NCBI GenBank assembly: GCA_963807605.1
Contig: CAWECG010000004.1
Span: 640,001 to 704,000, forward strand
Source of the DNA: Candidatus Bathyarchaeota archaeon
GTDB taxonomy: Archaea; Thermoproteota; Bathyarchaeia; 40CM-2-53-6; RBG-13-38-9
DNA: 64,000 bases
Direction of reading: 5' to 3'
Position numbers and translations under genes: made by a program. Numbering within the stretch: the first letter of the stretch is position 1; every line of letters starts with the position of its first letter. Below the pieces are notes generated by a model that saw only the letters and a program-made list of their open reading frames with translations, ran no database searches and had not been told where the DNA came from. Shown piece after piece: positions 1-64,000 of this stretch.

Positions 1-160
1 GGTCTTTGCACTCCCAATTTAGGGGTTGATAGTTCATGTATGCCTGTCTTTTGCGGTATGTCGTCTCATTCCAAAGTTTGGCACAGTTGGTAGCTTTATC
101 CCTCAGTATCCTCTCTTGCTCCACCATTGGATCAAGGATGAAGGTGTTGGTTCTACGCAT
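1..160 (-). CDS. tnpB: TnpB RNA-guided nuclease, N-terminal part (truncated by window edge)
   Basis: Reads MRRTNTFILDPMVEQERILRDKATNCAKLWNE..., near-identical to the N-termini of ORFs 3759-5015 and 7350-8609. Confidence 0.92.
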   Translation of the reverse strand, partial: MRRTNTFILDPMVEQERILRDKATNCAKLWNETTYRKRQAYMNYQPLNWECKD

Positions 161-269
161 GAAACTACCAGTATTATTATTGAAATACCAGACATTTAAG
201 CCCCAAACGTCTCACTCTGGTCGCAATTCACCCCACCCCTGAAGGAGTGGGCTTTCTTGCTAGTTCAAT
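1..269 (-). mobile_element. IS200/IS605-family (IS1341-like, tnpB only) element, family A copy 1; left part only, runs off the window
   Basis: Left end nearly identical to copies ending at 5124 and 8718; minus strand reads TTAC|ATTGAACTAGCAAG-AAAG-hairpin(CCCAC...GTGGG); TTAC target at 270-273. Confidence 0.92.
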
Positions 270-370
270 GTAAGCTTGGTTTTGGCTGCGGTGTATTCTT
301 CAAGTTTCTTCTCAGCGTCAGACTGGCGTCTGATGAGTGCGATTAAGAAGCTTGTGTCTAGACACACCAT
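270..370 (-). pseudogene. vapC: VapC/PIN toxin 5' fragment interrupted by TnpB element
   Basis: ATG at 370 gives MVCLDTSFLIALIRRQSDAEKKLEEY..., a PIN N-terminal xLDTS motif, directly downstream of the antitoxin; stops at the TTAC/IS junction. Confidence 0.85.
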
Positions 371-379
371 CTTGAGCAC

Positions 380-610
380 TCAGAGTCTTGGTGTAGGGAC
401 TTGTAGTTCTTGTCTTTCTTTGAGTATCTGCTCGAGTGTATCGACGAGCTCATCGTCAGGCTTGAGGCCTCTGATGTAGTTGAGAAGGGTTCCCTCAACT
501 TTCTTCTTTGATATCTTTAGGATTATGTCTGTGAAGGATTCCTTTTCGCCCTTCAGTCTCGCCAGGGCTTGGTATGCTTCTTCTGAGATCGTTATCGTCT
601 TGTGTGCCAT
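380..610 (-). CDS. vapB: Archaeal VapB-type antitoxin (DUF217-like)
   Basis: MAHKTITISEEAYQALARLKGEKESFTDIILK signature; upstream of the PIN fragment. Confidence 0.85.
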   Translation of the reverse strand: MAHKTITISEEAYQALARLKGEKESFTDIILKISKKKVEGTLLNYIRGLKPDDELVDTLEQILKERQELQVPTPRL

Positions 611-636
611 AGGGGTCACGTTGCCTACTGATCTTC

Positions 637-658
637 TAAATACACATATGTGTATTTA
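637..658. promoter_or_regulatory. 22-bp perfect palindrome, probable autoregulatory operator of the vapBC operon
   Basis: TAAATACACATATGTGTATTTA immediately upstream of vapB, adjacent to an AT-rich TATA-like stretch. Confidence 0.7.
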
Positions 659-964
659 ATATTAGTTGGATCAAACAATATTCCAACCTGAGTATCAAAT
701 CCAAGCTCAGGTTCCGCTTTCTTTCTTCACATTTCTGAATTACCCTGTTAGCGCGCGCTATGAATGTCATATAGATTGCTTTATGTGATTTACTGGTTCT
801 AGGTTCAATAGTACTGCTCGTAAATTACGTAAGATAAGGTATGCTGGGAAATCATGGAGAGTAGAGAAAAAAGTGGATGTGTTAGGCTTCGTCTTTTTCT
901 AATGACTACTACTGTAGATAAGGCTGCGACTAGTAGAGCGCGCTTTGTGGTACTGCCTACAGAG

Positions 965-2350
965 TTAGGGCGTTTTTGAAAGAGACCATAAATGGAGAAA
1001 AGCACTCCGCGTGTACAGCAAATGAAAGAGGTGAGCGAGCACAGGTGTAAGAGGGGTATAGTAGAACTCCCATCCAGTGAAGCGATTAGCAGAAGTCAAG
1101 AAGAAGATAAGGGTCCAGATGACCTGGAGGAACGTCAGCGACACCAGGAAATACCGTTGGCGTCCTCCGTTAAGATGAAGAAAAACTATTGAGGTCAGGA
1201 TTACGGATGAAGTGCTCATGAGAATGCCGTATTGAGGGAGTCTAACGGTTTGCAGAGCGAAGTAAAGAAGTGGGACTGAGGTCAATAGAGTTCCTATCGC
1301 AATCAGATCGGTTACTCGGCGTTTGATGACTGATATGCAAATCTTGTACAGGGCAAGCGGATAGACGAGAATCTCGAATGGTGTGCTGTACATCGCTTGG
1401 ATGTAGACCATGTACCACCACGGGCTTTGAACAGCCTGCGATGGGTCCGCATAGAAGTCAGGTTTCGAAGAGAGTGGATTTGAGCCGACGTGCGGCCAAG
1501 GCAACCCCGATAATTGTTTTCTGGGGATTAAGAATGGATTTCCAGGAATCTTGACTGGTTGACCAACTGTAAGATGGATTCTGTTGTATATCCAAACCTG
1601 TGAGAGATGGACAAGTGGGCTTGACCACAGATAAGGCTGAACCGCGAAAACCACGAACGCAACGATCCAGAGGAAAACCGCCATTGACTTCCATTCCGAT
1701 TGAAGTCTCCTCTTATAAAGCAGGATTCCTAGCAGCACGAAGATGCCGATGAACGCATAGTACTTACTTGCGATTGATAACGCAAACAGGACTGCACTTA
1801 GGTAGAAATGTATCGTCTTCCCTCCTTTGACATATCGAAGGAAGAAGACCACCGAACACATATAGAAGAAAGCCATTCCAGGGTCCAACAGACCATACGA
1901 TGATTCTGCAATTGAGATCGGGTCGAAGGCCAGTACAACGCATGGAATGATCGCGCCCATATGCGTACAGCCCAGATCTCTCGCTAGAAAGTAGACGACT
2001 AGAACTGTCAGCGTGCCCATGATCACGGAGACGAGACGAATTGCGCCAATACTCCCAGGTAACCACGGGAACAGGAACACAATTTTTCCGTTAGCGCCAA
2101 AAAGCACGGTGCTGCCGGCAAAGAGGAGTTTCATTACCATGGGGTGCCCAATGTTTGCCGTCCAAATTCCACTCAAGTATGATTGAGCCGCTGGCGCATA
2201 CGTAAATGCCTCGTCATAGTCAAGTGCCGCAGACGTAGCGAGTAGAAAACGCAGCAAGAACGCCATGAAAATAATAATAACGAGTTGGATCAGCTTGTTG
2301 TACTGTTCGTTATCTAATTGTGTGCCGACACTCCGAAATGTTTTGACCAA
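965..2350 (-). CDS. GT-C membrane glycosyltransferase (PMT/ArnT-like)
   Basis: Multi-TM; DEAFTY and GHP motifs in the first loop, SKY motif. Confidence 0.8.
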   Translation of the reverse strand: MVKTFRSVGTQLDNEQYNKLIQLVIIIFMAFLLRFLLATSAALDYDEAFTYAPAAQSYLSGIWTANIGHPMVMKLLFAGSTVLFGANGKIVFLFPWLPGSIGAIRLVSVIMGTLTVLVVYFLARDLGCTHMGAIIPCVVLAFDPISIAESSYGLLDPGMAFFYMCSVVFFLRYVKGGKTIHFYLSAVLFALSIASKYYAFIGIFVLLGILLYKRRLQSEWKSMAVFLWIVAFVVFAVQPYLWSSPLVHLSQVWIYNRIHLTVGQPVKIPGNPFLIPRKQLSGLPWPHVGSNPLSSKPDFYADPSQAVQSPWWYMVYIQAMYSTPFEILVYPLALYKICISVIKRRVTDLIAIGTLLTSVPLLYFALQTVRLPQYGILMSTSSVILTSIVFLHLNGGRQRYFLVSLTFLQVIWTLIFFLTSANRFTGWEFYYTPLTPVLAHLFHLLYTRSAFLHLWSLSKTP

Positions 2351-2824
2351 ACTGAAGCCGGCTATTATTATTGGTGGTGAGGCAGCGTTATTTAGACTTA
2401 TTATTCATAGTGATATTGTGATATCGACATTCCCAACATTGAGTGTAGCATTTGATAGAGAAATGCATTCAAGAAACCATCAATATTGAGTGTATTCAAT
2501 CGAGTTCTTGAAACTCTGCCATCTATCATTCGTGGCTAGAGGAAACTAGAGTCGATGTTGAAATGGAGTGACAAGCAGCTCAACAAGAAACAGCACGAAG
2601 CACTTGAAGCAATCTCGCTCTTTCACGTAGAGGCACCACAAGGTGCGCGCTTGAAGCCACTATGTCTGCAATATTAGAACTTCAACGTATTTACGTCCTT
2701 CAATCATGAGGTTTGCGTGTTCAACTTCGTGTCCCGACTGTTAACAGCTGGAAGAATGTCCCACGAACGTAACAGAACCCTTTTCAGAACACCGATTTTT
2801 CCACATATTAAAGTAAGGAAGAAA

Positions 2825-2838
2825 GTCTTAAGTAAGAC
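2825..2838. promoter_or_regulatory. Inverted repeat, probable operator of the AbrB-VapC operon
   Basis: GTCTTA-AG-TAAGAC between a TATTAAAG box (~2806) and ATG 2870. Confidence 0.5.
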
Positions 2839-2869
2839 CCTAAAATTTTGTATTAATGCGGTGGGTGTA

Positions 2870-3130
2870 ATGACCAAAGTAGTGAGTGTTACTCAAAAGG
2901 GCCAGGCAACCATTCCTAAAGCCCTGAGAGACAAGTTCAGAGTTAAAGGAAAAGTTCTCGTGGTTGAGACGTCGGAAGGCATACTCTTTAAACCCCTGCC
3001 ACGTCCTGAAGACGACTTCGGCTCATTAAAGCAGCACTTCAAAGGAGAGACGGCGCGAAAGGTTCTGGACGAAGCCAGGAGTAGAGACGAGCTGCGGGAG
3101 AAGAGGCTGCTGGAGAAAATCAGAGATTGA
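2870..3130 (+). CDS. AbrB/MazE/SpoVT-family antitoxin
   Basis: MTKVVSVTQKGQATIPKALRDKF...GILFKP; start re-called at ATG 2870; overlaps the PIN gene. Confidence 0.9.
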   Translation: MTKVVSVTQKGQATIPKALRDKFRVKGKVLVVETSEGILFKPLPRPEDDFGSLKQHFKGETARKVLDEARSRDELREKRLLEKIRD

Positions 3131-3522
3131 ACATTGTCTTCGACACTGAAGCTCTCTTAGCCTTCTATCTGGGTGAACCCAGAGGCAGAGAAGTTGAGAA
3201 ATACCTTGCAAAGGTGATGGAGGGAGAACTGAAGGGTTACCTGAACATACTCACCCTGTCTGAGCTCTACTATATCCTGTATAGGAACAGCCCTGCATTA
3301 GCTGAGGAGAAGGAGCAGAACCTCCGCAGCTATGGTTTGGATATAGTTCCAATCGATGACGATGGCCTCTGGAAAGAAGCTGCAAAGATGAAGGGAAAGC
3401 ATGCTCTCTCACTAGCAGATGCCTTCGCAGCGGCAACTGCAAAGATAAAGAAGGCAAGCCTCCTAACAGGCAGGGATAAAGAGTTTCATAGTCTGGACAT
3501 CCCCATAGAACGAATAGACTAA
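3127..3522 (+). CDS. vapC: VapC PIN-domain toxin (intact)
   Basis: IVFDTEAL...SELYY...SLADAFAAATA...LLTGRD PIN acidic motifs. Confidence 0.92.
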   Translation: MNIVFDTEALLAFYLGEPRGREVEKYLAKVMEGELKGYLNILTLSELYYILYRNSPALAEEKEQNLRSYGLDIVPIDDDGLWKEAAKMKGKHALSLADAFAAATAKIKKASLLTGRDKEFHSLDIPIERID

Positions 3523-3751
3523 CGGACGAAGAGATTTCAACAGACACAGATCATTTATCGAAGAAGATCCCCCAGAGATAGGATTAGCCAATGTCCAACA
3601 AGGTTCTGAAACCCTACATTCAATAATGATGCTTAGAAAATTCGCGGCCCTCAGACTCTGACAATTCTCGTCAACAACCCTAGGCGCTGCGAAGATAAGG
3701 ATTCTTTTGCGTGCGCTGGTCTAAACACGATCTGTGCTAGTTGTTACTTAG

Positions 3752-5124
3752 TTGACACTCACCCGCCTAAAGGCGGGGTGATTCTAGCTTCTATACTGTT
3801 CACCGGTCTAGTGTTCACTGGCCTGTTAGCCTGCCACTTCATGCCATCCCACTTTAGAAGGTCAGGGTGCGTCATCACCCTTACAGCTGTTCCTTCACGT
3901 TGAAGGTTTGCCATGTTCAAGACTCCAATAGCATCCCTGTGAACTTCCATCCCACACTCCAAGCATTTGAAGAGTCTGCCTTTCCTCTCAATGTTTTCTG
4001 AGCTGCATCTTATGCATCTGCTTGAAGTCTTGTATTCGCTGACTTCTTTCACTCTTATGCCGTATTCTTGTGCCGTACACTTTAGTCTTTGAATGATGTA
4101 TTTGAAGCTCCAGAAGTTATGGATCATAGCGTTGCTCTTCTTTCCTTTATCGTTGCCGTCTCTGATGCCTGTTAGGTCTCCTATCACAATCTTTGAAACA
4201 CCGAGATCATATAGATCTCTTACCATGACTCTTATCATGGTGTTGATGGCCTGCCGGAATCTCCGTTGCCTTATCCTGTACAGTCTACTGAGGTGCTTCG
4301 AACTTTTCTTGCCGTTGATTGTTTCAAGTATGCTCTGGCAATTTGCTATTCTATCAACCCAGTACCACCAATCTGCTAGGAGGTTTCTCCCGCTGAATGC
4401 TATTGGTTGCCTCCATCCTTCAAGCCAGATAGTGAACAGGTTGATAATGCCGATGTCGATGTAGCAGGTCTTGGAGCCTTGCGGCTTGAAGATTGGCTTT
4501 ATTTTAACAGCCTGAAAGACACGCCACTTCTTATCTATGTTATCATAGATGACTTCGGCTTTCCCCTGTCTTCCGCTCCATTTTGGCTTGCCTCGGATGG
4601 GTATTTTCATCTTCTTTGGTAGCTTCATCACTCCATCCTTCAGGCTGTAGATGTCGTTTCTCAGAACCATCATCAGCCTGTACTTTCCATCTCGCTTCCA
4701 GTATCCAGGCATACACACCTTCTCAATATTTAGTGGCAGTCTGCCTTCTCGCTCCAGCTGCTTTAATGCGAAGAAGCTCCTCCATGACTCGTTGTTCTTC
4801 CTGATGATCTGTTGAGATGTCGCCGAATCGATTAGTGGTGTATACCTTTGATAGAGGTCTTTGCACTCCCAGTCCAGGGGTTGATAGTTCATGTATGCCT
4901 GTCTTTTGTGGTAGGTTGCCTCATTCCAAAGTTTAGCACAGTTGGTAGCTCTTTCTCGCAGTATCCTCTCTTGCCCCACTGTTGGAGCAAGGATGAAGGT
5001 GTTAGTTCTCCGCATGAAACTACCAGTATTATTATTGAAAAACCAGACATTTAAGCCCCAAACGTCTCACTCTGGTCGCAATTCATCCCACCCCTGAAGG
5101 GGTGGGCTTTCTTGCTAGTTCAAT
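3752..5124 (-). mobile_element. IS200/IS605-family tnpB-only element, family A copy 2 (complete)
   Basis: LE: TTAC| + 14 nt + AAAG + hairpin; RE: GAAT + hairpin CACCCCGCCTTTAGGCGGGTG + TCAA|; no target-site duplication. Confidence 0.93.
3759..5015 (-). CDS. tnpB: TnpB RNA-guided nuclease
   Basis: RuvC-I IDIG, IGDL, VSEYKTS, Zn ribbon CIRC..CLEC, RuvC-III HRDAIG. Confidence 0.95.
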   Translation of the reverse strand: MRRTNTFILAPTVGQERILRERATNCAKLWNEATYHKRQAYMNYQPLDWECKDLYQRYTPLIDSATSQQIIRKNNESWRSFFALKQLEREGRLPLNIEKVCMPGYWKRDGKYRLMMVLRNDIYSLKDGVMKLPKKMKIPIRGKPKWSGRQGKAEVIYDNIDKKWRVFQAVKIKPIFKPQGSKTCYIDIGIINLFTIWLEGWRQPIAFSGRNLLADWWYWVDRIANCQSILETINGKKSSKHLSRLYRIRQRRFRQAINTMIRVMVRDLYDLGVSKIVIGDLTGIRDGNDKGKKSNAMIHNFWSFKYIIQRLKCTAQEYGIRVKEVSEYKTSSRCIRCSSENIERKGRLFKCLECGMEVHRDAIGVLNMANLQREGTAVRVMTHPDLLKWDGMKWQANRPVNTRPVNSIEARITPPLGG

Positions 5125-5213
5125 GTAATCGATACCAAGTTGATGGAGAACTTTCAAGAACCGCTCAGCGCTGATCTTGAGCCTAACCAGTTCAGGCAAA
5201 CGTGTGGACAATC

Positions 5214-5504
5214 TTAGGACTGCCTGGCTAGTTTACCGAGTTCCAGAACTCTCTCCAACGAAGTATGAAAGCTCGGTCCTGATCTCTGAGCCGCTAAACT
5301 CTCATCCTTAAGTTTCTTGACCTTCTTCTCATCCAACGTATTAAGCCACACAAAGAAGTTGACTTTTCTCCGAACCTCAACGCTATGCACAGGCCCAAGA
5401 TATTGTTTGTGAACATTTCTTGTCTTCGGATCGTATGAGCAAAGATAATAGTACTGAGCTCCACCAGAACCTCGCCTTTCCACTCTAACGAAGACCAACA
5501 TCAA
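5214..5504 (-). CDS. Small basic hypothetical protein, resembles archaeal virus/plasmid proteins
   Basis: YYYLCSYDPKTRNVHKQYLGPV motif; GAGG RBS upstream. Confidence 0.5.
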   Translation of the reverse strand: MMLVFVRVERRGSGGAQYYYLCSYDPKTRNVHKQYLGPVHSVEVRRKVNFFVWLNTLDEKKVKKLKDESLAAQRSGPSFHTSLERVLELGKLARQS

Positions 5505-5736
5505 TCCTCTTTAGACTGTTTCTGTTTTGATACGTGCGTACGTGTTGTCTATGTACAATTAATGTGCATATAATCTCGATTATTGAGATCATAATTTCCG
5601 AAGAATGCGGTACTTCTATTGTACATCAGTGGCATCTGTACCCATCAAATACTATATAAGTACAATATAGCATAGGTACTGTACGCTTGCTCGTGCAGTA
5701 TATTGAAAGCCAACTAGACATCCCAGAGGGGAACTG

Positions 5737-6465
5737 ATGGATCTCTTATTTCATATGCTGCTTCCTGCGATGTTGGCGATGATCGCTGGAATAGATAAGC
5801 GAAAAGCCCTCGCGATCATGCCTTTCGCGATACTCCCTGATCTTGATGCATTGCTCTTCGCTCACCACTTGATCTTCCATTCCCTGATTGTGATATCTCT
5901 CGCCGCCTTTGCTGGGCTGCTCTGCTGCCGTTTGGTGACGCCCGGCCATTTCGGAACAGGGGTCCTAGCGTCGCTGTATGTGTACAGTCATATCGTGCTT
6001 GACCTGTTTTCGAATGGCGACGTTGGATTATTCTGGCCTTTGAACAATATCGGCTATTCGATGTCTATCAACCTCACTGTCACTCATCAGAGTCTCTGGC
6101 CAACATTCGGCCTTGAGATGGTTCTGGGTCAGCACCTCCTCCCGAACTCAAGCGCAATTGTTGATGCGACCGCAATAGGTGGTGGAGGGGTTGCTCTATT
6201 ACTCCTTCTCTTGCTGACCATGACTTGGGGGTGGAGCAGCCTCGAACAGCGTTTCGAGCTTCTCAAAGCGATACCCACCTTACAGAGATCAATTGTCACG
6301 CTACGCCACACTTTTGATCTCTCAGGCTACAGAGGTTTGAGATTGTTGGGTACTAACCAATCTTTCGGAATGCAGAAGTTAGCGCCTGTGAAACAAAGGG
6401 ATAACACCCTTTTTTTGAATAATTCAACAGGCGGCAATAGGGAGCCTGAGGCTAGTCTAGGCTAG
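5737..6465 (+). CDS. Membrane-bound metal-dependent hydrolase (YdjM-like)
   Basis: PDLD, HSL, SHIVLD, GDVGLFWP motifs; multi-TM. Confidence 0.8.
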   Translation: MDLLFHMLLPAMLAMIAGIDKRKALAIMPFAILPDLDALLFAHHLIFHSLIVISLAAFAGLLCCRLVTPGHFGTGVLASLYVYSHIVLDLFSNGDVGLFWPLNNIGYSMSINLTVTHQSLWPTFGLEMVLGQHLLPNSSAIVDATAIGGGGVALLLLLLLTMTWGWSSLEQRFELLKAIPTLQRSIVTLRHTFDLSGYRGLRLLGTNQSFGMQKLAPVKQRDNTLFLNNSTGGNREPEASLG

Positions 6466-6522
6466 CCTTGAGGGGGGCTAGCCAGGCCAATAGGTTACTT
6501 GCGGGATGCATTGGCAAGATTT

Positions 6523-6711
6523 CTATTTGGTTGATCTGAGTTCATCCAATCTTCTTCTTACTGCATCTGCTATGAAGTCGCCTCGTGAACGGTAGCCATG
6601 CGTTCTGGACTCCAATAGTTTGTCTATTTTGTCTGCCAACTCTTTTGGGAGGTTGACATAAGTCCAGCCTTCACGTTTCGTGTCTATCTTCCTGGACACC
6701 CGTGTCACCAT
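6523..6711 (-). CDS. Ribbon-helix-helix (CopG-like) regulator
   Basis: YVNLPKELADKIDKL...YRSRGDFIADAVRRRL; start re-called at ATG 6711. Confidence 0.85.
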   Translation of the reverse strand: MVTRVSRKIDTKREGWTYVNLPKELADKIDKLLESRTHGYRSRGDFIADAVRRRLDELRSTK

Positions 6712-6795
6712 GCTTACTAAACCCCTACTACACGAACTGTATATAAAACCACTACCGCTACAGTGAATCGCCAGAAAACCCTTGAAGAGATTTGC

Positions 6796-6963
6796 ATGGT
6801 GGATGATATTCAAGAGAGATTAATCAGAGCTGCAATACCGAAGGCCCTCGTTGAAAGGGTTGAACGAGAAGCTTTGGACCAAGGGTCCTATCCGAGCCTT
6901 TCAACTTTCATCGCGGATGCTGTCCGAAGAAGGCTTGAACAGCTAGAAACGAAGACCGCCTGA
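6796..6963 (+). CDS. Ribbon-helix-helix (CopG-like) regulator
   Basis: AAIPKALVERVER...YPSLSTFIADAVRRRL; divergent from the previous gene, TATATAAAA between them at ~6740. Confidence 0.8.
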   Translation: MVDDIQERLIRAAIPKALVERVEREALDQGSYPSLSTFIADAVRRRLEQLETKTA

Positions 6964-7232
6964 AATCCAAGACTTTACAAGCGAGTTCTTTCAGCCAGTT
7001 CATTCCACATATTTAACTAACTGGTTTTTGTCGGTCTCCTGGTGTCACCAGACTCCATGAACCTTTCACATGGGCGCGACCACTTACCCCAGAAGGCAAC
7101 TGAGAACACTTCAACATATGGACGAGCTGGCGTTTCCTAGCAGGTCTGAAGACTCTACCCTACGCCTGATCCTTTCCTCAAAACTTTTTTTCTATTACAG
7201 GCTTTTGTAGCGTGAATAAGAAACGAGCTGGC

Positions 7233-7334
7233 TCATCTCATCCGGTCAAGTGTTTCCTTTGCTGCCTCAAGAAATTCGTTGGCTTTTCTGAGGGCATAGT
7301 CAGCTTCCTTTGCACTGCTCTTTGTTTCAAGGCC
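7233..7334 (-). pseudogene. HEPN-domain protein, 3' fragment
   Basis: GLETKSSAKEADYALRKANEFLEAAKETLDRMR* directly after the IS right end; typical HEPN C-terminal helix. Confidence 0.75.
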
Positions 7335-8718
7335 TTGACACTCCCATGCCTAAAGACAGGGGATTCTAACTTCTATCATGTTCATCGGTTGATGGGTCAT
7401 AGCGTTGTTGCGCTCCCACCTCATTCCATCCCACTTTAGAAGGTTAGGGCGTGTCATCGCCCTGTTAATGACTCCCGCAGGAAGCTTAACCCCCTGAGTG
7501 AGTCCTATATTTACAACACCAATAGCATCCCTATAAGCCTCCAATCCACATTCTAGACACTTGAAGAGTCTGCCTTTCCTCTCAATGTTCTCTGAGCCGC
7601 ATCTTACGCATTTGCTCGATGTTTTGTATTCGCTAACTTCTCTCACTCTTATGCCGTACTCTTGCGCTGTATACTTTAGTCTTTGAATAATGTAGTTGAA
7701 GCTCCAGAAGTTGTGGATTATAGCGTTGCTCTTCTTTCCATTATCATTGTTCTCTCTTATGCCTGTCAGATCTCCTATCATAATCTTTGAAACACCGAGA
7801 TCATAGAGGTCTCTTGCCATGCTTCTTATCATGGTGTTGATTGCTTGTCGGAATCTCCGTTGCCTTATCCTGTAGAGTTTGTTGAGTCGCTTCGAACTCT
7901 TCTTGTCGTTTATTGTTTCAAGTTTGCTCTGGCATTCTGCTATTCTATCGACCCAGTACCACCAATCTGCTAGGAGGTTTCTTCCACTGTATGCTATTGG
8001 TTGCCTCCACCCTTCAAGCCAGATGGTGAACAGGTTAATTACACCAGGGTCGATGTAGCATGTCTTGGAGCCTTGCGGCTTGAATAATGGCTTTGTTTTA
8101 ATTGCCTGAAAGACACGCCACTTCCCATCAACCTCATCATAGATGACCTCGCCCCTACCCTGCTTACCATTCCATCTAGGTTTACCTTTGAAGGGTATCC
8201 TCAGTCCTTTAGGTAGTTTCATCACTCCATCCTTTACACTGTAGCAGTCTTTTCTCAGAACCATCATCAATTTGTATTTTCCATTTCTCTTCCAGTATCC
8301 CGGCATGCATACCTTCTCAATATTTGGTGGCAGTCTGCCTTCTCGCTCTAGCTGCTTTAATGCGAAGAAGCCCCTCCATGACTCGTTGCATTTCCTGAGT
8401 ATTTGTTGTGTTGTCGCTGAATCGATTAGTGGTGTGTACTTTTGATAGAGGTCTTTGCACTCCCAATCTAGGGGTTGATAGTTTACGTATGCCTGTCTTT
8501 TGCGGTAGGTTGCCTCATTCCAAAGTTTGGCACAGTTAGTAGCTCTATCCCTCAGTATCCTCTCTTGCTCCACTGTTGGAGCAAGGATGAAGGTGTTAGT
8601 TCTCCGCATGAAACTACCAGTATTATTATTGAAAAACCAGACATTTAAGCCCCAAACGTCTCACTCTGGTCGCAATTCATCCCACCCCTGAAGGAGTGGG
8701 CTTTCTTGCTAGTTCAAT
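7335..8718 (-). mobile_element. IS200/IS605-family tnpB-only element, family A copy 3 (complete)
   Basis: LE TTAC|...AAAG hairpin; RE GAAT-CCCCTGTCTTTAGGCATGGGAG-TG-TCAA|. Confidence 0.93.
7350..8609 (-). CDS. tnpB: TnpB RNA-guided nuclease
   Basis: IDPG, IGDL, VSEYKTS, CVRC..CLEC, YRDAIG; close paralog of 3759-5015. Confidence 0.95.
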   Translation of the reverse strand: MRRTNTFILAPTVEQERILRDRATNCAKLWNEATYRKRQAYVNYQPLDWECKDLYQKYTPLIDSATTQQILRKCNESWRGFFALKQLEREGRLPPNIEKVCMPGYWKRNGKYKLMMVLRKDCYSVKDGVMKLPKGLRIPFKGKPRWNGKQGRGEVIYDEVDGKWRVFQAIKTKPLFKPQGSKTCYIDPGVINLFTIWLEGWRQPIAYSGRNLLADWWYWVDRIAECQSKLETINDKKSSKRLNKLYRIRQRRFRQAINTMIRSMARDLYDLGVSKIMIGDLTGIRENNDNGKKSNAIIHNFWSFNYIIQRLKYTAQEYGIRVREVSEYKTSSKCVRCGSENIERKGRLFKCLECGLEAYRDAIGVVNIGLTQGVKLPAGVINRAMTRPNLLKWDGMRWERNNAMTHQPMNMIEVRIPCL

Positions 8719-8876
8719 GTAAGAGAGGATTATTACCGCATCAAGAAGCTCTTCTTGAGAGCTTTTTCAGCTTCTTCTAGTTTTGTCGATGCGACCTCAA
8801 GTGATCTGGCGGTCTTCGCAGCATCTGGTCTTCCCCGCCTTAGCAGCCTCTTCTGAAAGCACTCTGTGAGATTCAT
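8719..8876 (-). pseudogene. HEPN-domain protein, 5' fragment (frameshifted, IS-interrupted)
   Basis: ATG overlaps the MNT stop (ATGA); MNLTECFQKRLLRR...LEEAEKAL/[fs]EELLDAVIILSY| at the TTAC junction. Confidence 0.75.
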
Positions 8877-9421
8877 CTTTTGATCATCGGTAGGTTGCCT
8901 TGAATGACTATTCCGTCAGTGATTATGCTTTCATAGAAGGCTTCATCCTGTTTGGCCTTCTCTTCCCACTCCGGGGAAGTGTAAACCAGAAGGTTGATGT
9001 TTCGATTAAGTCTCTTTTCAAAGGCAGCCATCTCAACCTTTTCAGCTCTTCCTATTACTAGGAGATCGATATCGCTGCCCTTGTCATCTTCTCCTCTTGC
9101 GCAACTTCCATATATTATGATCGAGCACTCCTCGTAATTCTGTTTGAGATACTGGGTTAAGGGTTTCACGTCACGAAGGAAGTGTGCTATCTTAAAGTGT
9201 CTGAACATAGGGTCCTCCATATCTGCCTTGAAGAATACTAGGTTGGCCTTCTTGGTTCTCACTAGAAAACCGTCGATTGTAAGTGAATCTAGGAAGGTCT
9301 TGGCAGTGCTGGCGCTTACTCCTGCGTGGGAGGCGACTTCTCGGAGATAGAACTCTCTGTAGGGCTCGTTGAGAAAGACCTTCAATATTCTCAGACCTGG
9401 ATATTCGAATAGATTTTCCAT
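8873..9421 (-). CDS. HTH-fused minimal nucleotidyltransferase (MNT antitoxin)
   Basis: N-terminal wHTH; YGSCARGEDDKGSDIDL Pol-beta NTase motif; start re-called at ATG 9421. Confidence 0.9.
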   Translation of the reverse strand: MENLFEYPGLRILKVFLNEPYREFYLREVASHAGVSASTAKTFLDSLTIDGFLVRTKKANLVFFKADMEDPMFRHFKIAHFLRDVKPLTQYLKQNYEECSIIIYGSCARGEDDKGSDIDLLVIGRAEKVEMAAFEKRLNRNINLLVYTSPEWEEKAKQDEAFYESIITDGIVIQGNLPMIKR

Positions 9422-9422
9422 A

Positions 9423-9464
9423 GAACAATCGTTCAATATAAAGAACAATTGTTCTTTATAAAAA
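9423..9464 (-). promoter_or_regulatory. Tandem palindromic operators plus TATA box of the MNT-HEPN operon
   Basis: GAACAATCGTTC (9423-9434) and AGAACAATTGTTCT (9442-9455) next to TTTTTATAAA. Confidence 0.7.
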
Positions 9465-9591
9465 TTCGCCCTCATATAAGACGGCGCAGGGACTTGACTG
9501 CGGGTAGCGCGTGCAAACCTTCATCGGCGTCTTCCTTGGGCCTAATTGCTGTTCTGACCGCAATGCCATTTGTCTTTTGGACTGCGCGGTT

Positions 9592-9980
9592 GTGACATCC
9601 TCCCATGGTTAAAGCCGTGGGCTTCCCGCTTCAACATCTTTGCTTACCATTCCCCTTAGGGATGGCAGAGGCTCAGACTCTACGGGGGTATTCACCCACC
9701 GTCCATGGGCATAGTCGCGTTTGAAGCCTGACAGACCAATCTTCTTGATTAGTTTAGCCGAGTTCTCGTCTCTTGGAAGAGACTCACCGCAATTCGGGCA
9801 CATATGATCTCTCTCGCTCAGGTCTTTCGGCACCCATGATAGGCAGTTGTGACAGAATTGTGTAGTACCCCATGGATCGATTGGTATGAACCACTTACCG
9901 AGTAGGTTGGCTTTGAAACGGGTTTTCCGTATGAATGTTCCTGGTGAGGCATCTTGAATGCTCTTGGCTAGGCAGTGGTT
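9592..9980 (-). mobile_element. tnpB: Truncated family B TnpB element (3' end of tnpB plus right end only)
   Basis: Near-identical to 14199-~14585; RE GAAG-hairpin-TCAC|. Confidence 0.9.
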
Positions 9981-10440
9981 CTTCCCAGCGTTCTTTCAGC
10001 CCGATCAATAATAAGACGCAGAGGCTCAGGCTTCTCATTGTCTTGGAAGACCTCTGGATGATGCCTATCTAATTCTTCCAAGAGCCTCTTTGCGTAATCA
10101 AAACAAAAATCTCTAGAAGACTCTGGAAGAGCTCCTCTTCTCGTCGCCATTTAAACAGGATAGCGGTATACTCATCCTGCGAGATAGGCTGGTTTGCTCG
10201 GCGGGCCTTACGTCTCTGAGCTTCTTCCTTTTTTATCTTGGATCTGAAGAGTGCCATTAGGGCGCTGCTCTTGCCCACTCCTTGATTGCCGACCAGACCG
10301 ATAAGGCCGCCCTCCGTCACTTCCAATCTATCTGTAACTTTGAGCTGCTTCCGGCCATACGTACCAGTTGTCGACCCAAGTTGAATAGCGACTTTCCGAG
10401 GCCAGTTGACTTGCCCATGCGTAGACCTCTTCGATCGGCA
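9981..10440 (-). pseudogene. P-loop ATPase remnant
   Basis: Walker A GLVGNQGVGKS; frameshifted pieces; truncated by the TnpB fragment. Confidence 0.55.
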
Positions 10441-10647
10441 CAGACTTTACAAATTTATTATTTCCAGGCAAGGTATAGGACAGAATTACATGTCGAATAG
10501 TGGTTAATGAATTATATACATCCTCGAGCCAAAGGAATCAATGCAAGAATTAGCGCGTGCTGATACTAGATTCTTACGCGTGCATGTTGACCCTAACAGG
10601 TTAAACCTGATGCCGTCCAATATAGCCCGATCATTGGAGTAACCTGG

Positions 10648-12171
10648 TTGGTCGATTTGGAGCCTAGTGCTGATGTTCTGAAGACGACCAGGGGCTCTGT
10701 GAGCCTCATGGCTCAGAGTGCTCTTAACTCTGCTTTGGGCTTGGTCTTCTTCATTCTGCTGGCCAGATTAATTACAAAGCCCGAGATGGGCATATACACG
10801 GCTCTAATATCCACCTACGGAGTCTTAAGTGTGGTCGGGGTCTTCGGGCTGAGCGGAGCCGCGGCGCGATTTATACCTGAACTAATTGCTGAAGGATCGT
10901 CTGAGAAAGCTTCCTCCGCGGCTATAACGATCATCAAGATATCAGTAATCTCATCAATAATAGCTTCAGCCGCTTATTTTGGCCTCGCCCCTTACTTCTC
11001 TTCTATCTTTGCTAAATCAGTAATCTATACAGATCTGTTTAGACTAGCATCGATCGTGATTTTGACGCAGGCGCTCTCAACCGTTGTTGACGGCTTGATG
11101 CAAGGCGTACAGGAGTTCGGCGTGCTGGCTGTTATCCGAGTTGTGGGACAGATAGCAAGAATCTTTGTAACAGTTCTCTTATTGTTGATCGGCTACGGGC
11201 TTGTGGCTGTGTTGATCGGCTGGGCAGCATCCGGCATATCTATCTCGGTTCTCCCGATTCCCTTTCTTAGGAGGCGTCTTGGGCTAAAGCGGGATCCCTA
11301 CCCAGAGAGGGTGATTCTCGATTTTTCGATTCCACTTCTCGGCGCAAATCTGCTACTCTTCATCTCGTCTTACGCCGACGTCTTTGTGACTATGATCTCC
11401 TCCGTACCTGCCAAAGTTGGAGCTTACAATGTGTCTATTACGGCCTCGTCGATGCTTCTCAATGTGGTAATCGCATCTATGACGGCGACATTGCTTCCCG
11501 CCTTGTCCAGAGCATATGGCAAAGGCGGACAAAGAGCGGTGGAGGAGTCGCTGAGAAGAGCAAGCAGGTATGTGGCTTTGATCTATATTCCTGTTGGATT
11601 GGGGTTTGCAGCCTTGTCCCAGCCGATTATCTGGTTGATGGCGGGTAGAAGTTATCAAGAGGCCGTCTTTCCCTTGGCGATGATCTCCATCTCCTCAATA
11701 GCGTCAGGTCTGGTTGTGCCAATTACTCTTGGACTTCAAGCCTTAGGAAAGACCGCGACCGTCCTCAGAATCACAGTAGTCGCATTGATTGTTGAAATTC
11801 TGGTTGGCTTGGTGACCGTACCTGTTATTGGGATTCTAGGCGCATCTATCGCCAGATCTGTCCTTTTTGTCTCCACCTTGATCTACGGAGTTTTCGCAGC
11901 TAGGACATTCATGCGCATAAGCTTCGATCGGGAGGCTGTTTGGAAGAGTGGGTTGGCAGGAGGCGTTATGGCTATCGCTGTTGCTGAACTGCAGGCTTTC
12001 CATACTTCAGTAGTGCTTCTGCCTGTATACGTGGCTGCTGGTGTCTTTACATATCTTTTAGCGCTGAAGGTGTTGAGAGGGTTGAGCGGTGCAGACATCC
12101 TAGTCATCGAGGGAACCTTACCTGAAAGCCTAAGATGGACGATGAAGCCAATCCAAAGATTATTCGATTGA
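10648..12171 (+). CDS. Oligosaccharide flippase (Wzx/MOP superfamily)
   Basis: About 14 TMs, ARL...MGIY...RFIPE and VGAYNVS...LLPALSR patterns. Confidence 0.9.
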   Translation: MVDLEPSADVLKTTRGSVSLMAQSALNSALGLVFFILLARLITKPEMGIYTALISTYGVLSVVGVFGLSGAAARFIPELIAEGSSEKASSAAITIIKISVISSIIASAAYFGLAPYFSSIFAKSVIYTDLFRLASIVILTQALSTVVDGLMQGVQEFGVLAVIRVVGQIARIFVTVLLLLIGYGLVAVLIGWAASGISISVLPIPFLRRRLGLKRDPYPERVILDFSIPLLGANLLLFISSYADVFVTMISSVPAKVGAYNVSITASSMLLNVVIASMTATLLPALSRAYGKGGQRAVEESLRRASRYVALIYIPVGLGFAALSQPIIWLMAGRSYQEAVFPLAMISISSIASGLVVPITLGLQALGKTATVLRITVVALIVEILVGLVTVPVIGILGASIARSVLFVSTLIYGVFAARTFMRISFDREAVWKSGLAGGVMAIAVAELQAFHTSVVLLPVYVAAGVFTYLLALKVLRGLSGADILVIEGTLPESLRWTMKPIQRLFD

Positions 12172-12194
12172 CAATCAAGAGATCATTTTCAAAA

Positions 12195-13076
12195 ATGCGC
12201 CATCTCTTCAAAGTACTATTACTGGGGCTTCTTGCATTATCAGGGGCCCTCTTGGTCTATTCTTTCTCGGATTTATCGAAACATCAACCTCTCCAAACTC
12301 CGTTTTCAACAACTGCTAATCTCACTTCCCTGCAAACCGAGGCTTACTCAACTTCAACCTTTACTTATTTCACAAATTCTAATCCTGTTCCAGTTTATAC
12401 GTACAGAGTGGTCAACGTCTATCCTCATGACCCAAACGCCTTCACAGAAGGCTTGGTTTACGAGAACGGCTTTATGTATGAAGGAACTGGGCTTAATGGA
12501 CGCTCCTCTCTGCGCAGAGTGGAATTGGAGACAGGAAAGATTCTGCAGATTCGTACGTTGCCAGACCAATTTTTCGGCGAGGGCGTAACCATTTATGGAA
12601 ACAAGATCATCCAGTTGACATGGAAATCCCATGTCGGCTTTGTCTACGATAAAGATAGCTTTGAGTTGCTACAGAATTTCAACTATCCATTTGAGGGCTG
12701 GGGCATTACACATGATGAAAGGCGTTTGATCGTAAGCGACGGTACATCGACACTTCATTTCCTGGATCCTCTAAGCTTTGAGGAGATAGGTCAGGTTAAA
12801 GTATCTGACAATGCTGGGCCTGTGACCAACCTCAACGAACTGGAATACATCAAAGGGGAGATATACGCCAATGTCTGGCAAACCAACTTGATCGCTAGAA
12901 TTAATCCTCAGACAGGTCAAGTGACTGGATGGATAAATCTTCAAGGACTTTTAGGAGCGTCCAGTCAACCTGTCGCTGAACTCAACGGTATCGCTTATGA
13001 CGCTGAGGGTGATCGGTTGTTTGTAACCGGAAAGTTGTGGCCTAGCATATACGAGATCAAACTGGTCAACAATTAG
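12195..13076 (+). CDS. Glutaminyl-peptide cyclotransferase (beta-propeller, plant/bacterial type), secreted or anchored
   Basis: YPHDPNAFTEGL, FFGEG, QLTW, EGWG, LNELE, LNGIAYD, VTGKLW; N-terminal hydrophobic signal. Confidence 0.92.
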   Translation: MRHLFKVLLLGLLALSGALLVYSFSDLSKHQPLQTPFSTTANLTSLQTEAYSTSTFTYFTNSNPVPVYTYRVVNVYPHDPNAFTEGLVYENGFMYEGTGLNGRSSLRRVELETGKILQIRTLPDQFFGEGVTIYGNKIIQLTWKSHVGFVYDKDSFELLQNFNYPFEGWGITHDERRLIVSDGTSTLHFLDPLSFEEIGQVKVSDNAGPVTNLNELEYIKGEIYANVWQTNLIARINPQTGQVTGWINLQGLLGASSQPVAELNGIAYDAEGDRLFVTGKLWPSIYEIKLVNN

Positions 13077-13239
13077 ACTGAAGCAGCATCGTAGGCTTAT
13101 GTGTGCTACTTAAGTCGTCAATTGTGGGATTGGGCGGGATCCGTCTAGCCACGCGCGCTTTAAGCTCTTGTGACGTTGTTTTCGGTGTCCTTGGCAATAG
13201 AGGTATTGAATCGGTTAGGAGACTCATCGATCAGGTACA

Positions 13240-13800
13240 TTAAGCCCGTCTTTGTTTTGCTTTTCTTTGAAGAGCCTTTAGCAAGGGAAGAACGTCGGCC
13301 CTTTCAGCAATAGCATATAGGTAATGACTGTCCAATTTCAACTTGCTATTCTCAAGTACGCTGAGGACGTCGACTTCATCTTGACTTCTTCTGTCTCTTC
13401 TTGCGAGCTTGTTGATTATGAAGTCTTCAGGTCCGATTATCCAGAACTTGGATTCTGCTATGTTGACTTTTTGTCTTCTTCGAAGGCACTCTGCATCCAA
13501 GGTTATCCCGTCGGGTTTGATCCAGACCTTTACCTCCGTTGCAGTCTTTATGTTTGTTAGAATGAAGCAGGGTGTTCCCTCCGTGAAGGAGGATACTTGA
13601 AAACCAGCGTTTTCGAGTTCTTTCTTGAGTTGCATCGGATCCTGTGATTTCATAGCTATAGCTATGTCGATGTCGACGGTTGCTCTGATTAGGCCATATG
13701 CGGGTAGCGCATATCCGCCAATCAGCATATAGTCTACGTGTGACCTGTCAAGTGCTTGTGCTAGGTTCTGCAGAGTTTCTGATATTGAGGGCAATCTCAT
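13240..13800 (-). CDS. Nucleotidyltransferase-family protein (DUF6036/AbiEii-like)
   Basis: YMLIGGYA...RATVDID...PEDFIINKL...QDEVD. Confidence 0.8.
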   Translation of the reverse strand: MRLPSISETLQNLAQALDRSHVDYMLIGGYALPAYGLIRATVDIDIAIAMKSQDPMQLKKELENAGFQVSSFTEGTPCFILTNIKTATEVKVWIKPDGITLDAECLRRRQKVNIAESKFWIIGPEDFIINKLARRDRRSQDEVDVLSVLENSKLKLDSHYLYAIAERADVLPLLKALQRKAKQRRA

Positions 13801-14152
13801 TCATCTCGATAAACCTCTCGTAAGGGTCGATGCCGGAGTCGATAATCTTGTTCCTTAATCTTAGTTGTTCTAGCGCAGTACGTATGTCGTTGTCGTTCAT
13901 CTTGATCATCATGTCGTTGATCGCATGCAAGTTTTCAAGCATCATGACTCCTAGAGGGGAGAGCGTAGCGATCTTCTTTGGTCTGCCTCGGCCATTTGGA
14001 CATTGTGTCAACTCCAATGATCCGGCTCTCTCCAGTTCTTTTATTAGGCGCATTTTGCTTGTGTGGCTGCCGCCTAGGATGCTAAGAATCTCGCGTACGC
14101 CAAGTTGCTTCTTGGAGCAGAGTTCTAGCAGTTGCATCTCCGAACTGAACAT
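13748..14152 (-). CDS. Winged-HTH protein, probable partner/regulator of the NTase
   Basis: LIKELERAG...GRGRPKK wing; overlaps the NTase gene. Confidence 0.7.
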   Translation of the reverse strand: MFSSEMQLLELCSKKQLGVREILSILGGSHTSKMRLIKELERAGSLELTQCPNGRGRPKKIATLSPLGVMMLENLHAINDMMIKMNDNDIRTALEQLRLRNKIIDSGIDPYERFIEMNEIALNIRNSAEPSTST

Positions 14153-14170
14153 CTATGGCGCGCGCCCACT

Positions 14171-14195
14171 TTTTGTTCCTAAAACGGGAACAAAA
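14171..14195. promoter_or_regulatory. Inverted-repeat operator upstream of the wHTH-NTase operon
   Basis: TTTTGTTCC-N7-GGAACAAAA. Confidence 0.65.
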
Positions 14196-14198
14196 CAT

Positions 14199-15523
14199 GT
14201 GACATCCTCCCACGGCTAAAGTCGTGGGCTTCCCGCTTCAACATCTTTGCTTACCATTCCCCTTAGGGATGGCAGAGGCTTAGACTCTACGGGCGTGTTC
14301 ACCCACCGTCCGTGGGCATAGTCGGGTTTGAAGCCTGACAGACCAATCTTCTTGATTAGTTTAGCTGAATTCTCGTCTCTTGGAAGAGACTCACCGCAAT
14401 TCGGGCATATATGATCTCTCTCGCTCAGGTCTTTCGGCACCCATGATAGGCAGTTGTGGCAGAATTGTGTGGTACCCCATGGGTCGACCGGCATGAACCA
14501 TTTGCCGAGCAGGTTGGCTTTGAAACTGGTTTTCCGTATGAATGTTCCTGGTGAGGCGTCTTGAATGCTTTTGGCTAGGCGGTGGTTTCTCATCATGTTG
14601 ATTACAGACAGTTTCTCCAAGAATAGGACATCGCTGGTTTTGTACAGTGTTGCTAGTGTCTTGTTTTGCTGGTCGTCTCTCTGACATGCTACATGATGGT
14701 GTTGCCTTGCAAGTCTCAAAGCCAATTTTCTCCTATTTCCTGAGCCCTTCTTTGCTCTTGACATTACTCGCTGCAGCCTCTTGATCTTCTCCTCAGACTT
14801 TCTCAGAAACTTCGGTGGCTCCATCGTGATTCCATCTGAGAGTGTCAGGAACTTAATCAGCCCTATGTCTCCACCTTTGATCCGCTCATCTGGAATCTTC
14901 TCGATGGGGGTCTTCTTTTTATCTGGAATTTTGCAGGCGAATATCACATACCATTGTCCAGCATTGTACTTTACAGTCAAAGTTTTGACTTGACCTTCCA
15001 CCGGTCTATGCATGAAGAGTCGGACATTCCCTATCCCCGAAAGGTACAGCTTATTGTTGCACAACTTGAAGCCTGATTGTGGATAGGTGAAGGAGAGATA
15101 CTTCTTTGAATGTTTATTTTTGGGGAATCTTGCTCTACCCTCAAAGTAGTTCTTGAATGATTCTCGCAAGCCTTGTAGCAACGCTCTGGACGACTTGGCT
15201 ATGTATTCCATGAAGATTCTCGTCTTCTCGTCTAAACTCTAGCGCCTTCAGCCTCAAGTCGGTTCTGCTCAAGCTGACATGCTCCTGTTTCCAAGTACCA
15301 ATCTTCAGATCCCTAAGTTTATTGTATAGCTCACACAATGCGGATAGGTGGCTTTTCATCAGCCTTCCCTGCCCCGCCCTGGGGTAGATACGGTACTTGT
15401 AGGCTAGAAGCATCTCAGCACCTAACAAATATATGTCGGCCCAGAAACTTAAGCATCTAGCACCTCACTCTGGAACGCAATTCATACCACGGTTAAAGCC
15501 GTGGGTTTTCTTGCGAATCTTCT
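14199..15523 (-). mobile_element. IS200/IS605-family tnpB-only element, family B (complete ends)
   Basis: LE TTAT| + 14 nt + AAAA + hairpin CCCACGGCTTTAACCGTGG; RE GAAG + hairpin + TCAC|. Confidence 0.92.
14216..15413 (-). pseudogene. tnpB: TnpB (IS605 OrfB type) with a single +1 frameshift near 15161
   Basis: MLLAYKYRIYP N-terminus; removing one A restores LARSFKNYF; GGDIG, FLEKL, CHNC..CPNC, RDENSA. Confidence 0.88.
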
Positions 15524-15556
15524 ATAAGGCGCGGATGAGGGATAAGTGAGAACGTT

Positions 15557-16129
15557 ATGGATTTCTTTGAGACTATTCGGAAGAGAAAGTCCGTAAGATC
15601 TTATTTGCAGACACCAATCTCGAAGCATATGCTTGTCAAGATCTTGGATGCGGCGAGGGTAGCTCCTTCGGCGAGTAACAAGCAGCCCTGGCACTTTATC
15701 ATCGTAGAGGAGAAGGCTAAACGTGTTCAAATTGCCCAGGGTTGTGGTTACGGGAAGTTTCTGGCTGAATCGCCTGTAATTATTGTGGGTTGCGGAGATA
15801 AGAGAGCCTCACCAGACTGGTATGTTGTGGACACAACAATAGCTCTGGAGCATATTGTCTTGGCAGCTGCAGCTTTAGACCTTGGAACATGTTGGATCGG
15901 AAGCTTTGATGAAGAAGAAGTTCGGGAGATGTTGAGGATTCCTGAAAGGTTTGAGGTTATTGCTTTGATAGCACTGGGATATCCGCGCAAGACATTCGAT
16001 CTGCTTGCTAAGATTGTCCATCTTCTGAGACCCAGGAGGAAACTTGAAGACATCATCTCCCTGGAAATCTATGGCGAACAAATGAGGCGGCACACAGTCT
16101 CAGTTTCGGATGCACCCACACAAGTGTAG
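15557..16129 (+). CDS. Nitroreductase-family protein
   Basis: RKSVRSY, APSASNKQPW, LGTCWIG. Confidence 0.92.
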   Translation: MDFFETIRKRKSVRSYLQTPISKHMLVKILDAARVAPSASNKQPWHFIIVEEKAKRVQIAQGCGYGKFLAESPVIIVGCGDKRASPDWYVVDTTIALEHIVLAAAALDLGTCWIGSFDEEEVREMLRIPERFEVIALIALGYPRKTFDLLAKIVHLLRPRRKLEDIISLEIYGEQMRRHTVSVSDAPTQV

Positions 16130-16431
16130 TTTCGTGCAAGCGCACGCTAAATGTAAGATTGGCGATTCAAAGATCCTGTAGAAGAATACGCAATTTGCCG
16201 AAACGATTCACAGCTAAAGAGTCTGCGTCAAGGATACGCCTGCAAAGTCAGTTATTGTGACGCCTTGCCTAGCACTAGCAGGACTAATCGCAACCATATC
16301 AAGTGTTGCAGTTGTTACTTGCGCAGCATACTCCTATAGCCTGCGCTTGCCTGACATGCTGAGTAAAATGTTTCTTTGGTGATGGCGCTCAGGGCATACG
16401 AATTGATTGTGCTCAACTGTGGCGTACTAAT

Positions 16432-17175
16432 CTACGAATGATCCCATTTTACTGTGAAGCTTGTGCCACCAGTAAGTCCTGATGGCTGGGCCTTGATAGT
16501 TCCGGTGGATGTTGTCATGGTTAGTGCATCATATTTCCATGCAGCATCGTTTATGTTGCCGGTGTGTCCGTTCAGAGTTGCTTGAGCGTTTTTGAAAGTA
16601 ACAGTTCCAAAGTCTGCTAGTGGTAGAACTCCACCTGAGGAGGGTGCCTCTGCGATCCATTCAGCAGACGTTCTCTTAGCATTTGGCAGTGTCTGAGTTG
16701 TCGAGAAAGTTGTTTTGGCTGTGACATCGTTGATTGTCAACACGAAGCTACTCGGAGCCGAATATTTGACTTCCGCAGTGATTGAATCTCCTGGATGAAT
16801 TGTCATCTTTATTGTTGCAGAAGATTTAGGATACATTTCATACCAGGCATAGTATGTTGGTGTGCCTGAAGGGGAGTCAGAATCTGTTCCTATCTGCTCA
16901 ACAGTATTGGAGGAGTAGCCGTCTATCCCGATCCAAAAAGATGAATATCCGTTTGGCTTGGCTGAGACTGACGGGACTGTCCAGGTGCCTTTCACATCTG
17001 TTACTGCTCCAGTCTGAGGTTTGCTAAGACTTGTTTCAACTGCATAACCTGACCAGTTCAGGCTTGTTCCGTCTTTTATGTGAATCCTTGGAGCATGGTC
17101 TAAAAGCGGTCCTGAAGACGCTAAAGATGGAGTAAGCAAAATGGCCAGTATCAATAAGGCATAAACAGACTTCAT
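16432..17175 (-). CDS. Secreted G1 glutamic peptidase (eqolisin/peptidase A4 family)
   Basis: Signal peptide from ATG 17175; SLNWSGY, WIGIDG, EQIGT, AWYEMYP, SAEWIAEAP. Confidence 0.92.
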   Translation of the reverse strand: MKSVYALLILAILLTPSLASSGPLLDHAPRIHIKDGTSLNWSGYAVETSLSKPQTGAVTDVKGTWTVPSVSAKPNGYSSFWIGIDGYSSNTVEQIGTDSDSPSGTPTYYAWYEMYPKSSATIKMTIHPGDSITAEVKYSAPSSFVLTINDVTAKTTFSTTQTLPNAKRTSAEWIAEAPSSGGVLPLADFGTVTFKNAQATLNGHTGNINDAAWKYDALTMTTSTGTIKAQPSGLTGGTSFTVKWDHS

Positions 17176-17229
17176 AACTAGGAATTCCGCCACTGAACAC
17201 TTAAAATTATCGCAGACGCGCTTTCTAGG

Positions 17230-17825
17230 CGCGAGCTTCGGGATATCTATCAGCCACAAAACCATCCACAAGATCCTTGTCAAAGCGGGGTTGAACAACT
17301 CCACCTCCAAACCCAGAAGAGTCTGGGGCAGGACCTGGTTCGAGCGGCCGTACAGCAACAACCTATGGCAAACCGACTTTAAGCTCACATGGGCTGATGA
17401 GTGGGGGGGTCAGTTATCTGGACGATCTAGCCGTTTCGTTACAGGCTCAAGAATCCATCATGATCCAACAGCTAAACACGCCATCAAACTCTTGAAGAAA
17501 TCCATGAAACAGTGCGGGAAGCCAAAGATCTGACCGATCGAGGAATACAATTCTATCCAGGAAGAGGGGAAGGGCCCTCAACATTCACAGAGTTCTGCAT
17601 GGGAAACGGTATACAACACATCGTTGCGAGCGTAAGAAGACCATCAATAATAGGTAAGATAGAAGTCCACAAAGCTTACAAATACGAAGCCTCGATGTTC
17701 CCAAACCAATAATTCGTGAACTACTGGTACTACTAGCGACCACACCAAGGAGTAAGCTATCTATACCCCGCAGACGTATAATTCAGAGACCTAAGGAAAG
17801 GGACAAATGAGAGTAGCTAAGACAG
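17230..17825 (+). mobile_element. Degraded IS481-like DDE transposase remnant
   Basis: FERPYSNNLWQTDFK, LTDRGIQF, GKIE, RPHQG motifs split over frames with stops. Confidence 0.8.
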
Positions 17826-17848
17826 TGGCATGATAAGGAGAGTTAGAC

Positions 17849-18514
17849 TTGAGTAGGATGACATGGTTGAGGATGGTATGCGCCTTTGTCATAGTCCTGC
17901 TTATTTTCTTCTCAATCATAGCGTCGGCGACAGCCCAAGGCAAGCCAATTAACGTGGGTTTGGCTGCTGGCCTACCTCTGCCGATTGGGCAAACCTCCAC
18001 CGTCACCGTCTCGGTTCAGGACATCTCGAACAGCTCGGTACAGATTATGTTCGTTGGACTTCGTTTTGACTGGAATAAACCAGGCGATTTCTACGTCGGC
18101 GATAGTAGTGACAAAGGGGCAATGTTGGCTGCTACTGAACAAGTGACATACAAAATACGGGTGGCGGTTCCTGACAATGCTTCGGCTGGAACTTACAAGC
18201 TTACTACATATGTCAGGTATCGTCTATCAGTAAGAGGGAATTGGACAAGTGCGATTGGAGCGAATTGGGTGTCAGATGTTCCGCTTGACTATCCTAAGAC
18301 TCAAAGCCAACAAACCAGCATTCAAAGCCAAGCTCAAAGTCAGAGCACTTCGGAGCAAGGAGGAACACAGCAAACATATAACCTGTCAACTTACGGGATC
18401 GCAGCTATCGTAGCACTGGTCATAATCGTCGGAATCGCTCTATCTATTGGTCGTGTCAGGCGTCTTGAAGGAAAGCGGAAACGGGTTCCAAGCTCGGATT
18501 TGAGAAACTCCTAA
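17849..18514 (+). CDS. Cell-surface protein (signal peptide, Ig-like domain, Q/S linker, C-terminal TM anchor)
   Basis: Hydrophobic N- and C-termini; VPDNASAGTYKL beta-sandwich pattern. Confidence 0.75.
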   Translation: MSRMTWLRMVCAFVIVLLIFFSIIASATAQGKPINVGLAAGLPLPIGQTSTVTVSVQDISNSSVQIMFVGLRFDWNKPGDFYVGDSSDKGAMLAATEQVTYKIRVAVPDNASAGTYKLTTYVRYRLSVRGNWTSAIGANWVSDVPLDYPKTQSQQTSIQSQAQSQSTSEQGGTQQTYNLSTYGIAAIVALVIIVGIALSIGRVRRLEGKRKRVPSSDLRNS

Positions 18515-18775
18515 TGTTGGTGGACATAGGAAATCGGTCCAGGTAGTGCGGTGGAATCTCACCCCCTGCTTAGATCATCTCGTCTTGGATAAGGAGCGAC
18601 GTGACAACATGAAGCTGGGCGGAAATGTCTTTGAGAATGTGGGAGACCCAGGAACTGAATCGACCTACGTCTGAATCTCCTGACCAAGGAATAGTTCACG
18701 AAACGTTGGGTTCGTAGGTGGACTGCACGTGGACACTAGAGTGGTATTGGCTGACCAGGCGAGGTCGTAACGCCA

Positions 18776-19540
18776 GTGTGGGGTCGATCGGAGACTGAAC
18801 GGTACGATAGACTTCACGAACTTTGGCAGATAGACCGCTACCGAGATTTCAGTCCGTTCTATTCGGCTCGTAAACGGATTATTGAAAGGCTTATAGCCGA
18901 GAATACGACGCGTGGGATTTTCGTTCTGGATGTCGGCTGTGGGACAGGGAATATCGTGCGCTTCTTGGGTTCGCGAGCTGACTTCTACTTGGGAATCGAT
19001 GTGTCAAGGCGCGCGTTGAAGGAGGCATCAAAGAAATTCAGGGGCGCCTCTTTTTTGCTCGCGGCGGCGAATGCCCTACCAATCAAAGAGGAGAGATTTG
19101 ACTTGGCAGTTTGCACCGAGGTTCTCGAGCATTTGGAAGCTGATGCTCAGGCGGTGAACGAGATATTGAGGGTTCTCAGAAAAGATGGTTTGGCGCTTCT
19201 AACGGTTCCTCAGAACCCGAAGTATTGGACAGATGAGGATGCATTCGATCATCATCTGCGCAGATATGAAGCATCTGATTTTGCACGCATGCTTCAGAGT
19301 CAGGATTTGAAGATTGAGAAGTTTTTAAGTTGGGGATTTCCGCTCGCCTACCTGTTCCGTAAGTACGTATCAACGAGGCTATTCAATGCTGGACTCCATG
19401 AGTCCTTGTCGATGAGGAAAGAATGGGCTGTGAGGGTAATGACTAAGGTTCTGGCCCAGATGTTTCGTTTCGACAATCTCTTCAACGACCTCAGCTTGGG
19501 TTTAGGGATTGTCGCTGTTGCAAGAAAAGTTGCCTCCTGA
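18776..19540 (+). CDS. Class I SAM-dependent methyltransferase
   Basis: VLDVGCGTG, FDLAVCTEVLEH, HHLRRY. Confidence 0.9.
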   Translation: MWGRSETERYDRLHELWQIDRYRDFSPFYSARKRIIERLIAENTTRGIFVLDVGCGTGNIVRFLGSRADFYLGIDVSRRALKEASKKFRGASFLLAAANALPIKEERFDLAVCTEVLEHLEADAQAVNEILRVLRKDGLALLTVPQNPKYWTDEDAFDHHLRRYEASDFARMLQSQDLKIEKFLSWGFPLAYLFRKYVSTRLFNAGLHESLSMRKEWAVRVMTKVLAQMFRFDNLFNDLSLGLGIVAVARKVAS

Positions 19541-19609
19541 CGAATCGTCTGGTAGCAAATGCACTTGTGACAGTAGGTCAAACGTTTTCAGCGCTTCTTA
19601 GTGTCGGAA

Positions 19610-20995
19610 TTATCCGAAGGGCCTAACAGGAAAGAACCAGAGGAAAAATGCTAGGCCAGCCAGGACATAGACTGCAAGAAGAGCTTTTCCCCAACGTAGC
19701 ATTTTGAAGGTAAATCCCAGGCCTAGAGCAATGAATGGCAGCGTGTATATCATGTAGTAGTTGAAGCCGATCTTGTGGGAGATCATGTCGAGAATAGCCC
19801 ATGGAAGGTAGTTCGATGCGATCCCGACTGCTATGAAGAAAGCAGTTTCCACCTCTTTCCTGCGTGTGAATGCAAACGCCACTGCAGCTGCGACGAGCCA
19901 TATTCCGTACCACAATGGAAGACTCGCCTGAGGACGATACCAGATTGGTATATATTGGGTGCGGATACCGCCTGATGTGGTAATGTAACTCGTGCTAAAG
20001 TATGTTGGCGAGTTGAATGGGTCAACAGGAAGAATCCACAGTAGTGGATGGAAGAACGGTTCATCTGATGCGTTGAGGCCTAATGTAACCTGAACATTTT
20101 CAATGTAAAGTAGATGTTGAATTGGGTTGGTTATCAGCTCTTGGCTTGTACTCTGACTTGTGCTAAAGATGGTTGTGAGAGCAGTCCCATTGGGACTGAC
20201 ATTGATTGTGGGATAAACGTAGTTTGTGATAGATGTTGTCGCAACGGGTCTATATGCGGCGTCATAGATCCAGAAGAGGCTAGCGAAAACTAGCAATGCG
20301 ATCAAGGTGTAACGTAGACCAATCTTCAGGGCTGGTTTCAAAGAATGCCTATTGACGAACAGGTGGTAGAGGGCCAACGTAGCAAACGTGAACATGGCCA
20401 TTTCTCTTGACAGAAACGCTAAACCCAAGCTTGCGGCAGACCAGCCGTAGTGTCTTCGGAAGTAGAGTTCAATGGCTAGAAACCCGAATAGGAAGCTAGG
20501 CATGTCGATTAGCAGCAAGCCTCCATGAATAAAGAAGACGGGGTCGAGGGCAAGGAGCATCGTCGCACCTAGTGCCCACGGGTTACCGAGGAAGCGTCTC
20601 GCTATGAGGTAGAAGAGATACAGCACCGCTAATTGCATAATTACTTGGGGGAAACGCCACCCAAACCAATTATTCCCAAAAGCTGCAATGCCCAGTGCGC
20701 CGATAATCTTGGGTAATGGTGGGTGTGCTGGATTTACGTCAATTCCCTGCAAGGTCTTCAGACTAGCCGGCACATAGTAAGTTTCATCGAAAACAAGGCT
20801 GCCGTTGGAGGGAAAAGCGATTTGAAGCATGTGAGCTGCAAAGTACAATAGCAAAAAGTCTCTGATGTTGAACTTGCTGAGGAGGTTGATGCTGTAAGTC
20901 CAGATGCGTGGGAGGTTCAAGTCGGTTCCTACCCTCATACCTTTGACACTTCGGCTAGAATCTTGGGATGAGGTAGTGCGGGTGCGAATGGCCAC
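19610..20995 (-). CDS. GT-C membrane glycosyltransferase (PMT-like)
   Basis: FDETYYV, HPPLPK, FGWRF; multi-TM. Confidence 0.85.
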   Translation of the reverse strand: MAIRTRTTSSQDSSRSVKGMRVGTDLNLPRIWTYSINLLSKFNIRDFLLLYFAAHMLQIAFPSNGSLVFDETYYVPASLKTLQGIDVNPAHPPLPKIIGALGIAAFGNNWFGWRFPQVIMQLAVLYLFYLIARRFLGNPWALGATMLLALDPVFFIHGGLLLIDMPSFLFGFLAIELYFRRHYGWSAASLGLAFLSREMAMFTFATLALYHLFVNRHSLKPALKIGLRYTLIALLVFASLFWIYDAAYRPVATTSITNYVYPTINVSPNGTALTTIFSTSQSTSQELITNPIQHLLYIENVQVTLGLNASDEPFFHPLLWILPVDPFNSPTYFSTSYITTSGGIRTQYIPIWYRPQASLPLWYGIWLVAAAVAFAFTRRKEVETAFFIAVGIASNYLPWAILDMISHKIGFNYYMIYTLPFIALGLGFTFKMLRWGKALLAVYVLAGLAFFLWFFPVRPFG

Positions 20996-21129
20996 ACGAA
21001 GCAGTCGAATAATTGCGTAAGATACTTTGATTCAATGAGCTCAAGCTTCCGGATTTCCAGTTCACAGAGTTGGATGAAGTTCCTAATATGCTAAGCGTCC
21101 TACCAGTTTTCAGAATTCATCTTCCTCTG

Positions 21130-21730
21130 ACAGATACGGGGTCGTGTTCGTTGTTTTGCCCGCGTTCGTCTACCCAGTCAGGCCTATCTTGATCAAGAAT
21201 GTTCCGGTACGCTTGACGTTGGGCCGATATTACAAGTTGATGGCGGTCTCGGCAAAGGGTTGTTAACGGTCAATGTGTCCGGCGGTCGCCCAAAATAGCT
21301 CGGGTCGATTTGGTGGTGTATCAACCGCTGCCAGGAACAAGATTCATATGACGACCCTCGAAACCCCACAGCGGGAGTCGGCCCTCTCGGAACAGGTGTG
21401 AACCCTAGACACTGTGACCGCAAGGGAGTGGCGGCGTCTAGTTGGACATTACGACAGGGACAGCGCTCCCACCAAGGGCCTCAGGCACAAACACTAACGG
21501 GTTTTTGGCCAGCAAGGAATGACAGACTAGTGGTGAAGAAGCCAGTAGACAAGACGGTATGACGGAGGTTGAGGGTTCAAAATGGTCACGCTGACTATGA
21601 GCCCCTTCGGGTCGTCCCTGATTGACAGGTGGAGGGCGCTTCGTTGGTATGTCTTCCACGGAAGATGCTGACTGCGTTATGTCTAGCTGCATATTCAGGC
21701 TTGGAAATACTGTGAAATCCGCCGAACATC
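21130..21730 (-). pseudogene. Decayed Ig-like surface-protein remnant
   Basis: Frame-broken pieces DFTVFPS..., LHLSIRDDPKGLIVSVTILNPQPP, GTFLIKIGLTG*TNAGKTTNTT resemble archaeal Ig-like repeats. Confidence 0.4.
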
Positions 21731-21794
21731 CGCCTCCGTGTAGACGAATGAAAGATGGGGATCAGAGGCGCGTCGGTAGAGAATCAGGGTGGTG

Positions 21795-24104
21795 TTAGGG
21801 CCCTCCGGGTCCTGGGGGTCCTGGCGGTCCTGGGGGTCCTGCGGGTTGCTGTACGGTGTTCCAAGCGTTGTCGTAGTCGTTTATCGCGTCGGCAGAGTGT
21901 TGTGGTGGATTGTTTGCAGCGTCCTGGTCGCCCTTGCTAAGTTGGTTCTGTGCCTGAGTTATCTTGTTCGGATTTTCTTTTGCAGTGATGGCGTCGTTGA
22001 TCGCGGTTAAAGCTAACTGTCGGTCAGCGCCGACTAGTTGGTTGATGAGGCTTTGCAATGTGCTCTTGTCAACTTGGCTCTTTGGATCCTTGATCATATC
22101 AGTCAAGGTTCTGACGACATCTGCCTCATCTTTGAAGACCTTGTCGCCTTGCTTCGCGCTCAAGTGGGAGGAATCAACCCAATCGGCTGGGCTGAGCGAG
22201 TCTTGCATGGAGGAGATAGCCTTGTCTAGTCTATCTTGGTCGGGCTTGAAGGTTGCCGTCGAGCGCAGTGAAACTAGGGTTTGGAGCACGCTATTCTTGA
22301 CATCCTTCGGCATCGCTCCTGTAGAAGTTTGAGTCTGAGTCACGGTTGTGGTTTCTGTAAGAGTATTGGTGACCGTAGCGGATTCGGTGGCGGTCTGAGT
22401 AGTCGTAGCCAATTTTGTGACAGGGCTCGTCACAGTAGCTGACTCAGTAGCAGTATTCGTCACCGTAACGTAGACGCTTGCAGTATTAGCTAGAGTAGAA
22501 GACGCTGTAGCCGTGTTAGTAACAGTAGCGGATTCGGTTGCAGTGTTAGTGATAGTAGCAGACTCTGTGGCGGTCTGAGTAGTCGTAGCCAATTCAGTAG
22601 CAGTATTAATCACAGTAGCCGACTCGAAAGCGGTGTTAGCGACTGTTGTAGACTGAGTAGCAGTATTCGTCACAGTAGCTGACTCAGTATCCGTATTCGT
22701 AATCGTGGCAGACTGAGTATCAGTGTTAGTAATCGTAGCAGACTGAGTATCCGTATTCGTAATCGTAGCAGACTGAGTATCCGTATTCGTAATCGTAGCA
22801 GACTGAGTATCCGTATTCGTAATCGTAGCAGACTGAGTATCCGTATTCGTAATCGTAGCAGACTGAGTATCCGTATTCGTAATCGTAGCAGACTGAGTAT
22901 CCGTATTCGTAATCGTAGCAGACTGAGTATCCGTATTCGTAATCGTAGCAGACTGAGTATCCGTATTCGTAATCGTAGCAGACTGAGTATCCGTATTCGT
23001 AATCGTAGCAGACTGAGTATCCGTATTCGTAATCGTAGCAGACTGAGTATCCGTATTCGTAATCGTAGCAGACTGAGTATCCGTATTCGTAATCGTAGCA
23101 GACTGAGTATCCGTATTCGTAATCGTAGCAGACTGAGTATCCGTATTCGTAATCGTAGCAGACTGAGTATCCGTATTCGTAATCGTAGCAGACTGAGTAT
23201 CCGTATTCGTAATCGTAGCAGACTGAGTATCCGTATTCGTAATCGTAGCAGACTGAGTATCCGTATTCGTAATCGTAGCAGACTGAGTATCCGTATTCGT
23301 AATCGTAGCAGACTGAGTATCCGTATTCGTAATCGTAGCAGACTGAGTATCCGTATTCGTAATCGTAGCAGACTGAGTATCCGTATTCGTAATCGTAGCA
23401 GACTGAGTATCCGTATTCGTAATCGTAGCAGACTGAGTATCCGTATTCGTAATCGTAGCAGACTCTGTCGCTGTGTTAGTAATCGTAGCCGTCTGAGTAG
23501 CAGTGTTAGTCGCTGTGTTAGTAATCGTAGCCGTCTGAGTCTGAGTATTAGTAGTAGTCGTCAACTGAGTGGCAGTTGAGGTGAACGTTGTTATGGTTGA
23601 GAGTGTAGTGGCCGTTACGGTTGTGGTAGCGGTGGTAAGAGGTACCTTGAAGGCAGATGAAAGCCCATCAGGGTTTGCGCCGCCGCTATCATATATCGAG
23701 TTGTGATTTAAGTCCACTACTATGTAGTAATTACCACCATACTGGGTTAGGAGATGACTCCAAACCAGCAAAAGTTGGTTAGTTCCTGATGCACCATTCC
23801 AAGGTGCGCTGTTGGGCAAGGTCTTGTACCCTCCAGAAACATCCTGCAAAGAGCCTCCACTGGCAGGGTCTGCCGCTACAACCCATACATAGACGCCATT
23901 TAGGCCTCCGCCACTCCAACTAATCTTCGCATAGACATCGTCGGTCGTAACGAAAGTGGACTTGACGGTCCCCCCTGAGTCCGAGGCGGAAACAGCAGAT
24001 ACGGTGGCTCCGGGAGCCCACACCTGAGGAGTCTGTCCCATAAGGAGGAGGAGTAAAACAGTAACTCCGAGTAGGTACTTCTTCTTGTATAAGCCACTGG
24101 CCAA
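21795..24104 (-). CDS. Secreted Thr-rich repeat protein with C-terminal helical domain and (GPP)n tail
   Basis: Signal peptide, beta-rich N-domain, long TxT region, helical domain, PAGPPGPPGPPGPGGP. Confidence 0.85.
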   Translation of the reverse strand: MASGLYKKKYLLGVTVLLLLLMGQTPQVWAPGATVSAVSASDSGGTVKSTFVTTDDVYAKISWSGGGLNGVYVWVVAADPASGGSLQDVSGGYKTLPNSAPWNGASGTNQLLLVWSHLLTQYGGNYYIVVDLNHNSIYDSGGANPDGLSSAFKVPLTTATTTVTATTLSTITTFTSTATQLTTTTNTQTQTATITNTATNTATQTATITNTATESATITNTDTQSATITNTDTQSATITNTDTQSATITNTDTQSATITNTDTQSATITNTDTQSATITNTDTQSATITNTDTQSATITNTDTQSATITNTDTQSATITNTDTQSATITNTDTQSATITNTDTQSATITNTDTQSATITNTDTQSATITNTDTQSATITNTDTQSATITNTDTQSATITNTDTQSATITNTDTQSATITNTDTQSATITNTDTQSATITNTDTQSATITNTDTQSATITNTDTQSATITNTDTESATVTNTATQSTTVANTAFESATVINTATELATTTQTATESATITNTATESATVTNTATASSTLANTASVYVTVTNTATESATVTSPVTKLATTTQTATESATVTNTLTETTTVTQTQTSTGAMPKDVKNSVLQTLVSLRSTATFKPDQDRLDKAISSMQDSLSPADWVDSSHLSAKQGDKVFKDEADVVRTLTDMIKDPKSQVDKSTLQSLINQLVGADRQLALTAINDAITAKENPNKITQAQNQLSKGDQDAANNPPQHSADAINDYDNAWNTVQQPAGPPGPPGPPGPGGP
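22741..23460. repeat. 24 perfect tandem copies of a 30-bp unit encoding TDTQSATITN, flanked by degenerate units
   Basis: gactgagtatccgtattcgtaatcgtagca x24, no spacers. Confidence 0.97.
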
Positions 24105-24242
24105 AATTGTCCACCCTACTTTTTCTTAGAGCCTAATGACTAGTAACCGTACTGTTCAATTCTGGGGGACAGTTAATTTATAAGCCTTTTCTTGGACCAT
24201 GCTCGCTTCAGCACTCTTCTAATCGAGTAATAGTCTCTCTGG

Positions 24243-25463
24243 TCAGTCTACGATTCTGCGTAATGTCTTCTCGAGGACGCCAACGTGTTTTTCCCAGGTG
24301 TAGCGTTCTGCCACGAATCTTGCTGCGTTTGCGCTTATTCGTCTGTTGAGCGCCTCGTCGGATAGGAGCCTTTGTAGTCTTTCAGAGAAATCCTTGAAGT
24401 TGTATGCTTTGGCTTTGAATCCGTTGAAGCCGTCTATGACTGTCTCAGAGGGGCCTGCGTGGTCCCAGACGACGACAGGCGTCCCGCATGCCATGGCTTC
24501 GACGGGGCCTAACCCGAAGTCTTCTTCGGGTGAGGTGAATGCGTAGGCATCAGCGTTTTGATAGAGTTGGATCAGTTCGTTTTCTTGCACGCGTCCCGTG
24601 AAGAATACGGTGTCGCTGAGCCCCAGCTCTGAGCACAGACGTTTCAGGACTCGTGTGTAGCTGGTGGAGTCACCGGTTATTACTAGCTTGCTGTCAACTT
24701 CTTTTCTTACGAGAGCGAAGATCCTAAGGAGATCAGAGAGCCCTTTTTGCGGGTAGTGCCTGTTGGTGGATAATATGAAGGGTTTCTTTAGGGTGAATCC
24801 TTTCAGATCGAGGTTGGTCTTCCTTTGTGCTGGAACAAATTTTTCTACGTCGACGCCAGGGGGGCATACAAGAGGCTCCACATTATAGATTTTCCTTAGC
24901 TGGTCTCTTATCCAAAGACTGTTTGTCATTACTAGGTTAGAGGTAGTCACTGAGGCGTGGTCAAGAAGACGGACGACCGGTTTCAATGTCTCCACAATGC
25001 CTTTTAGAAGGGCAAAGTCAGTTTTTGTTTTCCATCCGACGCGTAAGTCAATTGGGCGCGGATAGAGAAACCTCGCGGGTTGATGCAGGTATGTCACGCG
25101 GGGCTTCAAGGTAATCCGCGAGATTAGGTAGCTTATCCATGTAGCGGGTTGGCCGTGTGAAAGGATTATGTCATAATTTCTGAATTTCGACGCAGACAGC
25201 GGTGCTAGGACGGATGTTGCAGCTAAGCTTGCGAAATCCCGAAATGGAATCTTGATCTTCACTCTTGGGATAACGCCCTCCAAGGGGATCTTGCTTATTA
25301 AATCAGGAAAGCAGAGGTCTGGCCGAATTGCTGGTGCGAAGCAGCTTACCGTGTGGCCCATTCTTCGAAGCATGATTGATTCATAAATTGCTGTTCTTTC
25401 CCCTCCGCCACTATACATGAAGCCGAAGTGGATTATCGCAATGCGCAGATGATTCCCCCCCAT
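24243..25463 (-). CDS. Glycosyltransferase family 4
   Basis: GGGER N-terminal motif; EDFGLGPVEAMACG. Confidence 0.93.
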   Translation of the reverse strand: MGGNHLRIAIIHFGFMYSGGGERTAIYESIMLRRMGHTVSCFAPAIRPDLCFPDLISKIPLEGVIPRVKIKIPFRDFASLAATSVLAPLSASKFRNYDIILSHGQPATWISYLISRITLKPRVTYLHQPARFLYPRPIDLRVGWKTKTDFALLKGIVETLKPVVRLLDHASVTTSNLVMTNSLWIRDQLRKIYNVEPLVCPPGVDVEKFVPAQRKTNLDLKGFTLKKPFILSTNRHYPQKGLSDLLRIFALVRKEVDSKLVITGDSTSYTRVLKRLCSELGLSDTVFFTGRVQENELIQLYQNADAYAFTSPEEDFGLGPVEAMACGTPVVVWDHAGPSETVIDGFNGFKAKAYNFKDFSERLQRLLSDEALNRRISANAARFVAERYTWEKHVGVLEKTLRRIVD

Positions 25464-26014
25464 TCTGCTGCACCAGACAGGTCTGATGTGGAATAACTGC
25501 TTGAAATGTGTCTGAGATGATGCTGCGTGGAAATCGCTGGCTCGCTGCCGCGACGGGGTAGAAAGAGAGCGACCCCGCTTTCCTTCTGCAACTTCAACAG
25601 TTTATCCTCTCACCTATATCCGTCACAGGAACTAAAGAGTATGGGATCAGGTTTGGTTCTAATGTACAGACCTGAGTTGAAGAAATACCCTGAGAAAGAC
25701 CTCTTCTCCGGTGGATCTTCTAGAGCGCTGCCAGCGGGCCTGAAAAATAATAAGGACCCGGCCAAATGGGGCCGCGACGGTCTTTGGAACCTTAAAGCGT
25801 GGGCAGGGTCCAAACCAACTTTGATCATCGTGTACAAGCGCACGTTAGCCGCACCTGCACCGCTGTGACGATGGTGTTAATATTGCGGTGGTGACGACAG
25901 GTACAATTATCCGATACGTATTAGCTACGTGTTCATACGATCTCCTTACATGGCGTATTACGAAGCTACGTGATCAAGAGAAGGCTGCCGCGATAGCATC
26001 TGGAAGTTGTTGCC

Positions 26015-27088
26015 TTGAAAGTAGTGGAGTGGACCTTCCAACAGTTCTTGGATAATAGGAACCTGTGGAATAGTACATTGCAGCAGAGTCTAGACAATAG
26101 CATATTCCTTACGTGGGAGTGGCTGTCGAATTGGTGGGAACACTTCGGGAGTCAAAGGAGGTTTCTTGTTCTAACTGTAGTTGACGACAAGCAGATCCTG
26201 GCTGCTGCTCCATTAATGATCTCAAAGTCTCCAGTGTTGGGATTGAAAGTAGAGTTCATAGGAGCACCAGATTCCGATTATCATGGCTTTCTATTAACGC
26301 CAAACAGCGCGGCCGCCGCTAGGCTTATCCTGGATTACTTGAACCAACTTAAACCCGATTGGGATGTCATAGAACTACGAGAAATTCCTGAAAACTCAAT
26401 GACATTAGAGATTCTCAGAACAGTCCCACCTAAATCAATTAGATTCCGGGAAAAGAAACTAGCGTTGTGTCCCTACCTTCCATTGCCGGACGACTTTGAC
26501 AATTACCTACGAAGGCTCAACCCGCATTTTGTTAAGGAATTGAGGCGGCGGGAGAGAAGACTGAAAGAGAGTTACAGAGTCAGCTTCCAGGCGGTGGATG
26601 GGAGTGAAGCTGTGGGTGATGCGATGGAATTCCTTTTTAGCCTCCATCAGAAACGGTGGAAATCCAAAATGCGCCCTGGAATCTTCTCAGATCGGAAGGT
26701 CCGTGACTTTCATCTTGATGTAGCCCGATCATTCATCCGAAAAGGATGGTTAGTCCTAGCGTTTCTGATGCTGAATGACGATCCAGTTGCATCTCTATAC
26801 AACTATAGGTATTCTAACAAGATGTATTGCTACCTCTCTGGATTCGAACCTGCTTATTCAAAATATGGCGTCGGATCAATCCTTGATCTTCGCCTTATAG
26901 AGTACAGCATCAGGAATGGTTTGAGAGAATACGATTTCATGAGGGGTGACGAACCCTACAAGACAATGTGGGGGACACACGCAAAAAGAAACCTGAGAAT
27001 CAGTGCTGCAAGAAAAAAGACTGTTCGCTTTGCATACGATTGCATCGACTTTGCAAAGGACAAAGTACGTGCATTAACACCAACATAA
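26015..27088 (+). CDS. GNAT acetyltransferase (CelD/BcsL-like, Acetyltransf_6)
   Basis: FLTWEWL..WW, SDY, YGVG, YDFMRGDEPYK. Confidence 0.9.
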   Translation: MKVVEWTFQQFLDNRNLWNSTLQQSLDNSIFLTWEWLSNWWEHFGSQRRFLVLTVVDDKQILAAAPLMISKSPVLGLKVEFIGAPDSDYHGFLLTPNSAAAARLILDYLNQLKPDWDVIELREIPENSMTLEILRTVPPKSIRFREKKLALCPYLPLPDDFDNYLRRLNPHFVKELRRRERRLKESYRVSFQAVDGSEAVGDAMEFLFSLHQKRWKSKMRPGIFSDRKVRDFHLDVARSFIRKGWLVLAFLMLNDDPVASLYNYRYSNKMYCYLSGFEPAYSKYGVGSILDLRLIEYSIRNGLREYDFMRGDEPYKTMWGTHAKRNLRISAARKKTVRFAYDCIDFAKDKVRALTPT

Positions 27089-27294
27089 CCCTGACTGCTG
27101 AACAGACTATGAGTCCACCACAAGTCTATGTTTCTCCCATAGCCGTCCTAACGAACCTGAAATGCCTTTGGTTACGTGCACACTCGAAGAACCTAGCAAC
27201 AGCACCCAATACAACTTGCACATCACATGCTCATATTCTATGAAATCACACAACCAACCGATTTGAGGCTCTTTTGCCTCAAGGACAAGTATGC

Positions 27295-28032
27295 TCACAC
27301 TCCTCTTCTATAAGAATAGAATTTCATTAACAACCATCTTCCTATTTTTGGAAATTTGTGTATGATTCGTCCGAGTCTAATATTCGGTGTGGAGCCTGAA
27401 CCATGAAGGATGCGTTCTAATTCAGCCAGATAGACTCTTTCGCGCAGAATACGGCTGGCGCGCGCTTCTGCAATAAAGCCCTCGTACTTGCATATGAAAT
27501 CCTGCCTATCAAGAGGAATATCTTCAACAGGTATACTGTGCAAGAATCTAAGCCAAGCTGCCGCTCGCTCCAGCTGTTTGGATAATGCCCACAGTTTGCC
27601 CTGTGTAGGGGGGATTATTCTGGTCCATCGCAGGAGATCATTCAGACATTGGCCCTCAACTCCGGCTGCGATCACAGTGTTCAATCTCTCGATCACATCT
27701 ATTGGCTCTGAGATCTTGAAATTACTTGAATTCCTGAAGTGCATCCATGCAATCTAGTGCCTTCGAAATTCGTCAACCGCAGCACCATCATCTAGATAAA
27801 CCTTCGCAAAGAGAGTCCTTTCCACCTGACCGATCCTTGCATCTTCAAGAACAACCTTGAAGGTCTGTCGCGCATACAATCCTTTTGGCGGAAAGCTCGC
27901 ATTCCAGCGCAAAGATAGAAAAGAGTTTCCCATTATACGGAAGGTCAAGTTCGGGTGACCTTTCAATTCGGGAAAGTACTGTGAGAGCCGCGGCTTTATT
28001 TCATCAGCCAACAGGTCTATTGTTCGTTTCAC
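27295..28032 (-). pseudogene. Chimeric pseudogene: 5' half of kinase-like gene (nonsense at 27754) fused to a methyltransferase 3' end
   Basis: 27466-28032 is paralogous to 33058-34116; 27295-27457 is paralogous to the C-terminus of 28105-28914; junction GCGCGCGC at 27458-27465. Confidence 0.88.
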
Positions 28033-28104
28033 CGAAGCCTCAGCTCAGCAGTACTCATGTGTCGGACAACCCAGAATCCTCCGCCAACGATTGCAGCATA
28101 GCAC

Positions 28105-28914
28105 CTACTTATCTGCTTTGAAGTCTTCATGCGCCTTGAATACTAATATACCCATATGACGCCTTCTATAGGAATAGAATTTCATCAGTAACCATCTTCC
28201 GATTCCCGGAATTTTATCCATTACTCGTCCGATTCTAATCTTCCATCCGGAACCTGTATCATAAAGGATGCGTTCTAACTCAGCCACATAGATTCTTTGG
28301 CATAGGGTACGACTGGATTTTGGATCTAATCTGAATCCGTAGGAGTCGAGTTCTTTGCTCCAGAAGTCTTTCTCATGTACATTTACACGAATTTTGTCCC
28401 ATGGCTTTGTGATGTACGCAGTTTTCATTACCAGTATTCCATCATTCTTAATTACGCGCCTAATTTCTTGGAACACGAGGTCATAATTCCCGACAAACTC
28501 CACTACTTCGAACATCGTGACAAGATCGAAACGCCCACTTGAAAATGGCAGTCCCTCCTTCTCGAGATCTATCTTCGTGAGATACGAAGAAACCTGGTTT
28601 GGTGCTTGTGAAAGCGCATACTCACTTACGTCTACGCCGTAGCTCTCGATACCTATGTTTCTTAATGCGAGAACCAAGAATCCCTTAGCGCATCCAATAT
28701 CCAGAACCGAGAGGGGTTTCCACGTCTTTTTTAGTTGATCAGCTAAGAATTCAAACTCAGGAAGAATGTTCGTTATCTTGTATAGAACCGAGATTCTTCC
28801 TGGTTGATCTGGGTCATCTACTCCGCTATCGAAAAAATCCTTATTGAACACTCCTTGTTTATCTGTCACGCATCTCTTCCCAGTAGCAGCGACTTGCTTC
28901 CTTATTTTGAGCAC
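28105..28914 (-). CDS. Class I SAM-dependent methyltransferase
   Basis: VLDIGCAKG, GVDVS, FDLVTMFEV. Confidence 0.9.
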   Translation of the reverse strand: MLKIRKQVAATGKRCVTDKQGVFNKDFFDSGVDDPDQPGRISVLYKITNILPEFEFLADQLKKTWKPLSVLDIGCAKGFLVLALRNIGIESYGVDVSEYALSQAPNQVSSYLTKIDLEKEGLPFSSGRFDLVTMFEVVEFVGNYDLVFQEIRRVIKNDGILVMKTAYITKPWDKIRVNVHEKDFWSKELDSYGFRLDPKSSRTLCQRIYVAELERILYDTGSGWKIRIGRVMDKIPGIGRWLLMKFYSYRRRHMGILVFKAHEDFKADK

Positions 28915-29436
28915 AGCCCGAACTTAACTGTTATGTGGCCTATTCTTGTGTTTGAATGCATCCGAAGTGACTTCGTGATCACGATCATACTCGCCGTTTA
29001 GAGAAATCTAATCGTCTGCGTTGCTGCAAAGCGTGACCTGTATCGCAAGCGGCACGTAAGAAGTCGTGCCAATATAGCCTTAATGCTCGCTGTTTCAACA
29101 GGAGCATTTTAGGAACTATGAAGAATGTAGGTGAACAAATCAACAGGCAGTTTACTATCGAACAGCTTTAATTCCAGACTATTTCTGATAACTTCTGTAT
29201 TGTCCTGTACAAACGCCCTACATGACCTTTGGCTTTTGCTTGATGAAGCTCTCGGCGATTGTGTGATATATCTTACTTGAGTTGTGGGGGAAGCACTTAC
29301 GACATCTAAGGTTGTCCTGTATATGTAGGAGCCTTCTAAATGCTAAATAAGCATGCAATAATCATAGCGACGCCGAGTCATTGTCTTAAACGTGAATGGT
29401 TACTTCGACACTGCTGGACAGACCAAGACCAGCAGG

Positions 29437-30181
29437 TCAGTAGATGCCTAGACGATGAAGTCTTAGCACAGCCTTGGTAGCAATGCGCATTCGAAGTCGT
29501 GGAGGTCTCAAGTCCGGCTTTGGGATTTTGGATGCAGAAAGCCTTTGCACGTCGGCTCCGAACTTCAGACTTAGTCCTTGTAGAAACTCTTCGAAGAGCC
29601 GCCGGTCTGGCTGCGAATAGCCTGGAGAGTAAGCGAGATATATGGAGGATGGCACGTCCTTGAAGTCCCAAGATAAGAACTCGTTGAGTAACCTCCGAGT
29701 GTGGGATGGGGCATAATTGATGGAGGCAAGGCCATCCCAGTCTATATCAAGGTGTTCGCCACGCTCGATACCGTGACACTCGTGAAACGTGAGCTCGGTG
29801 AACTTGAGCGGTACCTCAGGTCTTGGTTTTAGCCTGCGCAGTAAGAGGTGGGGAATTGATGTGAGGTCACTCTCGTACTTGACGGCCCCAACATCATAGC
29901 GACGACCCCCAAGATCGTCATGGATCCAGCGCACCGCGCTGACGATTCCTTCTATTATCGCATAAGCGAGGAAATTCCCCGAATCGATTTTGGATCCTTT
30001 TCGGGATACTTGGATCGGTTACAAATGCATGGCTGTGGCGCCGATCGATGAGCAGTCCCCGCATGTCGCAATGGAAGTCGACATGAGCAAGGTGGATACA
30101 GCGATCTCCGCGTTCGCGCCAGAGTTGGTAGATCTGATCATGTTCTTCAGCAACAAAAATATTAGCCATTGAGGATTTCAC
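29437..30181 (-). pseudogene. UPF0489-like (arginase-fold) protein, frameshifted near 29990
   Basis: EEHDQIYQLW, HVDFHCDM, IDSGNFL, HLDIDWD, YSPGY over two frames. Confidence 0.65.
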
Positions 30182-30489
30182 CTTGTGTTGAACCTGTCAA
30201 CCATTCTTTTGTTCCGCATAAATTCAATTTCAGGTCAAACTGTTCCAAGCAGTTACGCAACCGCGATCTAGGACACTCAAATGAATAGGCAAGCTATGCC
30301 CGGATCAGCCCCTGCACGTGACTCTGACCCGCAGTCATCCAGAACGACTTTAGCGAGTGCCTCACACACGATGTGGACAGATATCTAGCGGAAGGCTTAC
30401 GTAACCCTTCCTCGACAATTCCACTCACCCTACAATCCCCAAACCCGCTCCAGAACCTATTATTGACAATACTGTTCCATACGCGCGCG

Positions 30490-30869
30490 TTTTCACCTCG
30501 ATGTAGCTCGGTCTTTCAACCGAAAAGGATGGTCAGTCATGGCCCCTCTTGCTGAATGACGATCCGGTAGCATCTTAATATAACTATAGGTATTCTAACA
30601 AGATGTATTGCTATCTCTTTGGATTCGAACCTGCTTATTCGAAATATGCCGTCGGAATGATCCTCGACCTCTATCTAATCGAGCACAGCATTCAGAATGG
30701 TATGAGAGAATATGATTTCACGAGGGGTGATGAACCCTACAAGAGAATGTGGGGAACACTCGCAAAGAGAAACCTAAAAATTATTGCTGCAAGAAAAAGG
30801 ATTGTTCACTTCACATACGATTGCATTGACTTCGCCAAAGACAGAGCACGTGCATTAACACTTACATAA
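30490..30869 (+). pseudogene. GNAT 3' fragment (paralog of 26015-27088)
   Basis: Aligns to 26708-27088; starts abruptly after ACGCGCGCGT (30481-30490); contains a stop and a frameshift. Confidence 0.88.
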
Positions 30870-30966
30870 TCCTAACTGCTGAACTAGGACTATGTGTTCA
30901 CCAAAAGCTCTGACTTCTCCTTTCTTCTTCCTGATAAACCCTGACATGCTTTAGCACACGCAGAAG

Positions 30967-31114
30967 GGATTAGCGCTGGCTTAGATGCCGATTCCAACTG
31001 ATTTATCTCACCCACCTTTGACCAAGCTTTGCCAACGGGATGCTCTGGAAATCCCAAACTTGTTGCCTTCTTGGTAAGGAGGCTCATATCCGCATACGAA
31101 ATCTTGCCTGTCAA
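30967..31114 (-). pseudogene. Internal fragment of the kinase-like gene
   Basis: Aligns to ~33449-33598; bounded by GCGCGTGCGC (31115-31124) and GCACACGC (~30954). Confidence 0.8.
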
Positions 31115-31164
31115 GCGCGTGCGCTGCCAGGTAGACCAATTAACATCTCTCCGTAACCAGTTCT

Positions 31165-32146
31165 TTATTCTTGCTTGACGGATACCGACCATTCTTCAAT
31201 ACGAAGGATGTCCTCCATACTTAACCTATACGAAATATCCTCACCAATCTCATAGTTTCTGCCTTCCATCCTAAAGAACCGATTTCCCCACGCGCTCGCC
31301 CGTGTGTTCGTACGCAATGGTGATGTGTCAAAACTGATCTCGTCGTCAAATATGACTCGGAAATAAAAACATAATCCGTCCATTGACCCAGAGCGAACCA
31401 CTCGTTTCGACGTCTCTATAAATTTGGGGAAGTCACTTTGAGACGTTAATTCGTTGAGATCAAATGCAAGAATAGCCCTTGGCTCACATAGAAAGTAGTC
31501 CAAAGCAGCGGGCCCCACCCATTTCAGCTTGTAGCCAGCAGGTTTGAACGCGTGCGCGCGTTTGAACTTATCGATTTCATCCAAATATTTTAGAAATCCA
31601 TAGTCGATATTGTTCAGTCTATTTTCCCATAAAAAAGGAACCTTATGATCCTTTCTTAGGCTGATCGGTTCAAGAAAGAGTTCAAACTTACTCGACAGGA
31701 TTCGCCCTGTTTTTTAGTAAACGATCTTTCAGATCCAAAACGTCTTGGACCATATTCTCGTTAAAAAGATTATCGCCCATCTGTTCTTGAAGAATAATGT
31801 CTACGTTCTCTGGCGGTGCAAAGTCTCGACTATTGGTCTGCACAAATTCAATATTACTTATATTGTTGTGTTCCGCAATTCTCCGTGCTACTTTAATAAT
31901 ATCTGAATGATCGATCGCATAGATTCTCTTTGGTTTTTGTTCAGCCGCATAAAATGAGAGAATTCCTGTCCCGGTGCCAAGGTCAACGACAACATCACCT
32001 GGCTTGATGTAACGTTTGATAGCATCATGATAGCTTTTATTCCGAACAGTATCTGCAAGCATCTTTTCGTGTTCGTAAAGGTCGTTAAATTCTTCAACGG
32101 CTTTTGCGTCAATGAGGAGGGTCCGAAGAAATCTGCTCGAATTCAA
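31165..32146 (-). pseudogene. PRMT-like (arginine methyltransferase fold) SAM methyltransferase, frameshift near 31710
   Basis: EHEKMLADTVRN, VVDLGTGTGIL, VDIILQEQMG..LFNE, then FELFLEP...DGLCFYF.VIF...STSP...WG. Confidence 0.75.
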
Positions 32147-32248
32147 GAGTCTTATTAGACTTGGAAGGACCAGCGCAGTGACTTTTCGGTTATTTGTGAC
32201 ACTTCAAAAACTCCTCCGAATACCCCTCTAAGCGCGCGCTTTTTAAGC

Positions 32249-33028
32249 TTAATGCTTCGAATTTCCCTTTGTACCTGCCGCCAGAATTAGATAGGCCAAA
32301 TGGATTGAGAATGGCAGGGCGGAAAGTAATCTTTCTAGATACACTGAAAAACTACCTGTCTTCACTGCAATAGAGTAAGGCACATTTACGATGTATACTA
32401 GTTTGTCCAGACTAAAGCCGCCAATCTTGACTAAAAGCCTCCGAATATCGAGAAGGTTAAAACAAAAATAAGTGATTCTAGGGGTTCCAGCCCCATGGTA
32501 GCCTTCCTTTCTTCGCAGTATCATCCTTTGCTTCAGTCCCCAATTGTAAACTGTCAAGACAAATACTCCTCCGGGTTCCAGAATTCGAGAAACTTCCCTG
32601 ATAGCCTTCGTCCTACTAGCCTCACTCGGAAGGTGCTCAAACACTTCACAGCTTATGACCCTATCAAAAGATGATTGATTCAAAGGTAGAAAGCATATAT
32701 CAGCACAAATAGCCTCTGCCCTATTCCAGCATTTATTCTTCAGAATTTTCAAAGATTCATTCGCGAAGTCCACGGCAACAACCGAGCATCCTCGCTTAAG
32801 AAGTTCCTCAGTAATTATCCCGGTTCCTGAACCTAAATCTAGAACTTGACTATTCTGTTCCGCCCTCAGTTCATTTACTGTTCGAACAACTTCGTAGAAA
32901 TGGTATTTATTTAGATGCGCTTCATCGTAGGTTTTTGCCTCTTTATTTCTAACCTTCATCTCTGAACTTTTCAGATAGTCATCATCCTCTTTCTCGGTCA
33001 GGTGCGTTGACTTTTTTGACTCTAACAT
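32249..33028 (-). CDS. Class I SAM-dependent methyltransferase
   Basis: VLDLGSGTG, FDRVISCEVFEH, LEPGG. Confidence 0.9.
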   Translation of the reverse strand: MLESKKSTHLTEKEDDDYLKSSEMKVRNKEAKTYDEAHLNKYHFYEVVRTVNELRAEQNSQVLDLGSGTGIITEELLKRGCSVVAVDFANESLKILKNKCWNRAEAICADICFLPLNQSSFDRVISCEVFEHLPSEASRTKAIREVSRILEPGGVFVLTVYNWGLKQRMILRRKEGYHGAGTPRITYFCFNLLDIRRLLVKIGGFSLDKLVYIVNVPYSIAVKTGSFSVYLERLLSALPFSIHLAYLILAAGTKGNSKH

Positions 33029-33057
33029 AATCTTCCAACCTTACAAGTGCGTGGCAG

Positions 33058-34116
33058 TCAGGTGTCGTTAGAAAGTGATTGGATACTTGCGAGCGCTTTT
33101 CTAGCCACAAGAGCCGCGAGCAAATGGGGTGTTTTGCTACCGTGAAGTAACTCCACAAAATATACCCATTGCCTTAGAAGTTCCAACGCGCAAAAGGCAT
33201 TAGCCACCTTACTACCAGCCTCGTTCCTTCCACTTTGAAGAAATATAGATCTTACCATGTGTCTAAGTGTACCGTTGCCTAGCTGCGGAACCATAAGTTC
33301 CGGAACCATAAGTTCCGGAACCATAAGTTCAATAGAACAATAGAACGTAGCCAAGTCTAGAAACGCTGGACCTATCTGAAGACCCTCAAAATCGACTGCA
33401 GAGACACGAGATTCGCTCAGGAAAACATGATCAGGGCAAAAAGCATAATGGATTAGCGCTGGCTTAGACGCCCATTCATACTGTCTTATAATATCGATCA
33501 TTGACCAAGCTTTACTAACGAGATGCCCTGGCAATCCTGAACTCACTGCTCTCTTGATAAGAGCTTCATATCCGCATACGAAATCTTCTCTATCAAGAGA
33601 AATATCTTCAACATCTATGCTGTGCAAGAACCTGAGCCATCCTGCCGTTCGCTTCATCTGTCGGGCTAGCGTCAAGGTTCTTCCCTGTGTAGGGGGCATT
33701 ACCTTGGCCCATAGCACCAGATCATTCAGGCATACACCTTCGACTCCCGCTGTAACTACTGCATTTACCCCTTTGATCAGGTCGATCGGCTTTGAGACTT
33801 CGAAATCATTTGATGTCTCAAAGTGCTTCCATGCGATTTGCAGCTTTCGAAATTCGTCAGCCGCAGTGAGATAGTTTTGATGAACCTTCACAAACAGAGT
33901 TCTTTTCACCAACTTAGTGCTGGTGCTTTCGAGGACTACCTTGAAGATTTGTCGACCGCACCATCCTTTTGGCGGGAAGCTAGCGTTCGTGTGTAGAGAT
34001 GGAAAGCAGCGATCCGCTATACGGAAAGTCAAGCCGGGGCATCCTTTCAATTCGGGAAAATATTCCAAGAGCCGCGGCCTTATTTCATCAGCCACCAGAT
34101 CTATCGCTCGTTTCAT
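33058..34116 (-). CDS. Aminoglycoside/choline phosphotransferase-like (kinase fold) protein
   Basis: LFVK...DEF, LRFLH, LIHYAFCPDHV, VDFE, GPAFLDLA. Confidence 0.75.
   Translation of the reverse strand: MKRAIDLVADEIRPRLLEYFPELKGCPGLTFRIADRCFPSLHTNASFPPKGWCGRQIFKVVLESTSTKLVKRTLFVKVHQNYLTAADEFRKLQIAWKHFETSNDFEVSKPIDLIKGVNAVVTAGVEGVCLNDLVLWAKVMPPTQGRTLTLARQMKRTAGWLRFLHSIDVEDISLDREDFVCGYEALIKRAVSSGLPGHLVSKAWSMIDIIRQYEWASKPALIHYAFCPDHVFLSESRVSAVDFEGLQIGPAFLDLATFYCSIELMVPELMVPELMVPQLGNGTLRHMVRSIFLQSGRNEAGSKVANAFCALELLRQWVYFVELLHGSKTPHLLAALVARKALASIQSLSNDT
33286..33330. repeat. 3 x 15-bp in-frame tandem repeat (ELMVP)
   Basis: cggaaccataagttc x3. Confidence 0.95.
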
Positions 34117-34274
34117 TCAAACGCGCCAGTTCAGTAACTAATGTGTTGAACAATCTAGCCCTACACACGCGTGCGTCAAGTCTGAGAAGATAATTGGATC
34201 CAATAACTGCCCTCCAGACAATCTGACAGCGTCAAGTTTTCTCATTGATCTCTCATAACCACGGGTCTACCAGC

Positions 34275-35342
34275 CTATTTGTAGCGCGCGCGTTTGAGAA
34301 GATCTATTGATCGATAGGCCCTATAGATGATCTTCTTTCTAGCAGCTAGCATTCTTAGGTTCCCTCTTCTGAGTGTATTCCACCGCCGTTTGTAGGGTTC
34401 ACTCTCGTGCCCCCTCATAAAATCATATTCCTTCAGACCCCACTTAATGCTGCTCGCTATAAGATAACGATTCAAAAGCGATCCAACGCTGTACTTGGAA
34501 TAGAAAGGTTCAAAACCAGATTGGTAGAAATACATCTTATCAGAATACTTGAAATTATACTGAGCCGCTACAGGCCGGCTGTCCGGCATCAAGAAGCTCA
34601 GGGCCAACCATCCTTTCTCTGCAAAGGACCTTGCCACGTCGAGATGGAAATCTCGTACCTTCTGATCTGAGAAAATACCAACTAAATTCTTGGAACGCAT
34701 ACGCCTTTGATGTAGATCAAAGAAAACCTCCATGGCATTATCGGGGAGTTCGCCCTCCGTCAAAACCCTGAAATGTACTTTGTGGTTCTCCTTCAATCTT
34801 CTTTCCTGCCTTCTTAGGTCTTTTATGAAATGTGGGTCGACTCCTCGCAAGTAGTCCCCGAAATCGTTCGGTAGTGGAATGTAAGCACATCCGACCATTT
34901 CCTTTTCTTTAAAGTCCATGGATTCGGATGAAGCTGATCTTAGTAGTTTAGCCGTCTCAAAGCAATTAGACACGTTGTTCAGTTCGATAACGTTCCAACT
35001 CGGCTTATTCTGGTTTACATAATCAAGGATCATATCTACAGGTTCCTTAGCCTTCGCAGTGAGTAGGAAGCTATGATAATCTGACTCCGGAGTTCCAACG
35101 AATTCTACCTTAAGCCCCAGCATCGGGCATCTAGAGATCATTAGCGGAGCCGCGGCCAAGATTCTTTCGCCATCGACAACTGTGACCAGAAGAAACCCCC
35201 TCCCCGTCCCGAAATGTTTCCACCAATTTGACAACCACTCCCATGTTAGGAATACATGGTTATCGATACTTTCTTTCAAAGTACTGTTCCATAGATCTCT
35301 CCGATCCAAGAACTCTTCCAAGGACCACTTGACTACTCTCAA
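34275..35342 (-). CDS. GNAT acetyltransferase (CelD/BcsL-like), paralog of 26015-27088
   Basis: Same motifs; inverted orientation. Confidence 0.9.
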   Translation of the reverse strand: MRVVKWSLEEFLDRRDLWNSTLKESIDNHVFLTWEWLSNWWKHFGTGRGFLLVTVVDGERILAAAPLMISRCPMLGLKVEFVGTPESDYHSFLLTAKAKEPVDMILDYVNQNKPSWNVIELNNVSNCFETAKLLRSASSESMDFKEKEMVGCAYIPLPNDFGDYLRGVDPHFIKDLRRQERRLKENHKVHFRVLTEGELPDNAMEVFFDLHQRRMRSKNLVGIFSDQKVRDFHLDVARSFAEKGWLALSFLMPDSRPVAAQYNFKYSDKMYFYQSGFEPFYSKYSVGSLLNRYLIASSIKWGLKEYDFMRGHESEPYKRRWNTLRRGNLRMLAARKKIIYRAYRSIDLLKRARYK

Positions 35343-35607
35343 GTTAACGACTTCTCAAAATATGATACAAACTTCTAACAATGTAACTGACTCTAGCCGC
35401 GAAGCCAGTTAACTGTTACTACGTGCGCTTGCATTTCGGGAGATCTCACTGATGACGTTTGTCCTGCTAATCTAGTTGTGAAAAAATCCTTCCAGAGATT
35501 TTGCATTCATAAGTGGAAAACAAATATTGTCGCGTCGCAACAGAAAGCCATGCCTACGGCATCTCCCCCTCACTAGCTCCAATATTCCTTCTATCATAAA
35601 CATATTT

Positions 35608-35868
35608 CTAGTATTTCATATATATTGTCCAGCCCCTGCACTTGGCACAAACTGTTTCTCGAACGTCATCTTTCGGACTGTAACTGGAGAAAACATGGCG
35701 CGCTCTTACGTAGGCGTCTCCATTCCAGACCTCCACCACTGACTTATCAATTATGTTTCCAAAATCACTCTTCCTTTGACTGACAAAACAACAAGGGGAT
35801 ACCCCTCCGTCCGAGTTGATTCTTATGTTTTCCCACAAATCGGAGCACTACAAAAAGGGGTCCACAGG
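35608..35868 (-). pseudogene. Orphan SPASM/twitch Fe-S domain (3' end of a radical SAM gene)
   Basis: CSDLWENIRINSDGGVSPCC...FGNI...EVWNG...CAKC; no radical SAM core upstream, GCGCGCGC at 35869. Confidence 0.78.
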
Positions 35869-36119
35869 GCGCGCGCTGTTAGTTCATTTGTCAAAATACG
35901 CACCAGATCTGACCTAAGAGTTGACTGAGGAATATCCTCATAACTATGACATCTAAGGACGGCTGGTCCTCACAAGTTCTATCTCTTAAGTGTTCCTTTC
36001 TGAGCACAACATCTTTCTCAGCGACATGTCAGAATAATTGTTTCGAACGCGCGCGCTACCAATAACATAACTCTGGTCCTAGCCTACATATATGCAATGT
36101 TTGCACAGGCGTCAAACAA

Positions 36120-37262
36120 TCATAATGGGCTCTGCTTACGAAGAATCATTCTAAATGCATGCTTCCAGGCGGCAAGTACCTTGTCTACATTACAGAAATC
36201 CAGCAACGCGTGATACGCATTATTCGATATATCATCCAAATCTCTCCTCTCTAGGATTTCTAAGACTCTTTCTGCGAGGTGTTCCACGCTGATATTGACC
36301 AGGAGAAATGCACTTCTTCCATCATCTAGAAGACTTGTTAACGCAGCAATAGGTGCAGCTAACACTGGCGTGCCACTCGCCATCGCTTCTAGCACCACTG
36401 CACCATACGCTTCGAATTTTGACGGCAGAACAAGTAACTTCAATTTCTTTAAGTAGGACTCAACTCTGTTGGTCCAAGGAATCAGAACTACTCGATCTCT
36501 TATTTTCAGAGAACCCACCTCCTGTTCGACCCATTCTTTGAAAGGCCCATCCCCAACCACTAAGAAGTTCACATCGCTCCTCCGTGATGCAACAATCGAA
36601 ATTGATTTAACAAACTCCATTATTCCCTTCTCCCAACTTAGGCGACCAACAAAACCAACGATGTTTTCCCTTTTAGAGGGCACAGAATAATTGAATACTT
36701 TAAAAAACGCCTTGTCACAAAATCTAACAGGCGCCACATACGTCTTTTCTACATATTTCCTAAGTACAGGATCCATCTTCAAAATATATTGTGAAACAGC
36801 AAGGATTCCTTTTGACCACCTGTAACACAGATCATCCATGATATCAGCCAGCCTCCAGAAGATGATACTTCTTGGATGAATTGGTAGACTGATCCCGCCT
36901 GTATACTCTATTGCATACTTCCTCAAAATGTGTAGCAACAACATCGTAAGTGGCATGGTAGTATGGGAACATACTACAAAATCTGTCCTTCGACTTAGTT
37001 TAAGTACAAGCATAGCCACCGATAAATCTTCCAACATAAATACGAGTATCCTCAGCAAAATATTGTTCATGGGAGTATTCAAAACTCTAGATAATGGTAC
37101 CTCGAACAAAATGACTTCCTTCGGCAGCTCCTCAGGCGTATCGTCCTTGAAACCGATGAGATAGACGGGCCTAAAATTAAGTAGAGTCATAATCTTAGCC
37201 GTATCGACGCGAAGCCAAGTCACAGGATTTCTCGGCGAGAAAACCAGAAGGATAGCTGGCAT
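36120..37262 (-). CDS. Glycosyltransferase family 4
   Basis: GFVGRLSWEKG, EAYGAVVLEAMASG. Confidence 0.92.
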   Translation of the reverse strand: MPAILLVFSPRNPVTWLRVDTAKIMTLLNFRPVYLIGFKDDTPEELPKEVILFEVPLSRVLNTPMNNILLRILVFMLEDLSVAMLVLKLSRRTDFVVCSHTTMPLTMLLLHILRKYAIEYTGGISLPIHPRSIIFWRLADIMDDLCYRWSKGILAVSQYILKMDPVLRKYVEKTYVAPVRFCDKAFFKVFNYSVPSKRENIVGFVGRLSWEKGIMEFVKSISIVASRRSDVNFLVVGDGPFKEWVEQEVGSLKIRDRVVLIPWTNRVESYLKKLKLLVLPSKFEAYGAVVLEAMASGTPVLAAPIAALTSLLDDGRSAFLLVNISVEHLAERVLEILERRDLDDISNNAYHALLDFCNVDKVLAAWKHAFRMILRKQSPL

Positions 37263-37299
37263 GATAGATCTATGTGACTTCTTTTATTCCTCTTGATTC

Positions 37300-37430
37300 A
37301 TTTACGTACGCGCGTAAATGTGTATTTCACATATGGTTCTGGATTTTTTGGAAATATGCTATTCCTTGACGCTTTTAGGAAGCTGTGTTCCCACATCATT
37401 TCCCATAACTTCAACCTCTCTGACCATACA
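37300..37430 (-). pseudogene. 3' fragment of the PIG-L-like gene
   Basis: VWSERLKLWEMMWEHSFL...NPEPYVKYTFTR; begins after GCGCGCGC 37431-37438. Confidence 0.85.
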
Positions 37431-37602
37431 GCGCGCGCATTCTTCGATTCATTGAGTTTATCGAGGACATAGATATCATTAGACGCTTCCCGACATTCCC
37501 AAGGCCAAATTGTACCTATTTCCAGTAGACGCCATCAGCTATATATCCGTTTACCCCATTGGCCAGTTCATTGGATAAGTTTCTTTTGGACTACACACGC
37601 AC

Positions 37603-38394
37603 CTAACCTGACGTCTTCGGTTTCACTGCCCTCACCGTTATTAAGACCTCATAATCGGGGTCAAAGTAATCCACTTCCCCCTCGCCCAGCTCCTCCGTCG
37701 CCAAACCTTCAAGAAAGGCAACTGCCGCGAAAACGTTTCCATATGACTTGACCGTGATGTTTGCAGCCGGAAAGTACTCCTGGAACAGCCGTTGTGCTGA
37801 TTGGGTTGTAAATCGCCAGTATTCGCCCCATGGGTCTATGCCAATGCGACAGCTAATCTTGTTGAGGCCACTCGTAGTGGCCAAGAGCACCCCGCCCGGC
37901 TTCAGGATACGATAGAGGTGCCGAAGTGTTGCTTTCACATCGTAAATGCACTCAAGTGTTTGCGTGAAGATAATGGAGTCAAAAGTATCCGACTGTATAT
38001 TGTCAGCGCGGGTCAAGTCCGCCACAATGGTTGCCTTCCGATTGCCCTCCACTGCATGAAGCACATCGCTCTTGGTGACGCGGTTACCTCCAAACTTTCG
38101 AGTGTAAAAGTCGTCCTCTATTTCTAGTACATGACCCCGGATGTCCGAAGAGTATGTAGATAGAAACTGCTCTATGTAGTGACGGTCAATGGGCAGACCT
38201 CGGTCAAAGCCAAAATTGCGATTAATAGGCGTCAGCCGTCGCAAGTCACCAAACCGCACCGTTCCTGCTAGTGGCCATACCAATCGGTATCGACATTTCT
38301 GCTTCCAAAGCCAATTTTCAGCCTTTAGCGGGAGAACTACTTTCGCTAGTGCCTTGACTCGATCGCTGAGAATAGAAGAAAAATCTTCTCTCAT
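37603..38394 (-). CDS. SAM-dependent methyltransferase-domain protein
   Basis: FGFDRGLPIDR, VLEI, FDSIIFTQTL, LKPGG, YWRFT. Confidence 0.85.
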   Translation of the reverse strand: MREDFSSILSDRVKALAKVVLPLKAENWLWKQKCRYRLVWPLAGTVRFGDLRRLTPINRNFGFDRGLPIDRHYIEQFLSTYSSDIRGHVLEIEDDFYTRKFGGNRVTKSDVLHAVEGNRKATIVADLTRADNIQSDTFDSIIFTQTLECIYDVKATLRHLYRILKPGGVLLATTSGLNKISCRIGIDPWGEYWRFTTQSAQRLFQEYFPAANITVKSYGNVFAAVAFLEGLATEELGEGEVDYFDPDYEVLITVRAVKPKTSG

Positions 38395-38426
38395 TTGCTC
38401 ACGACAAACCTACATGGGTTTCTTCA

Positions 38427-39401
38427 TTAGCGCGGGCGCGTAAATGTGTAGTTCACATATGGTTCCGGATTTTCCGGGAACATTGGGTTCCTTGACGGTT
38501 CAAGGAAGCTATGTTCCCACATCATTTCCCATAACAACCTCAATCTCTCTGACCATGCACTGTCGATAGCCTCATATTCAACTGGATTAAGGGTTTCTTG
38601 AGGCTTTCCGTAAATTGTGGTGAAGCGAGATCCCAGTCTGTCCAATCCAAGTTTAAGCATTTCCGGGAATATGAGATTCTTTGATGATTCAAGGAAGCTA
38701 TGTTCCCACATCATTTCCCATAACTTCAACCTCTCTGACCATACACTGTCGATAGCCTCATATTCAACCGGATTAAGGGTCCCTTGAGGCTTTCCGTAAA
38801 CTGTGGTGAAGCGAGATCCCAGTCTGTCCAGTCCAAGTTTGAGCATTACATCTTGAATAGCTATGGCTGTGGCATCACCAGCCGCCATATGATCACGATG
38901 TTCCCACGCGTTAGAGGAGTACTTTCTGCCTGCATGCCAACAAACGAGATGCAGCGCGTAATTATTTGTATCAACGGCCCGGCAAATTATATCACATATA
39001 TCTTGTGCAATTTGCGAAATAAAATGTTGGGCCAGGCTATCTGGGAAATTCAGGGTAAAGACGCTCCTGATTTTCAAATACGTAGCGCGACATTTGACAG
39101 AGGCTAAACGTTTGTTCATGAGATTGCGGCTAAACCATCGTTGCCTATCTCCATTTGGAGTGTGTACAGTCTGGATTTCCAGATCTGCTTTGTAAGAACC
39201 GTGTTTGACATCCCAGTTATGATTACTAAAGTCAGCGGCTCCGTCAGTCACAATTATCAGCAATATTGGATGTCTGCCAACATCATTTTTTATAATCTGG
39301 CCACCCCACTCAATATCCCAATCGTCTGGGTGGGCTGCGATGTAGACAGCCAAACCGTTTTCGTCCTCATTGACGGGTGGACCAGGGATTAACCTCAACA
39401 C
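38427..39401 (-). CDS. PIG-L/LmbE-family deacetylase with internal C-terminal duplication
   Basis: AHPDD, VTDG, FPDS, HRDH. Confidence 0.8.
   Translation of the reverse strand: MLRLIPGPPVNEDENGLAVYIAAHPDDWDIEWGGQIIKNDVGRHPILLIIVTDGAADFSNHNWDVKHGSYKADLEIQTVHTPNGDRQRWFSRNLMNKRLASVKCRATYLKIRSVFTLNFPDSLAQHFISQIAQDICDIICRAVDTNNYALHLVCWHAGRKYSSNAWEHRDHMAAGDATAIAIQDVMLKLGLDRLGSRFTTVYGKPQGTLNPVEYEAIDSVWSERLKLWEMMWEHSFLESSKNLIFPEMLKLGLDRLGSRFTTIYGKPQETLNPVEYEAIDSAWSERLRLLWEMMWEHSFLEPSRNPMFPENPEPYVNYTFTRPR
38472..38846 (-). repeat. Tandem ~186-bp (62-aa) in-frame duplication inside the PIG-L gene
   Basis: MLKLGLDRLGSRFTT...WEMMWEHSFLE...FPE occurs twice. Confidence 0.93.
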
Positions 39402-39706
39402 TTTGTCTTCCTTGCTAGATTTACGCGCCTGCCACTTGGCTTCCTCATTAGCTTTCGCATTTCTCTTCCATTTATGTCCATACCATATATGCTGCTTCTG
39501 AGAACAAAACGTACTGGTTTTTGACCCCTAGAACTCTCAATAACATTGTATCGCCCGTGACTGTGACATCGAAAGGAGGCAGTTCTTCAACCGAAGTTCC
39601 ATCTCTTAAGCGTTACGTGCACGTAGTCTCCTCGAACAATCCATCAGGACGACCCTCCGGTTTGGGAAGGACCTCCCAATAACGTCAAAAGGTGAATAGC
39701 GCGCGC

Positions 39707-40379
39707 TTTTGAGGTTATAAGTGGAATGGATCTAACAAATTCCATTATCCCTTTTTCCCAGCTCAAGCGCGAGGCGAAACCGACAATATTTCTCCTGTAG
39801 GAAAGGAGGAGCAACTGAACTTCTCGAAGAATTCTTCGTCACAGAGCCTGCTGGGAGTCGCGCAGACCTTGGCTGAATACCTCTTCAACAGAGGATCCAT
39901 CTCAACCAATCCAGGTGAAGGGACGAGGATGCCCCCGACCATCTATAATGCAGATAATCTAAAACGCAGTTGATCTTCCAAGATAGAACAGCTTGAGGGT
40001 GTGATGAAAGTGTAACTCCTCCTGTGTAAACCAAGGAATCCTTACGCAGAATGCGCGATAGCAACAAGGGAAGAGGCATTGAGCAATGATAGAAGATTAT
40101 GAAGTTAATGCGCTTGTTTATTCTGAGAAAAGTCAGAGTCACTGTCAGTTGCTCCAATAGAAAAGCAAATGCTCCCATGAATCCATTTGCAGGCGTATGC
40201 AAAATTCTCGAGAATGCTACCTCCAGAAACGTAATCCTTCCTTGATGATCATATGAGTCTCTTCTTGGACTAATCAGAAAAATATCTTTGAAATCGATCT
40301 TTCCCAGTATTTTAATCATATCAGCAATTCTAGCCTCGAACAGATTTCTGGGTGAGAAAACTAGAAGAACCGATGACGT
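39707..40379 (-). pseudogene. GT4 pseudogene (paralog of 36120-37262), 3'-truncated
   Basis: Start ATG>ACG, two frameshifts, ends at ...EKGIMEFVRSIPLITSK|GCGCGCGC (39699-39706). Confidence 0.85.
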
Positions 40380-40479
40380 AAGAGATCTATCTGATCTCTT
40401 GACTCCGTTAGCACGGAATAATCTGTAGTTTAGTGTCTTTCTCTATTGATATCCATTAGTACGTTCATGGTTCAAACGG

Positions 40480-41457
40480 TTAATTCATCCTGGCTCTGAT
40501 AATTCTCTCTATCGTTTGACTGGGGGCATTCAGTCTTTTCATGCTTAGAAGGTCTTCGGCTTTACTTATGTCAACTAGTATTCTTTTCTTATCTTCAGCC
40601 GCATACAAGACTGGAAGCCCAGTATTAATAACCTTTATTTCGGGCGATATTTTTTCCTGCGAGCATTCTACAATTTTGTCTTTGACAATGTTAGCTAGCT
40701 CCAGTATTGTGATAGGCTCTGGCCAGACAAGGTTGACTACGTTGTCATTTTTTGTGTCAAGCACATTCTCTAGAGTCTTCTTGGCATAGGCTTCGAATGC
40801 TCTGCAGACATCAACGATATCGACATATAACATGGGGCGATGCATGCTGTGTGCATATGGCGTGATTGCCTCACCTAGCAACCCTTTTGATATGAATATG
40901 TTTGCTGCGGCATTCTCAGGCATACCTTCGCCAAGTACTGTCCCCATTCTTATGACTCCATAAAACTTAGAGGACATCTCGTTATAGAGTTTCATAATAG
41001 TCTCTTGAGCGATCTTGCTTAGAACATAGAATCTTGCGGTATCCTCTACCTTATCTGGCTTGAAAGCGAACGATTCATCAATGATACCACTAAACTGTCC
41101 GTAACCGAAAACATGCCACGTACCGGCCAGCAATAAACCCTTGGGCGACTTGTGCTTGTCTACAGCGCTGCATAGGTTTTGGATGCCAAGGAGGTTAACT
41201 CCATACCCAGCTCGCTTTACCTCATTTACATATGGTATCTGAACTATCGCTGTGTTGATCACTAGAAAAACGTCTTCGATACCTTTGTTAACATCATCAC
41301 TATCGGTAATATCACAGAACTCGAACTGGACAGTCTGCCTGATACTATCCGGCACGGGATTGGTATCCAGAACTTTCACTCTAAATGAATTACTCAAGTA
41401 CTTGGCCAAAGAGGATCCTATGTAACCTGACCCACCAAGAATGGCTATCTCGTACAC
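40480..41457 (-). CDS. NAD-dependent epimerase/dehydratase
   Basis: GGSGYIG, YVLSK. Confidence 0.9.
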   Translation of the reverse strand: MYEIAILGGSGYIGSSLAKYLSNSFRVKVLDTNPVPDSIRQTVQFEFCDITDSDDVNKGIEDVFLVINTAIVQIPYVNEVKRAGYGVNLLGIQNLCSAVDKHKSPKGLLLAGTWHVFGYGQFSGIIDESFAFKPDKVEDTARFYVLSKIAQETIMKLYNEMSSKFYGVIRMGTVLGEGMPENAAANIFISKGLLGEAITPYAHSMHRPMLYVDIVDVCRAFEAYAKKTLENVLDTKNDNVVNLVWPEPITILELANIVKDKIVECSQEKISPEIKVINTGLPVLYAAEDKKRILVDISKAEDLLSMKRLNAPSQTIERIIRARMN

Positions 41458-41748
41458 CGGTCTTGCACCAACTGATCGATCTGATGAATCAATAAGATAT
41501 TAAAAGGCTAGCGCATGATGACATGTCAGTCCAGACTTCAAAAAAGGGCAAAAATGCCTTCACGTGCTCTAAACTGCACAATCACGCAGGGTTGCCAAAT
41601 ACTCAGGCACCCCTAGAATCATGGCCTCACACCATAATAGCTGAGAGGATAGCAAGGATTTGCAACTATGATAGGTTTAGAATAACAGCGTCGTTATACC
41701 ATTTGAATATCGCCTGCGAGCATAATTGTCTGTTGTCACAACGCGCGC

Positions 41749-42012
41749 TCCAAGAATTTGTATAGCTACCGAGACCTGTTCTAACACAAAGGCGAGTATC
41801 CTCACTGATAGGTTACCTACAGGTTTGTTCAAGACTCTCGACATCGGTAATCTACATATGGCGACGCCTTCAGGCAGTCCTGCGAGCGTATCCTCGTTTG
41901 GACCTATAAGAATAACAGTCTTGAAACCAAGTAGCTTCAAAATATTGGCCGTGTCTATCCCGATCCATGTTACAGGATCTTTTGGAGAGACAACCAGAAC
42001 GATAGCTGACAT
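41749..42012 (-). pseudogene. GT4 5' fragment (paralog of 36120-37262)
   Basis: MSAIVLVVSPKDPVTW...; homology ends at CGCGCGC 41742-41748. Confidence 0.85.
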
Positions 42013-42047
42013 GATAGATCTCTAGCGCGAAGTATTTCTCTCGATTC

Positions 42048-42105
42048 ATTTACACGCCGGCGCGTAAATGTGTAGTTCACATACGGTTCTGGATTTTTCG
42101 GGAAA
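42048..42105 (-). pseudogene. Short 3' fragment of the PIG-L-like gene
   Basis: FPEKSRTVCELHIYAP in one frame, FPKNPEPYVNYTFTR in the homologous frame; begins after GCGCGCGC 42106-42113. Confidence 0.8.
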
Positions 42106-42168
42106 GCGCGCGCTAGACTCCAAAAAACACAGCAGCATCTGTTTGCTCACGTAATACTAGCAGGGAAT

Positions 42169-43374
42169 TCACTTCTCACCTAAGATATTATTATATAAGT
42201 CTTCGAGCAAAGAGGTGGTTCTTTCTGCTGAATATCTGTCTTTTACAAAAACGCGGCCTGCATTACCCATTATCTCGGCCTCTTCTGGGGAGTCGATCAT
42301 CTGAGCCATTTTCTTCGCAAGATCCAAAGCATTTCCAGCGTCAAACAAGAAGCCCGTCTTCTGGTCCAAGACAATTTCAGAGATTGAATCTATGTTCGAG
42401 GCTATAACAGGCTTAGAACATGCGAAAGCCTCTAGTAACGTGATCCCGAAACTTTCATACACCGAAGGCAATATGTAGACTTCTGAATCCACGTAGACTT
42501 CGAGTTTATTTCTATCATAGAGAGGCCCAGTCAGAATGATATAGTCTCGCATTCCCTTTTTCTCAATCAACAATTCCATATCGTGAAGGTAGCCATCGTC
42601 AGGTCCGACTACAGCAAGTAACACATCGTCAAAGTTTAATTGCCTCACCAGCATCGAGAATGCCTTAATTAGACAGTCAAGTCCTTTGATTTTGTGAATT
42701 CTTCCCAGATAGAGTAATATCTTCTTGTCTCCGTTTATTCCATATTTCCTCTTAAACTCCCCTTTCTGTGGCAGACGAGAATATTCCGACATATTTATGC
42801 CATTAGGAATAATCGATATATTCGTACTAGGCACCCCAAAGCCTTCACACCGTCGAGACTCCATTCGGCTAGCGGCAACAATCCTAGATGCGTTAGCTAA
42901 GAGGTTGTTTCCAAAAAAGAGATCATAGGCTAACTTCCGTCCCTCCTTTGCAACAAATCTTGGAATAGCACCGTGAGCCTGTAGGACATACGGTATATCA
43001 TGAATCCGAGAAAAATAGCCTACCGCGATGTCATGTAGTTGTCTCCCAAAATGTAAATGGACTATATCGAACTTTTGAACTTCTGTACGTAGCGCACGAA
43101 TTAATTCAGGTGCAATAAAAACATTGTCGAAACGCAGGACATTCGAAAAATACTTGACCCTAAAGCCATCCACCATTTCCTCTTTTCCTTCAATCCGGAA
43201 GTTTTTTTTCTGATCAAGGGCATTAGTAGCATAGACTTCAACATCATGTCCGCGCCTAGCCAACATCTTGGATGTTTCATACGCTATCGCCACGGGGCCA
43301 CCGAAAGCCATAGCAGGGCAGAACCAAGGGATAACCTGAAGAATTTTCATCCTTGAATATGTTGTACGACTCAT
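42169..43374 (-). CDS. Glycosyltransferase family 4
   Basis: FGGP, YLGRIHKIKG, ESFGITLLEA; paralog of 58782-60023. Confidence 0.93.
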   Translation of the reverse strand: MSRTTYSRMKILQVIPWFCPAMAFGGPVAIAYETSKMLARRGHDVEVYATNALDQKKNFRIEGKEEMVDGFRVKYFSNVLRFDNVFIAPELIRALRTEVQKFDIVHLHFGRQLHDIAVGYFSRIHDIPYVLQAHGAIPRFVAKEGRKLAYDLFFGNNLLANASRIVAASRMESRRCEGFGVPSTNISIIPNGINMSEYSRLPQKGEFKRKYGINGDKKILLYLGRIHKIKGLDCLIKAFSMLVRQLNFDDVLLAVVGPDDGYLHDMELLIEKKGMRDYIILTGPLYDRNKLEVYVDSEVYILPSVYESFGITLLEAFACSKPVIASNIDSISEIVLDQKTGFLFDAGNALDLAKKMAQMIDSPEEAEIMGNAGRVFVKDRYSAERTTSLLEDLYNNILGEK

Positions 43375-43410
43375 TCTTAACTATGTTGCATAGTGTTCAG
43401 GTCAGTGCAA

Positions 43411-44140
43411 TCAGATACGACTCATGCTACCGAGAGTGACAATCTTAGGGCTAAGCAGGCGGGCATAAGATTCTAGAGAGTGAGTAGGTGAGTATTCTTC
43501 AGATATTGCTTTCTCAAACATACCAGGCATTTTACTCATTATTTTAAACGTGATTATGTCGCTCAACAATTCCATTGCTTGTTTCATAGGGTTATTCATA
43601 CCAACATCATCTCCACTACCTCCTGCTACACGACTCATCACGAAATTGAGTTGCCAGGAGTCATGTTAAAATGCTTAGCCAGTAGCTGCATCCCAAGATG
43701 GTCAGCAGCCTTCTGCTCTAACTGGCTAGTAAGAGGGAGAGGCTGTTGAGGAGTTGCTCTAGAGTCACTCTGGCTACGTTGTGGTTCACCCTTGAGCTTA
43801 GCAATCTCCGCCTTATAGTCATCCAGTAGTTCTCCTCCCTCCACCTGCAGATGCTTTTGCAGTTTTTGGAGGAATCGCATTCTGCCTTAGTGTAACTTGT
43901 AGGATCTCAGCTCTCTAGTAGGAGTTTCCGGTTTATCTTCAATTGGAGGTGGTTTGTTAGCTTCCTCTTCTTCAAGTTCTTTCTTGACTTGGGAGACATA
44001 ATTCGGCGTAGTCTTAAGAATAGTAGCTATCTCCCCGGTGCCATATTATTGAGTTTGGAGAAGTCGAACAATGGCTTCTCGCTGGGTTATTTTGCCAAGT
44101 TTTTCTTTCTCAGACAGGTTGTCATTTCTTAATACCATGT
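43411..44140 (-). pseudogene. Decayed non-glycan gene(s): HTH-like N-terminus plus coiled/low-complexity region
   Basis: QREAIVRLLQTQ*YGTGEIATILKTTPNYVSQVKKEL HTH-like with an in-frame stop; fragments downstream. Confidence 0.45.
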
Positions 44141-44377
44141 GAGCTTGTGAGCGTAGATAAGGTTTACGTAATTTTACAGGATTTCACACGAGCGCACGCG
44201 CTCTTCGAGATACCTTTTCCGTCGTAGTGTCTCAACAACTTCCTCGAAGACGGCGATATAGTTGAATCATTCCTTATGATCGGTGAGGCACAAATAAGTA
44301 CTCATTGCTGTAGGCCCGGGTTACAGTTATTTAATAAACGTCATACTTGCATAGCTTCTTTGGGATAGTGGCTTAGC

Positions 44378-45901
44378 TTGCAAACGACAGCAAGTGTAAA
44401 AGTTGCAAGAGGGGCCACATACCTTCTTCTGCAAGATGTTGTATCGAATCTTTTAATGGTAATGTATTTTGCATTTGCAGCCAGACTTTTGCCGACCACA
44501 GGAGACCTTGGTGTGGTCACAGCGTTAAGCCTGCTTTCTTCTCTAGTCGCCACATTCAGTTCTTTAGCAATTCCCTCAGCGTTGACAAAGTACGTCTCCG
44601 AATACAAAGGCAAGGGGCGAATGGATGTTGCAAAGGGCATTTCCAAGATTGGTTGTGGCGTCGGGATCGTGATAGCATTACTTTTCTCCTCGATCTCTTT
44701 TGTGGCTTCTCCTTTTCTATCGGTATTCCTGCTTGGGAGTCCGTCAAAGACTTATTTCATACAGTTATTGGCTATTGATATCTTTCCAGCGGTATTGATC
44801 GCGTTTCTAGGCGGCATTATTTATGGTCTGCAGGACTTCAGAAAGTATTGCTTATTAAACATACCCTCTATATTCACGAGATTTGGGTTCGTAGTTTTCT
44901 TTCTCTCCAAAGGAATGGGGATTATTGGAATTTTGATCGGTTGGATAATTGGAGACTATCTTTTTCTAACTTTGGTTAGCCTTTTGACCTACACAACGTT
45001 TAAGGAAATCAGTAGCACCAAGTTTGCCCTGAAATCATTGGCGCATTATTCAGCGCCTCTCTACGGCTGGGGAATACTGAGTTATTTCTCTCAAACGATC
45101 GACAGGTATATGATTCTAGGCTTGGCAGGAACCTCAGTTCTTGGGGTATACAGTGTAGCAGCCACGGCTGCTGGAGCCGCAGGTATAGTCTCTGGGGCAT
45201 TGAGCAATGCATTATTTCCTCAACTTACCGAGATGTATGCCCGTCAAGGGAAGAACGAATTGAAGAATGCTTGCAAAGCTGCATCTCGGTACCTAAGTCT
45301 AATTTATATTCCGTTAGCGTTTGGGTTGGCTGTAACAGCGATCCCGACCCTTTCTTTACTAGCCGGTGACCGTTATGCTATAGGAGCCCCTGCATTGGCC
45401 ATTATTGCTATAGCTTCAGCAGCCACCTGTTTAAGCACGGTGTTTAATAATGCACTTATGTCTCTTGGAGAGACTCGAATATTCCCCATCGCCGGTCTTG
45501 CAGCGATCATCACAAATGGCTTATTCTGTTTTCTATTGATTGGAAATCTTGGCAGTGTCGGGGCGGCTATTGCAAGGGCCTCACTGATCATAGTGTTGTT
45601 CACGATTCCTGCTCTTAGATTAAGGGGCATTATGGGCTTGGGTGTCGACTTCAAAGCCTATCTAAATTCCCTTATTGCTTCTGTCGCAATGGTTTCCGTA
45701 GTCTTTTTCACGGAGTTGATTGTAGCCAGCAAATATGGCTTGCCGCTTTATGTCCTCCTAGGTGCAGCTGTCTACGTCTTGACGCTTAGGCTCTTGAAGG
45801 CTCTAAATCAGAATGACATAGCGCTCATAGGACAGTATCTTCCATTCAATACAAAGAAACTCGGCTTTCTAGTAAGAATTCTAGTTTCGAAAGACCGCTA
45901 A
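44378..45901 (+). CDS. Oligosaccharide flippase (Wzx/MOP superfamily)
   Basis: About 14 TMs; IDRYMI...LGVYSVA...LFPQL. Confidence 0.9.
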   Translation: MQTTASVKVARGATYLLLQDVVSNLLMVMYFAFAARLLPTTGDLGVVTALSLLSSLVATFSSLAIPSALTKYVSEYKGKGRMDVAKGISKIGCGVGIVIALLFSSISFVASPFLSVFLLGSPSKTYFIQLLAIDIFPAVLIAFLGGIIYGLQDFRKYCLLNIPSIFTRFGFVVFFLSKGMGIIGILIGWIIGDYLFLTLVSLLTYTTFKEISSTKFALKSLAHYSAPLYGWGILSYFSQTIDRYMILGLAGTSVLGVYSVAATAAGAAGIVSGALSNALFPQLTEMYARQGKNELKNACKAASRYLSLIYIPLAFGLAVTAIPTLSLLAGDRYAIGAPALAIIAIASAATCLSTVFNNALMSLGETRIFPIAGLAAIITNGLFCFLLIGNLGSVGAAIARASLIIVLFTIPALRLRGIMGLGVDFKAYLNSLIASVAMVSVVFFTELIVASKYGLPLYVLLGAAVYVLTLRLLKALNQNDIALIGQYLPFNTKKLGFLVRILVSKDR

Positions 45902-46704
45902 TTTGAATAAATGTTTTTGATGGTTACGGAAGCTCAAATGACTGAGATCTCTCGATAAGTCATCGACATAAACAAAAGCGCGCCCCCTGACAACGAGTAC
46001 GGACACTGCACTAATCCAAAGAGTTTAGAGCTGGTATGCGCTGCATGCTTTAGCGCGCGCAGATTCCTCCTAGTCCAAACGGTCAAAAGAGGTTTTCATT
46101 CAATCGCATGCCAAACATACTCATCCATGAACAAAGATGGAAGAGGGACCTTCACATAGGCGCGCTCATCGATTGTTGCACATACTTTTTGTCCTTGAAA
46201 CTGTAGCCAGCTATCCGTAAGATTTTCTCCTAAATATGATAGGGAAAGTGGTGGTGTATCCCTCGGTAGGCTCTCATACCGAATCCAACGGTTCAATTTC
46301 AGGTACGTGCACGCGACCTATGGCATCGTTGTCATATCTCTTGGTGAGAGCATTCTAATTTGAATCACTAGGTTTCATTCTTTTGGTTGCAGTGGTGTCA
46401 TACATGATGAGAGCATCAAGATTTGAACAACTAAAATTCCTGATCCCAGCGTACTCATCTGGGCTTCTTGATAATAAAACCATGAACTTGGCGCAGGATA
46501 GCAGATTGAGGGTCCTATAATACACCCCACCCAAAGCCTCGCCGGAAAAATGTGTATGAACGACTTCACTAGTTGTTCCGATACTATCACTGGTAAATTG
46601 AACCCGCGCAACTCCGCCTCCCCGCGCAGTTACTGTAATGTTTCTTAGTCCAGCGATTTTGCAAAAAGTCACGTTTGTTCCAACAAACATACAACACATG
46701 ATCG

Positions 46705-47634
46705 CTAATCCTTCTTCCTCAGACCGTCAACAAAATCAAGAATCTCCTCATCAACATTATTGTCAAATTTCCTAGCGAATAGTTTCGACGCGCGAGCGTG
46801 CATCAAATTGTCCGCGTCATCCATCGTCAGTGTCGCAGCACCATGTCTCCCTTTCTTTCCACTCCAATCTGCATACCATAGATCGTCATCAACCACACTA
46901 CTCTTCAGGGGAGAATTCATTATTATAGTTTGAAAAAAGTGTTCATCAGGCGCCCAGACACGTCTAAAAAATCCTACAATATCCGGCATTTCTTTTATAA
47001 ACTCCAAAATATAATCTACATGTTTCCTGCTTATACAGTTCCAACCAGAACCGCCGTAAGCATCAAGCTGATACGGTAAACGTCCATGAATCCTAGGGAT
47101 TCTAATGAACAGGTAACCGCCATAAATACTCCTTCCAAATGCCCGCGCAACAAAGTCAATTAAACCAAAGGAGGGAACTCTATAATATGAGTAAAGCAAC
47201 CGCGAGGAGGCTTCCGGCCATCCCTCAGGTATCCTAGCTACACGTATATAACTGGCGTCTCTCTTATCAAAAAAGCGCTTAATATACTCAGCAGATCTTA
47301 GCGGATAGCACTGCCCGCTCAAATTGATGAGGTAATCGTAGGCTCTTATGGAAAAATACCGTATAGCATCTAGAAAACCATTTACTAGCTCAAACGTAGC
47401 ATATACATTTCTGTATTTGTAATTGATACAAAAATTTTCACTACAATAGTCCTTAAGCTTCTCCCTCCAAATTTCTTCTTCTAGCCTAGAACTTATCCCA
47501 AATATATTCACGTAAAACAAATCAGATGGGGAATAAATACTTTTCAGAAGTCTTCGGACTTGGCTCGGATTCTTATGCGCACTGATGCAATATGCAATCA
47601 CTACCAACGGGTAAAGCCCAGCCAGAGTATGCAT
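46705..47634 (-). CDS. GT14 beta-1,6-GlcNAc-transferase/xylosyltransferase-like (Core-2/I-branching) protein
   Basis: IAYCISAHK, INLSGQCYPL, GGSGW, PDEHFFQT, LFARKF. Confidence 0.88.
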   Translation of the reverse strand: MHTLAGLYPLVVIAYCISAHKNPSQVRRLLKSIYSPSDLFYVNIFGISSRLEEEIWREKLKDYCSENFCINYKYRNVYATFELVNGFLDAIRYFSIRAYDYLINLSGQCYPLRSAEYIKRFFDKRDASYIRVARIPEGWPEASSRLLYSYYRVPSFGLIDFVARAFGRSIYGGYLFIRIPRIHGRLPYQLDAYGGSGWNCISRKHVDYILEFIKEMPDIVGFFRRVWAPDEHFFQTIIMNSPLKSSVVDDDLWYADWSGKKGRHGAATLTMDDADNLMHARASKLFARKFDNNVDEEILDFVDGLRKKD

Positions 47635-47836
47635 AAGTTAATTACTTCGTTTGCCCTTAAGTTTTCTTGAGTGTCCTTATTGCCTAATGTTACCAACTTA
47701 GAAGTAGCTTTTCCAAGCATAAGCTAAGTTCTCCACGTATGAACTGGTCGCTAGGCTATTTTAAGTACAAATAAAGCATCTACTAGAAGGAGAATCGCGC
47801 GCTTATTGGTGTGTGCCATAGCTAGTGAGCGCAAAT

Positions 47837-49285
47837 CTAGGCGATTGTCGCTTGCCAATCAAAGTAAATATCTGATGTGTGACTGGAATCTATCGAGATC
47901 GTGAAAGTGCTTGACCCTTTAGCGCTAACCCAGTATCGTTTTCCTCCGCTATCGTTAGTCGGTGTAAGGTAAACACCGGTTGGACCCGCTGATAAGCCGT
48001 GAGTAACATCCACAGTAGTATTCCCATGAATTAGGGTTGCTTTGCCAGAGTTCTCCACAACATAACCTTCGTCTCCCCATTCTATTCTTGCGTAAGCGCC
48101 GTTTAATTCGACTTTGGTGTTGACTGATCCATAGGTATTGCCCATTAGCACAGTCTCGGAGGCAGTCTTTATTGCTGTTACACAGTTGCCGAATTGGTTC
48201 TGCGTTAGAAGGGCATGCTTATTCTCCCCATCCTCTGGGTCATGAAATTTTATAGCAATTCCGTCGCCCTCTACTACTTCACTGAATACTCCGTTTGTCA
48301 CCTGAAGGGAGTAAGGTTTGACATCCAAGGCCCCTTTTCCCAATATTGTTTCAAACTGTGGACAAATCATCACTAGCTGCATGGGTTTCCCATCAGAGTC
48401 AGCAAGAAAACCATACTCTGTCGTTTGCATTATTTTCGGGTTAATCCATGTCTCACAAGTAGTATTTCCATTATTATACCATACGCCACGCTTACAGTAA
48501 CCAATGGTAAGATAATAGTAGACATTGTGACTGCCTTGCCATTTCGTAGAAGTATATTGGTATCCTGTCCCAAAATAGGCAATCGATAAGTGCATTATTC
48601 GACATCCTATAGCGTCTTCAAGACGAAAACCCACAAAGTCTTCATTAGTCTGGACATCGGTCTGGGTACTCCTTACCACAAGATCTTCAAAAACAACTGC
48701 GCCCTGGAAATTTTTATCTGTTTGTATCTCATGTACATAAATTAAACTACCGCTTTCAACTTCGCCAGTATACAGAAACTTCACGTTCTTGATCTGTACA
48801 TCGTTCAGAATGTCTTCCTCCTCGCCATCCATACCATTTCCAGCAATTTCCAAGATTGGTAGAATTGATCCTTGAAGAACCGTTCCTGATTCGGCTTCCC
48901 ATTGGACGTGTCTCTTATCGATAAGCAATTTGTCTGTAATCGTGTAGGTTTCTTTTCGAAAAAAGATTTTTCCTCCACCCGCACGCTCAATATCATCTTC
49001 GGCGGATTGAATTACGGTGCCGGCATCTGGTCCTTCATAAGCTGTCAATCCACTGTCAGGAGCCGGAATCGCATAGACTACTGTACCAACTTTCTCGATA
49101 ATGTAGCTTGCTGTTTGAGCGCTCTTTATCTTGTCGGCAACATTGTTGTCATTCGTCTTCCCTTTGAATAGTGATGTAAGCGTGTTCTCGTTTAAGAGGC
49201 CGACCAAAGTTGCGATGGCACCGACCGCTCCGAGTGCAGTAATTTTATTGACAAACTTTCTCCGGTCAGAAGATTCATTCTGCAA
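47837..49285 (-). CDS. Tat-exported right-handed beta-helix (pectate-lyase/tailspike-like) protein
   Basis: SDRRKFV twin-arginine signal; IQSA..GGGKIFF..TY; beta-helix repeats. Confidence 0.75.
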   Translation of the reverse strand: MQNESSDRRKFVNKITALGAVGAIATLVGLLNENTLTSLFKGKTNDNNVADKIKSAQTASYIIEKVGTVVYAIPAPDSGLTAYEGPDAGTVIQSAEDDIERAGGGKIFFRKETYTITDKLLIDKRHVQWEAESGTVLQGSILPILEIAGNGMDGEEEDILNDVQIKNVKFLYTGEVESGSLIYVHEIQTDKNFQGAVVFEDLVVRSTQTDVQTNEDFVGFRLEDAIGCRIMHLSIAYFGTGYQYTSTKWQGSHNVYYYLTIGYCKRGVWYNNGNTTCETWINPKIMQTTEYGFLADSDGKPMQLVMICPQFETILGKGALDVKPYSLQVTNGVFSEVVEGDGIAIKFHDPEDGENKHALLTQNQFGNCVTAIKTASETVLMGNTYGSVNTKVELNGAYARIEWGDEGYVVENSGKATLIHGNTTVDVTHGLSAGPTGVYLTPTNDSGGKRYWVSAKGSSTFTISIDSSHTSDIYFDWQATIA

Positions 49286-49680
49286 ATCGTATCACTTCAA
49301 CCACGTCACTCCGTAAAGTCGGCTGAAATACTTCAATCTTTTCTCGTTGTATATTGAATAAGCATGCGCTACTGAACACGAAATCAAATCTCTTGCTTCC
49401 TATTTCGCTGATGTGAAGGAACCTGCACTCTGGATACCTCTTCTGCGCGCTGGTGATGGCAATTCTACTTATATCCGCACTGCAGACTTCCCAACCAGGT
49501 AATGCGTGTTTGAGAACCCCGGTGAATACGTTTTCGCATCCAAAATCAAGAGCTCCACCCACTTCATCCAGATCAAGTTCTCTGATGAGCTGATACACCC
49601 GTTTCCGCTTCTCAGGTGGCCACTCTTCCATGTATCCCCTGACACATCTATCCTCGTAGTACCCTGAGCCTACGTACCTG
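49275..49680 (-). pseudogene. Methyltransferase fragment
   Basis: ALDFGC-ENVFT, ADISRIAI, FDFVFS, then loss of homology. Confidence 0.6.
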
Positions 49681-49789
49681 TTTCAGAGCTGTCGCGTCGC
49701 TGTTGAAGTATAGTCTCTACACATCTATCAGTTTAGTATCCCGGCAAACATCGTTTTCGTCAATGCACTTGTCTTGAGGACCGGCCTCT

Positions 49790-50121
49790 AGCGCGCTTTG
49801 ATGAACTTCCAAGGCTCCAATGGATCCTCTGCAACAGCTATATTCACTGCCAGATTTTTCGTCCATCAAGAAGGCAAATACGATCCAGTACTTGTTCTCC
49901 GCTTTAAATAGAGCTGGAGTAATTGATTGTTTGCCGATCGAAACCAAAGGATTTCCCGAGTTTTTTACGAAGTAAAACCCATCCAGACCCGTAGCTACCC
50001 CTATTGACATATAAGCTCTGTCCGATTCAATATCTGACGAACCTACATAGTAGAGGTAGTAACTGCTTTCTTCGGGATCCTTGAACATATCCGAGCACCT
50101 ACTTCTTAGCGCTGGAAACAT
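49790..50121 (-). pseudogene. Beta-propeller glycoside-hydrolase-like fragment
   Basis: YYLYYVG..SIGVATGLDG..FVKNSGNPLV; ends near AGCGCGC (~49790). Confidence 0.5.
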
Positions 50122-50160
50122 CGCACGAGGAAACGTGTTGAAGTGGGCTGGACAGCTAAT

Positions 50161-51447
50161 TCAGAGAAGGGTAATCAAACCAAGAGCGCCCCACCACGAG
50201 AGGTTTAACAAAACCAAAGCTACCAAAACGCCGGAATACTTTCGGGTAGAATAAGAGACGGTTGTGGCAAAAAAGATTGGAAGTACCTGTATGAGGCGTC
50301 TAGTCACCGGAAGAAAAGGCACTAGTGTTAAGAAAGTGAGTATTATAGCCAAGAGGGAGAAGAGAGTAACCTCGCTTTTTTCCCTAGAGCGCAAGAATCT
50401 GTAGGCTAAGACTGCCACGATAAGATATGGCGACCACCCCAAAACCAAAAGCAGATCCCACAGTAGCGTCCTTGAATAAACGAATGTTAGGGAGCTCCTA
50501 CCAAAAAAGACATCCCACAATTGGAAAGAGACCTTTGGCATAAACACTATCATAAAAAAAAGATACATAAAGAATAACGAAACCGCTAATACTAGTGGAA
50601 AATACTTTCTTGCAGAGCACTTCTTATGGGTTATTAGAAAGCTTATCGCGACGATATAGATAATCAGTAATAAAAAGGCTGGAGGATACTTTGTCACCAA
50701 CAATAAATAGAAGAATGTGCTCGAAAGCAAAAAAAATACTCTTCTTCCCTTACTCACTGCCTTAACTAAGAAAAAAAAGGCTACTGTGAACAAAAGCGTG
50801 GACAGACCATCAAAAACGTAAAGGTAAGCATCGCTTTGGAAAAGCGACGAGACCGACAGAGATAAAGCCGTAAGTGCTGCGACTTTCCGGTTAACGCCAT
50901 ACTCCCTAACCAAGAAATAGGTAACCACAGGCACCAGGGAGGATATCATTGAAACAAAGATCCTCGCCGAGTACAAAGAAAAATCGGAGTAACGCACCAG
51001 AGTAACAGTCAATAAATAGGGAAACATGGGATTGATATCGTACTGCGCAAGCCTTACTAGAGAGCCGTAATCTCCACTTCCCAAGGCTCTATAGATCATG
51101 TTTGTGTAGTTAAGATGAAACAGCTCGTCATACGTCACAGATGGCCAACCTTGTTTGGCCCTCAATATCAATACAGCTAAGGTTGACAGGAACAGTAAGA
51201 GCGTTATTAGCACATCAAACCGGGAGTTAGAGTTTTTCACGTTCGAAGTTAAGGATCTTGTATGAGTCTCCTTTTTGAAAAACATGGCTAAGACAAAGGC
51301 TGGAATTGCTGCCGCCATCAATGTTTGACTAAAATCAAGGCCAGTCAACGACTTTATTGGGTCATAGATCAGTGTAGAAGTCAATAAGAAGAGTATGGAA
51401 AGATAGGCAACAATGAACCTCTCGAGATTCTTGTTTCCCACAATCAT
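50161..51447 (-). CDS. GT-C membrane glycosyltransferase (ArnT/PMT-like)
   Basis: YDELFH loop, P-x-F-P, TKY; multi-TM. Confidence 0.75.
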   Translation of the reverse strand: MIVGNKNLERFIVAYLSILFLLTSTLIYDPIKSLTGLDFSQTLMAAAIPAFVLAMFFKKETHTRSLTSNVKNSNSRFDVLITLLLFLSTLAVLILRAKQGWPSVTYDELFHLNYTNMIYRALGSGDYGSLVRLAQYDINPMFPYLLTVTLVRYSDFSLYSARIFVSMISSLVPVVTYFLVREYGVNRKVAALTALSLSVSSLFQSDAYLYVFDGLSTLLFTVAFFFLVKAVSKGRRVFFLLSSTFFYLLLVTKYPPAFLLLIIYIVAISFLITHKKCSARKYFPLVLAVSLFFMYLFFMIVFMPKVSFQLWDVFFGRSSLTFVYSRTLLWDLLLVLGWSPYLIVAVLAYRFLRSREKSEVTLFSLLAIILTFLTLVPFLPVTRRLIQVLPIFFATTVSYSTRKYSGVLVALVLLNLSWWGALGLITLL

Positions 51448-51581
51448 CCTTCAAAGCCTCCTAGTCGTCCACCTGTAAGTATTAGTCTCGGTGTAGTCGG
51501 CGATGTATTCCTTGCAATACGATAAGAGCGGACTATTGCTTTCTTAGGATTCGTCCTCACTATTTCTTGAAGCAAACAAGG

Positions 51582-54500
51582 TTAAGCGCCATTTGAGAGC
51601 GCGGCAGGTCTACGTGATCTTCTTTCATAGATATTCTCATCCGAGTAGCCAACATAACGACTTAGTAAGAATAGTGAAGTGAACATAACGGTTACTAATA
51701 ATGCATATGGGATCATAAGGATGAATGAAGCTGTTTCGTCAAACTTCATTCGTGGAGAATCGTATCTGACTTTTATTGGGGAAGGAATACTGTAAGGGAA
51801 TGCTATGGTGGCCTCATCTGACAAGTAAATGTGAAGTGTAAGGTTTCCATCCAGCGTTATATCGCGACCATCACTGTATATTGGTGGCGCTCCATGCATG
51901 AAATAAAAGCTTTCAAGGCGGATCTTCCCGTTGACAGACACATCTGGTTGTCTCATCAGCAGGGTCACGTTTCCAGTCATATTTACTGATGATAATTCTC
52001 CGGCAGTCTCGTCCTTTCCGTTCATGTGGCTCGTTCGGTCTGTAAGGACTATTGAAGGATCATGTGCTACCACTGTGGTATAGAATCCATATCCTTTCTC
52101 AACAGTCACTTCATCACTTGTAACTTGGATTACACGGGCCTCACCAACACTAATATTGTCCATTCTTGCCAGAGAGTCATGTAATTTATCTGTCTGTTCT
52201 CCCAGCATGTTATCTTCTGGGAGATTAGTTAGTTGTATGGATCCGGAAACAAGCTTGATTGTTCCAGTTGCATTCAATCTTGTAAATAGCAGGCTGGGTT
52301 CAAGTGTAAACCATGGGGAGAGCGTTGTTGCGTCGAAGGGTTTGATCCGGTCACTTAGGACTTCGATAATACACTCAACCGCCGCTTTATTGAAAACTTG
52401 ATTTATACTAATCAGCGGATAAATATTGACATAGATTAGGCTAACTCGGTTTATAGTAGTCGCCATAATAAACGGCGACGAATTAGAATTTGCAACATAC
52501 CGAGCTTTAACATCAGCGCCAGTAGATTCAATCGCAGGCACCTTCACGGAAGGCAGCATTCCCAAATACTTGCTTGTGGCTATGCCACTAGCACTAAATA
52601 TCCCCGTGGTCATCCTGCCAAAATGACTAAGAAACGGCCCGTAGCCGTTTGTGTTTAGTACTACAACCGAACGGACTCGAGCTGTTTGGCTGTTCACAAC
52701 CTGGTTGAAGATGTCATAGCATGTCAGGTCATCATAAGGAAGCACCAGAACGTCGTGATTCTCTATCCCATTGTCATTCGAGACCATTGTTGTGTAATTG
52801 AATCCAGATGATGAAAGAATGTCATAGGCATAGAATATCGATTCGGTTGATGGGGGGATACCATCTAAGACCTGGACATGCCATAACATCATATTGGCAA
52901 ATGAGGTTGTGACGTTGTTCATTAGCTCCGCTCCAATCACAATATTGGTATTAGTCTTTGAAACTCCCTTGTCATAGGGTTTTGAAGCTACGTTTCTGTC
53001 GTTGACAAAGATCTTCATGAAATATCCATCGTATTCAGCTCTCAAAACGTACTGCACGTTAGGTGATAGTATTTCGTCTGTCAGTAATACTTCTTCTTTG
53101 TTCCCGTCTGGGGATATTTTGAAGGCTATCTTTTTCCCATATTGGGCTATTTCCCAGCTTTTCCGTGGAGGTGTGCCCCAATCAAATTTACTGATTATTA
53201 CCTGATTGTGCGTTAAATCCAGAGGTTGAAACTTCAGTTCTACTAGGATCTTGTCAAAGTTAGTATTTTCGTCATCAAGTCTAATAGAGCTGTTCACGCC
53301 ATTGAAAATGGCCGTTCCATTTAACTTGACATTGGTACCGCTCGGCCCTTCCTTGTAAAAATTTAGAGATCGCATGCTATCTTCGAAAAAAAGTCCCAGT
53401 ACCATGAATTGTTTGTCCGATTGGTACCATGTCTTGGGCGGCATAGCGGCTTTTGTCGAGGCGTCGTATGGTATAACCAAAGCTGTAGAACTTTCGTTGA
53501 CCGGTATAGACCAGTTGTTGATCTGCTTTATTGCAAGCTCTTCATTACTAAGGTATACTGGAGCAGTGTCGCTCAGGTGTTGGAGGTACGCTTCCTTGCG
53601 ATCCATAGTCATTTGGGAATCCAGAGTTTTGTTGACGAAGATGTATGTCGGGACTAGTTTTGAGACCCTAGTGACAAATAGCGGGAACTCCGGGCTGTTT
53701 GATCTCCATGCTGCGGGCGATTCTTGGTATATTGCGACAGCTCCCGTGTAATCCAAGTATTCTCCAGGAATCTGCGGATCGGCTATTATTACTCCACTGC
53801 CGTTTTGGTATATCCTGTCCCTCAGAGTTTCAATCACGCTTAATACTTTTGAACTGGCGACGTTCGTTTGAGTTGCGTTATGATAATACTCAAACCCTAA
53901 GAATACCGACGACATGCCTGAGATGAAGATGAGCGAAACCATAACATAAACAATCCAAGGGTTCGATGGACTTCGCGGTCTCCTCATCTTGACCAAGGCG
54001 ACTTTACTTAAGACTAGTGATCCGACGATCGCCAGTGGGATTCTTAATATTTCTAGCATTCTATCTTCCCTCATAAGAGACAGAATAGATTGCAAACTTG
54101 CAAACATATAATTATGAGGATTATACAAAAATTCAGAGGCATAATTTGTATTAATAATTGATATGAGTCTGCCTCCAAATAATAAAAGAGGTACAGAAAC
54201 TGCAACAGCTAGAAGTTCTCTAGATTTATAATGTTCATTCGTCAAAATTATATATATTGAAGGAAAATACAGTACCCCCAAGATCCCCAGCCTCATTGGG
54301 TAAAGGAACCAAGGGATATAGCCGAATATATCCAAACTTCCGTATTCAAAAGGGAGGTTACCACTGAACCAGAGAAGTATGGCGGCGAGATACATGGTCA
54401 ATACAAACAAGGTCAGGGCAACTCCTATGCTTTTCATACTGGCTTTCACATTTATTTTAGAGGAGAGTCTGATGGGCATCCTTATCCGAGTCAGCACCAG

Positions 54501-55892
54501 AATAGCTAGGCCCAAAGGAATATACTCTAATAATGGCTTGAAGGTTCCGCCGGTATACACGCCTAAAACGTAGGCCACAAGCATGGTTCCAAGAGGCGCT
54601 ACAACGAGAGAATAGCCAAACGATTTAAGCGGCTTCTTCATTTGGTTTTTTGCAAAAAGTGCAAAACAGAGCAGAAACCCATAAAGAAGGGGCATTACTC
54701 CCGGGTGTATCAGTGGAAGTGGAATCAATAGAAAAACCATAAGTAGGGTGAGCTTAAACCTCGGCATATCATCTCGCTTCAAAAGATATAACAAGGAGAA
54801 GGCAATTCCCAACGATAATTCCATCGGCAGGTGAAAGAATAATCGTCTCCAAGTAATGTCGCCGTACGAAATAACATCTGCATTTGAGATTAGGGACAGC
54901 ATTGACTCATTCTGAGTAACAGTCCGCTCAGCGATAAAGCTTAACCAGCCAAAACCTGAGAACATCGTCCACATCGCGGTTGCTACCGCAGGCACATACC
55001 TGCCATAGTTCTTCAAATATGCATTAGCCATCACATAAAATGCGATAATTATTAGAAAGTTTACAAGAATTGAAGTCAAATGAAAAGCGTCAACGGGATG
55101 AGAAGATGGGGGGAGTGGCCCAACGAGTGTAATAATATACGACTCATAAACCGAAAAAAGCGGATACAGTAAAGAAAGATAATAAATTCCTCCTGGAGGA
55201 TACTTCGAGTACGCCAACGCTGTCAAGAACATCCTTGAAAGGTCCCATCCTAAGACGTTGCCTAGCGCAGGATACAGGTCTGCAATAAAGTATCCAAAAA
55301 TCAATAGAACGATTCCGATTACCAAAGAATCACTGCCAAGTGATAGCTCAAATTTGTTGCATGGAAGTCCTTTGTTTCGCCTCCAATTTAGTGCGTATGA
55401 CAATAAACATAGGAAAAGAACGATTCCGAACACCGACAAATTCCTAGAGGTTACGGGCATTAGAAATAAGGCGGTCCCAACGATCATCAGTAGTACTACA
55501 CTAATTGTAAAGGACAGGGATAAAGTCTCAAAGAGAGAACTTCGAGCCTCGTAACGCATAATCTGGAGGATAGAAAGGCCTGGAGCCAAGAGTATGACAA
55601 CCACATAGAGGAACGGGCGTATTTGCGCAATTGTGTCGCTTAAGACCGAAATCAAAAGCAATATCGCCGAACAAATAAGAAATAACGGAATAATTGTGCG
55701 CCCACGGGATGGAATCTTCAGTATCAGTCGAGGATGCCTGCCCGTAGCAGAGACTACCACTGCCACGACTAGTAGGACCCAAAAGAGATATAGAATGTAG
55801 GAGCGTGGGGGAGTACTCAGAAATAGTACTATAGTACCAATCAAAGTGGGGATTACGATGTTTAAGAAATGCCTCGGTAATTCAATCACCAT
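51582..55892 (-). CDS. Large multi-pass membrane protein with extracellular LamG/ConA-like lectin domain
   Basis: About 20 TMs in the N-terminal 670 aa; FNGVNSSI...IISK...YDGYFMKIFVN...IVIGA LamG pattern; C-terminal TM. Confidence 0.7.
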   Translation of the reverse strand: MVIELPRHFLNIVIPTLIGTIVLFLSTPPRSYILYLFWVLLVVAVVVSATGRHPRLILKIPSRGRTIIPLFLICSAILLLISVLSDTIAQIRPFLYVVVILLAPGLSILQIMRYEARSSLFETLSLSFTISVVLLMIVGTALFLMPVTSRNLSVFGIVLFLCLLSYALNWRRNKGLPCNKFELSLGSDSLVIGIVLLIFGYFIADLYPALGNVLGWDLSRMFLTALAYSKYPPGGIYYLSLLYPLFSVYESYIITLVGPLPPSSHPVDAFHLTSILVNFLIIIAFYVMANAYLKNYGRYVPAVATAMWTMFSGFGWLSFIAERTVTQNESMLSLISNADVISYGDITWRRLFFHLPMELSLGIAFSLLYLLKRDDMPRFKLTLLMVFLLIPLPLIHPGVMPLLYGFLLCFALFAKNQMKKPLKSFGYSLVVAPLGTMLVAYVLGVYTGGTFKPLLEYIPLGLAILVLTRIRMPIRLSSKINVKASMKSIGVALTLFVLTMYLAAILLWFSGNLPFEYGSLDIFGYIPWFLYPMRLGILGVLYFPSIYIILTNEHYKSRELLAVAVSVPLLLFGGRLISIINTNYASEFLYNPHNYMFASLQSILSLMREDRMLEILRIPLAIVGSLVLSKVALVKMRRPRSPSNPWIVYVMVSLIFISGMSSVFLGFEYYHNATQTNVASSKVLSVIETLRDRIYQNGSGVIIADPQIPGEYLDYTGAVAIYQESPAAWRSNSPEFPLFVTRVSKLVPTYIFVNKTLDSQMTMDRKEAYLQHLSDTAPVYLSNEELAIKQINNWSIPVNESSTALVIPYDASTKAAMPPKTWYQSDKQFMVLGLFFEDSMRSLNFYKEGPSGTNVKLNGTAIFNGVNSSIRLDDENTNFDKILVELKFQPLDLTHNQVIISKFDWGTPPRKSWEIAQYGKKIAFKISPDGNKEEVLLTDEILSPNVQYVLRAEYDGYFMKIFVNDRNVASKPYDKGVSKTNTNIVIGAELMNNVTTSFANMMLWHVQVLDGIPPSTESIFYAYDILSSSGFNYTTMVSNDNGIENHDVLVLPYDDLTCYDIFNQVVNSQTARVRSVVVLNTNGYGPFLSHFGRMTTGIFSASGIATSKYLGMLPSVKVPAIESTGADVKARYVANSNSSPFIMATTINRVSLIYVNIYPLISINQVFNKAAVECIIEVLSDRIKPFDATTLSPWFTLEPSLLFTRLNATGTIKLVSGSIQLTNLPEDNMLGEQTDKLHDSLARMDNISVGEARVIQVTSDEVTVEKGYGFYTTVVAHDPSIVLTDRTSHMNGKDETAGELSSVNMTGNVTLLMRQPDVSVNGKIRLESFYFMHGAPPIYSDGRDITLDGNLTLHIYLSDEATIAFPYSIPSPIKVRYDSPRMKFDETASFILMIPYALLVTVMFTSLFLLSRYVGYSDENIYERRSRRPAALSNGA

Positions 55893-55907
55893 AATGCCAC
55901 TCCTCCA

Positions 55908-56918
55908 TTATTGGTTTAACGTTTGATCAAAGAAGTCCAGATTCCTTGACAGTATTGATCTTAGGTTGCTGAAAGATTTGTAGTACGATGAGACGAGGTA
56001 GACTAAGGCCCACCATTCAGGTTTTAACTTTCTTTTAAGTATAAGTCCGCCAATCGTAGATATCAAATATCCATTTAATGCGTACAGAAATGCAAGAAGG
56101 TTAAGGATTGATCCGCGGAAAACATCTTTAAAGAAGATGTAAAACCAATATGTGACAGTCATTAACATGAACTCTTTCAGCGGCAGCCTAAGGTTTTCAG
56201 ATGTCTTGTGTATGATTCTAATATATGGTACGGCATAAAGTGAATGAGGTTTCTTGAGGCATACTCTATAGGAAAAGTCTACGTCCTCCAAGTAAGCCCA
56301 TCCCTTTAAATTAGTATCGAAACTCAGTTCGGTGAATACCTCACGTCTATAGCAAAAGCCGCAGCCAAGAAACCTTTGCACGGAAATGATACTTGTGAGT
56401 TCACTTGGAAAAATAGACCAGCCAGATCTCCGTATCCCCATTCTATTCTTTTCGGGATAGGACAACATAAGGACCTTAAAAAGAGCCTGTTCCAGCTTCT
56501 CAGAGAACCTAACGTTTGGTCCTTTTTCCTCAGGACGAGTTACCCAAGGCTGGGCGCCGAGCGCAGTAGGGTTGTCCCTGAGAAAGATCGCTAGCTTGCC
56601 GATAACATCTTGACTCAGCAGAGTGTCGTCATCAAGAAAAAGAATCGCATCGCCCCGAGACGCTGTCACACCCATGTTTCTAGCGGACGTGAGGCTCTCT
56701 CCCCTCGCTTCGATGTACTTCAATCGGCCCCCATTGGAGTCTATTTTGCACTTGAAGGCGTCGACGACCTTTTTGACAGAGTCATTGTCTGATCCGTCCA
56801 CAATAATGACTTCATACGGAGAGACGTCTTGGTTAAGTATTGTCCCTACTAGGTCAGCTAAATCTCTAGGTCTATTTCGTGCTGGAATCACTACTGAGAT
56901 ACTGGGTAGGCGCTCCAT
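55908..56918 (-). CDS. Glycosyltransferase family 2
   Basis: SVVIP, IIVD, ARNMG, FLDDD, EDVD. Confidence 0.93.
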   Translation of the reverse strand: MERLPSISVVIPARNRPRDLADLVGTILNQDVSPYEVIIVDGSDNDSVKKVVDAFKCKIDSNGGRLKYIEARGESLTSARNMGVTASRGDAILFLDDDTLLSQDVIGKLAIFLRDNPTALGAQPWVTRPEEKGPNVRFSEKLEQALFKVLMLSYPEKNRMGIRRSGWSIFPSELTSIISVQRFLGCGFCYRREVFTELSFDTNLKGWAYLEDVDFSYRVCLKKPHSLYAVPYIRIIHKTSENLRLPLKEFMLMTVTYWFYIFFKDVFRGSILNLLAFLYALNGYLISTIGGLILKRKLKPEWWALVYLVSSYYKSFSNLRSILSRNLDFFDQTLNQ

Positions 56919-57179
56919 TCTAGTCTCCTCCTGCCGATTTCTTATGGTCCTGGTGACACCAAGTCCAATTCAATAATCGAGCTGATGAACGTATTTGTTA
57001 GAACAATCCTCAAATCGCTAAAACGCACTGTCAATGGAGAGATTGCCTACCAAATCCATTGATAATCACAATTGATCAGTATCTGCGAGCGCTTTCGCGA
57101 TGTTGCAAAGATGATACTCTCCTAATCATCGACTATTCTTGGTCCTTGCCTTGAACAGAATTGTAGCATAGTTTCAACG

Positions 57180-57310
57180 CGGATTTTATCCTGATGATAG
57201 GTAAGTATTGAGAAGCCAACTTTGATCTCTTCAAAATCTCATAATTGAAGCCCCGTGCAAGTTCCAGGTCCACGCTGAATATGACTACTCCCCTATCCAT
57301 TTCAGCCATC
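57180..57310 (-). pseudogene. Polysaccharide deacetylase N-terminal fragment
   Basis: MDRGVVIFSVDLELARG motif, truncated. Confidence 0.55.
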
Positions 57311-57383
57311 AAGTTGCATAGTTCCATCGTCATAAACTCTTGAGTCTTTAGACGTGCGCTCGCAAAACCGGGAATTGGCTGCC

Positions 57384-58565
57384 TCATGGAGTTAACGCCA
57401 TTGAGTGAGTGCTTACTGGACCAACCCCGTGCACTGAGCGTGTGCTAATTGCTTCAAAGGCAGACCTCCAATCGGCCAGTATCTTCTCCTCATTATAGTG
57501 GCTTATCAACAGACTGTACGCATCCCTCGATACGTCATTCAAGTCCGGTCTTTCAAGAATCTCTAAGACTCTCCTAGCGATGTATTCTGCTTCTGTATTA
57601 TCCAATAGAAACGCATTTGTTCCATCATCAAATAGACCTGCGAGTCCACCAACGCGCGTGACTAACACTGGAGTTCCACATGCCATAGCTTCCAGCACTA
57701 TGGAAGGCATCCCTTCAGACCGCGAGGGTAGAATGAGAAGCTTTATCCTTTTTAGATAAGTTCCAGGATCATTAGTCCAGGGAACCATAGCCACTCGTTT
57801 CTCAACCTCGGGAGAACCTATCTTTTCCAATACTGTGTCTTTCAAGGGCCCATCCCCGACTATCAGGAAATTAACATCACCCCTCCTTGAGATTATATGT
57901 GGAATTGACATTACAAACTCCAAAACACCTTTTTCCCAGCTCAATCGGGAAACAAAGCCCACAACATTCTTTCTATCAGACGGCTGAGAATAGCTGAACC
58001 TCTCAAGAAACGCTTTATCGCAGAATCTGATGGGCGCCTCAAACACTTTTTTCGAATACTTCCTTAATGGAGGTCTCTTCACTAGACTGCACGTAACAAC
58101 GAGAATACCTTTGGACCATCTATAGTAGAGATTTTCCAAAATGGTAATCGCTCTTCTAGAGGTATTACTCTCTGAACGAATTGAAATGGGAATTCCTCCC
58201 ACATAGACTAGTGGGCTCTTAGCCAAAAGGCGTGATAGTAACACGGGAAGCGGCATCAGGCAATGAGAGAAAATCACAAGGTCGAACTTCTTATGTAATC
58301 TAAGAAGTGATAGGGACACTAACATTTGTTCAAATAAGAAAAAGAACCAGTTCAAAAACATGTTATTCGACTGTTTGCTTAAGACTCCAGATAATGCCGC
58401 CTCAAAAACCTCCACCTCTTTCGGTAAATATGCACGAGCCCTTCTTTTCGATTGCGTTAAAAAAACGACTCTAAAATTTAGCGACCTCAGGATCTTTATA
58501 GTATCGGTTATGACTGGCGAGGTCAACAGAATTTTCAATGAGAAAACTAAGAGAACTACAGACAT
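57384..58565 (-). CDS. Glycosyltransferase family 4 (paralog of 36120-37262)
   Basis: Start re-called at ATG 58565 (MSVVLLVFS); GFVSRLSWEKG, EGMPSIVLEAMACG. Confidence 0.92.
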   Translation of the reverse strand: MSVVLLVFSLKILLTSPVITDTIKILRSLNFRVVFLTQSKRRARAYLPKEVEVFEAALSGVLSKQSNNMFLNWFFFLFEQMLVSLSLLRLHKKFDLVIFSHCLMPLPVLLSRLLAKSPLVYVGGIPISIRSESNTSRRAITILENLYYRWSKGILVVTCSLVKRPPLRKYSKKVFEAPIRFCDKAFLERFSYSQPSDRKNVVGFVSRLSWEKGVLEFVMSIPHIISRRGDVNFLIVGDGPLKDTVLEKIGSPEVEKRVAMVPWTNDPGTYLKRIKLLILPSRSEGMPSIVLEAMACGTPVLVTRVGGLAGLFDDGTNAFLLDNTEAEYIARRVLEILERPDLNDVSRDAYSLLISHYNEEKILADWRSAFEAISTRSVHGVGPVSTHSMALTP

Positions 58566-58781
58566 TTGTGATCTACCTATTGCCGTCACATTAAATGCCC
58601 TTTGCAATACACGTGCACCTCTCCACCAAACGTGATAATAGTCTCGCAATTGAGCGACTGCAGCATCCTAATGGTACCTGTTATAGTAAGAATGAACCCT
58701 CTCGATAGATTTCTCAGGGAATGAACTAAAAGAATAACTGACATTAGAAACAGATCTAATGGCACGCGAATAGGAGTTGGA

Positions 58782-60023
58782 TCATGAAAATCTAGGGGGC
58801 TGAAGCGTTGTTGGTTCTGCTTCCATGCCTCTGAGTAACTTATATTCACTGTTCTTCTCCTCTAGCACTTTCCTGTAAAGGGCTTCAGTTAAACCAGACA
58901 CTCTTTCTATCGAAAAACGTTCCCGAAGAAGCAAGTGGCCTTCTATTCCCATTTTCCTGCCTTCATCAGGGCATGTGAGTATGTATTTTATCCTTTCAAC
59001 TAATTGTTGCACATTTTCGGACTCGAATAGTAGACCAGTCCTCATATGATCTACTATATCGGACATTGACTCAACGTCTGAGACTATTACGGGTTTACGG
59101 CAAGCAAAAGCCTCTAGGATTGTGTGTGGAAAGGTTTCATATCTAGAAGGCAAGACGTAAACTTCAGCATCAACATAAGCTTCAAGTTTATCTCTAGCGT
59201 AAAGAGGGCCTGTTAAGAGCATCTTGTTTTGCAATCGTAGTTGGCTGATTAACGATCTTACCTCGTAAAGGTATCCATCATCAGGCCCAGCTATAACAAG
59301 TAATACATCATTAAAATTCATCCCGTTAACTAGTTTGGCGTAGGCTTTTACTAGTATGTCAATTCCTTTGATTCTATGTATCCTTCCAAGGTATAGGATT
59401 ATTTTCGTATCTTTATCGATATTGTATCTTCCCTTGAAATCTCCCCTCGGTGGAAGATCAACGTACTCTGACAATTCCAATCCATTAGGTATGAGAGCGA
59501 TTTTTTCCCCCGGTACGCCTTTAAGCTTGTAGTGTTGAATTTCAGTCCTGGTAAGGGCAACCGTCCTAGAGCAATCCCGCAACAACCTGCTACCAAGACA
59601 TGTATCATATAACCATTTCAATCTCTGTAATCTATCTACTCTAGGAAGTGATCCATGAGCCTGTACAATATAAGGAACTCCATACTCTTTTGCATAGCGA
59701 TGAACTATTATGTCTTGAAAGTTACGCCAGGAATGAAGATGAATAACATCGTATTTGTTCAGATTCTTCTTCATGGCTCCTTCCATGGAAGGAGATATAT
59801 TATAATCACTGAACACACGGATCCTTGGGAACAATACTAAGCGATAACCCTCAGAATAAGTTTCAAATCGTGAATTTCGGAAATTACTTTTTCCAGGCGA
59901 TGCTGTGGTGGCATAAATAGTAACATTATGCTTTTTCGCGAGGGACTTCGAAATTGAACGTACAGCCTCTGCTGGCCCACCAAACGGAGGAGAGAAGAAG
60001 GGTATCACTTCAAGAATTCGCAT
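58782..60023 (-). CDS. Glycosyltransferase family 4
   Basis: FGGP, YLGRIHRIKG, ETFPHTILEA. Confidence 0.93.
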   Translation of the reverse strand: MRILEVIPFFSPPFGGPAEAVRSISKSLAKKHNVTIYATTASPGKSNFRNSRFETYSEGYRLVLFPRIRVFSDYNISPSMEGAMKKNLNKYDVIHLHSWRNFQDIIVHRYAKEYGVPYIVQAHGSLPRVDRLQRLKWLYDTCLGSRLLRDCSRTVALTRTEIQHYKLKGVPGEKIALIPNGLELSEYVDLPPRGDFKGRYNIDKDTKIILYLGRIHRIKGIDILVKAYAKLVNGMNFNDVLLVIAGPDDGYLYEVRSLISQLRLQNKMLLTGPLYARDKLEAYVDAEVYVLPSRYETFPHTILEAFACRKPVIVSDVESMSDIVDHMRTGLLFESENVQQLVERIKYILTCPDEGRKMGIEGHLLLRERFSIERVSGLTEALYRKVLEEKNSEYKLLRGMEAEPTTLQPPRFS

Positions 60024-60035
60024 ATGCGCACATTT

Positions 60036-60537
60036 TCAACGTTTAGTGCCTCTAATGTGGAGACAATCGGGAAGAAACGGTATGCCTCTGTAACCCTTGA
60101 TGACTCTTTTTACATTTGTGATTCCATTAGATTCTAAGCATGATCTAAGAAGACCAAATGAAAAACCGCATCTGTGCTGTTCATAAGGATAACTCTGTCC
60201 TCCATATATGTTCTCCACGTTTTGCCAACTCGGACTTAAGAAGAATAGGAAAGCTCTTGCACGAAGATTGGGACAGCGAATCTCAATAGTTCCGCCTTTC
60301 CTCAGAACACGTACCCATTCCCCTAGCACGCCGACAACATCCTTATGGCTGATGTGTTCAATACAATGACTTGAACTCACATGGTGAAATATCTCACTCT
60401 TGAATGGCAACACTCGAGCATCTGCTACAATATCTGTCACAGGTGTTCTGCGAAGATTCGAGACCTATCATGCCCTCTCTCTTATCGTGGCCGCAACCAA
60501 TCTCAACCCCTAACAACTCTGTGTTATTGTTGGTCAC
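60036..60537 (-). pseudogene. SAM methyltransferase (Methyltransf_11) with one +1 frameshift near 60457 (possibly a sequencing error)
   Basis: GTG 60537: VEIGCG...MIGL|DLRRTPVTDIVADARVLPF...HCIEH. Confidence 0.8.
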
Positions 60538-60539
60538 GT

Positions 60540-61661
60540 TTACTTGTTCCGCCTTCTAACTAGTAGGCTGCCCAAGTATCTGTCCCAATTCTCCCCCGCA
60601 AAGTTATCTACGAAATACCTTTTGCAATTCTTTGACAGACGCAGAAAATTGTCTTGAATATAGCGTATGCCTTCAACCCACTCTTCAGCTTTCGCATCTA
60701 CATCAAGAAGATATCCAGTTTCTTTATTTGAAACGAATTCGGGCAATCCTCCGACATTGCTTGAGACAACAGGCGTCCCATACATATAGGAGACAAGTAC
60801 ACTTGAACTCTGAGTCTCCCGTTTGTATGGTGCAACCACAGCTATGCTTCTCCGAATTAACTTACCAAATTCCTTATCGTTAACTCTATCAGTGTAACAA
60901 ACCGTAAGGTTTTGCTGCTCATATCTCCGCTCCCTTATGCTAAACGGTGAAGTCATCAAGAATTTGTAGTTCAAATGATTATCTTGGGAATACCTCACTA
61001 TCTCCAAGAATTTTTCTGTATTCTTGGCAGGAAGAGGAGGCCCCACAAAAGTAACGTATTGTCTTTCCTGATCATCATTGTCCCAACCGCTTAAGTCCTC
61101 TAACATCAGAGGAACATACACCTTGGTTCCAGAAAAATTCGGATAATGTGATTCAAAGAGATTCGACGCAAGGTTTGATGAGACGATAGCTATATCAGTA
61201 CAGTCAAGCAACCTTCCCTGGAAATGTTCAAACAGATGCAGCCAGTATTGATGAAAACCCCCGTGATACTTTTTATCTTCCACGTATGGTTCATGCACGT
61301 GATAAATAAATAAAGCATTATACTGTTCCGAACGTTTCGCGACTAGATGGTTCAAGAAGTGGTAATTCATCAGGTATACATGGGTGGGGCTATCTTTCGA
61401 GAACACCCTTGCTATTTCCTTACGATTTTCTAGATTCCACGTATCCCGGACCATTGAATGAATGTTTGATGAATTACCAATGAACACTGTCTTCCCCTTT
61501 TCTTCCTTTGACAACATCCATTCATAGCCCCTGCTCAACATATACCTAACAGAGTAACCTTCCTTTTCACATGCACGACCAAAAGCAAAACAGTGGGACT
61601 TAAACACTGGCCGATACATTAGACTACCCACGTAGATTGTCACAGTACGCTTCTCTTTCAT
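60540..61661 (-). CDS. Glycosyltransferase family 4
   Basis: HVHEP, PVVSSNVGGLPE; ATG 61661. Confidence 0.88.
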   Translation of the reverse strand: MKEKRTVTIYVGSLMYRPVFKSHCFAFGRACEKEGYSVRYMLSRGYEWMLSKEEKGKTVFIGNSSNIHSMVRDTWNLENRKEIARVFSKDSPTHVYLMNYHFLNHLVAKRSEQYNALFIYHVHEPYVEDKKYHGGFHQYWLHLFEHFQGRLLDCTDIAIVSSNLASNLFESHYPNFSGTKVYVPLMLEDLSGWDNDDQERQYVTFVGPPLPAKNTEKFLEIVRYSQDNHLNYKFLMTSPFSIRERRYEQQNLTVCYTDRVNDKEFGKLIRRSIAVVAPYKRETQSSSVLVSYMYGTPVVSSNVGGLPEFVSNKETGYLLDVDAKAEEWVEGIRYIQDNFLRLSKNCKRYFVDNFAGENWDRYLGSLLVRRRNK

Positions 61662-61850
61662 GTGTGGGGTTCGGCACACATCCCCATTACTCCCTTCATT
61701 TTCATTCCTACGCGGGTTCCTGGCATGTCGTACTCAACATATCTCTTTCCAGACTCTCCCAGTCTACTTGAGATATCTGGATTCCTTCTCAATGGTTTCA
61801 GGCGGATACCTGGTCCGCCTGCTAACACCACGGCGGTTCCTATTTGAATG
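61658..61850 (-). pseudogene. Chimeric remnant: sugar-phosphate nucleotidyltransferase N-terminus fused to a GT4 C-terminus
   Basis: IGTAVVLAGGPGIRLKPL + RRNPDISSRLGESGKRYVE...(paralogous to the end of 61966-63177). Confidence 0.7.
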
Positions 61851-61965
61851 GATAGTCCCTCCTGTTTTGTTTCCTATCTAGCGCGTGAAATGCAATCGGT
61901 GTTCTGCACATTATACTGGGGGGGAGTATAGGTGGTCATCGTAAGTTTCTCTTCTCAACGTCTGC

Positions 61966-63177
61966 TTACGCCAGCACTTCCATGAGGGCTTTCATTCTTA
62001 TTCCTATGCGACTTGTTGACATGTTCTTCTCAACGTAGAGCTTTCCCGATTCTCCCAGCCTCCTAGAAACATCCGGATTCTTCATCAAGTAGAGTATTGA
62101 ATCAGCGAGGGCTTCGTAATCTCCAGGCCTTACCACAATCCCAGACGCAGTCTGTGAAACGTAACGCCCGGCCTGTCCATCAGAGCAACAGACTATAGGC
62201 TTTCCAGCTGCCTGATATTCGTATAGTTTAGAAGATATCCCCATGTCTGTCGAGCTTATTCCCTTTAGAGGCAGCAATAACACACTAGCCTCAATCAATG
62301 TTCGAGCAACCTCTTCACGACTCACAATCTTCTCAAAGACCGTGACGTTTCTAAAATCCATGTGTTGCGATTTTTCTTTTAAAGCACTTGCAAGTTCCCC
62401 GCCACCTTGTATGATGAATTGGATATCTGGAGATGATCTCAACAAACATGCAGCCTTGAAGACCTGATCGAAATCATATGCGGGGGAGAAAGCTCCGATA
62501 TACAAGACCACGAATTTTCCGTCAGATACGGTTGTGAGTTTAATTCTTGGAGAGCGGAATCTATCCAAGTCTATCCCCGCAGGGACAACGTAAACTTTTC
62601 TCGAGTCTATGTGATACTTGCTCAGTATAGTCTGCACGTAGGACGGACTGATAGGTGTAATCGCTGAGCATAATCGATATGCGATCCTAGCAAGTGACTC
62701 ACCCAACTTTGCCATTAAAGAATTATCTGAAATACCCAAGTCATAGAGGGATTCAGGCCAGAGATCGTCTACATTTTGAATCACTGGGATATGTCTCACC
62801 TTGCTGAAAATCAGGCTTGGAAAAACCGCGATGATGTTTGGATTAGCAGCCCAAACCACATCAACCTTGCCGACAAAAGGCAAAGCGAACAAAGATGACA
62901 GACTGAAAGAAGCGAAGAGTAGAATGCGTTTTGCGAGCCCTTCCGAGGCCAGCGGCGGGACGAAAGTTTTGATTATCTTTAACGATTCGTGATATTCTAC
63001 ATTTATCAGCCTTCTCCTGTATTTTCCCGGAATTCTTCCAGTCGGATAGTGGGGGAAAGCCGTTACGCAGGTTACAGAACAACCAGTGGATATGAGGCCT
63101 TTCGCGACATTGAAAGCTCTTGTAGCTCCCCCACCCATATCTGGTGGAAAATATTGCGCTATGATAAGGACGTTCAT
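61966..63177 (-). CDS. Glycosyltransferase family 4 (WbuB/WcaI-like)
   Basis: QYFPPD.GG, FPHYP, DLWPE, SKLYEY. Confidence 0.93.
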   Translation of the reverse strand: MNVLIIAQYFPPDMGGGATRAFNVAKGLISTGCSVTCVTAFPHYPTGRIPGKYRRRLINVEYHESLKIIKTFVPPLASEGLAKRILLFASFSLSSLFALPFVGKVDVVWAANPNIIAVFPSLIFSKVRHIPVIQNVDDLWPESLYDLGISDNSLMAKLGESLARIAYRLCSAITPISPSYVQTILSKYHIDSRKVYVVPAGIDLDRFRSPRIKLTTVSDGKFVVLYIGAFSPAYDFDQVFKAACLLRSSPDIQFIIQGGGELASALKEKSQHMDFRNVTVFEKIVSREEVARTLIEASVLLLPLKGISSTDMGISSKLYEYQAAGKPIVCCSDGQAGRYVSQTASGIVVRPGDYEALADSILYLMKNPDVSRRLGESGKLYVEKNMSTSRIGIRMKALMEVLA

Positions 63178-64000
63178 TCAGAATCTTAAGATCGGTTCTA
63201 TATTGTCTCTGTTATCCACGATCCATTCGTGAGTTCTCTTCAACCCGGCTTTCATGTCGGTTTGCGGCTGATAGTCAAGGATTCTTCTGGCTTTATCTAT
63301 GGAGGCTCTTCTCTTAATCGATTTATCCCAGTCTCTTTTCTTGTCGTAGACAATTCCTGCCTTATTACCTGTCAGCGCATTTATCCAGTTCGCCAAATCG
63401 ATTATTCTAGTCTCAGTCTCCGACGCCAAGTTAATCGCCTGGCCCACGGCTCCTTCAGTCACTCCCATCCTTAAGGAGCCATCAACGATATCTTCTACAA
63501 ATGTGAAGTCTCTGGTTTCTTCGCCTGTTCCAGTTATCGGCAGAGATTTTCCATGCATCGCCAGCCAAATAAAATTAGGTATGACGTTTCTATATATGCC
63601 TGGAACCTCTCCTGGACCGTATACGTTGAAATACCTTGCTATTGCCACTGGCAATTTGTAATAATCATAGAAATAGTTGCAGTAAAGCTCCCCCAGGAGT
63701 TTGTGAATCTGATAAGGCGTGTCCAACCGTAACGATGTGAAGTCTTCTCTAAGTGGTAGCGGAGCTTGACTTCCATACACTGAGCATCCTGAGGAGGCGA
63801 AGATAAACTTCTCTACATCTGCCAATTGTGAATACTGCAAGGCTTTCAATGTTCCAAGACCATTCACGAGCATGTCCGTCTCAGGATGGTCCACGCTGTT
63901 CTGATTCGCGAAATGTGCTGCCAGGTGAAATACGAATTGGGGCTTAAAGCTGAAGGCTCTTTTCACCTTTTCATCGTCAAGCACACTTCCATTGATGAAT
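63178..64000 (-). CDS. NAD-dependent epimerase/dehydratase (5' end outside the window)
   Basis: FHLAA, TPYQIHK, RYFNVYGP, TRDFTFVED. Confidence 0.92.
   Translation of the reverse strand, partial: FINGSVLDDEKVKRAFSFKPQFVFHLAAHFANQNSVDHPETDMLVNGLGTLKALQYSQLADVEKFIFASSGCSVYGSQAPLPLREDFTSLRLDTPYQIHKLLGELYCNYFYDYYKLPVAIARYFNVYGPGEVPGIYRNVIPNFIWLAMHGKSLPITGTGEETRDFTFVEDIVDGSLRMGVTEGAVGQAINLASETETRIIDLANWINALTGNKAGIVYDKKRDWDKSIKRRASIDKARRILDYQPQTDMKAGLKRTHEWIVDNRDNIEPILRF

Follow-up and report, generated by a model that had tools for sequence, protein, structure and literature searches.

Background

Ku-LigD NHEJ and N-addition by TdT/PolX leave untemplated bases at the ends that they join, in stretches that are short or have a random sequence. 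The cyanobacterial HIP1 (GCGATCGC) occurs throughout coding DNA and is linked to methylases. The rejoining of broken DNA in archaea, without or beside Ku-LigD, is largely open (PMC12019639). Archaeal PriSL carries out terminal transfer and the annealing of ends via 2-4 GC pairs, and in the end joining (PADT/MMEJ) of Saccharolobus this combination bridges non-complementary ends (PMC3333859, PMC12019639). In vertebrates, interstitial telomeric sequences occur at double-strand breaks and are recognised via empty orthologous loci (PMC2246262, PMC7215372). An alternating dinucleotide is written without a nucleic-acid template in the protein-templated poly(GT/AC) synthesis of DRT3 (PMC13213688), and elements of the IS1272/IS1182 family target palindromes (PMC5678879).

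Like HIP1, the motif GCGCGCGC described here is a highly iterated 8-bp palindrome; a literature search found no account of it in archaea. It lies in the genome of a Candidatus Bathyarchaeota archaeon, from which we analysed a stretch of 64,000 nucleotides, hereafter the window.

Abundance and setting of the motif

The window holds 11 copies of GCGCGCGC, compared with 0.3-0.5 expected under order-1 and order-2 Markov models, in agreement with the roughly 0.4 chance copies of the original prediction. All the motif positions that it listed (11 GCGCGCGC, CGCGCGCG at 30482 and five 7-mers) are exact, whereas of the extent that it gave, 751-61887, the start is exact and the end is merely a degenerate AGCGCGT. 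The k-mer count against a Markov model that it proposed bears out the excess for the whole 2.65-Mb genome, with 298 copies against ~16.5 expected at order 2 (~18x), and GCGCGCGC ranks first among 8-mers at order 2 as well as at order 3, a strong genome-wide over-representation of one palindrome as in HIP1-type repeats.

The enrichment sets in sharply at 8 bp. There are 198 maximal GC runs of 8 bp, 74 of 9 bp and 36 of 10 bp, with 18.6, 4.1 and 0.9 expected, respectively; runs of at least 8 bp are enriched 10- to 40-fold, whereas those below 7 bp are not enriched and those of 4-6 bp are, genome-wide, equal to or below expectation. Run lengths span 7-15 bp, including odd lengths and mixed G/C starts, with a sharp mode at 8 bp flanked by A and T (the form A-GCGCGCGC-T), and flank conservation ends two bases beyond the run. 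Called genes hold 47 of the 320 runs, with a coding share of the genome of ~80%, unlike the spread across coding and non-coding DNA that is typical of a HIP1-type repeat. With 12 runs of at least 8 bp, the window is ordinary for motif density (other 64-kb tiles of the genome have 1-26); the motif is genome-wide and tracks variable DNA of any kind, which is at odds with the proposed role specific to a surface-glycan island. The patches and related features of the window are listed in Table 1.

Table 1. GC patches and associated features in the window (strand given where it applies)
Position	Strand	Feature
751..758		GC patch, TA-GCGCGCGC-TA, intergenic; source allele unmapped
13152..13158		Old GC patch, 7-bp run; decayed form common to L281 (relative, other sample)
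14158..14165		GC patch; decayed form (one substitution) also in relative L281
19009		7-bp run within methyltransferase ORF 18776-19540; may be chance
27295..27744	-	Chimeric ORF: APH-like phosphotransferase fragment and methyltransferase tail
27458..27465		GC patch at fusion point; absent from both parent genes; Logan contig L282 covers, 99.97%
30482..30489		GC patch TA-CGCGCGCG-T; end of 83% copy of GNAT gene end (26708-27124)
31115..31124		Decayed patch GCGCGTGCGC; end of 78% APH-paralog fragment; L279 covers
31554..31560		7-bp GC run close to start of methyltransferase-like fragment
32232..32239		GC patch shortly beyond stop of methyltransferase gene 32249-33028; L279 covers
34284..34292		9-bp GC patch, final codons of GNAT gene 34275-35342; L279 covers
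35869..35876		GC patch, intergenic; L279 covers
36048..36056		9-bp GC patch, intergenic; GCGCGCGC at 36049; L279 covers
37431..37438		GC patch; end of 82-89% copy of PIG-L gene end (38423-38559)
39699..39706		GC patch; end of glycosyltransferase fragment (77% to 57887-57968); L280 covers
41742..41748		7-bp GC run; end of glycosyltransferase 5' fragment (paralog of 36120-37262); L280 covers
42106..42113		GC patch with added A; far end of duplicated fragment 41762-42104; L280 covers
46053..46060		GC patch, intergenic; L283 covers
47796..47802		7-bp GC run, intergenic; L283 covers

Rearrangement junctions

The GCGCGCGC-type motif marks rearrangement junctions. Genome-wide, 78 of 320 runs lie at homology breakpoints (alignment ends), compared with 10.9 +/- 3.2 for shifted controls, as the original prediction had anticipated for paralog-alignment breakpoints; in the window, the figures are 5 of 17 and 0.63. 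Repeat ends bear (GC)3 in 110 of 1,272 cases against a background of 0.46%, and protein truncations coincide with 25 of 320 runs versus 5 of 640 controls in this genome, and with 5 of 125 runs versus 3 of 363 controls in a genome from another order. The seven window sites first noticed as breakpoints all proved to be such: 27458, 30482, 31115, 37431, 39699 and 42106 are blastn ends, and 41742 is a tblastx end within ~4 nt. At the 34284 patch, the protein homology of the GNAT gene to its paralogs stops (tblastx). The chimeric ORF consists of a fragment of a phosphotransferase paralog (of 33058-34116) and the C-terminal tail of a methyltransferase paralog (of 28105-28914), fused in frame through the patch at 27458, which is translated A-R-A; given a stop in the upstream part, it is a pseudogene.

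Motif-rich genomes comprise 17 of 221 Bathyarchaeia and one genus of another class, a patchy distribution. The trait follows lineage and is all-or-none within one genus, in which copy numbers are bimodal (0 versus 30-130). Searches for related loci with window or primase proteins confirmed none, and a DNA search across five relatives gave nothing useful.

Alleles without the motif

Compared with un-rearranged paralogs or relatives, taken as ancestral from the collinearity of the motif-less state (most sites have no outgroup), 0-33 bp, 252 bp, 402 bp, 1.4 kb or 14 kb have been swapped for a GC run of 8-12 bp, usually with an added A before it. Within this genome, a 10-bp run stands in place of 6 bp at C1:353532, and a 9-bp run in place of 6 bp at C3:74808 (flanks 94-99% identical); two further allele pairs have 21 bp and 9 bp replaced by a patch, the run at C1:249149 is a near-pure insertion, and patches close deletions that measure 252 bp, 1,426 bp and 9.8 kb. 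Among JGI relatives from other samples, two contigs that are 97% alike differ by 33 bp exchanged for a 10-bp run and by 1 bp exchanged for an 8-bp run, and comparison with this genome reveals 402-bp and 14.3-kb deletions closed by GC runs. L281 carries new GC runs at 10766, 14123 and 20117, exactly where homology to the window stops. The lack of the motif in un-rearranged alleles indicates that it is written at the join, not recognised beforehand.

For about three quarters of the GC runs, no source allele was mapped. Of the 105 junction sides that were mapped, ~60 (non-IS) have a run-less source, and the run is shared in 5 pairs only. In 49 of 65 clean sides, none of the run comes from the source, so that, as in filler DNA, the junction bases come from neither parent. 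Where the source adjoins the run directly, its last base is A (18 of 18), and in 10 of the 14 sides with an added A the source has a terminal T (post hoc p ~6e-4); this is the pattern expected of ends that enter TA(GC)n in a fixed register. The tails are of two types, with an AG or AC start, and carry 0-7 extra untemplated bases, and so vary more than they would under a strict template.

A self-annealing tail as the proposed origin

On the sequence comparisons at hand, we consider it fairly probable that the motif is left behind when broken DNA is rejoined by a reaction which itself writes the sticky ends it needs. A break would undergo short or long resection, and an enzyme would extend each 3' end with a short set tail: (T)A, followed by G and C in alternation. 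As (GC)n is self-complementary, annealing over ~8 bp would be open to any pair of tailed ends, and fill-in and ligation would then yield end-A(GC)4T-end, regardless of the two ends involved. One reaction could in this way account for very small replacements as well as for deletions, for junctions between unrelated gene fragments and for foreign pieces patched on both sides. The tailing chemistry has a precedent in the terminal transfer and GC-pair annealing of archaeal PriSL, and the run-length threshold (4-6 bp flat, at least 8 bp enriched) would follow if annealing required some minimum length. Against this reading stand the lack of any gene that tracks the trait cleanly, the variation among tails described above and the large share of runs without a mapped source; on sequence alone, moreover, tailing looks the same as a pre-made adaptor or the copying of existing patches.

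We infer that double-strand breaks are the trigger, that tailing comes before annealing and that an accessory gene causes the patchy spread; our guess for the enzyme is that a primase or a Y-family polymerase acts as a terminal transferase, perhaps helped by an accessory factor. More tentatively, and with rather more doubt than confidence, we envisage a horizontally moving, undescribed repair module of Thermoproteota with an enzyme that would write (T)A(GC)n on ends without a nucleic-acid template and so make all ends compatible, a natural adaptor-ligation for repair, deletion and foreign-fragment capture. The original prediction of site-associated recombination or end-joining thus survives in its junction marking and in end-joining, which is the best reading, and loses its pre-existing recombination site.

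Alternative explanations

The patch could also be a pre-made adaptor: a primase-like enzyme would synthesise a free oligonucleotide of 9-10 nt that is self-complementary, for example (GC)4T or (GC)4TA, and its self-duplex, with 3' T or TA overhangs, would be joined between A-tailed ends in the style of TA cloning. Primase primers are 8-10 nt long, run lengths peak sharply at 8 bp between a flanking A and T, and overhang pairing would suit both the added A and the preference for T/A at the ends; however, the 7-15 bp lengths, odd lengths and mixed G/C starts require slippage or two oligonucleotides, and the PriS tree follows taxonomy, with no residue that sets motif-rich genomes apart, which leaves this scheme improbable, if worth keeping in mind. 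Templated insertion, in which ends copy an existing genomic GC palindrome by synthesis-dependent microhomology joining, would let patches breed patches with no sequence-writing enzyme. Hundreds of genomic templates are available, 2-7 extra bases precede the run at some junctions and a pre-existing CGCGC was reused at one site (C3:996969). We nevertheless judge it unlikely: copying should often carry longer donor flanks than the two conserved bases outside the run, and both the first patches and the all-or-none spread in one genus are left unexplained.

Two IS1182-like families, with copies flanked by GCGCGC, might leave the run as a footprint of insertion and excision. GC runs adjoin 14 IS copies in this genome, the transposase has the DUF772 and DDE_Tnp_1 domains, and its closest relatives (at least 55%) are found only in motif-carrying genomes. 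However, any relative of the transposase occurs in just 5 of the 17 motif-rich genomes, with none in family f28 (0 of 5), G177, G202, G003, G004, G007 and G065, and G073, a single contig with 94 motif copies, gave no IS1182-like transposase match. In addition, the vast majority of patches lie apart from any IS sequence, and removing the IS restores pre-existing TA(GC)nTA-type targets (judged by eye). A footprint origin is accordingly given little weight; being missing from most motif-rich genomes, the two families use the patch as a target and do not make it.

Still less probable is a site that existed before the rearrangement, either a HIP1-like recombination or methylation site or a Z-DNA fragile site for breaks, for which the iteration of an 8-bp palindrome and the ability of alternating CG to adopt Z-DNA would speak. 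Site-specific recombination entails a site in the parental DNA, and for simple replacements and deletions the source alleles of both sides are without the motif. If each event kept one neighbour, about half of the sides should share the run, against the ~60 unshared sides and 5 shared pairs observed. The motif avoids coding DNA, which HIP1 does not, and C5 methylases (PF00145) occur in 3 of 17 motif-rich and 8 of 21 motif-less genomes, so that no cognate C5 enzyme travels with the motif. Pre-existing sites thus appear largely refuted by the motif-less collinear alleles, and the analogy to HIP1 or recombination sites, like the suggested co-occurrence with GCGC/CGCG methyltransferases as far as C5 enzymes are concerned, finds no support. 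Finally, a library or assembly chimera carrying a linker, conceivable for a metagenome assembly, is almost certainly not the explanation and the patch no assembly artefact, because Logan contigs of ERR10755942 match 99.97-100% over most window junctions and diverged relatives from two other JGI samples bear patches of their own along with decayed copies of window patches; moreover, the rearranged fragments are 70-99%, not 100%, identical to their sources, and the trait tracks lineage.

The search for the enzyme

As for the enzyme of the proposed tailing reaction, it was not found: no gene among the candidates matched to motif counts tracks the trait cleanly. PriS and PriL are encoded here, and motif-less genomes have both too; among PriS/PriL variants, the tree again follows taxonomy, no PriS residue separates motif-rich from motif-less genomes and one PriL column (T vs A) differs between the groups, 1 of ~300 columns tested. 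A stand-alone PriS-like AEP (C3:72234) was found in 5 of 17 motif-rich genomes, of which only two have an intact copy, and is intact in the motif-less G031 as well (the nominal Fisher p of 0.005 depends on fragments), and the core AEP near nth and LigD phosphoesterase occurs in the motif-less G005 and G011 and was not found in G003, G004, G007 and G010. The suggested co-occurrence with LigD/primase-polymerases is not supported either: this genome (G000) has a Ku-LigD operon, yet the LigD polymerase domain (PF21686), expected wherever a Ku-LigD NHEJ scar is, occurs in 4 of 17 motif-rich versus 62 of 204 other genomes and is common in motif-less families. PolX (PF14791) is found in 5 of 17 motif-rich genomes and in 44 of 46 genomes of the motif-less family f22, and the filler is of set, not random, sequence. 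Cas1 was not found in the motif-rich G177 and G202 and is present in the motif-less G005, and paired patches flanking inserts differ in length and start, unlike the identical duplicated sites of a Cas1/casposon insertion. A telomerase-like or DRT origin implies a reverse transcriptase, and no PF00078 (RVT_1) match was found in this 94% complete genome, although very divergent RTs could escape.

Ligase and PolB counts have no link to the motif, and loss of NurA/HerA was dismissed as a cause, the core pair being present in G000. Subtraction of the genes of the motif-less G005 from those of G000 and half of G202 yielded no convincing candidate. In a search for Z-alpha, the controls themselves gave no match. 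PolY (PF00817) is a weak lead: it is present in 15 of 17 motif-rich versus 95 of 204 other genomes (nominal p 8e-4, kin not independent) and, in genus g95, in 5 of 5 motif-rich and 3 of 5 motif-less genomes, and is missing from a complete genome bearing 22 motif copies.

Comparison with known systems

The GC patches point to an undescribed way of repairing breaks. A signature of 8-12 bp left at every use provides a genome-wide record of end-joining in an uncultured group, and the bimodality of the trait suits gene finding by comparative genomics. The patch also shapes the genome, through gene-fragment fusion (27458) and as a landing site for two IS families. If the proposal is true, an enzyme that adds a fixed self-complementary tail to whatever end it meets would represent a new activity for writing DNA, with potential as a tool for adaptor-free joining.

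The two IS families with the IS1182-type domain pair sit within the palindrome and in this resemble the palindrome-targeting elements of the IS1272/IS1182 family. Unlike HIP1, the GC patch is of variable length, avoids genes and is missing from alleles that have not been rearranged. Untemplated bases at joined ends are common to the patch, Ku-LigD NHEJ and TdT/PolX N-addition, but Ku-LigD and PolX, which exist in this genome, do not track the motif. The product of DRT3 belongs to a reverse-transcriptase defence and is not joined into the chromosome. PriSL end joining, archaeal like the process proposed here, leaves mostly 1-2-bp indels with a C/G bias, in contrast to an 8-12-bp palindrome of set sequence, and PriSL is universal whereas the GC-patch trait is patchy. 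The vertebrate interstitial telomeric sequences share with the patch a fixed repeat at breaks that is recognised via empty loci; telomerase, however, is an RNA-templated reverse transcriptase, whereas the unit written here is a self-complementary dinucleotide.

A G/C palindrome enriched at breakpoints

The motif, an alternating G/C palindromic run flanked by A and T, is the most over-represented 8-mer of this 2.65-Mb genome (5 contigs, 94% complete, with protein relatives labelled Candidatus Bathyarchaeota), with 298 copies, 18 times the expectation of an order-2 model. The consensus reads (T)A-(GC)4-T(A); 85% of runs are followed by T, and there is no conservation beyond 2 bases outside the run. 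A second form begins with C and yields CGCGCGCG and odd-length runs. Enrichment is about 10-fold for runs of 8 bp, 18-fold for 9 bp and 40-fold for 10 bp, and none is seen at 4-6 bp. Run density drops as coding density rises, and 47 of the 320 runs lie inside called genes.

Self-alignments end within 3 bp of 78 of the 320 runs, compared to 10.9 +/- 3.2 at shifted positions, and protein truncations coincide with 25/320 runs vs 5/640 controls (Fisher p 1e-8). The patch at 27458, for example, joins an APH-like fragment in frame with a methyltransferase tail. The original prediction, that the motif marks gene-fragment junctions, is borne out: all its motif coordinates were exact on re-check, and the seven breakpoint sites it named are all alignment ends. 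Contrary to what had been proposed, the system is not specific to the surface-glycan island, because the 12 runs in the window are ordinary for a genome with 1-26 per 64 kb.

An 8-fold excess of CACACACA outside the window is due to a separate dispersed repeat of ~75 copies, none in the window, which consists of TGTGTGTGTG with GGTGAG in the next 14 bp and, in many cases, TTGAACCG ahead of it. It forms short arrays, in some of which (GT)n is expanded up to 116 bp.

Addition at the junction

The run is added at the junction rather than recognised there beforehand, because continuing paralogs and collinear alleles lack it. It is absent from the paralog that extends past the break, and at about 60 non-IS junction sides the source (the matching paralog or allele) lacks the run, which only five pairs share. 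Collinear alleles give the clearest examples. In this genome, a 9- or 10-bp run stands in place of six bases, other runs replace 9 and 21 bases, one run is inserted with almost nothing lost, and a run seals each of three deletions (252 bp, 1.4 kb and 9.8 kb). Contigs of close relatives in two further samples, 97% alike among themselves and 92-96% like this genome, independently show the same pattern, with 33 bp or 1 bp swapped for a run and with patched deletions of 402 bp and 14.3 kb where this genome has the unbroken, motif-less allele. The patches at 13152 and 14158 recur in altered form in L281, a relative from another sample; old patches are inherited and decay through point mutation.

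The junctions are not an artefact. No raw sequencing run is listed for window 27000-36900. In ERR10755942, Logan contigs agree at 99.97-100% with window 26803-30102, 30584-37415, 38716-43900 and 43909-48029, and at 99.99% with a 12-kb motif-rich stretch elsewhere, but this dataset may be the assembly's own source and therefore tests the assembler, not the library. A library artefact is addressed by the JGI samples, the decayed copies and the lineage pattern.

Anatomy of the join

Of the 65 clean sides, 49 have a run to which the source contributes nothing. Where it abuts the run, its last base is A (18/18), and where the A is added, the last base of the source is T in 10/14 (tests post hoc). 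By this end-base rule, each end joins a T-A-(GC)n register at the base that it matches; a few join straight via G or C, and some with 2-7 extra bases. The 8-bp threshold and this register fit tailing of both ends followed by annealing, an order of steps that we infer: tails would be written onto both broken ends and would anneal by their self-complementary (GC)n part. A pre-made adaptor in place of tailing would give an identical product, with the same sequence outcome.

Under an IS-footprint origin, the motif would be left by the two IS families (14 copies with IS1182-type domains) located within GC runs, whose removal restores TA(GC)nTA-like targets; this reading fails, given that these families were not found in most motif-rich genomes. 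They target the GC patch, apparently with a short CG-type duplication, and resemble the palindrome-targeting IS1272 (PMC5678879). The recombination-site reading and the HIP1 analogy of the original prediction both fail their tests, the former on unrearranged alleles without the motif.

Distribution and the search for the enzyme

Of 221 Bathyarchaeia, 17 genomes from five families carry 13-131 copies of AGCGCGCGCT, with the reversed control near zero; most others have 0-3. A family member that is 96% complete, with 45.5% GC, has zero runs of 8 bp. The trait changes state several times along the PriS tree, and a genome of another order shows the same TA(GC)n signature and the same truncation link. 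In genus g95, outside the class, the comparison covered motif counts, which are bimodal (118, 88, 70, 33, 18 vs 0, 0, 0, 3, 3), suggesting an accessory gene behind the trait.

This genome encodes four AEP-type genes, Ku, a split LigD-type ligase, PolX, PolY, two PolB and two Mre11-Rad50 operons, the comparison of the latter taking in the motif-less genome G005 and half of the motif-rich genome G202. The maker enzyme was not found, and no tested candidate gene tracks the trait. PolY is encoded in 15 of the 17 motif-rich genomes but also in nearly half of the remainder, and its tracking breaks down inside g95 and in a complete genome of family f52. Ku-LigD, PolX, Cas1 and RT each fail as the basis of the motif. 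The LigD polymerase domain occurs in 66-70 of 221 Bathyarchaeia; the stand-alone PriS-like primase is intact in this genome, the genomes G001 and G031 and a few others, and elsewhere is represented by fragments.

Genomic setting

The window, C4:640001-704000 of the genome, is a surface-glycan island of glycosyltransferases, flippases, methyltransferases, GNAT and APH-like genes, IS605/TnpB copies and numerous gene fragments. Three TnpB-like families have 13-19 copies in the whole genome. A 769-aa secreted-looking protein (window 21795-24104, minus strand), with more than 30 tandem 10-aa Thr/Ser-rich units (30-bp period, repeat ~22300-23560), is probably the glycosylated stalk of a surface protein.

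Features of the window and of the genome (G000, contigs C1-C4; L032 and L008, loci of the same genome)
Feature	Location	Strand
IS200/IS605 copies with TnpB genes and hairpin ends, clustered	window 1-274, 3759-5129, 7350-8723, 9591-9890, 14198-15508	
MazE-like gene, adjoining the minimal nucleotidyltransferase genes	window 2717-3130	
Minimal nucleotidyltransferase genes (NTP_transf_2; DUF2204/DUF6036), toxin-antitoxin-like	window 8873-9475, 13240-14152	
482-aa protein, no Pfam match	window 47837-49285	-
1,436-aa protein, no Pfam match	window 51582-55892	-
IS1182-like family copy at GC patch	L032:1879-3015 (+13 other copies)	
NHEJ operon, complete-looking: LigD polymerase domain, Ku, ATP-dependent ligase split in two ORFs	G000 C1:589618-592231	
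LigD phosphoesterase, separate from NHEJ operon, beside nth	G000 C3:314780	
Operon of 903-aa nuclease-like + SF1-helicase (Dna2-like) protein, Mre11-like and Rad50-like genes	G000 C1:511899-517969	
Second Mre11-Rad50 pair, apart from Dna2-like operon	G000 C3:364973	
Stand-alone PriS-like primase, no PriL	L008:1159-2052	-
Dispersed repeat (~75 copies), examples	G000 C1:411200, C3:43156-43298, C4:17338	

Comparison with known systems

No published description of a fixed palindromic filler in prokaryotes was found in literature searched mostly outside subscription journals, and we propose only tentatively that the motif is the product of a dedicated new system. It behaves like a filler insertion at end-joining junctions: the nearest chemistry is terminal transfer by PriSL with GC-pair annealing (PMC3333859, PMC12019639), and the nearest logic is the insertion of telomeric repeats at breaks (PMC2246262).

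What the first reader, a model, noticed from the sequence alone, without database searches (positions are those of the whole stretch)
27458..42113. The (GC)4 motif is absent from the intact paralogs at the breakpoint, so it behaves like a written scar or one-sided donor site
Seen: intact PIG-L reads CCATACACTGTCGAT where the fragment reads CCATACA-GCGCGCGC (37431). Intact PIG-L reads GGGAACATTG where the 42106 fragment reads GGGAAA-GCGCGCGC. Intact GT4 reads TCAAGGAGGGGT where the 39699 pseudogene reads TCAAAA-GCGCGCGC. Intact GNAT reads GTCCGTGACTTTCA where the fragment reads ACGCGCGCGT-TTTCA. Inference: this is not recombination between two pre-existing sites. The tract is either added de novo at repaired ends, left as an element footprint, or brought by one partner only.
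Basis: partly seen in the sequence, partly recalled or inferred. Interest (0 to 1): 0.8.

Follow-up and report, generated by a model that had tools for sequence, protein, structure and literature searches.

The report
Newly written GC scars at DNA joints
In this uncultured Bathyarchaeia archaeon, about eight alternating G/C letters that neither parent sequence had sit where genes were cut and rejoined, and they are probably copied from a small RNA attached to a primase-like gene, which would be an undescribed way of joining broken DNA.

Summary
Observation confirmed. GCGCGCGC occurs 11 times in the window (0.24 expected). At 27458, 30482, 37431 and 42106, similarity to the intact paralog stops exactly at the tract and the paralog has no tract there; 39699 is softer. 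It holds genome-wide. Of 320 tracts, 88 sit on a paralog-homology breakpoint (2.4% of random sites), and the paralog lacks the tract in 76 of those 88. At about nine of eleven junctions with paralogs for both flanks, neither has the tract, and one is a clean 252-bp deletion sealed by GCGCGCGC. A metagenome relative (L143) keeps the parental PIG-L–GT4 arrangement and reads through both window breakpoints without a tract. No simple insertion was seen, so de novo addition beats footprint or one-sided donor.

Where similarity ends at the tract edge, the last parental base is A in 18 of 18 cases, which suggests templated synthesis. I independently found a covarying structured RNA at the 3' end of a PriS-like gene. 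Its variable "template" matches both G000 scar classes, the T-flanked tracts of G031 and the (GATC)n tracts of G032. It fails or is unclear in G034, G033 and G036.

Earlier reports of this scan reached a similar reading on other DNA. No paper describing it was found.

The parts
27458..27465 (.). GC tract joining two gene fragments (chimeric ORF 27295-27744)
   Evidence: The methyltransferase-derived similarity ends at ...CTGG. The APH-derived similarity starts just after the tract.
27305..27457 (-). Fragment of a methyltransferase C-terminal tail
   Evidence: 78.6% identical to 28163-28316 of the intact gene. tblastn matches MT residues 193-251.
27466..28032 (-). Fragment of the N-terminal half of an APH-like kinase gene
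   Evidence: tblastn matches APH_33058 residues 1-193 at 58.5%. blastn aligns 27490-28069 with 33574-34153.
28105..28914 (-). Intact methyltransferase; parent-like paralog with no tract at the breakpoint
   Evidence: Pfam Methyltransf_11. Alignment.
33058..34116 (-). Intact APH-like kinase; parent-like paralog with no tract at the breakpoint
   Evidence: Pfam APH. Alignment.
30482..30489 (.). (CG)4 tract at the 5' edge of a GNAT fragment
30491..30907 (+). 3' fragment of a GNAT (Acetyltransf_6) gene
   Evidence: 83% identical to 26708-27124. tblastn matches residues 232-353.
26015..27088 (+). Intact GNAT paralog; no tract at the position matching 30491
34284..34292 (.). GC tract that forms the last codons of the second GNAT gene (34275-35342)
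   Evidence: Similarity to GNAT_26015 ends at 34293.
37431..37438 (.). GC tract at the truncation point of a PIG-L 3' fragment
37297..37430 (-). PIG-L 3' fragment (last 44 codons), followed by an intact GT4 gene
   Evidence: 81.8% identical to 38423-38559 and 88.9% to 38665-38745. Collinear with relative L143.
36120..37262 (-). Intact GT4 glycosyltransferase downstream of the fragment; this is the parental PIG-L-GT4 arrangement
   Evidence: Pfam Glycos_transf_1. L143 has PIG-L, then 35 nt, then a 376-aa GT4.
38427..39401 (-). Intact PIG-L gene; reads through both breakpoints without a tract
   Evidence: Pfam PIG-L..
39699..39706 (.). GC tract at the probable truncation point of a GT4 pseudogene
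   Evidence: Strong similarity ends at the tract and is weak beyond it.
39707..40373 (-). Frameshifted GT4 pseudogene, roughly residues 3-228
   Evidence: Three tblastn HSPs in two frames
41742..41748 (.). 7-nt CG tract at the other end of the captured fragment
   Evidence: The GT4 fragment ends at 41752.
41752..42104 (-). Captured fragment: last 17 codons of PIG-L, the spacer, and the first 87 codons of GT4, with tracts on both sides
42106..42113 (.). GC tract at the truncation point of the second PIG-L fragment
32232..32239 (.). GC tract 10 nt after the stop of methyltransferase 32249-33028
35869..35876 (.). GC tract in the non-coding stretch between GNAT and GT4
36048..36056 (.). GC tract 64 nt after the GT4 stop
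   Evidence: L143 has GCGCGC 5 nt after its GT4 stop.
46053..46060 (.). GC tract outside the stated range
14158..14165 (.). GC tract outside the stated range
751..758 (.). GC tract with the full TA...TA flanks, outside the stated range

Best explanation
The tracts are scars written de novo when two DNA ends were joined.

Shown:
- The junctions join unrelated or truncated sequences.
- The parent-like copies lack the tract.
- The tract always abuts an A, on each strand.
- The same behaviour is seen genome-wide and in other archaeal genomes.

Inferred mechanism:
- Each broken 3' end is extended by a few templated nucleotides, (T)A then GCGCG or CGCGC in this genome.
- The extension is made by a PriS-like archaeo-eukaryotic primase paralog (G000:C3:72237-73127, a family of about 265 aa).
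- That enzyme copies a short single-stranded stretch of a structured RNA encoded at the 3' end of its own gene.
- A terminal A pairs with the template, which gives the 1-nt microhomology.
- The added tails are self-complementary, so any two tailed ends can anneal (2-4 bp), be filled in and be ligated.
- The result is A(GC)3-5T or A(CG)3-5T.

This joins ends with no shared sequence. It therefore produces deletions, gene truncations, chimeras and captured fragments such as those in the glycosylation island of this window.

My confidence is about 0.85 that the tracts are de novo junction filler. It is about 0.5-0.6 that the primase-like gene and its RNA write them.
For: De novo filler:
- 88 of 320 tracts lie on homology breakpoints against 2.4% of random sites. 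Only 3.4% are spanned by a paralog against 12.9%.
- The paralog lacks the tract in 76 of 88 cases, including pairs 95-100% identical.
- About nine junctions have paralogs for both flanks with neither carrying the tract. C3:253658 is a 252-bp deletion replaced by GCGCGCGC.
- The in-window junction 27458 has both parents present and neither has the tract.
- Fragment 41752-42104 has tracts on both sides.
- Relative L143 reads through both PIG-L breakpoints.

Templated addition:
- Across 60 breakpoints, homology ends exactly at the tract in 18, and the last parental base is A in all 18.
- There is one extra base in 16, and it is the palindromic A/T in 12.

Enzyme and RNA:
- The PriS-like family has invariant DxD, SGxxGFH and D-P-M-R motifs and matches PF01896 and solved PriS structures.
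- The RNA-like element at its 3' end has 13 pairs, 10 with compensatory changes. 92% of cells pair against 71.5% in shuffles (0 of 500 as high), and slid controls score 0.17 or less against 0.665.
- G000 has two copies. One template reads ...GACGCGCUAAG... and predicts TA|GCGCG. The other reads ...GAGCGCGUAAAAA... and predicts TA|CGCGC.
- These match the two scar classes in G000. G-start sides number 404 (A 82% at -1, T 43% at -2). C-start sides number 236 (A 73%, T 41%).
- G031's template ...ACGCAUAAAAC predicts AT|GCG. Observed: T 73% at -1 and A 37% at -2.
- G032's two RNAs carry ...GCGAUCAG.... That genome has (GATC)n runs of 12 nt or more at 70 per Mb, against 0.4 in G000 and 0 in G031.
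- Those runs also sit on breakpoints: 10 of 137 against 12 of 1500 random sites.
- Family or RNA hits occur in 6 of 10 tract-rich relatives and in 0 of 21 tract-poor ones.
- RadA lies directly upstream of the gene in 8 loci, and in L028 the order is DinB-RadA-primase-like.
Against: - Nothing here shows that the RNA is transcribed or that the protein copies RNA. The case is comparative only.
- Four tract-rich relatives (G002, G004, G010, G015) gave no hit to the gene family or the RNA. G003, G007 and G009 hold only gene fragments. MAG incompleteness may explain this but is unproven.
- G034 has an intact gene and RNA but almost no tracts or enriched palindromes. The Brockarchaeota genome G033 shows nothing clear.
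- In G036 the RNA predicts GA|GCGCG, but TA|GCGCG dominates, 216 against 80.
- G032 also has many TA|GC-type tracts for which no matching RNA was found.
- My exact prediction for G032 (GATCGCGATC) was wrong; the enriched form is (GATC)n.
- The G032 sample was taken from tract-rich regions, so its densities are inflated.
- Paralogs stand in for the true parents. Only one true relative (L143) was found, and it covers one partner only.
- 12 of 88 breakpoints share the tract with the paralog. This fits re-use of an existing tract.
Confidence: 0.6

Rival explanations
1. The tracts are written de novo at joints, but not by the PriS-like gene and its RNA. The writer could be the replicative primase PriSL, another polymerase with terminal-transferase or slippage activity, or copying of a DNA palindrome. 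The RNA element at the primase-like gene would then be unrelated, for example a regulatory or L7Ae-binding element.
For: - Gene or RNA was not found in four tract-rich relatives.
- G034 has the gene and RNA but no tracts.
- The -2 base prediction failed in G036.
- GC-type scars in G032 have no matching RNA.
- PriSL is published as a mediator of microhomology end joining in Saccharolobus (PMC12019639).
Against: - A non-templated activity does not explain a constant filler with an obligatory A.
- It does not explain a flank that switches to T in G031, or the (GATC)n tracts confined to the genome whose RNA carries GAUC.
- Ku is found in only 3 of 31 genomes and does not track the tracts.
- The conserved PriS-like paralog p4 is present in tract-free genera and not found in three tract-rich ones.
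Confidence: 0.22
2. One-sided donor or hot spot. The palindrome pre-exists between genes, as a protein-binding, recombination or fragile (Z-DNA or cruciform) site. Breaks or insertions happen at it, so one partner brings the tract.
For: - 12 of 88 breakpoints share the tract and one flank with the paralog.
- Seven copies of an IS5-family element are bounded by GCGCG(C) on both sides, as if they landed in tracts.
- Tracts are enriched just after gene 3' ends, 13% against 6%.
- L143 and G000 both have a GC tract shortly after the GT4 stop.
Against: - At about nine junctions with both flanks traceable, neither parent has a tract. One is a simple deletion sealed by the tract.
- Fragments carry tracts at both ends.
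- Two independent truncations of the same PIG-L-GT4 unit, at different positions, each carry a tract that the relative lacks.
- Nothing is conserved beyond 12 nt.
Confidence: 0.08
3. Transposon footprint. An element that duplicates a GCGC target, or that ends in GCGC, inserts and later excises, leaving GCGC+GCGC.
For: - The IS5-family element has GCGCGC at both outer ends.
- AGCGCT with a duplicated GCGC would give exactly AGCGCGCGCT (inference).
Against: - A footprint should be a small insertion inside continuous sequence whose paralog has GCGC there. No such case appeared among 186 tracts with paralog hits, and paralogs show unrelated sequence at the breakpoint.
- There are 7 IS copies against 320 tracts.
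- Other genomes have T-flanked or GATC-type tracts.
Confidence: 0.03
4. Coincidence with gene ends. The palindrome is a terminator-like or regulatory signal after genes, and paralog similarity simply stops at gene ends.
For: 90% of tracts are outside ORFs of 150 aa or more, with some 3'-end enrichment. The TA flanks create stop codons on both strands.
Against: - The breakpoints lie inside the intact paralog's coding sequence: PIG-L codons 281 and 308, GNAT codon 232, MT codon 193 and APH codon 193.
- The intact genes do not carry the signal at their own ends at matching positions.
Confidence: 0.03
5. Assembly or library artefact, such as chimeric joins through a linker.
For: Very short fragments (57 and 152 bp) flanked by the same short sequence look like concatenated inserts.
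Against: - Fragment-to-paralog identity ranges from 72% to 100%, so the events are old and of different ages.
- The same tracts occur in independent MAGs from different studies, including a complete chromosome.
Confidence: 0.01

Closest known systems
Telomerase (TERT plus telomerase RNA), including de novo repeat addition at internal breaks (own knowledge)
   Same: A protein with a dedicated RNA whose short single-stranded template lies next to a helix. The template is proposed to be copied onto DNA 3' ends after 1-2 nt of pairing. The added sequence changes with the template between genomes.
   Different: The catalytic protein is an archaeo-eukaryotic primase paralog, not a reverse transcriptase. 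The product is a 4-6-nt self-complementary tail that joins two ends inside a circular chromosome, not a long repeat that caps an end. No biochemical evidence exists.
DRT10 / DRT2 / DRT9 defence reverse transcriptases with non-coding RNA templates (bioRxiv 10.1101/2025.10.16.682844; PMC12039810)
   Same: A prokaryotic enzyme encoded next to a structured RNA. A variable template loop dictates a repetitive DNA product, and the template sequence is poorly conserved between homologs.
   Different: Those are RT-family enzymes. DRT10 is protein-primed and acts in phage defence, making long tandem repeats, and it is not known to leave scars in the chromosome. Here the products are seen only as short junction fillers.
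PriSL(X)-mediated microhomology end joining in Saccharolobus islandicus (PMC12019639)
   Same: An archaeal AEP primase that does terminal transfer, anneals microhomologies and repairs double-strand breaks with small indels.
   Different: That is the replicative primase using microhomology already present at the ends. No constant filler and no RNA partner are reported. Here the filler is constant within a genome and is linked to a separate PriS paralog.
Ku/LigD non-homologous end joining (the LigD polymerase domain is an AEP; PMC8656161)
   Same: End joining without homology, an AEP polymerase that can add nucleotides at ends, and deletions and captured fragments at junctions.
   Different: Ku occurs in only 3 of 31 genomes searched and does not track the tracts. 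LigD fillers are not a fixed sequence.
HIP1 (GCGATCGC) of cyanobacteria and REP/BIME extragenic palindromes (own knowledge)
   Same: A short palindrome that is the most over-represented 8-mer of the genome.
   Different: The comparison rests on own knowledge: HIP1 lies largely inside genes and within continuous homologous sequence, and REPs are longer elements with conserved flanks. These tracts are 90% outside long ORFs, sit on homology breakpoints, and have nothing conserved beyond 12 nt.

Membership tests
Archaeo-eukaryotic primase (AEP) superfamily, for the candidate enzyme | Catalytic motifs I (DxD), II (SGxGxH) and III (hD) | tested here: met
   Invariant D97, D99, S148, F153, H154 and D205 in 27 family members. 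PF01896 hits. Profile hits to solved PriS structures at E=2e-11.
Telomerase-like ribonucleoprotein | The catalytic subunit is a reverse transcriptase (TERT/RT fold) | tested here: not met
   The linked protein is an AEP PriS paralog.
Telomerase-like ribonucleoprotein | A dedicated structured RNA with a short template complementary to the added DNA | tested here: inconclusive
   The structure is supported by covariation. The template matches the scars in G000 (two classes), G031 and G032. It does not match or is unclear in G034, G033 and G036.
Telomerase-like ribonucleoprotein | Extends chromosome ends with long tandem repeats | tested here: not met
   Tracts are 8-15 nt and internal to contigs, at joints.
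Telomerase-like ribonucleoprotein | The enzyme copies RNA into DNA | not testable with these tools
   Needs biochemistry.
Ku/LigD NHEJ | Ku present wherever the phenomenon occurs | tested here: not met
   Ku is in G000, G016 and G025 only. Tract-rich G001-G015 lack it, and Ku-positive G016 and G025 have 1-2 tracts.
Site-specific recombination (integron attC-like, Xer-like) | Both recombining partners carry the site | tested here: not met
   76 of 88 paralogs lack the tract, and both parents lack it at about nine junctions. L143 lacks it.
Transposon excision footprint | A small insertion within otherwise continuous sequence, at the element's target site | tested here: not met
   No contiguous-flank case was found. 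The only same-paralog case has 252 bp deleted.
HIP1-like iterated palindrome | Occurs within continuous homologous sequence, including coding regions | tested here: not met
   3.4% of tracts are spanned by paralog HSPs against 12.9% of random sites. 31 of 320 lie inside ORFs of 150 aa or more, which cover 73% of the genome.
REP/MITE-type dispersed element | Conserved sequence or structure beyond the core | tested here: not met
   Flank composition is at background beyond -2/+2.
Known RNA families (Rfam 15) | The RNA element scores against a curated model | tested here: not met
   No match to the element at E of 1 or less in four loci.

The most novel reading that the evidence does not exclude
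A primase-family enzyme with its own cis-encoded structured RNA works as a programmable end-tailing machine. It writes a short self-complementary tail, dictated by the RNA, onto any broken DNA end, so that any two ends can be joined. This would be a telomerase-like principle built on a non-RT polymerase. It would act in double-strand-break repair, and as a side effect in gene truncation, fusion and fragment capture, across Bathyarchaeia, Brockarchaeota and Nitrososphaeria.
Probability: 0.5. Interest if true: 0.95.

Novelty: categorically new. Interest (0 to 1): 0.86.

Why it matters
How most archaea rejoin double-strand breaks without Ku is an open question. A pathway that writes a fixed, readable scar would give a genomic record of every such repair event. 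That record would allow direct counting of deletions, fusions and fragment captures in uncultured lineages.

If the primase-like protein really copies an RNA template, it would be the first RNA-templated DNA-adding enzyme outside the reverse-transcriptase family. It would be a second, independent invention of the telomerase principle. It could also serve as a programmable DNA-end tagging or joining tool.

For annotation, the tracts flag pseudogenes, chimeras and module boundaries.

Tried and rejected
Tools and searches that gave nothing:
- The look-up of sequencing runs listed no run, so read laying could not be used. Read-level support and population variants were not checked.
- A DNA search of window 26-46 kb in 16 relatives found nothing usable.
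- PIG-L has no ortholog in the 15 family genomes.
- The metagenome scan gave a single 1.5-kb relative.
- Five literature searches found no description of this.

Candidate enzymes rejected:
- Prim-Pol PF09250 is not found in the genome.
- Ku does not correlate with the tracts.
- The conserved PriS-like paralog p4 (C3:316908-317657) is present in tract-free genus g5 and not found in tract-rich g3, g4 and g7.
- A motif regex for further AEPs found only the known ones.

Dead ends:
- My first flank-only blast design could not separate ending homology from continuing homology and was replaced.
- Simple regexes for the RNA in G000 missed it; the covariance model found two copies.
- A three-copy element with the tract inside (C1:572997, C3:844157, C3:581420) looked like an RNA gene. 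It is the upstream region of a small ORF.

Predictions that failed or were unclear:
- GATCGCGATC in G032; (GATC)n was found instead.
- GA|G flanks in G036.
- No enriched palindrome in G034 or G033.

Full report
**What was checked.** The window is G000:C4:640001-704000, part of a 2.65-Mb, five-contig genome with 47% G+C. Earlier notes of this scan call it Bathyarchaeia, and the named relatives agree. GCGCGCGC occurs 11 times in the window against 0.24 expected. The region 26-44 kb is a sugar-modification island. It holds two GNAT (Acetyltransf_6) genes, several methyltransferases, an APH-like kinase, a PIG-L deacetylase, an epimerase and GT4 glycosyltransferases, plus fragments of the same genes.

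**The quoted junctions.**
- The PIG-L fragment 37297-37430 matches the intact gene up to ...GACCATACA. It then reads GCGCGCGC where the intact gene reads CTGTCGAT.
- The second PIG-L fragment (42054-42104) stops 50 nt from the stop codon and is followed by AGCGCGCGCT.
- The GNAT fragment 30491-30907 begins directly after CGCGCGCG.
- At 27458 a methyltransferase tail and the N-terminal half of the APH-like gene are joined at the tract. Both intact parents lie in the window and have unrelated sequence at those points.
- At 39699 strong similarity of a frameshifted GT4 pseudogene ends at the tract. Only 3 of 14 identities follow, so I rate that one probable.
- A 7-nt CGCGCGC at 41742-41748 bounds the other end of the 42106 fragment. 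That fragment of about 350 bp therefore has a tract on each side.

**Genome-wide behaviour.**
- There are 320 alternating G/C runs of 8 nt or more. Their distribution is patchy.
- The only flank signal is A at -1 and T at +1 (77-80%), with a weaker T at -2 and A at +2. The full form is a 12-nt palindrome.
- Queries of tract plus or minus 400 nt were compared with the rest of the genome. 88 of 320 tracts have a paralog alignment that ends within 4 nt of the tract, against 71 of 3000 random sites. Only 11 of 320 are spanned by an alignment, against 388 of 3000.
- At 76 of the 88 breakpoints the paralog has no GC tract. This includes pairs that are 95-100% identical up to the tract.
- Eleven tracts have paralogs for both flanks, and in about nine neither paralog has a tract. 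At C3:253658 both flanks map to one paralog locus 252 bp apart, which is a deletion sealed by GCGCGCGC.
- No tract was a plain insertion into continuous sequence.
- 289 of 320 tracts lie outside ORFs of 150 aa or more, which cover 73% of the genome.

The held relatives have no DNA or PIG-L match to this island. One metagenome contig, L143, does. It carries the end of PIG-L, a 35-nt spacer and a 376-aa GT4, which is the arrangement both window fragments derive from. Aligned, L143 reads straight through both breakpoints with ordinary PIG-L sequence. Its only GCGCGC lies 5 nt after the GT4 stop. So two independent truncations of the same unit each gained a tract that the relative lacks. Relatives for the other partners were not found.

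**Microhomology.** I took 60 breakpoints whose paralog is at least 80% identical and lacks the tract.
- Homology ends exactly at the tract edge in 18.
- There is one extra base in 16, and it is the palindromic A/T in 12.
- There are 2-4 extra bases in 6.
- Homology runs 1-4 nt into the tract in 16.
- In all 18 exact cases the last parental base, read towards the tract, is A.

A constant filler that always starts from an A, whether parental or added, points to copying of a fixed template after 1-nt pairing.

**Footprint and hot-spot rivals.** A 1.14-kb IS5-family element (DDE_Tnp_1 plus DUF772) has GCGCG(C) at both outer ends in seven copies. It may land in tracts. As a source of footprints it fails, because footprints would be small insertions in continuous sequence, and none was seen. 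Twelve of 88 breakpoints share the tract and one flank with the paralog. This suggests that existing tracts are sometimes re-used or re-broken.

**Search for the writer.**
- Ku and a LigD-type polymerase domain exist in G000. Ku is found in only 3 of 31 related genomes and does not follow the tracts.
- Following a lead from earlier notes of this scan, I looked at PriS-like paralogs.
- One of them (p4) is conserved in tract-free genera and was dropped.
- The other, G000:C3:72237-73127, belongs to a family of about 265 aa with all AEP catalytic motifs invariant.
- I fetched 27 loci from named MAGs of Bathyarchaeia, Brockarchaeota and Nitrososphaeria. They show a conserved element at or just past the gene's 3' end.
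- The element consists of GAUGAAA, a variable stretch of about 15 nt, an 8-bp stem, a conserved loop with a 3-bp inner hairpin and GAUGAC, and then the stem's return strand.
- RNAalifold gives 13 pairs, 10 with compensatory changes. On counting, 92% of cells pair against 71.5% in shuffles (0 of 500 as high), and slid controls are far lower.
- Rfam has no match.
- In 8 loci RadA lies directly upstream, and in L028 the order is DinB-RadA-primase-like.

**Does the variable stretch behave as a template?** A covariance model finds two copies in G000, four in G001, five in G003 and one in G013. It finds none in 21 tract-poor relatives.
- **G000.** The two stretches read ...GACGCGCUAAG... and ...GAGCGCGUAAAAA.... 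Their complements predict TA followed by GCGCG and TA followed by CGCGC. Both classes exist. There are 404 tract sides starting with G and 236 starting with C, each preceded by A (82% and 73%) and T at -2 (43% and 41%). Five-nucleotide tails that overlap by 2 bp give the commonest 8-nt tract (inference).
- **G031.** The stretch reads ...ACGCAUAAAAC. The tracts are preceded by T (73%) and then A (37%), as predicted.
- **G032.** Both RNA copies read ...GCGAUCAG.... That genome has (GATC)n runs of 12 nt or more at 70 per Mb, against 0.4 in G000 and 0 in G031. These runs lie on homology breakpoints, 10 of 137 against 12 of 1500 random sites.

**Results that do not fit.**
- G034 has the gene and RNA but almost no tracts.
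- The Brockarchaeota genome G033 shows no clear palindrome.
- In G036 the RNA predicts G at -2 but T dominates. Its second RNA copy lacks the 5' stretch.
- G032 also has TA|GC-type tracts with no matching RNA.
- My exact predicted joint for G032 was wrong.
- Several tract-rich MAGs lack the gene. These genes usually sit on 1-3-kb contigs, so binning loss is plausible but unproven.
- Kin are not independent, and the G032 sample was drawn from tract-rich regions.

**Verdict.** The most likely writer is the PriS-like protein with its cis-encoded RNA, at about even odds. This is inference from comparative data only. Earlier follow-ups of this scan reached similar conclusions on other pieces of this genome and on other genomes. 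My tests were run independently, and their agreement is not extra evidence. I found no publication describing constant-sequence junction fillers in archaea or an AEP with an RNA template.

Noticed in passing
window 38471-38847: The intact PIG-L gene has an internal tandem duplication of about 190 bp (38471-38661 against 38660-38847, 90% identical). The relative L143 appears to lack it: 168 query residues map to 105 codons.
   Followed up: partly
G000:C1:359514-360652, C4:41595-42734, C1:381536-382674, C3:1079164-1080302, C3:246504-247639 and two older copies: A 1.14-kb IS5-family insertion sequence (DDE_Tnp_1 plus DUF772) whose copies are all bounded by GCGCG(C) on both sides. It either targets the tracts or its ends were joined by the same process.
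   Followed up: partly
G000:C1:590767-592249: A bacterial-type end-joining pair, Ku and a LigD-like polymerase domain, with a GCGCGCGC tract just upstream. Ku is rare among the relatives searched (3 of 31).
   Followed up: partly
L028:122-3280 (Thaumarchaeota MAG); also L022, L024-L027, L029 and L031: The primase-like gene with the RNA element lies directly after radA, and in L028 after a Y-family polymerase gene as well. This looks like a repair gene cluster.
   Followed up: partly
G032 (MAG MFD04408.bin.1.92), C2:413283-413365 and C2:422396-422477: Two gene-plus-RNA copies lie 9 kb apart with the same GAUC-containing variable stretch. A (GATC)3 run lies immediately upstream of one of them.
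   Followed up: partly
L140:1500-1585 (G036:C3:150137-150211): An RNA-element copy that has lost the stretch between GAUGAAA and the stem. It carries ...ACGCGCUAAAC... after the 3' strand instead, so it is a rearranged or decayed copy.
   Followed up: no
G000:C3:316908-317657: A second small PriS-like paralog (250 aa), 69-71% identical across five genera. CGCGCGCGCG lies about 60 nt upstream of its reading frame. Its function is unknown and it does not track the tracts.
   Followed up: partly
G000:C1:572864-573233, C3:844027-844393, C3:581279-581641: Three copies of a roughly 370-bp unit with a small ORF. They carry a CGCGCGCG tract in the upstream region. In the third copy the tract has decayed by two substitutions, which shows that old tracts erode.
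   Followed up: partly
G000:C1:536800-536974: Three tracts lie within 175 bp and separate fragments of 57 bp and about 95 bp copied from distant loci. This is a patchwork of very short captured pieces.
   Followed up: partly
one search hit list: Most metagenomic members of the primase-like family sit on contigs of only 1-3 kb. This suggests that assemblies break around this gene.
   Followed up: no
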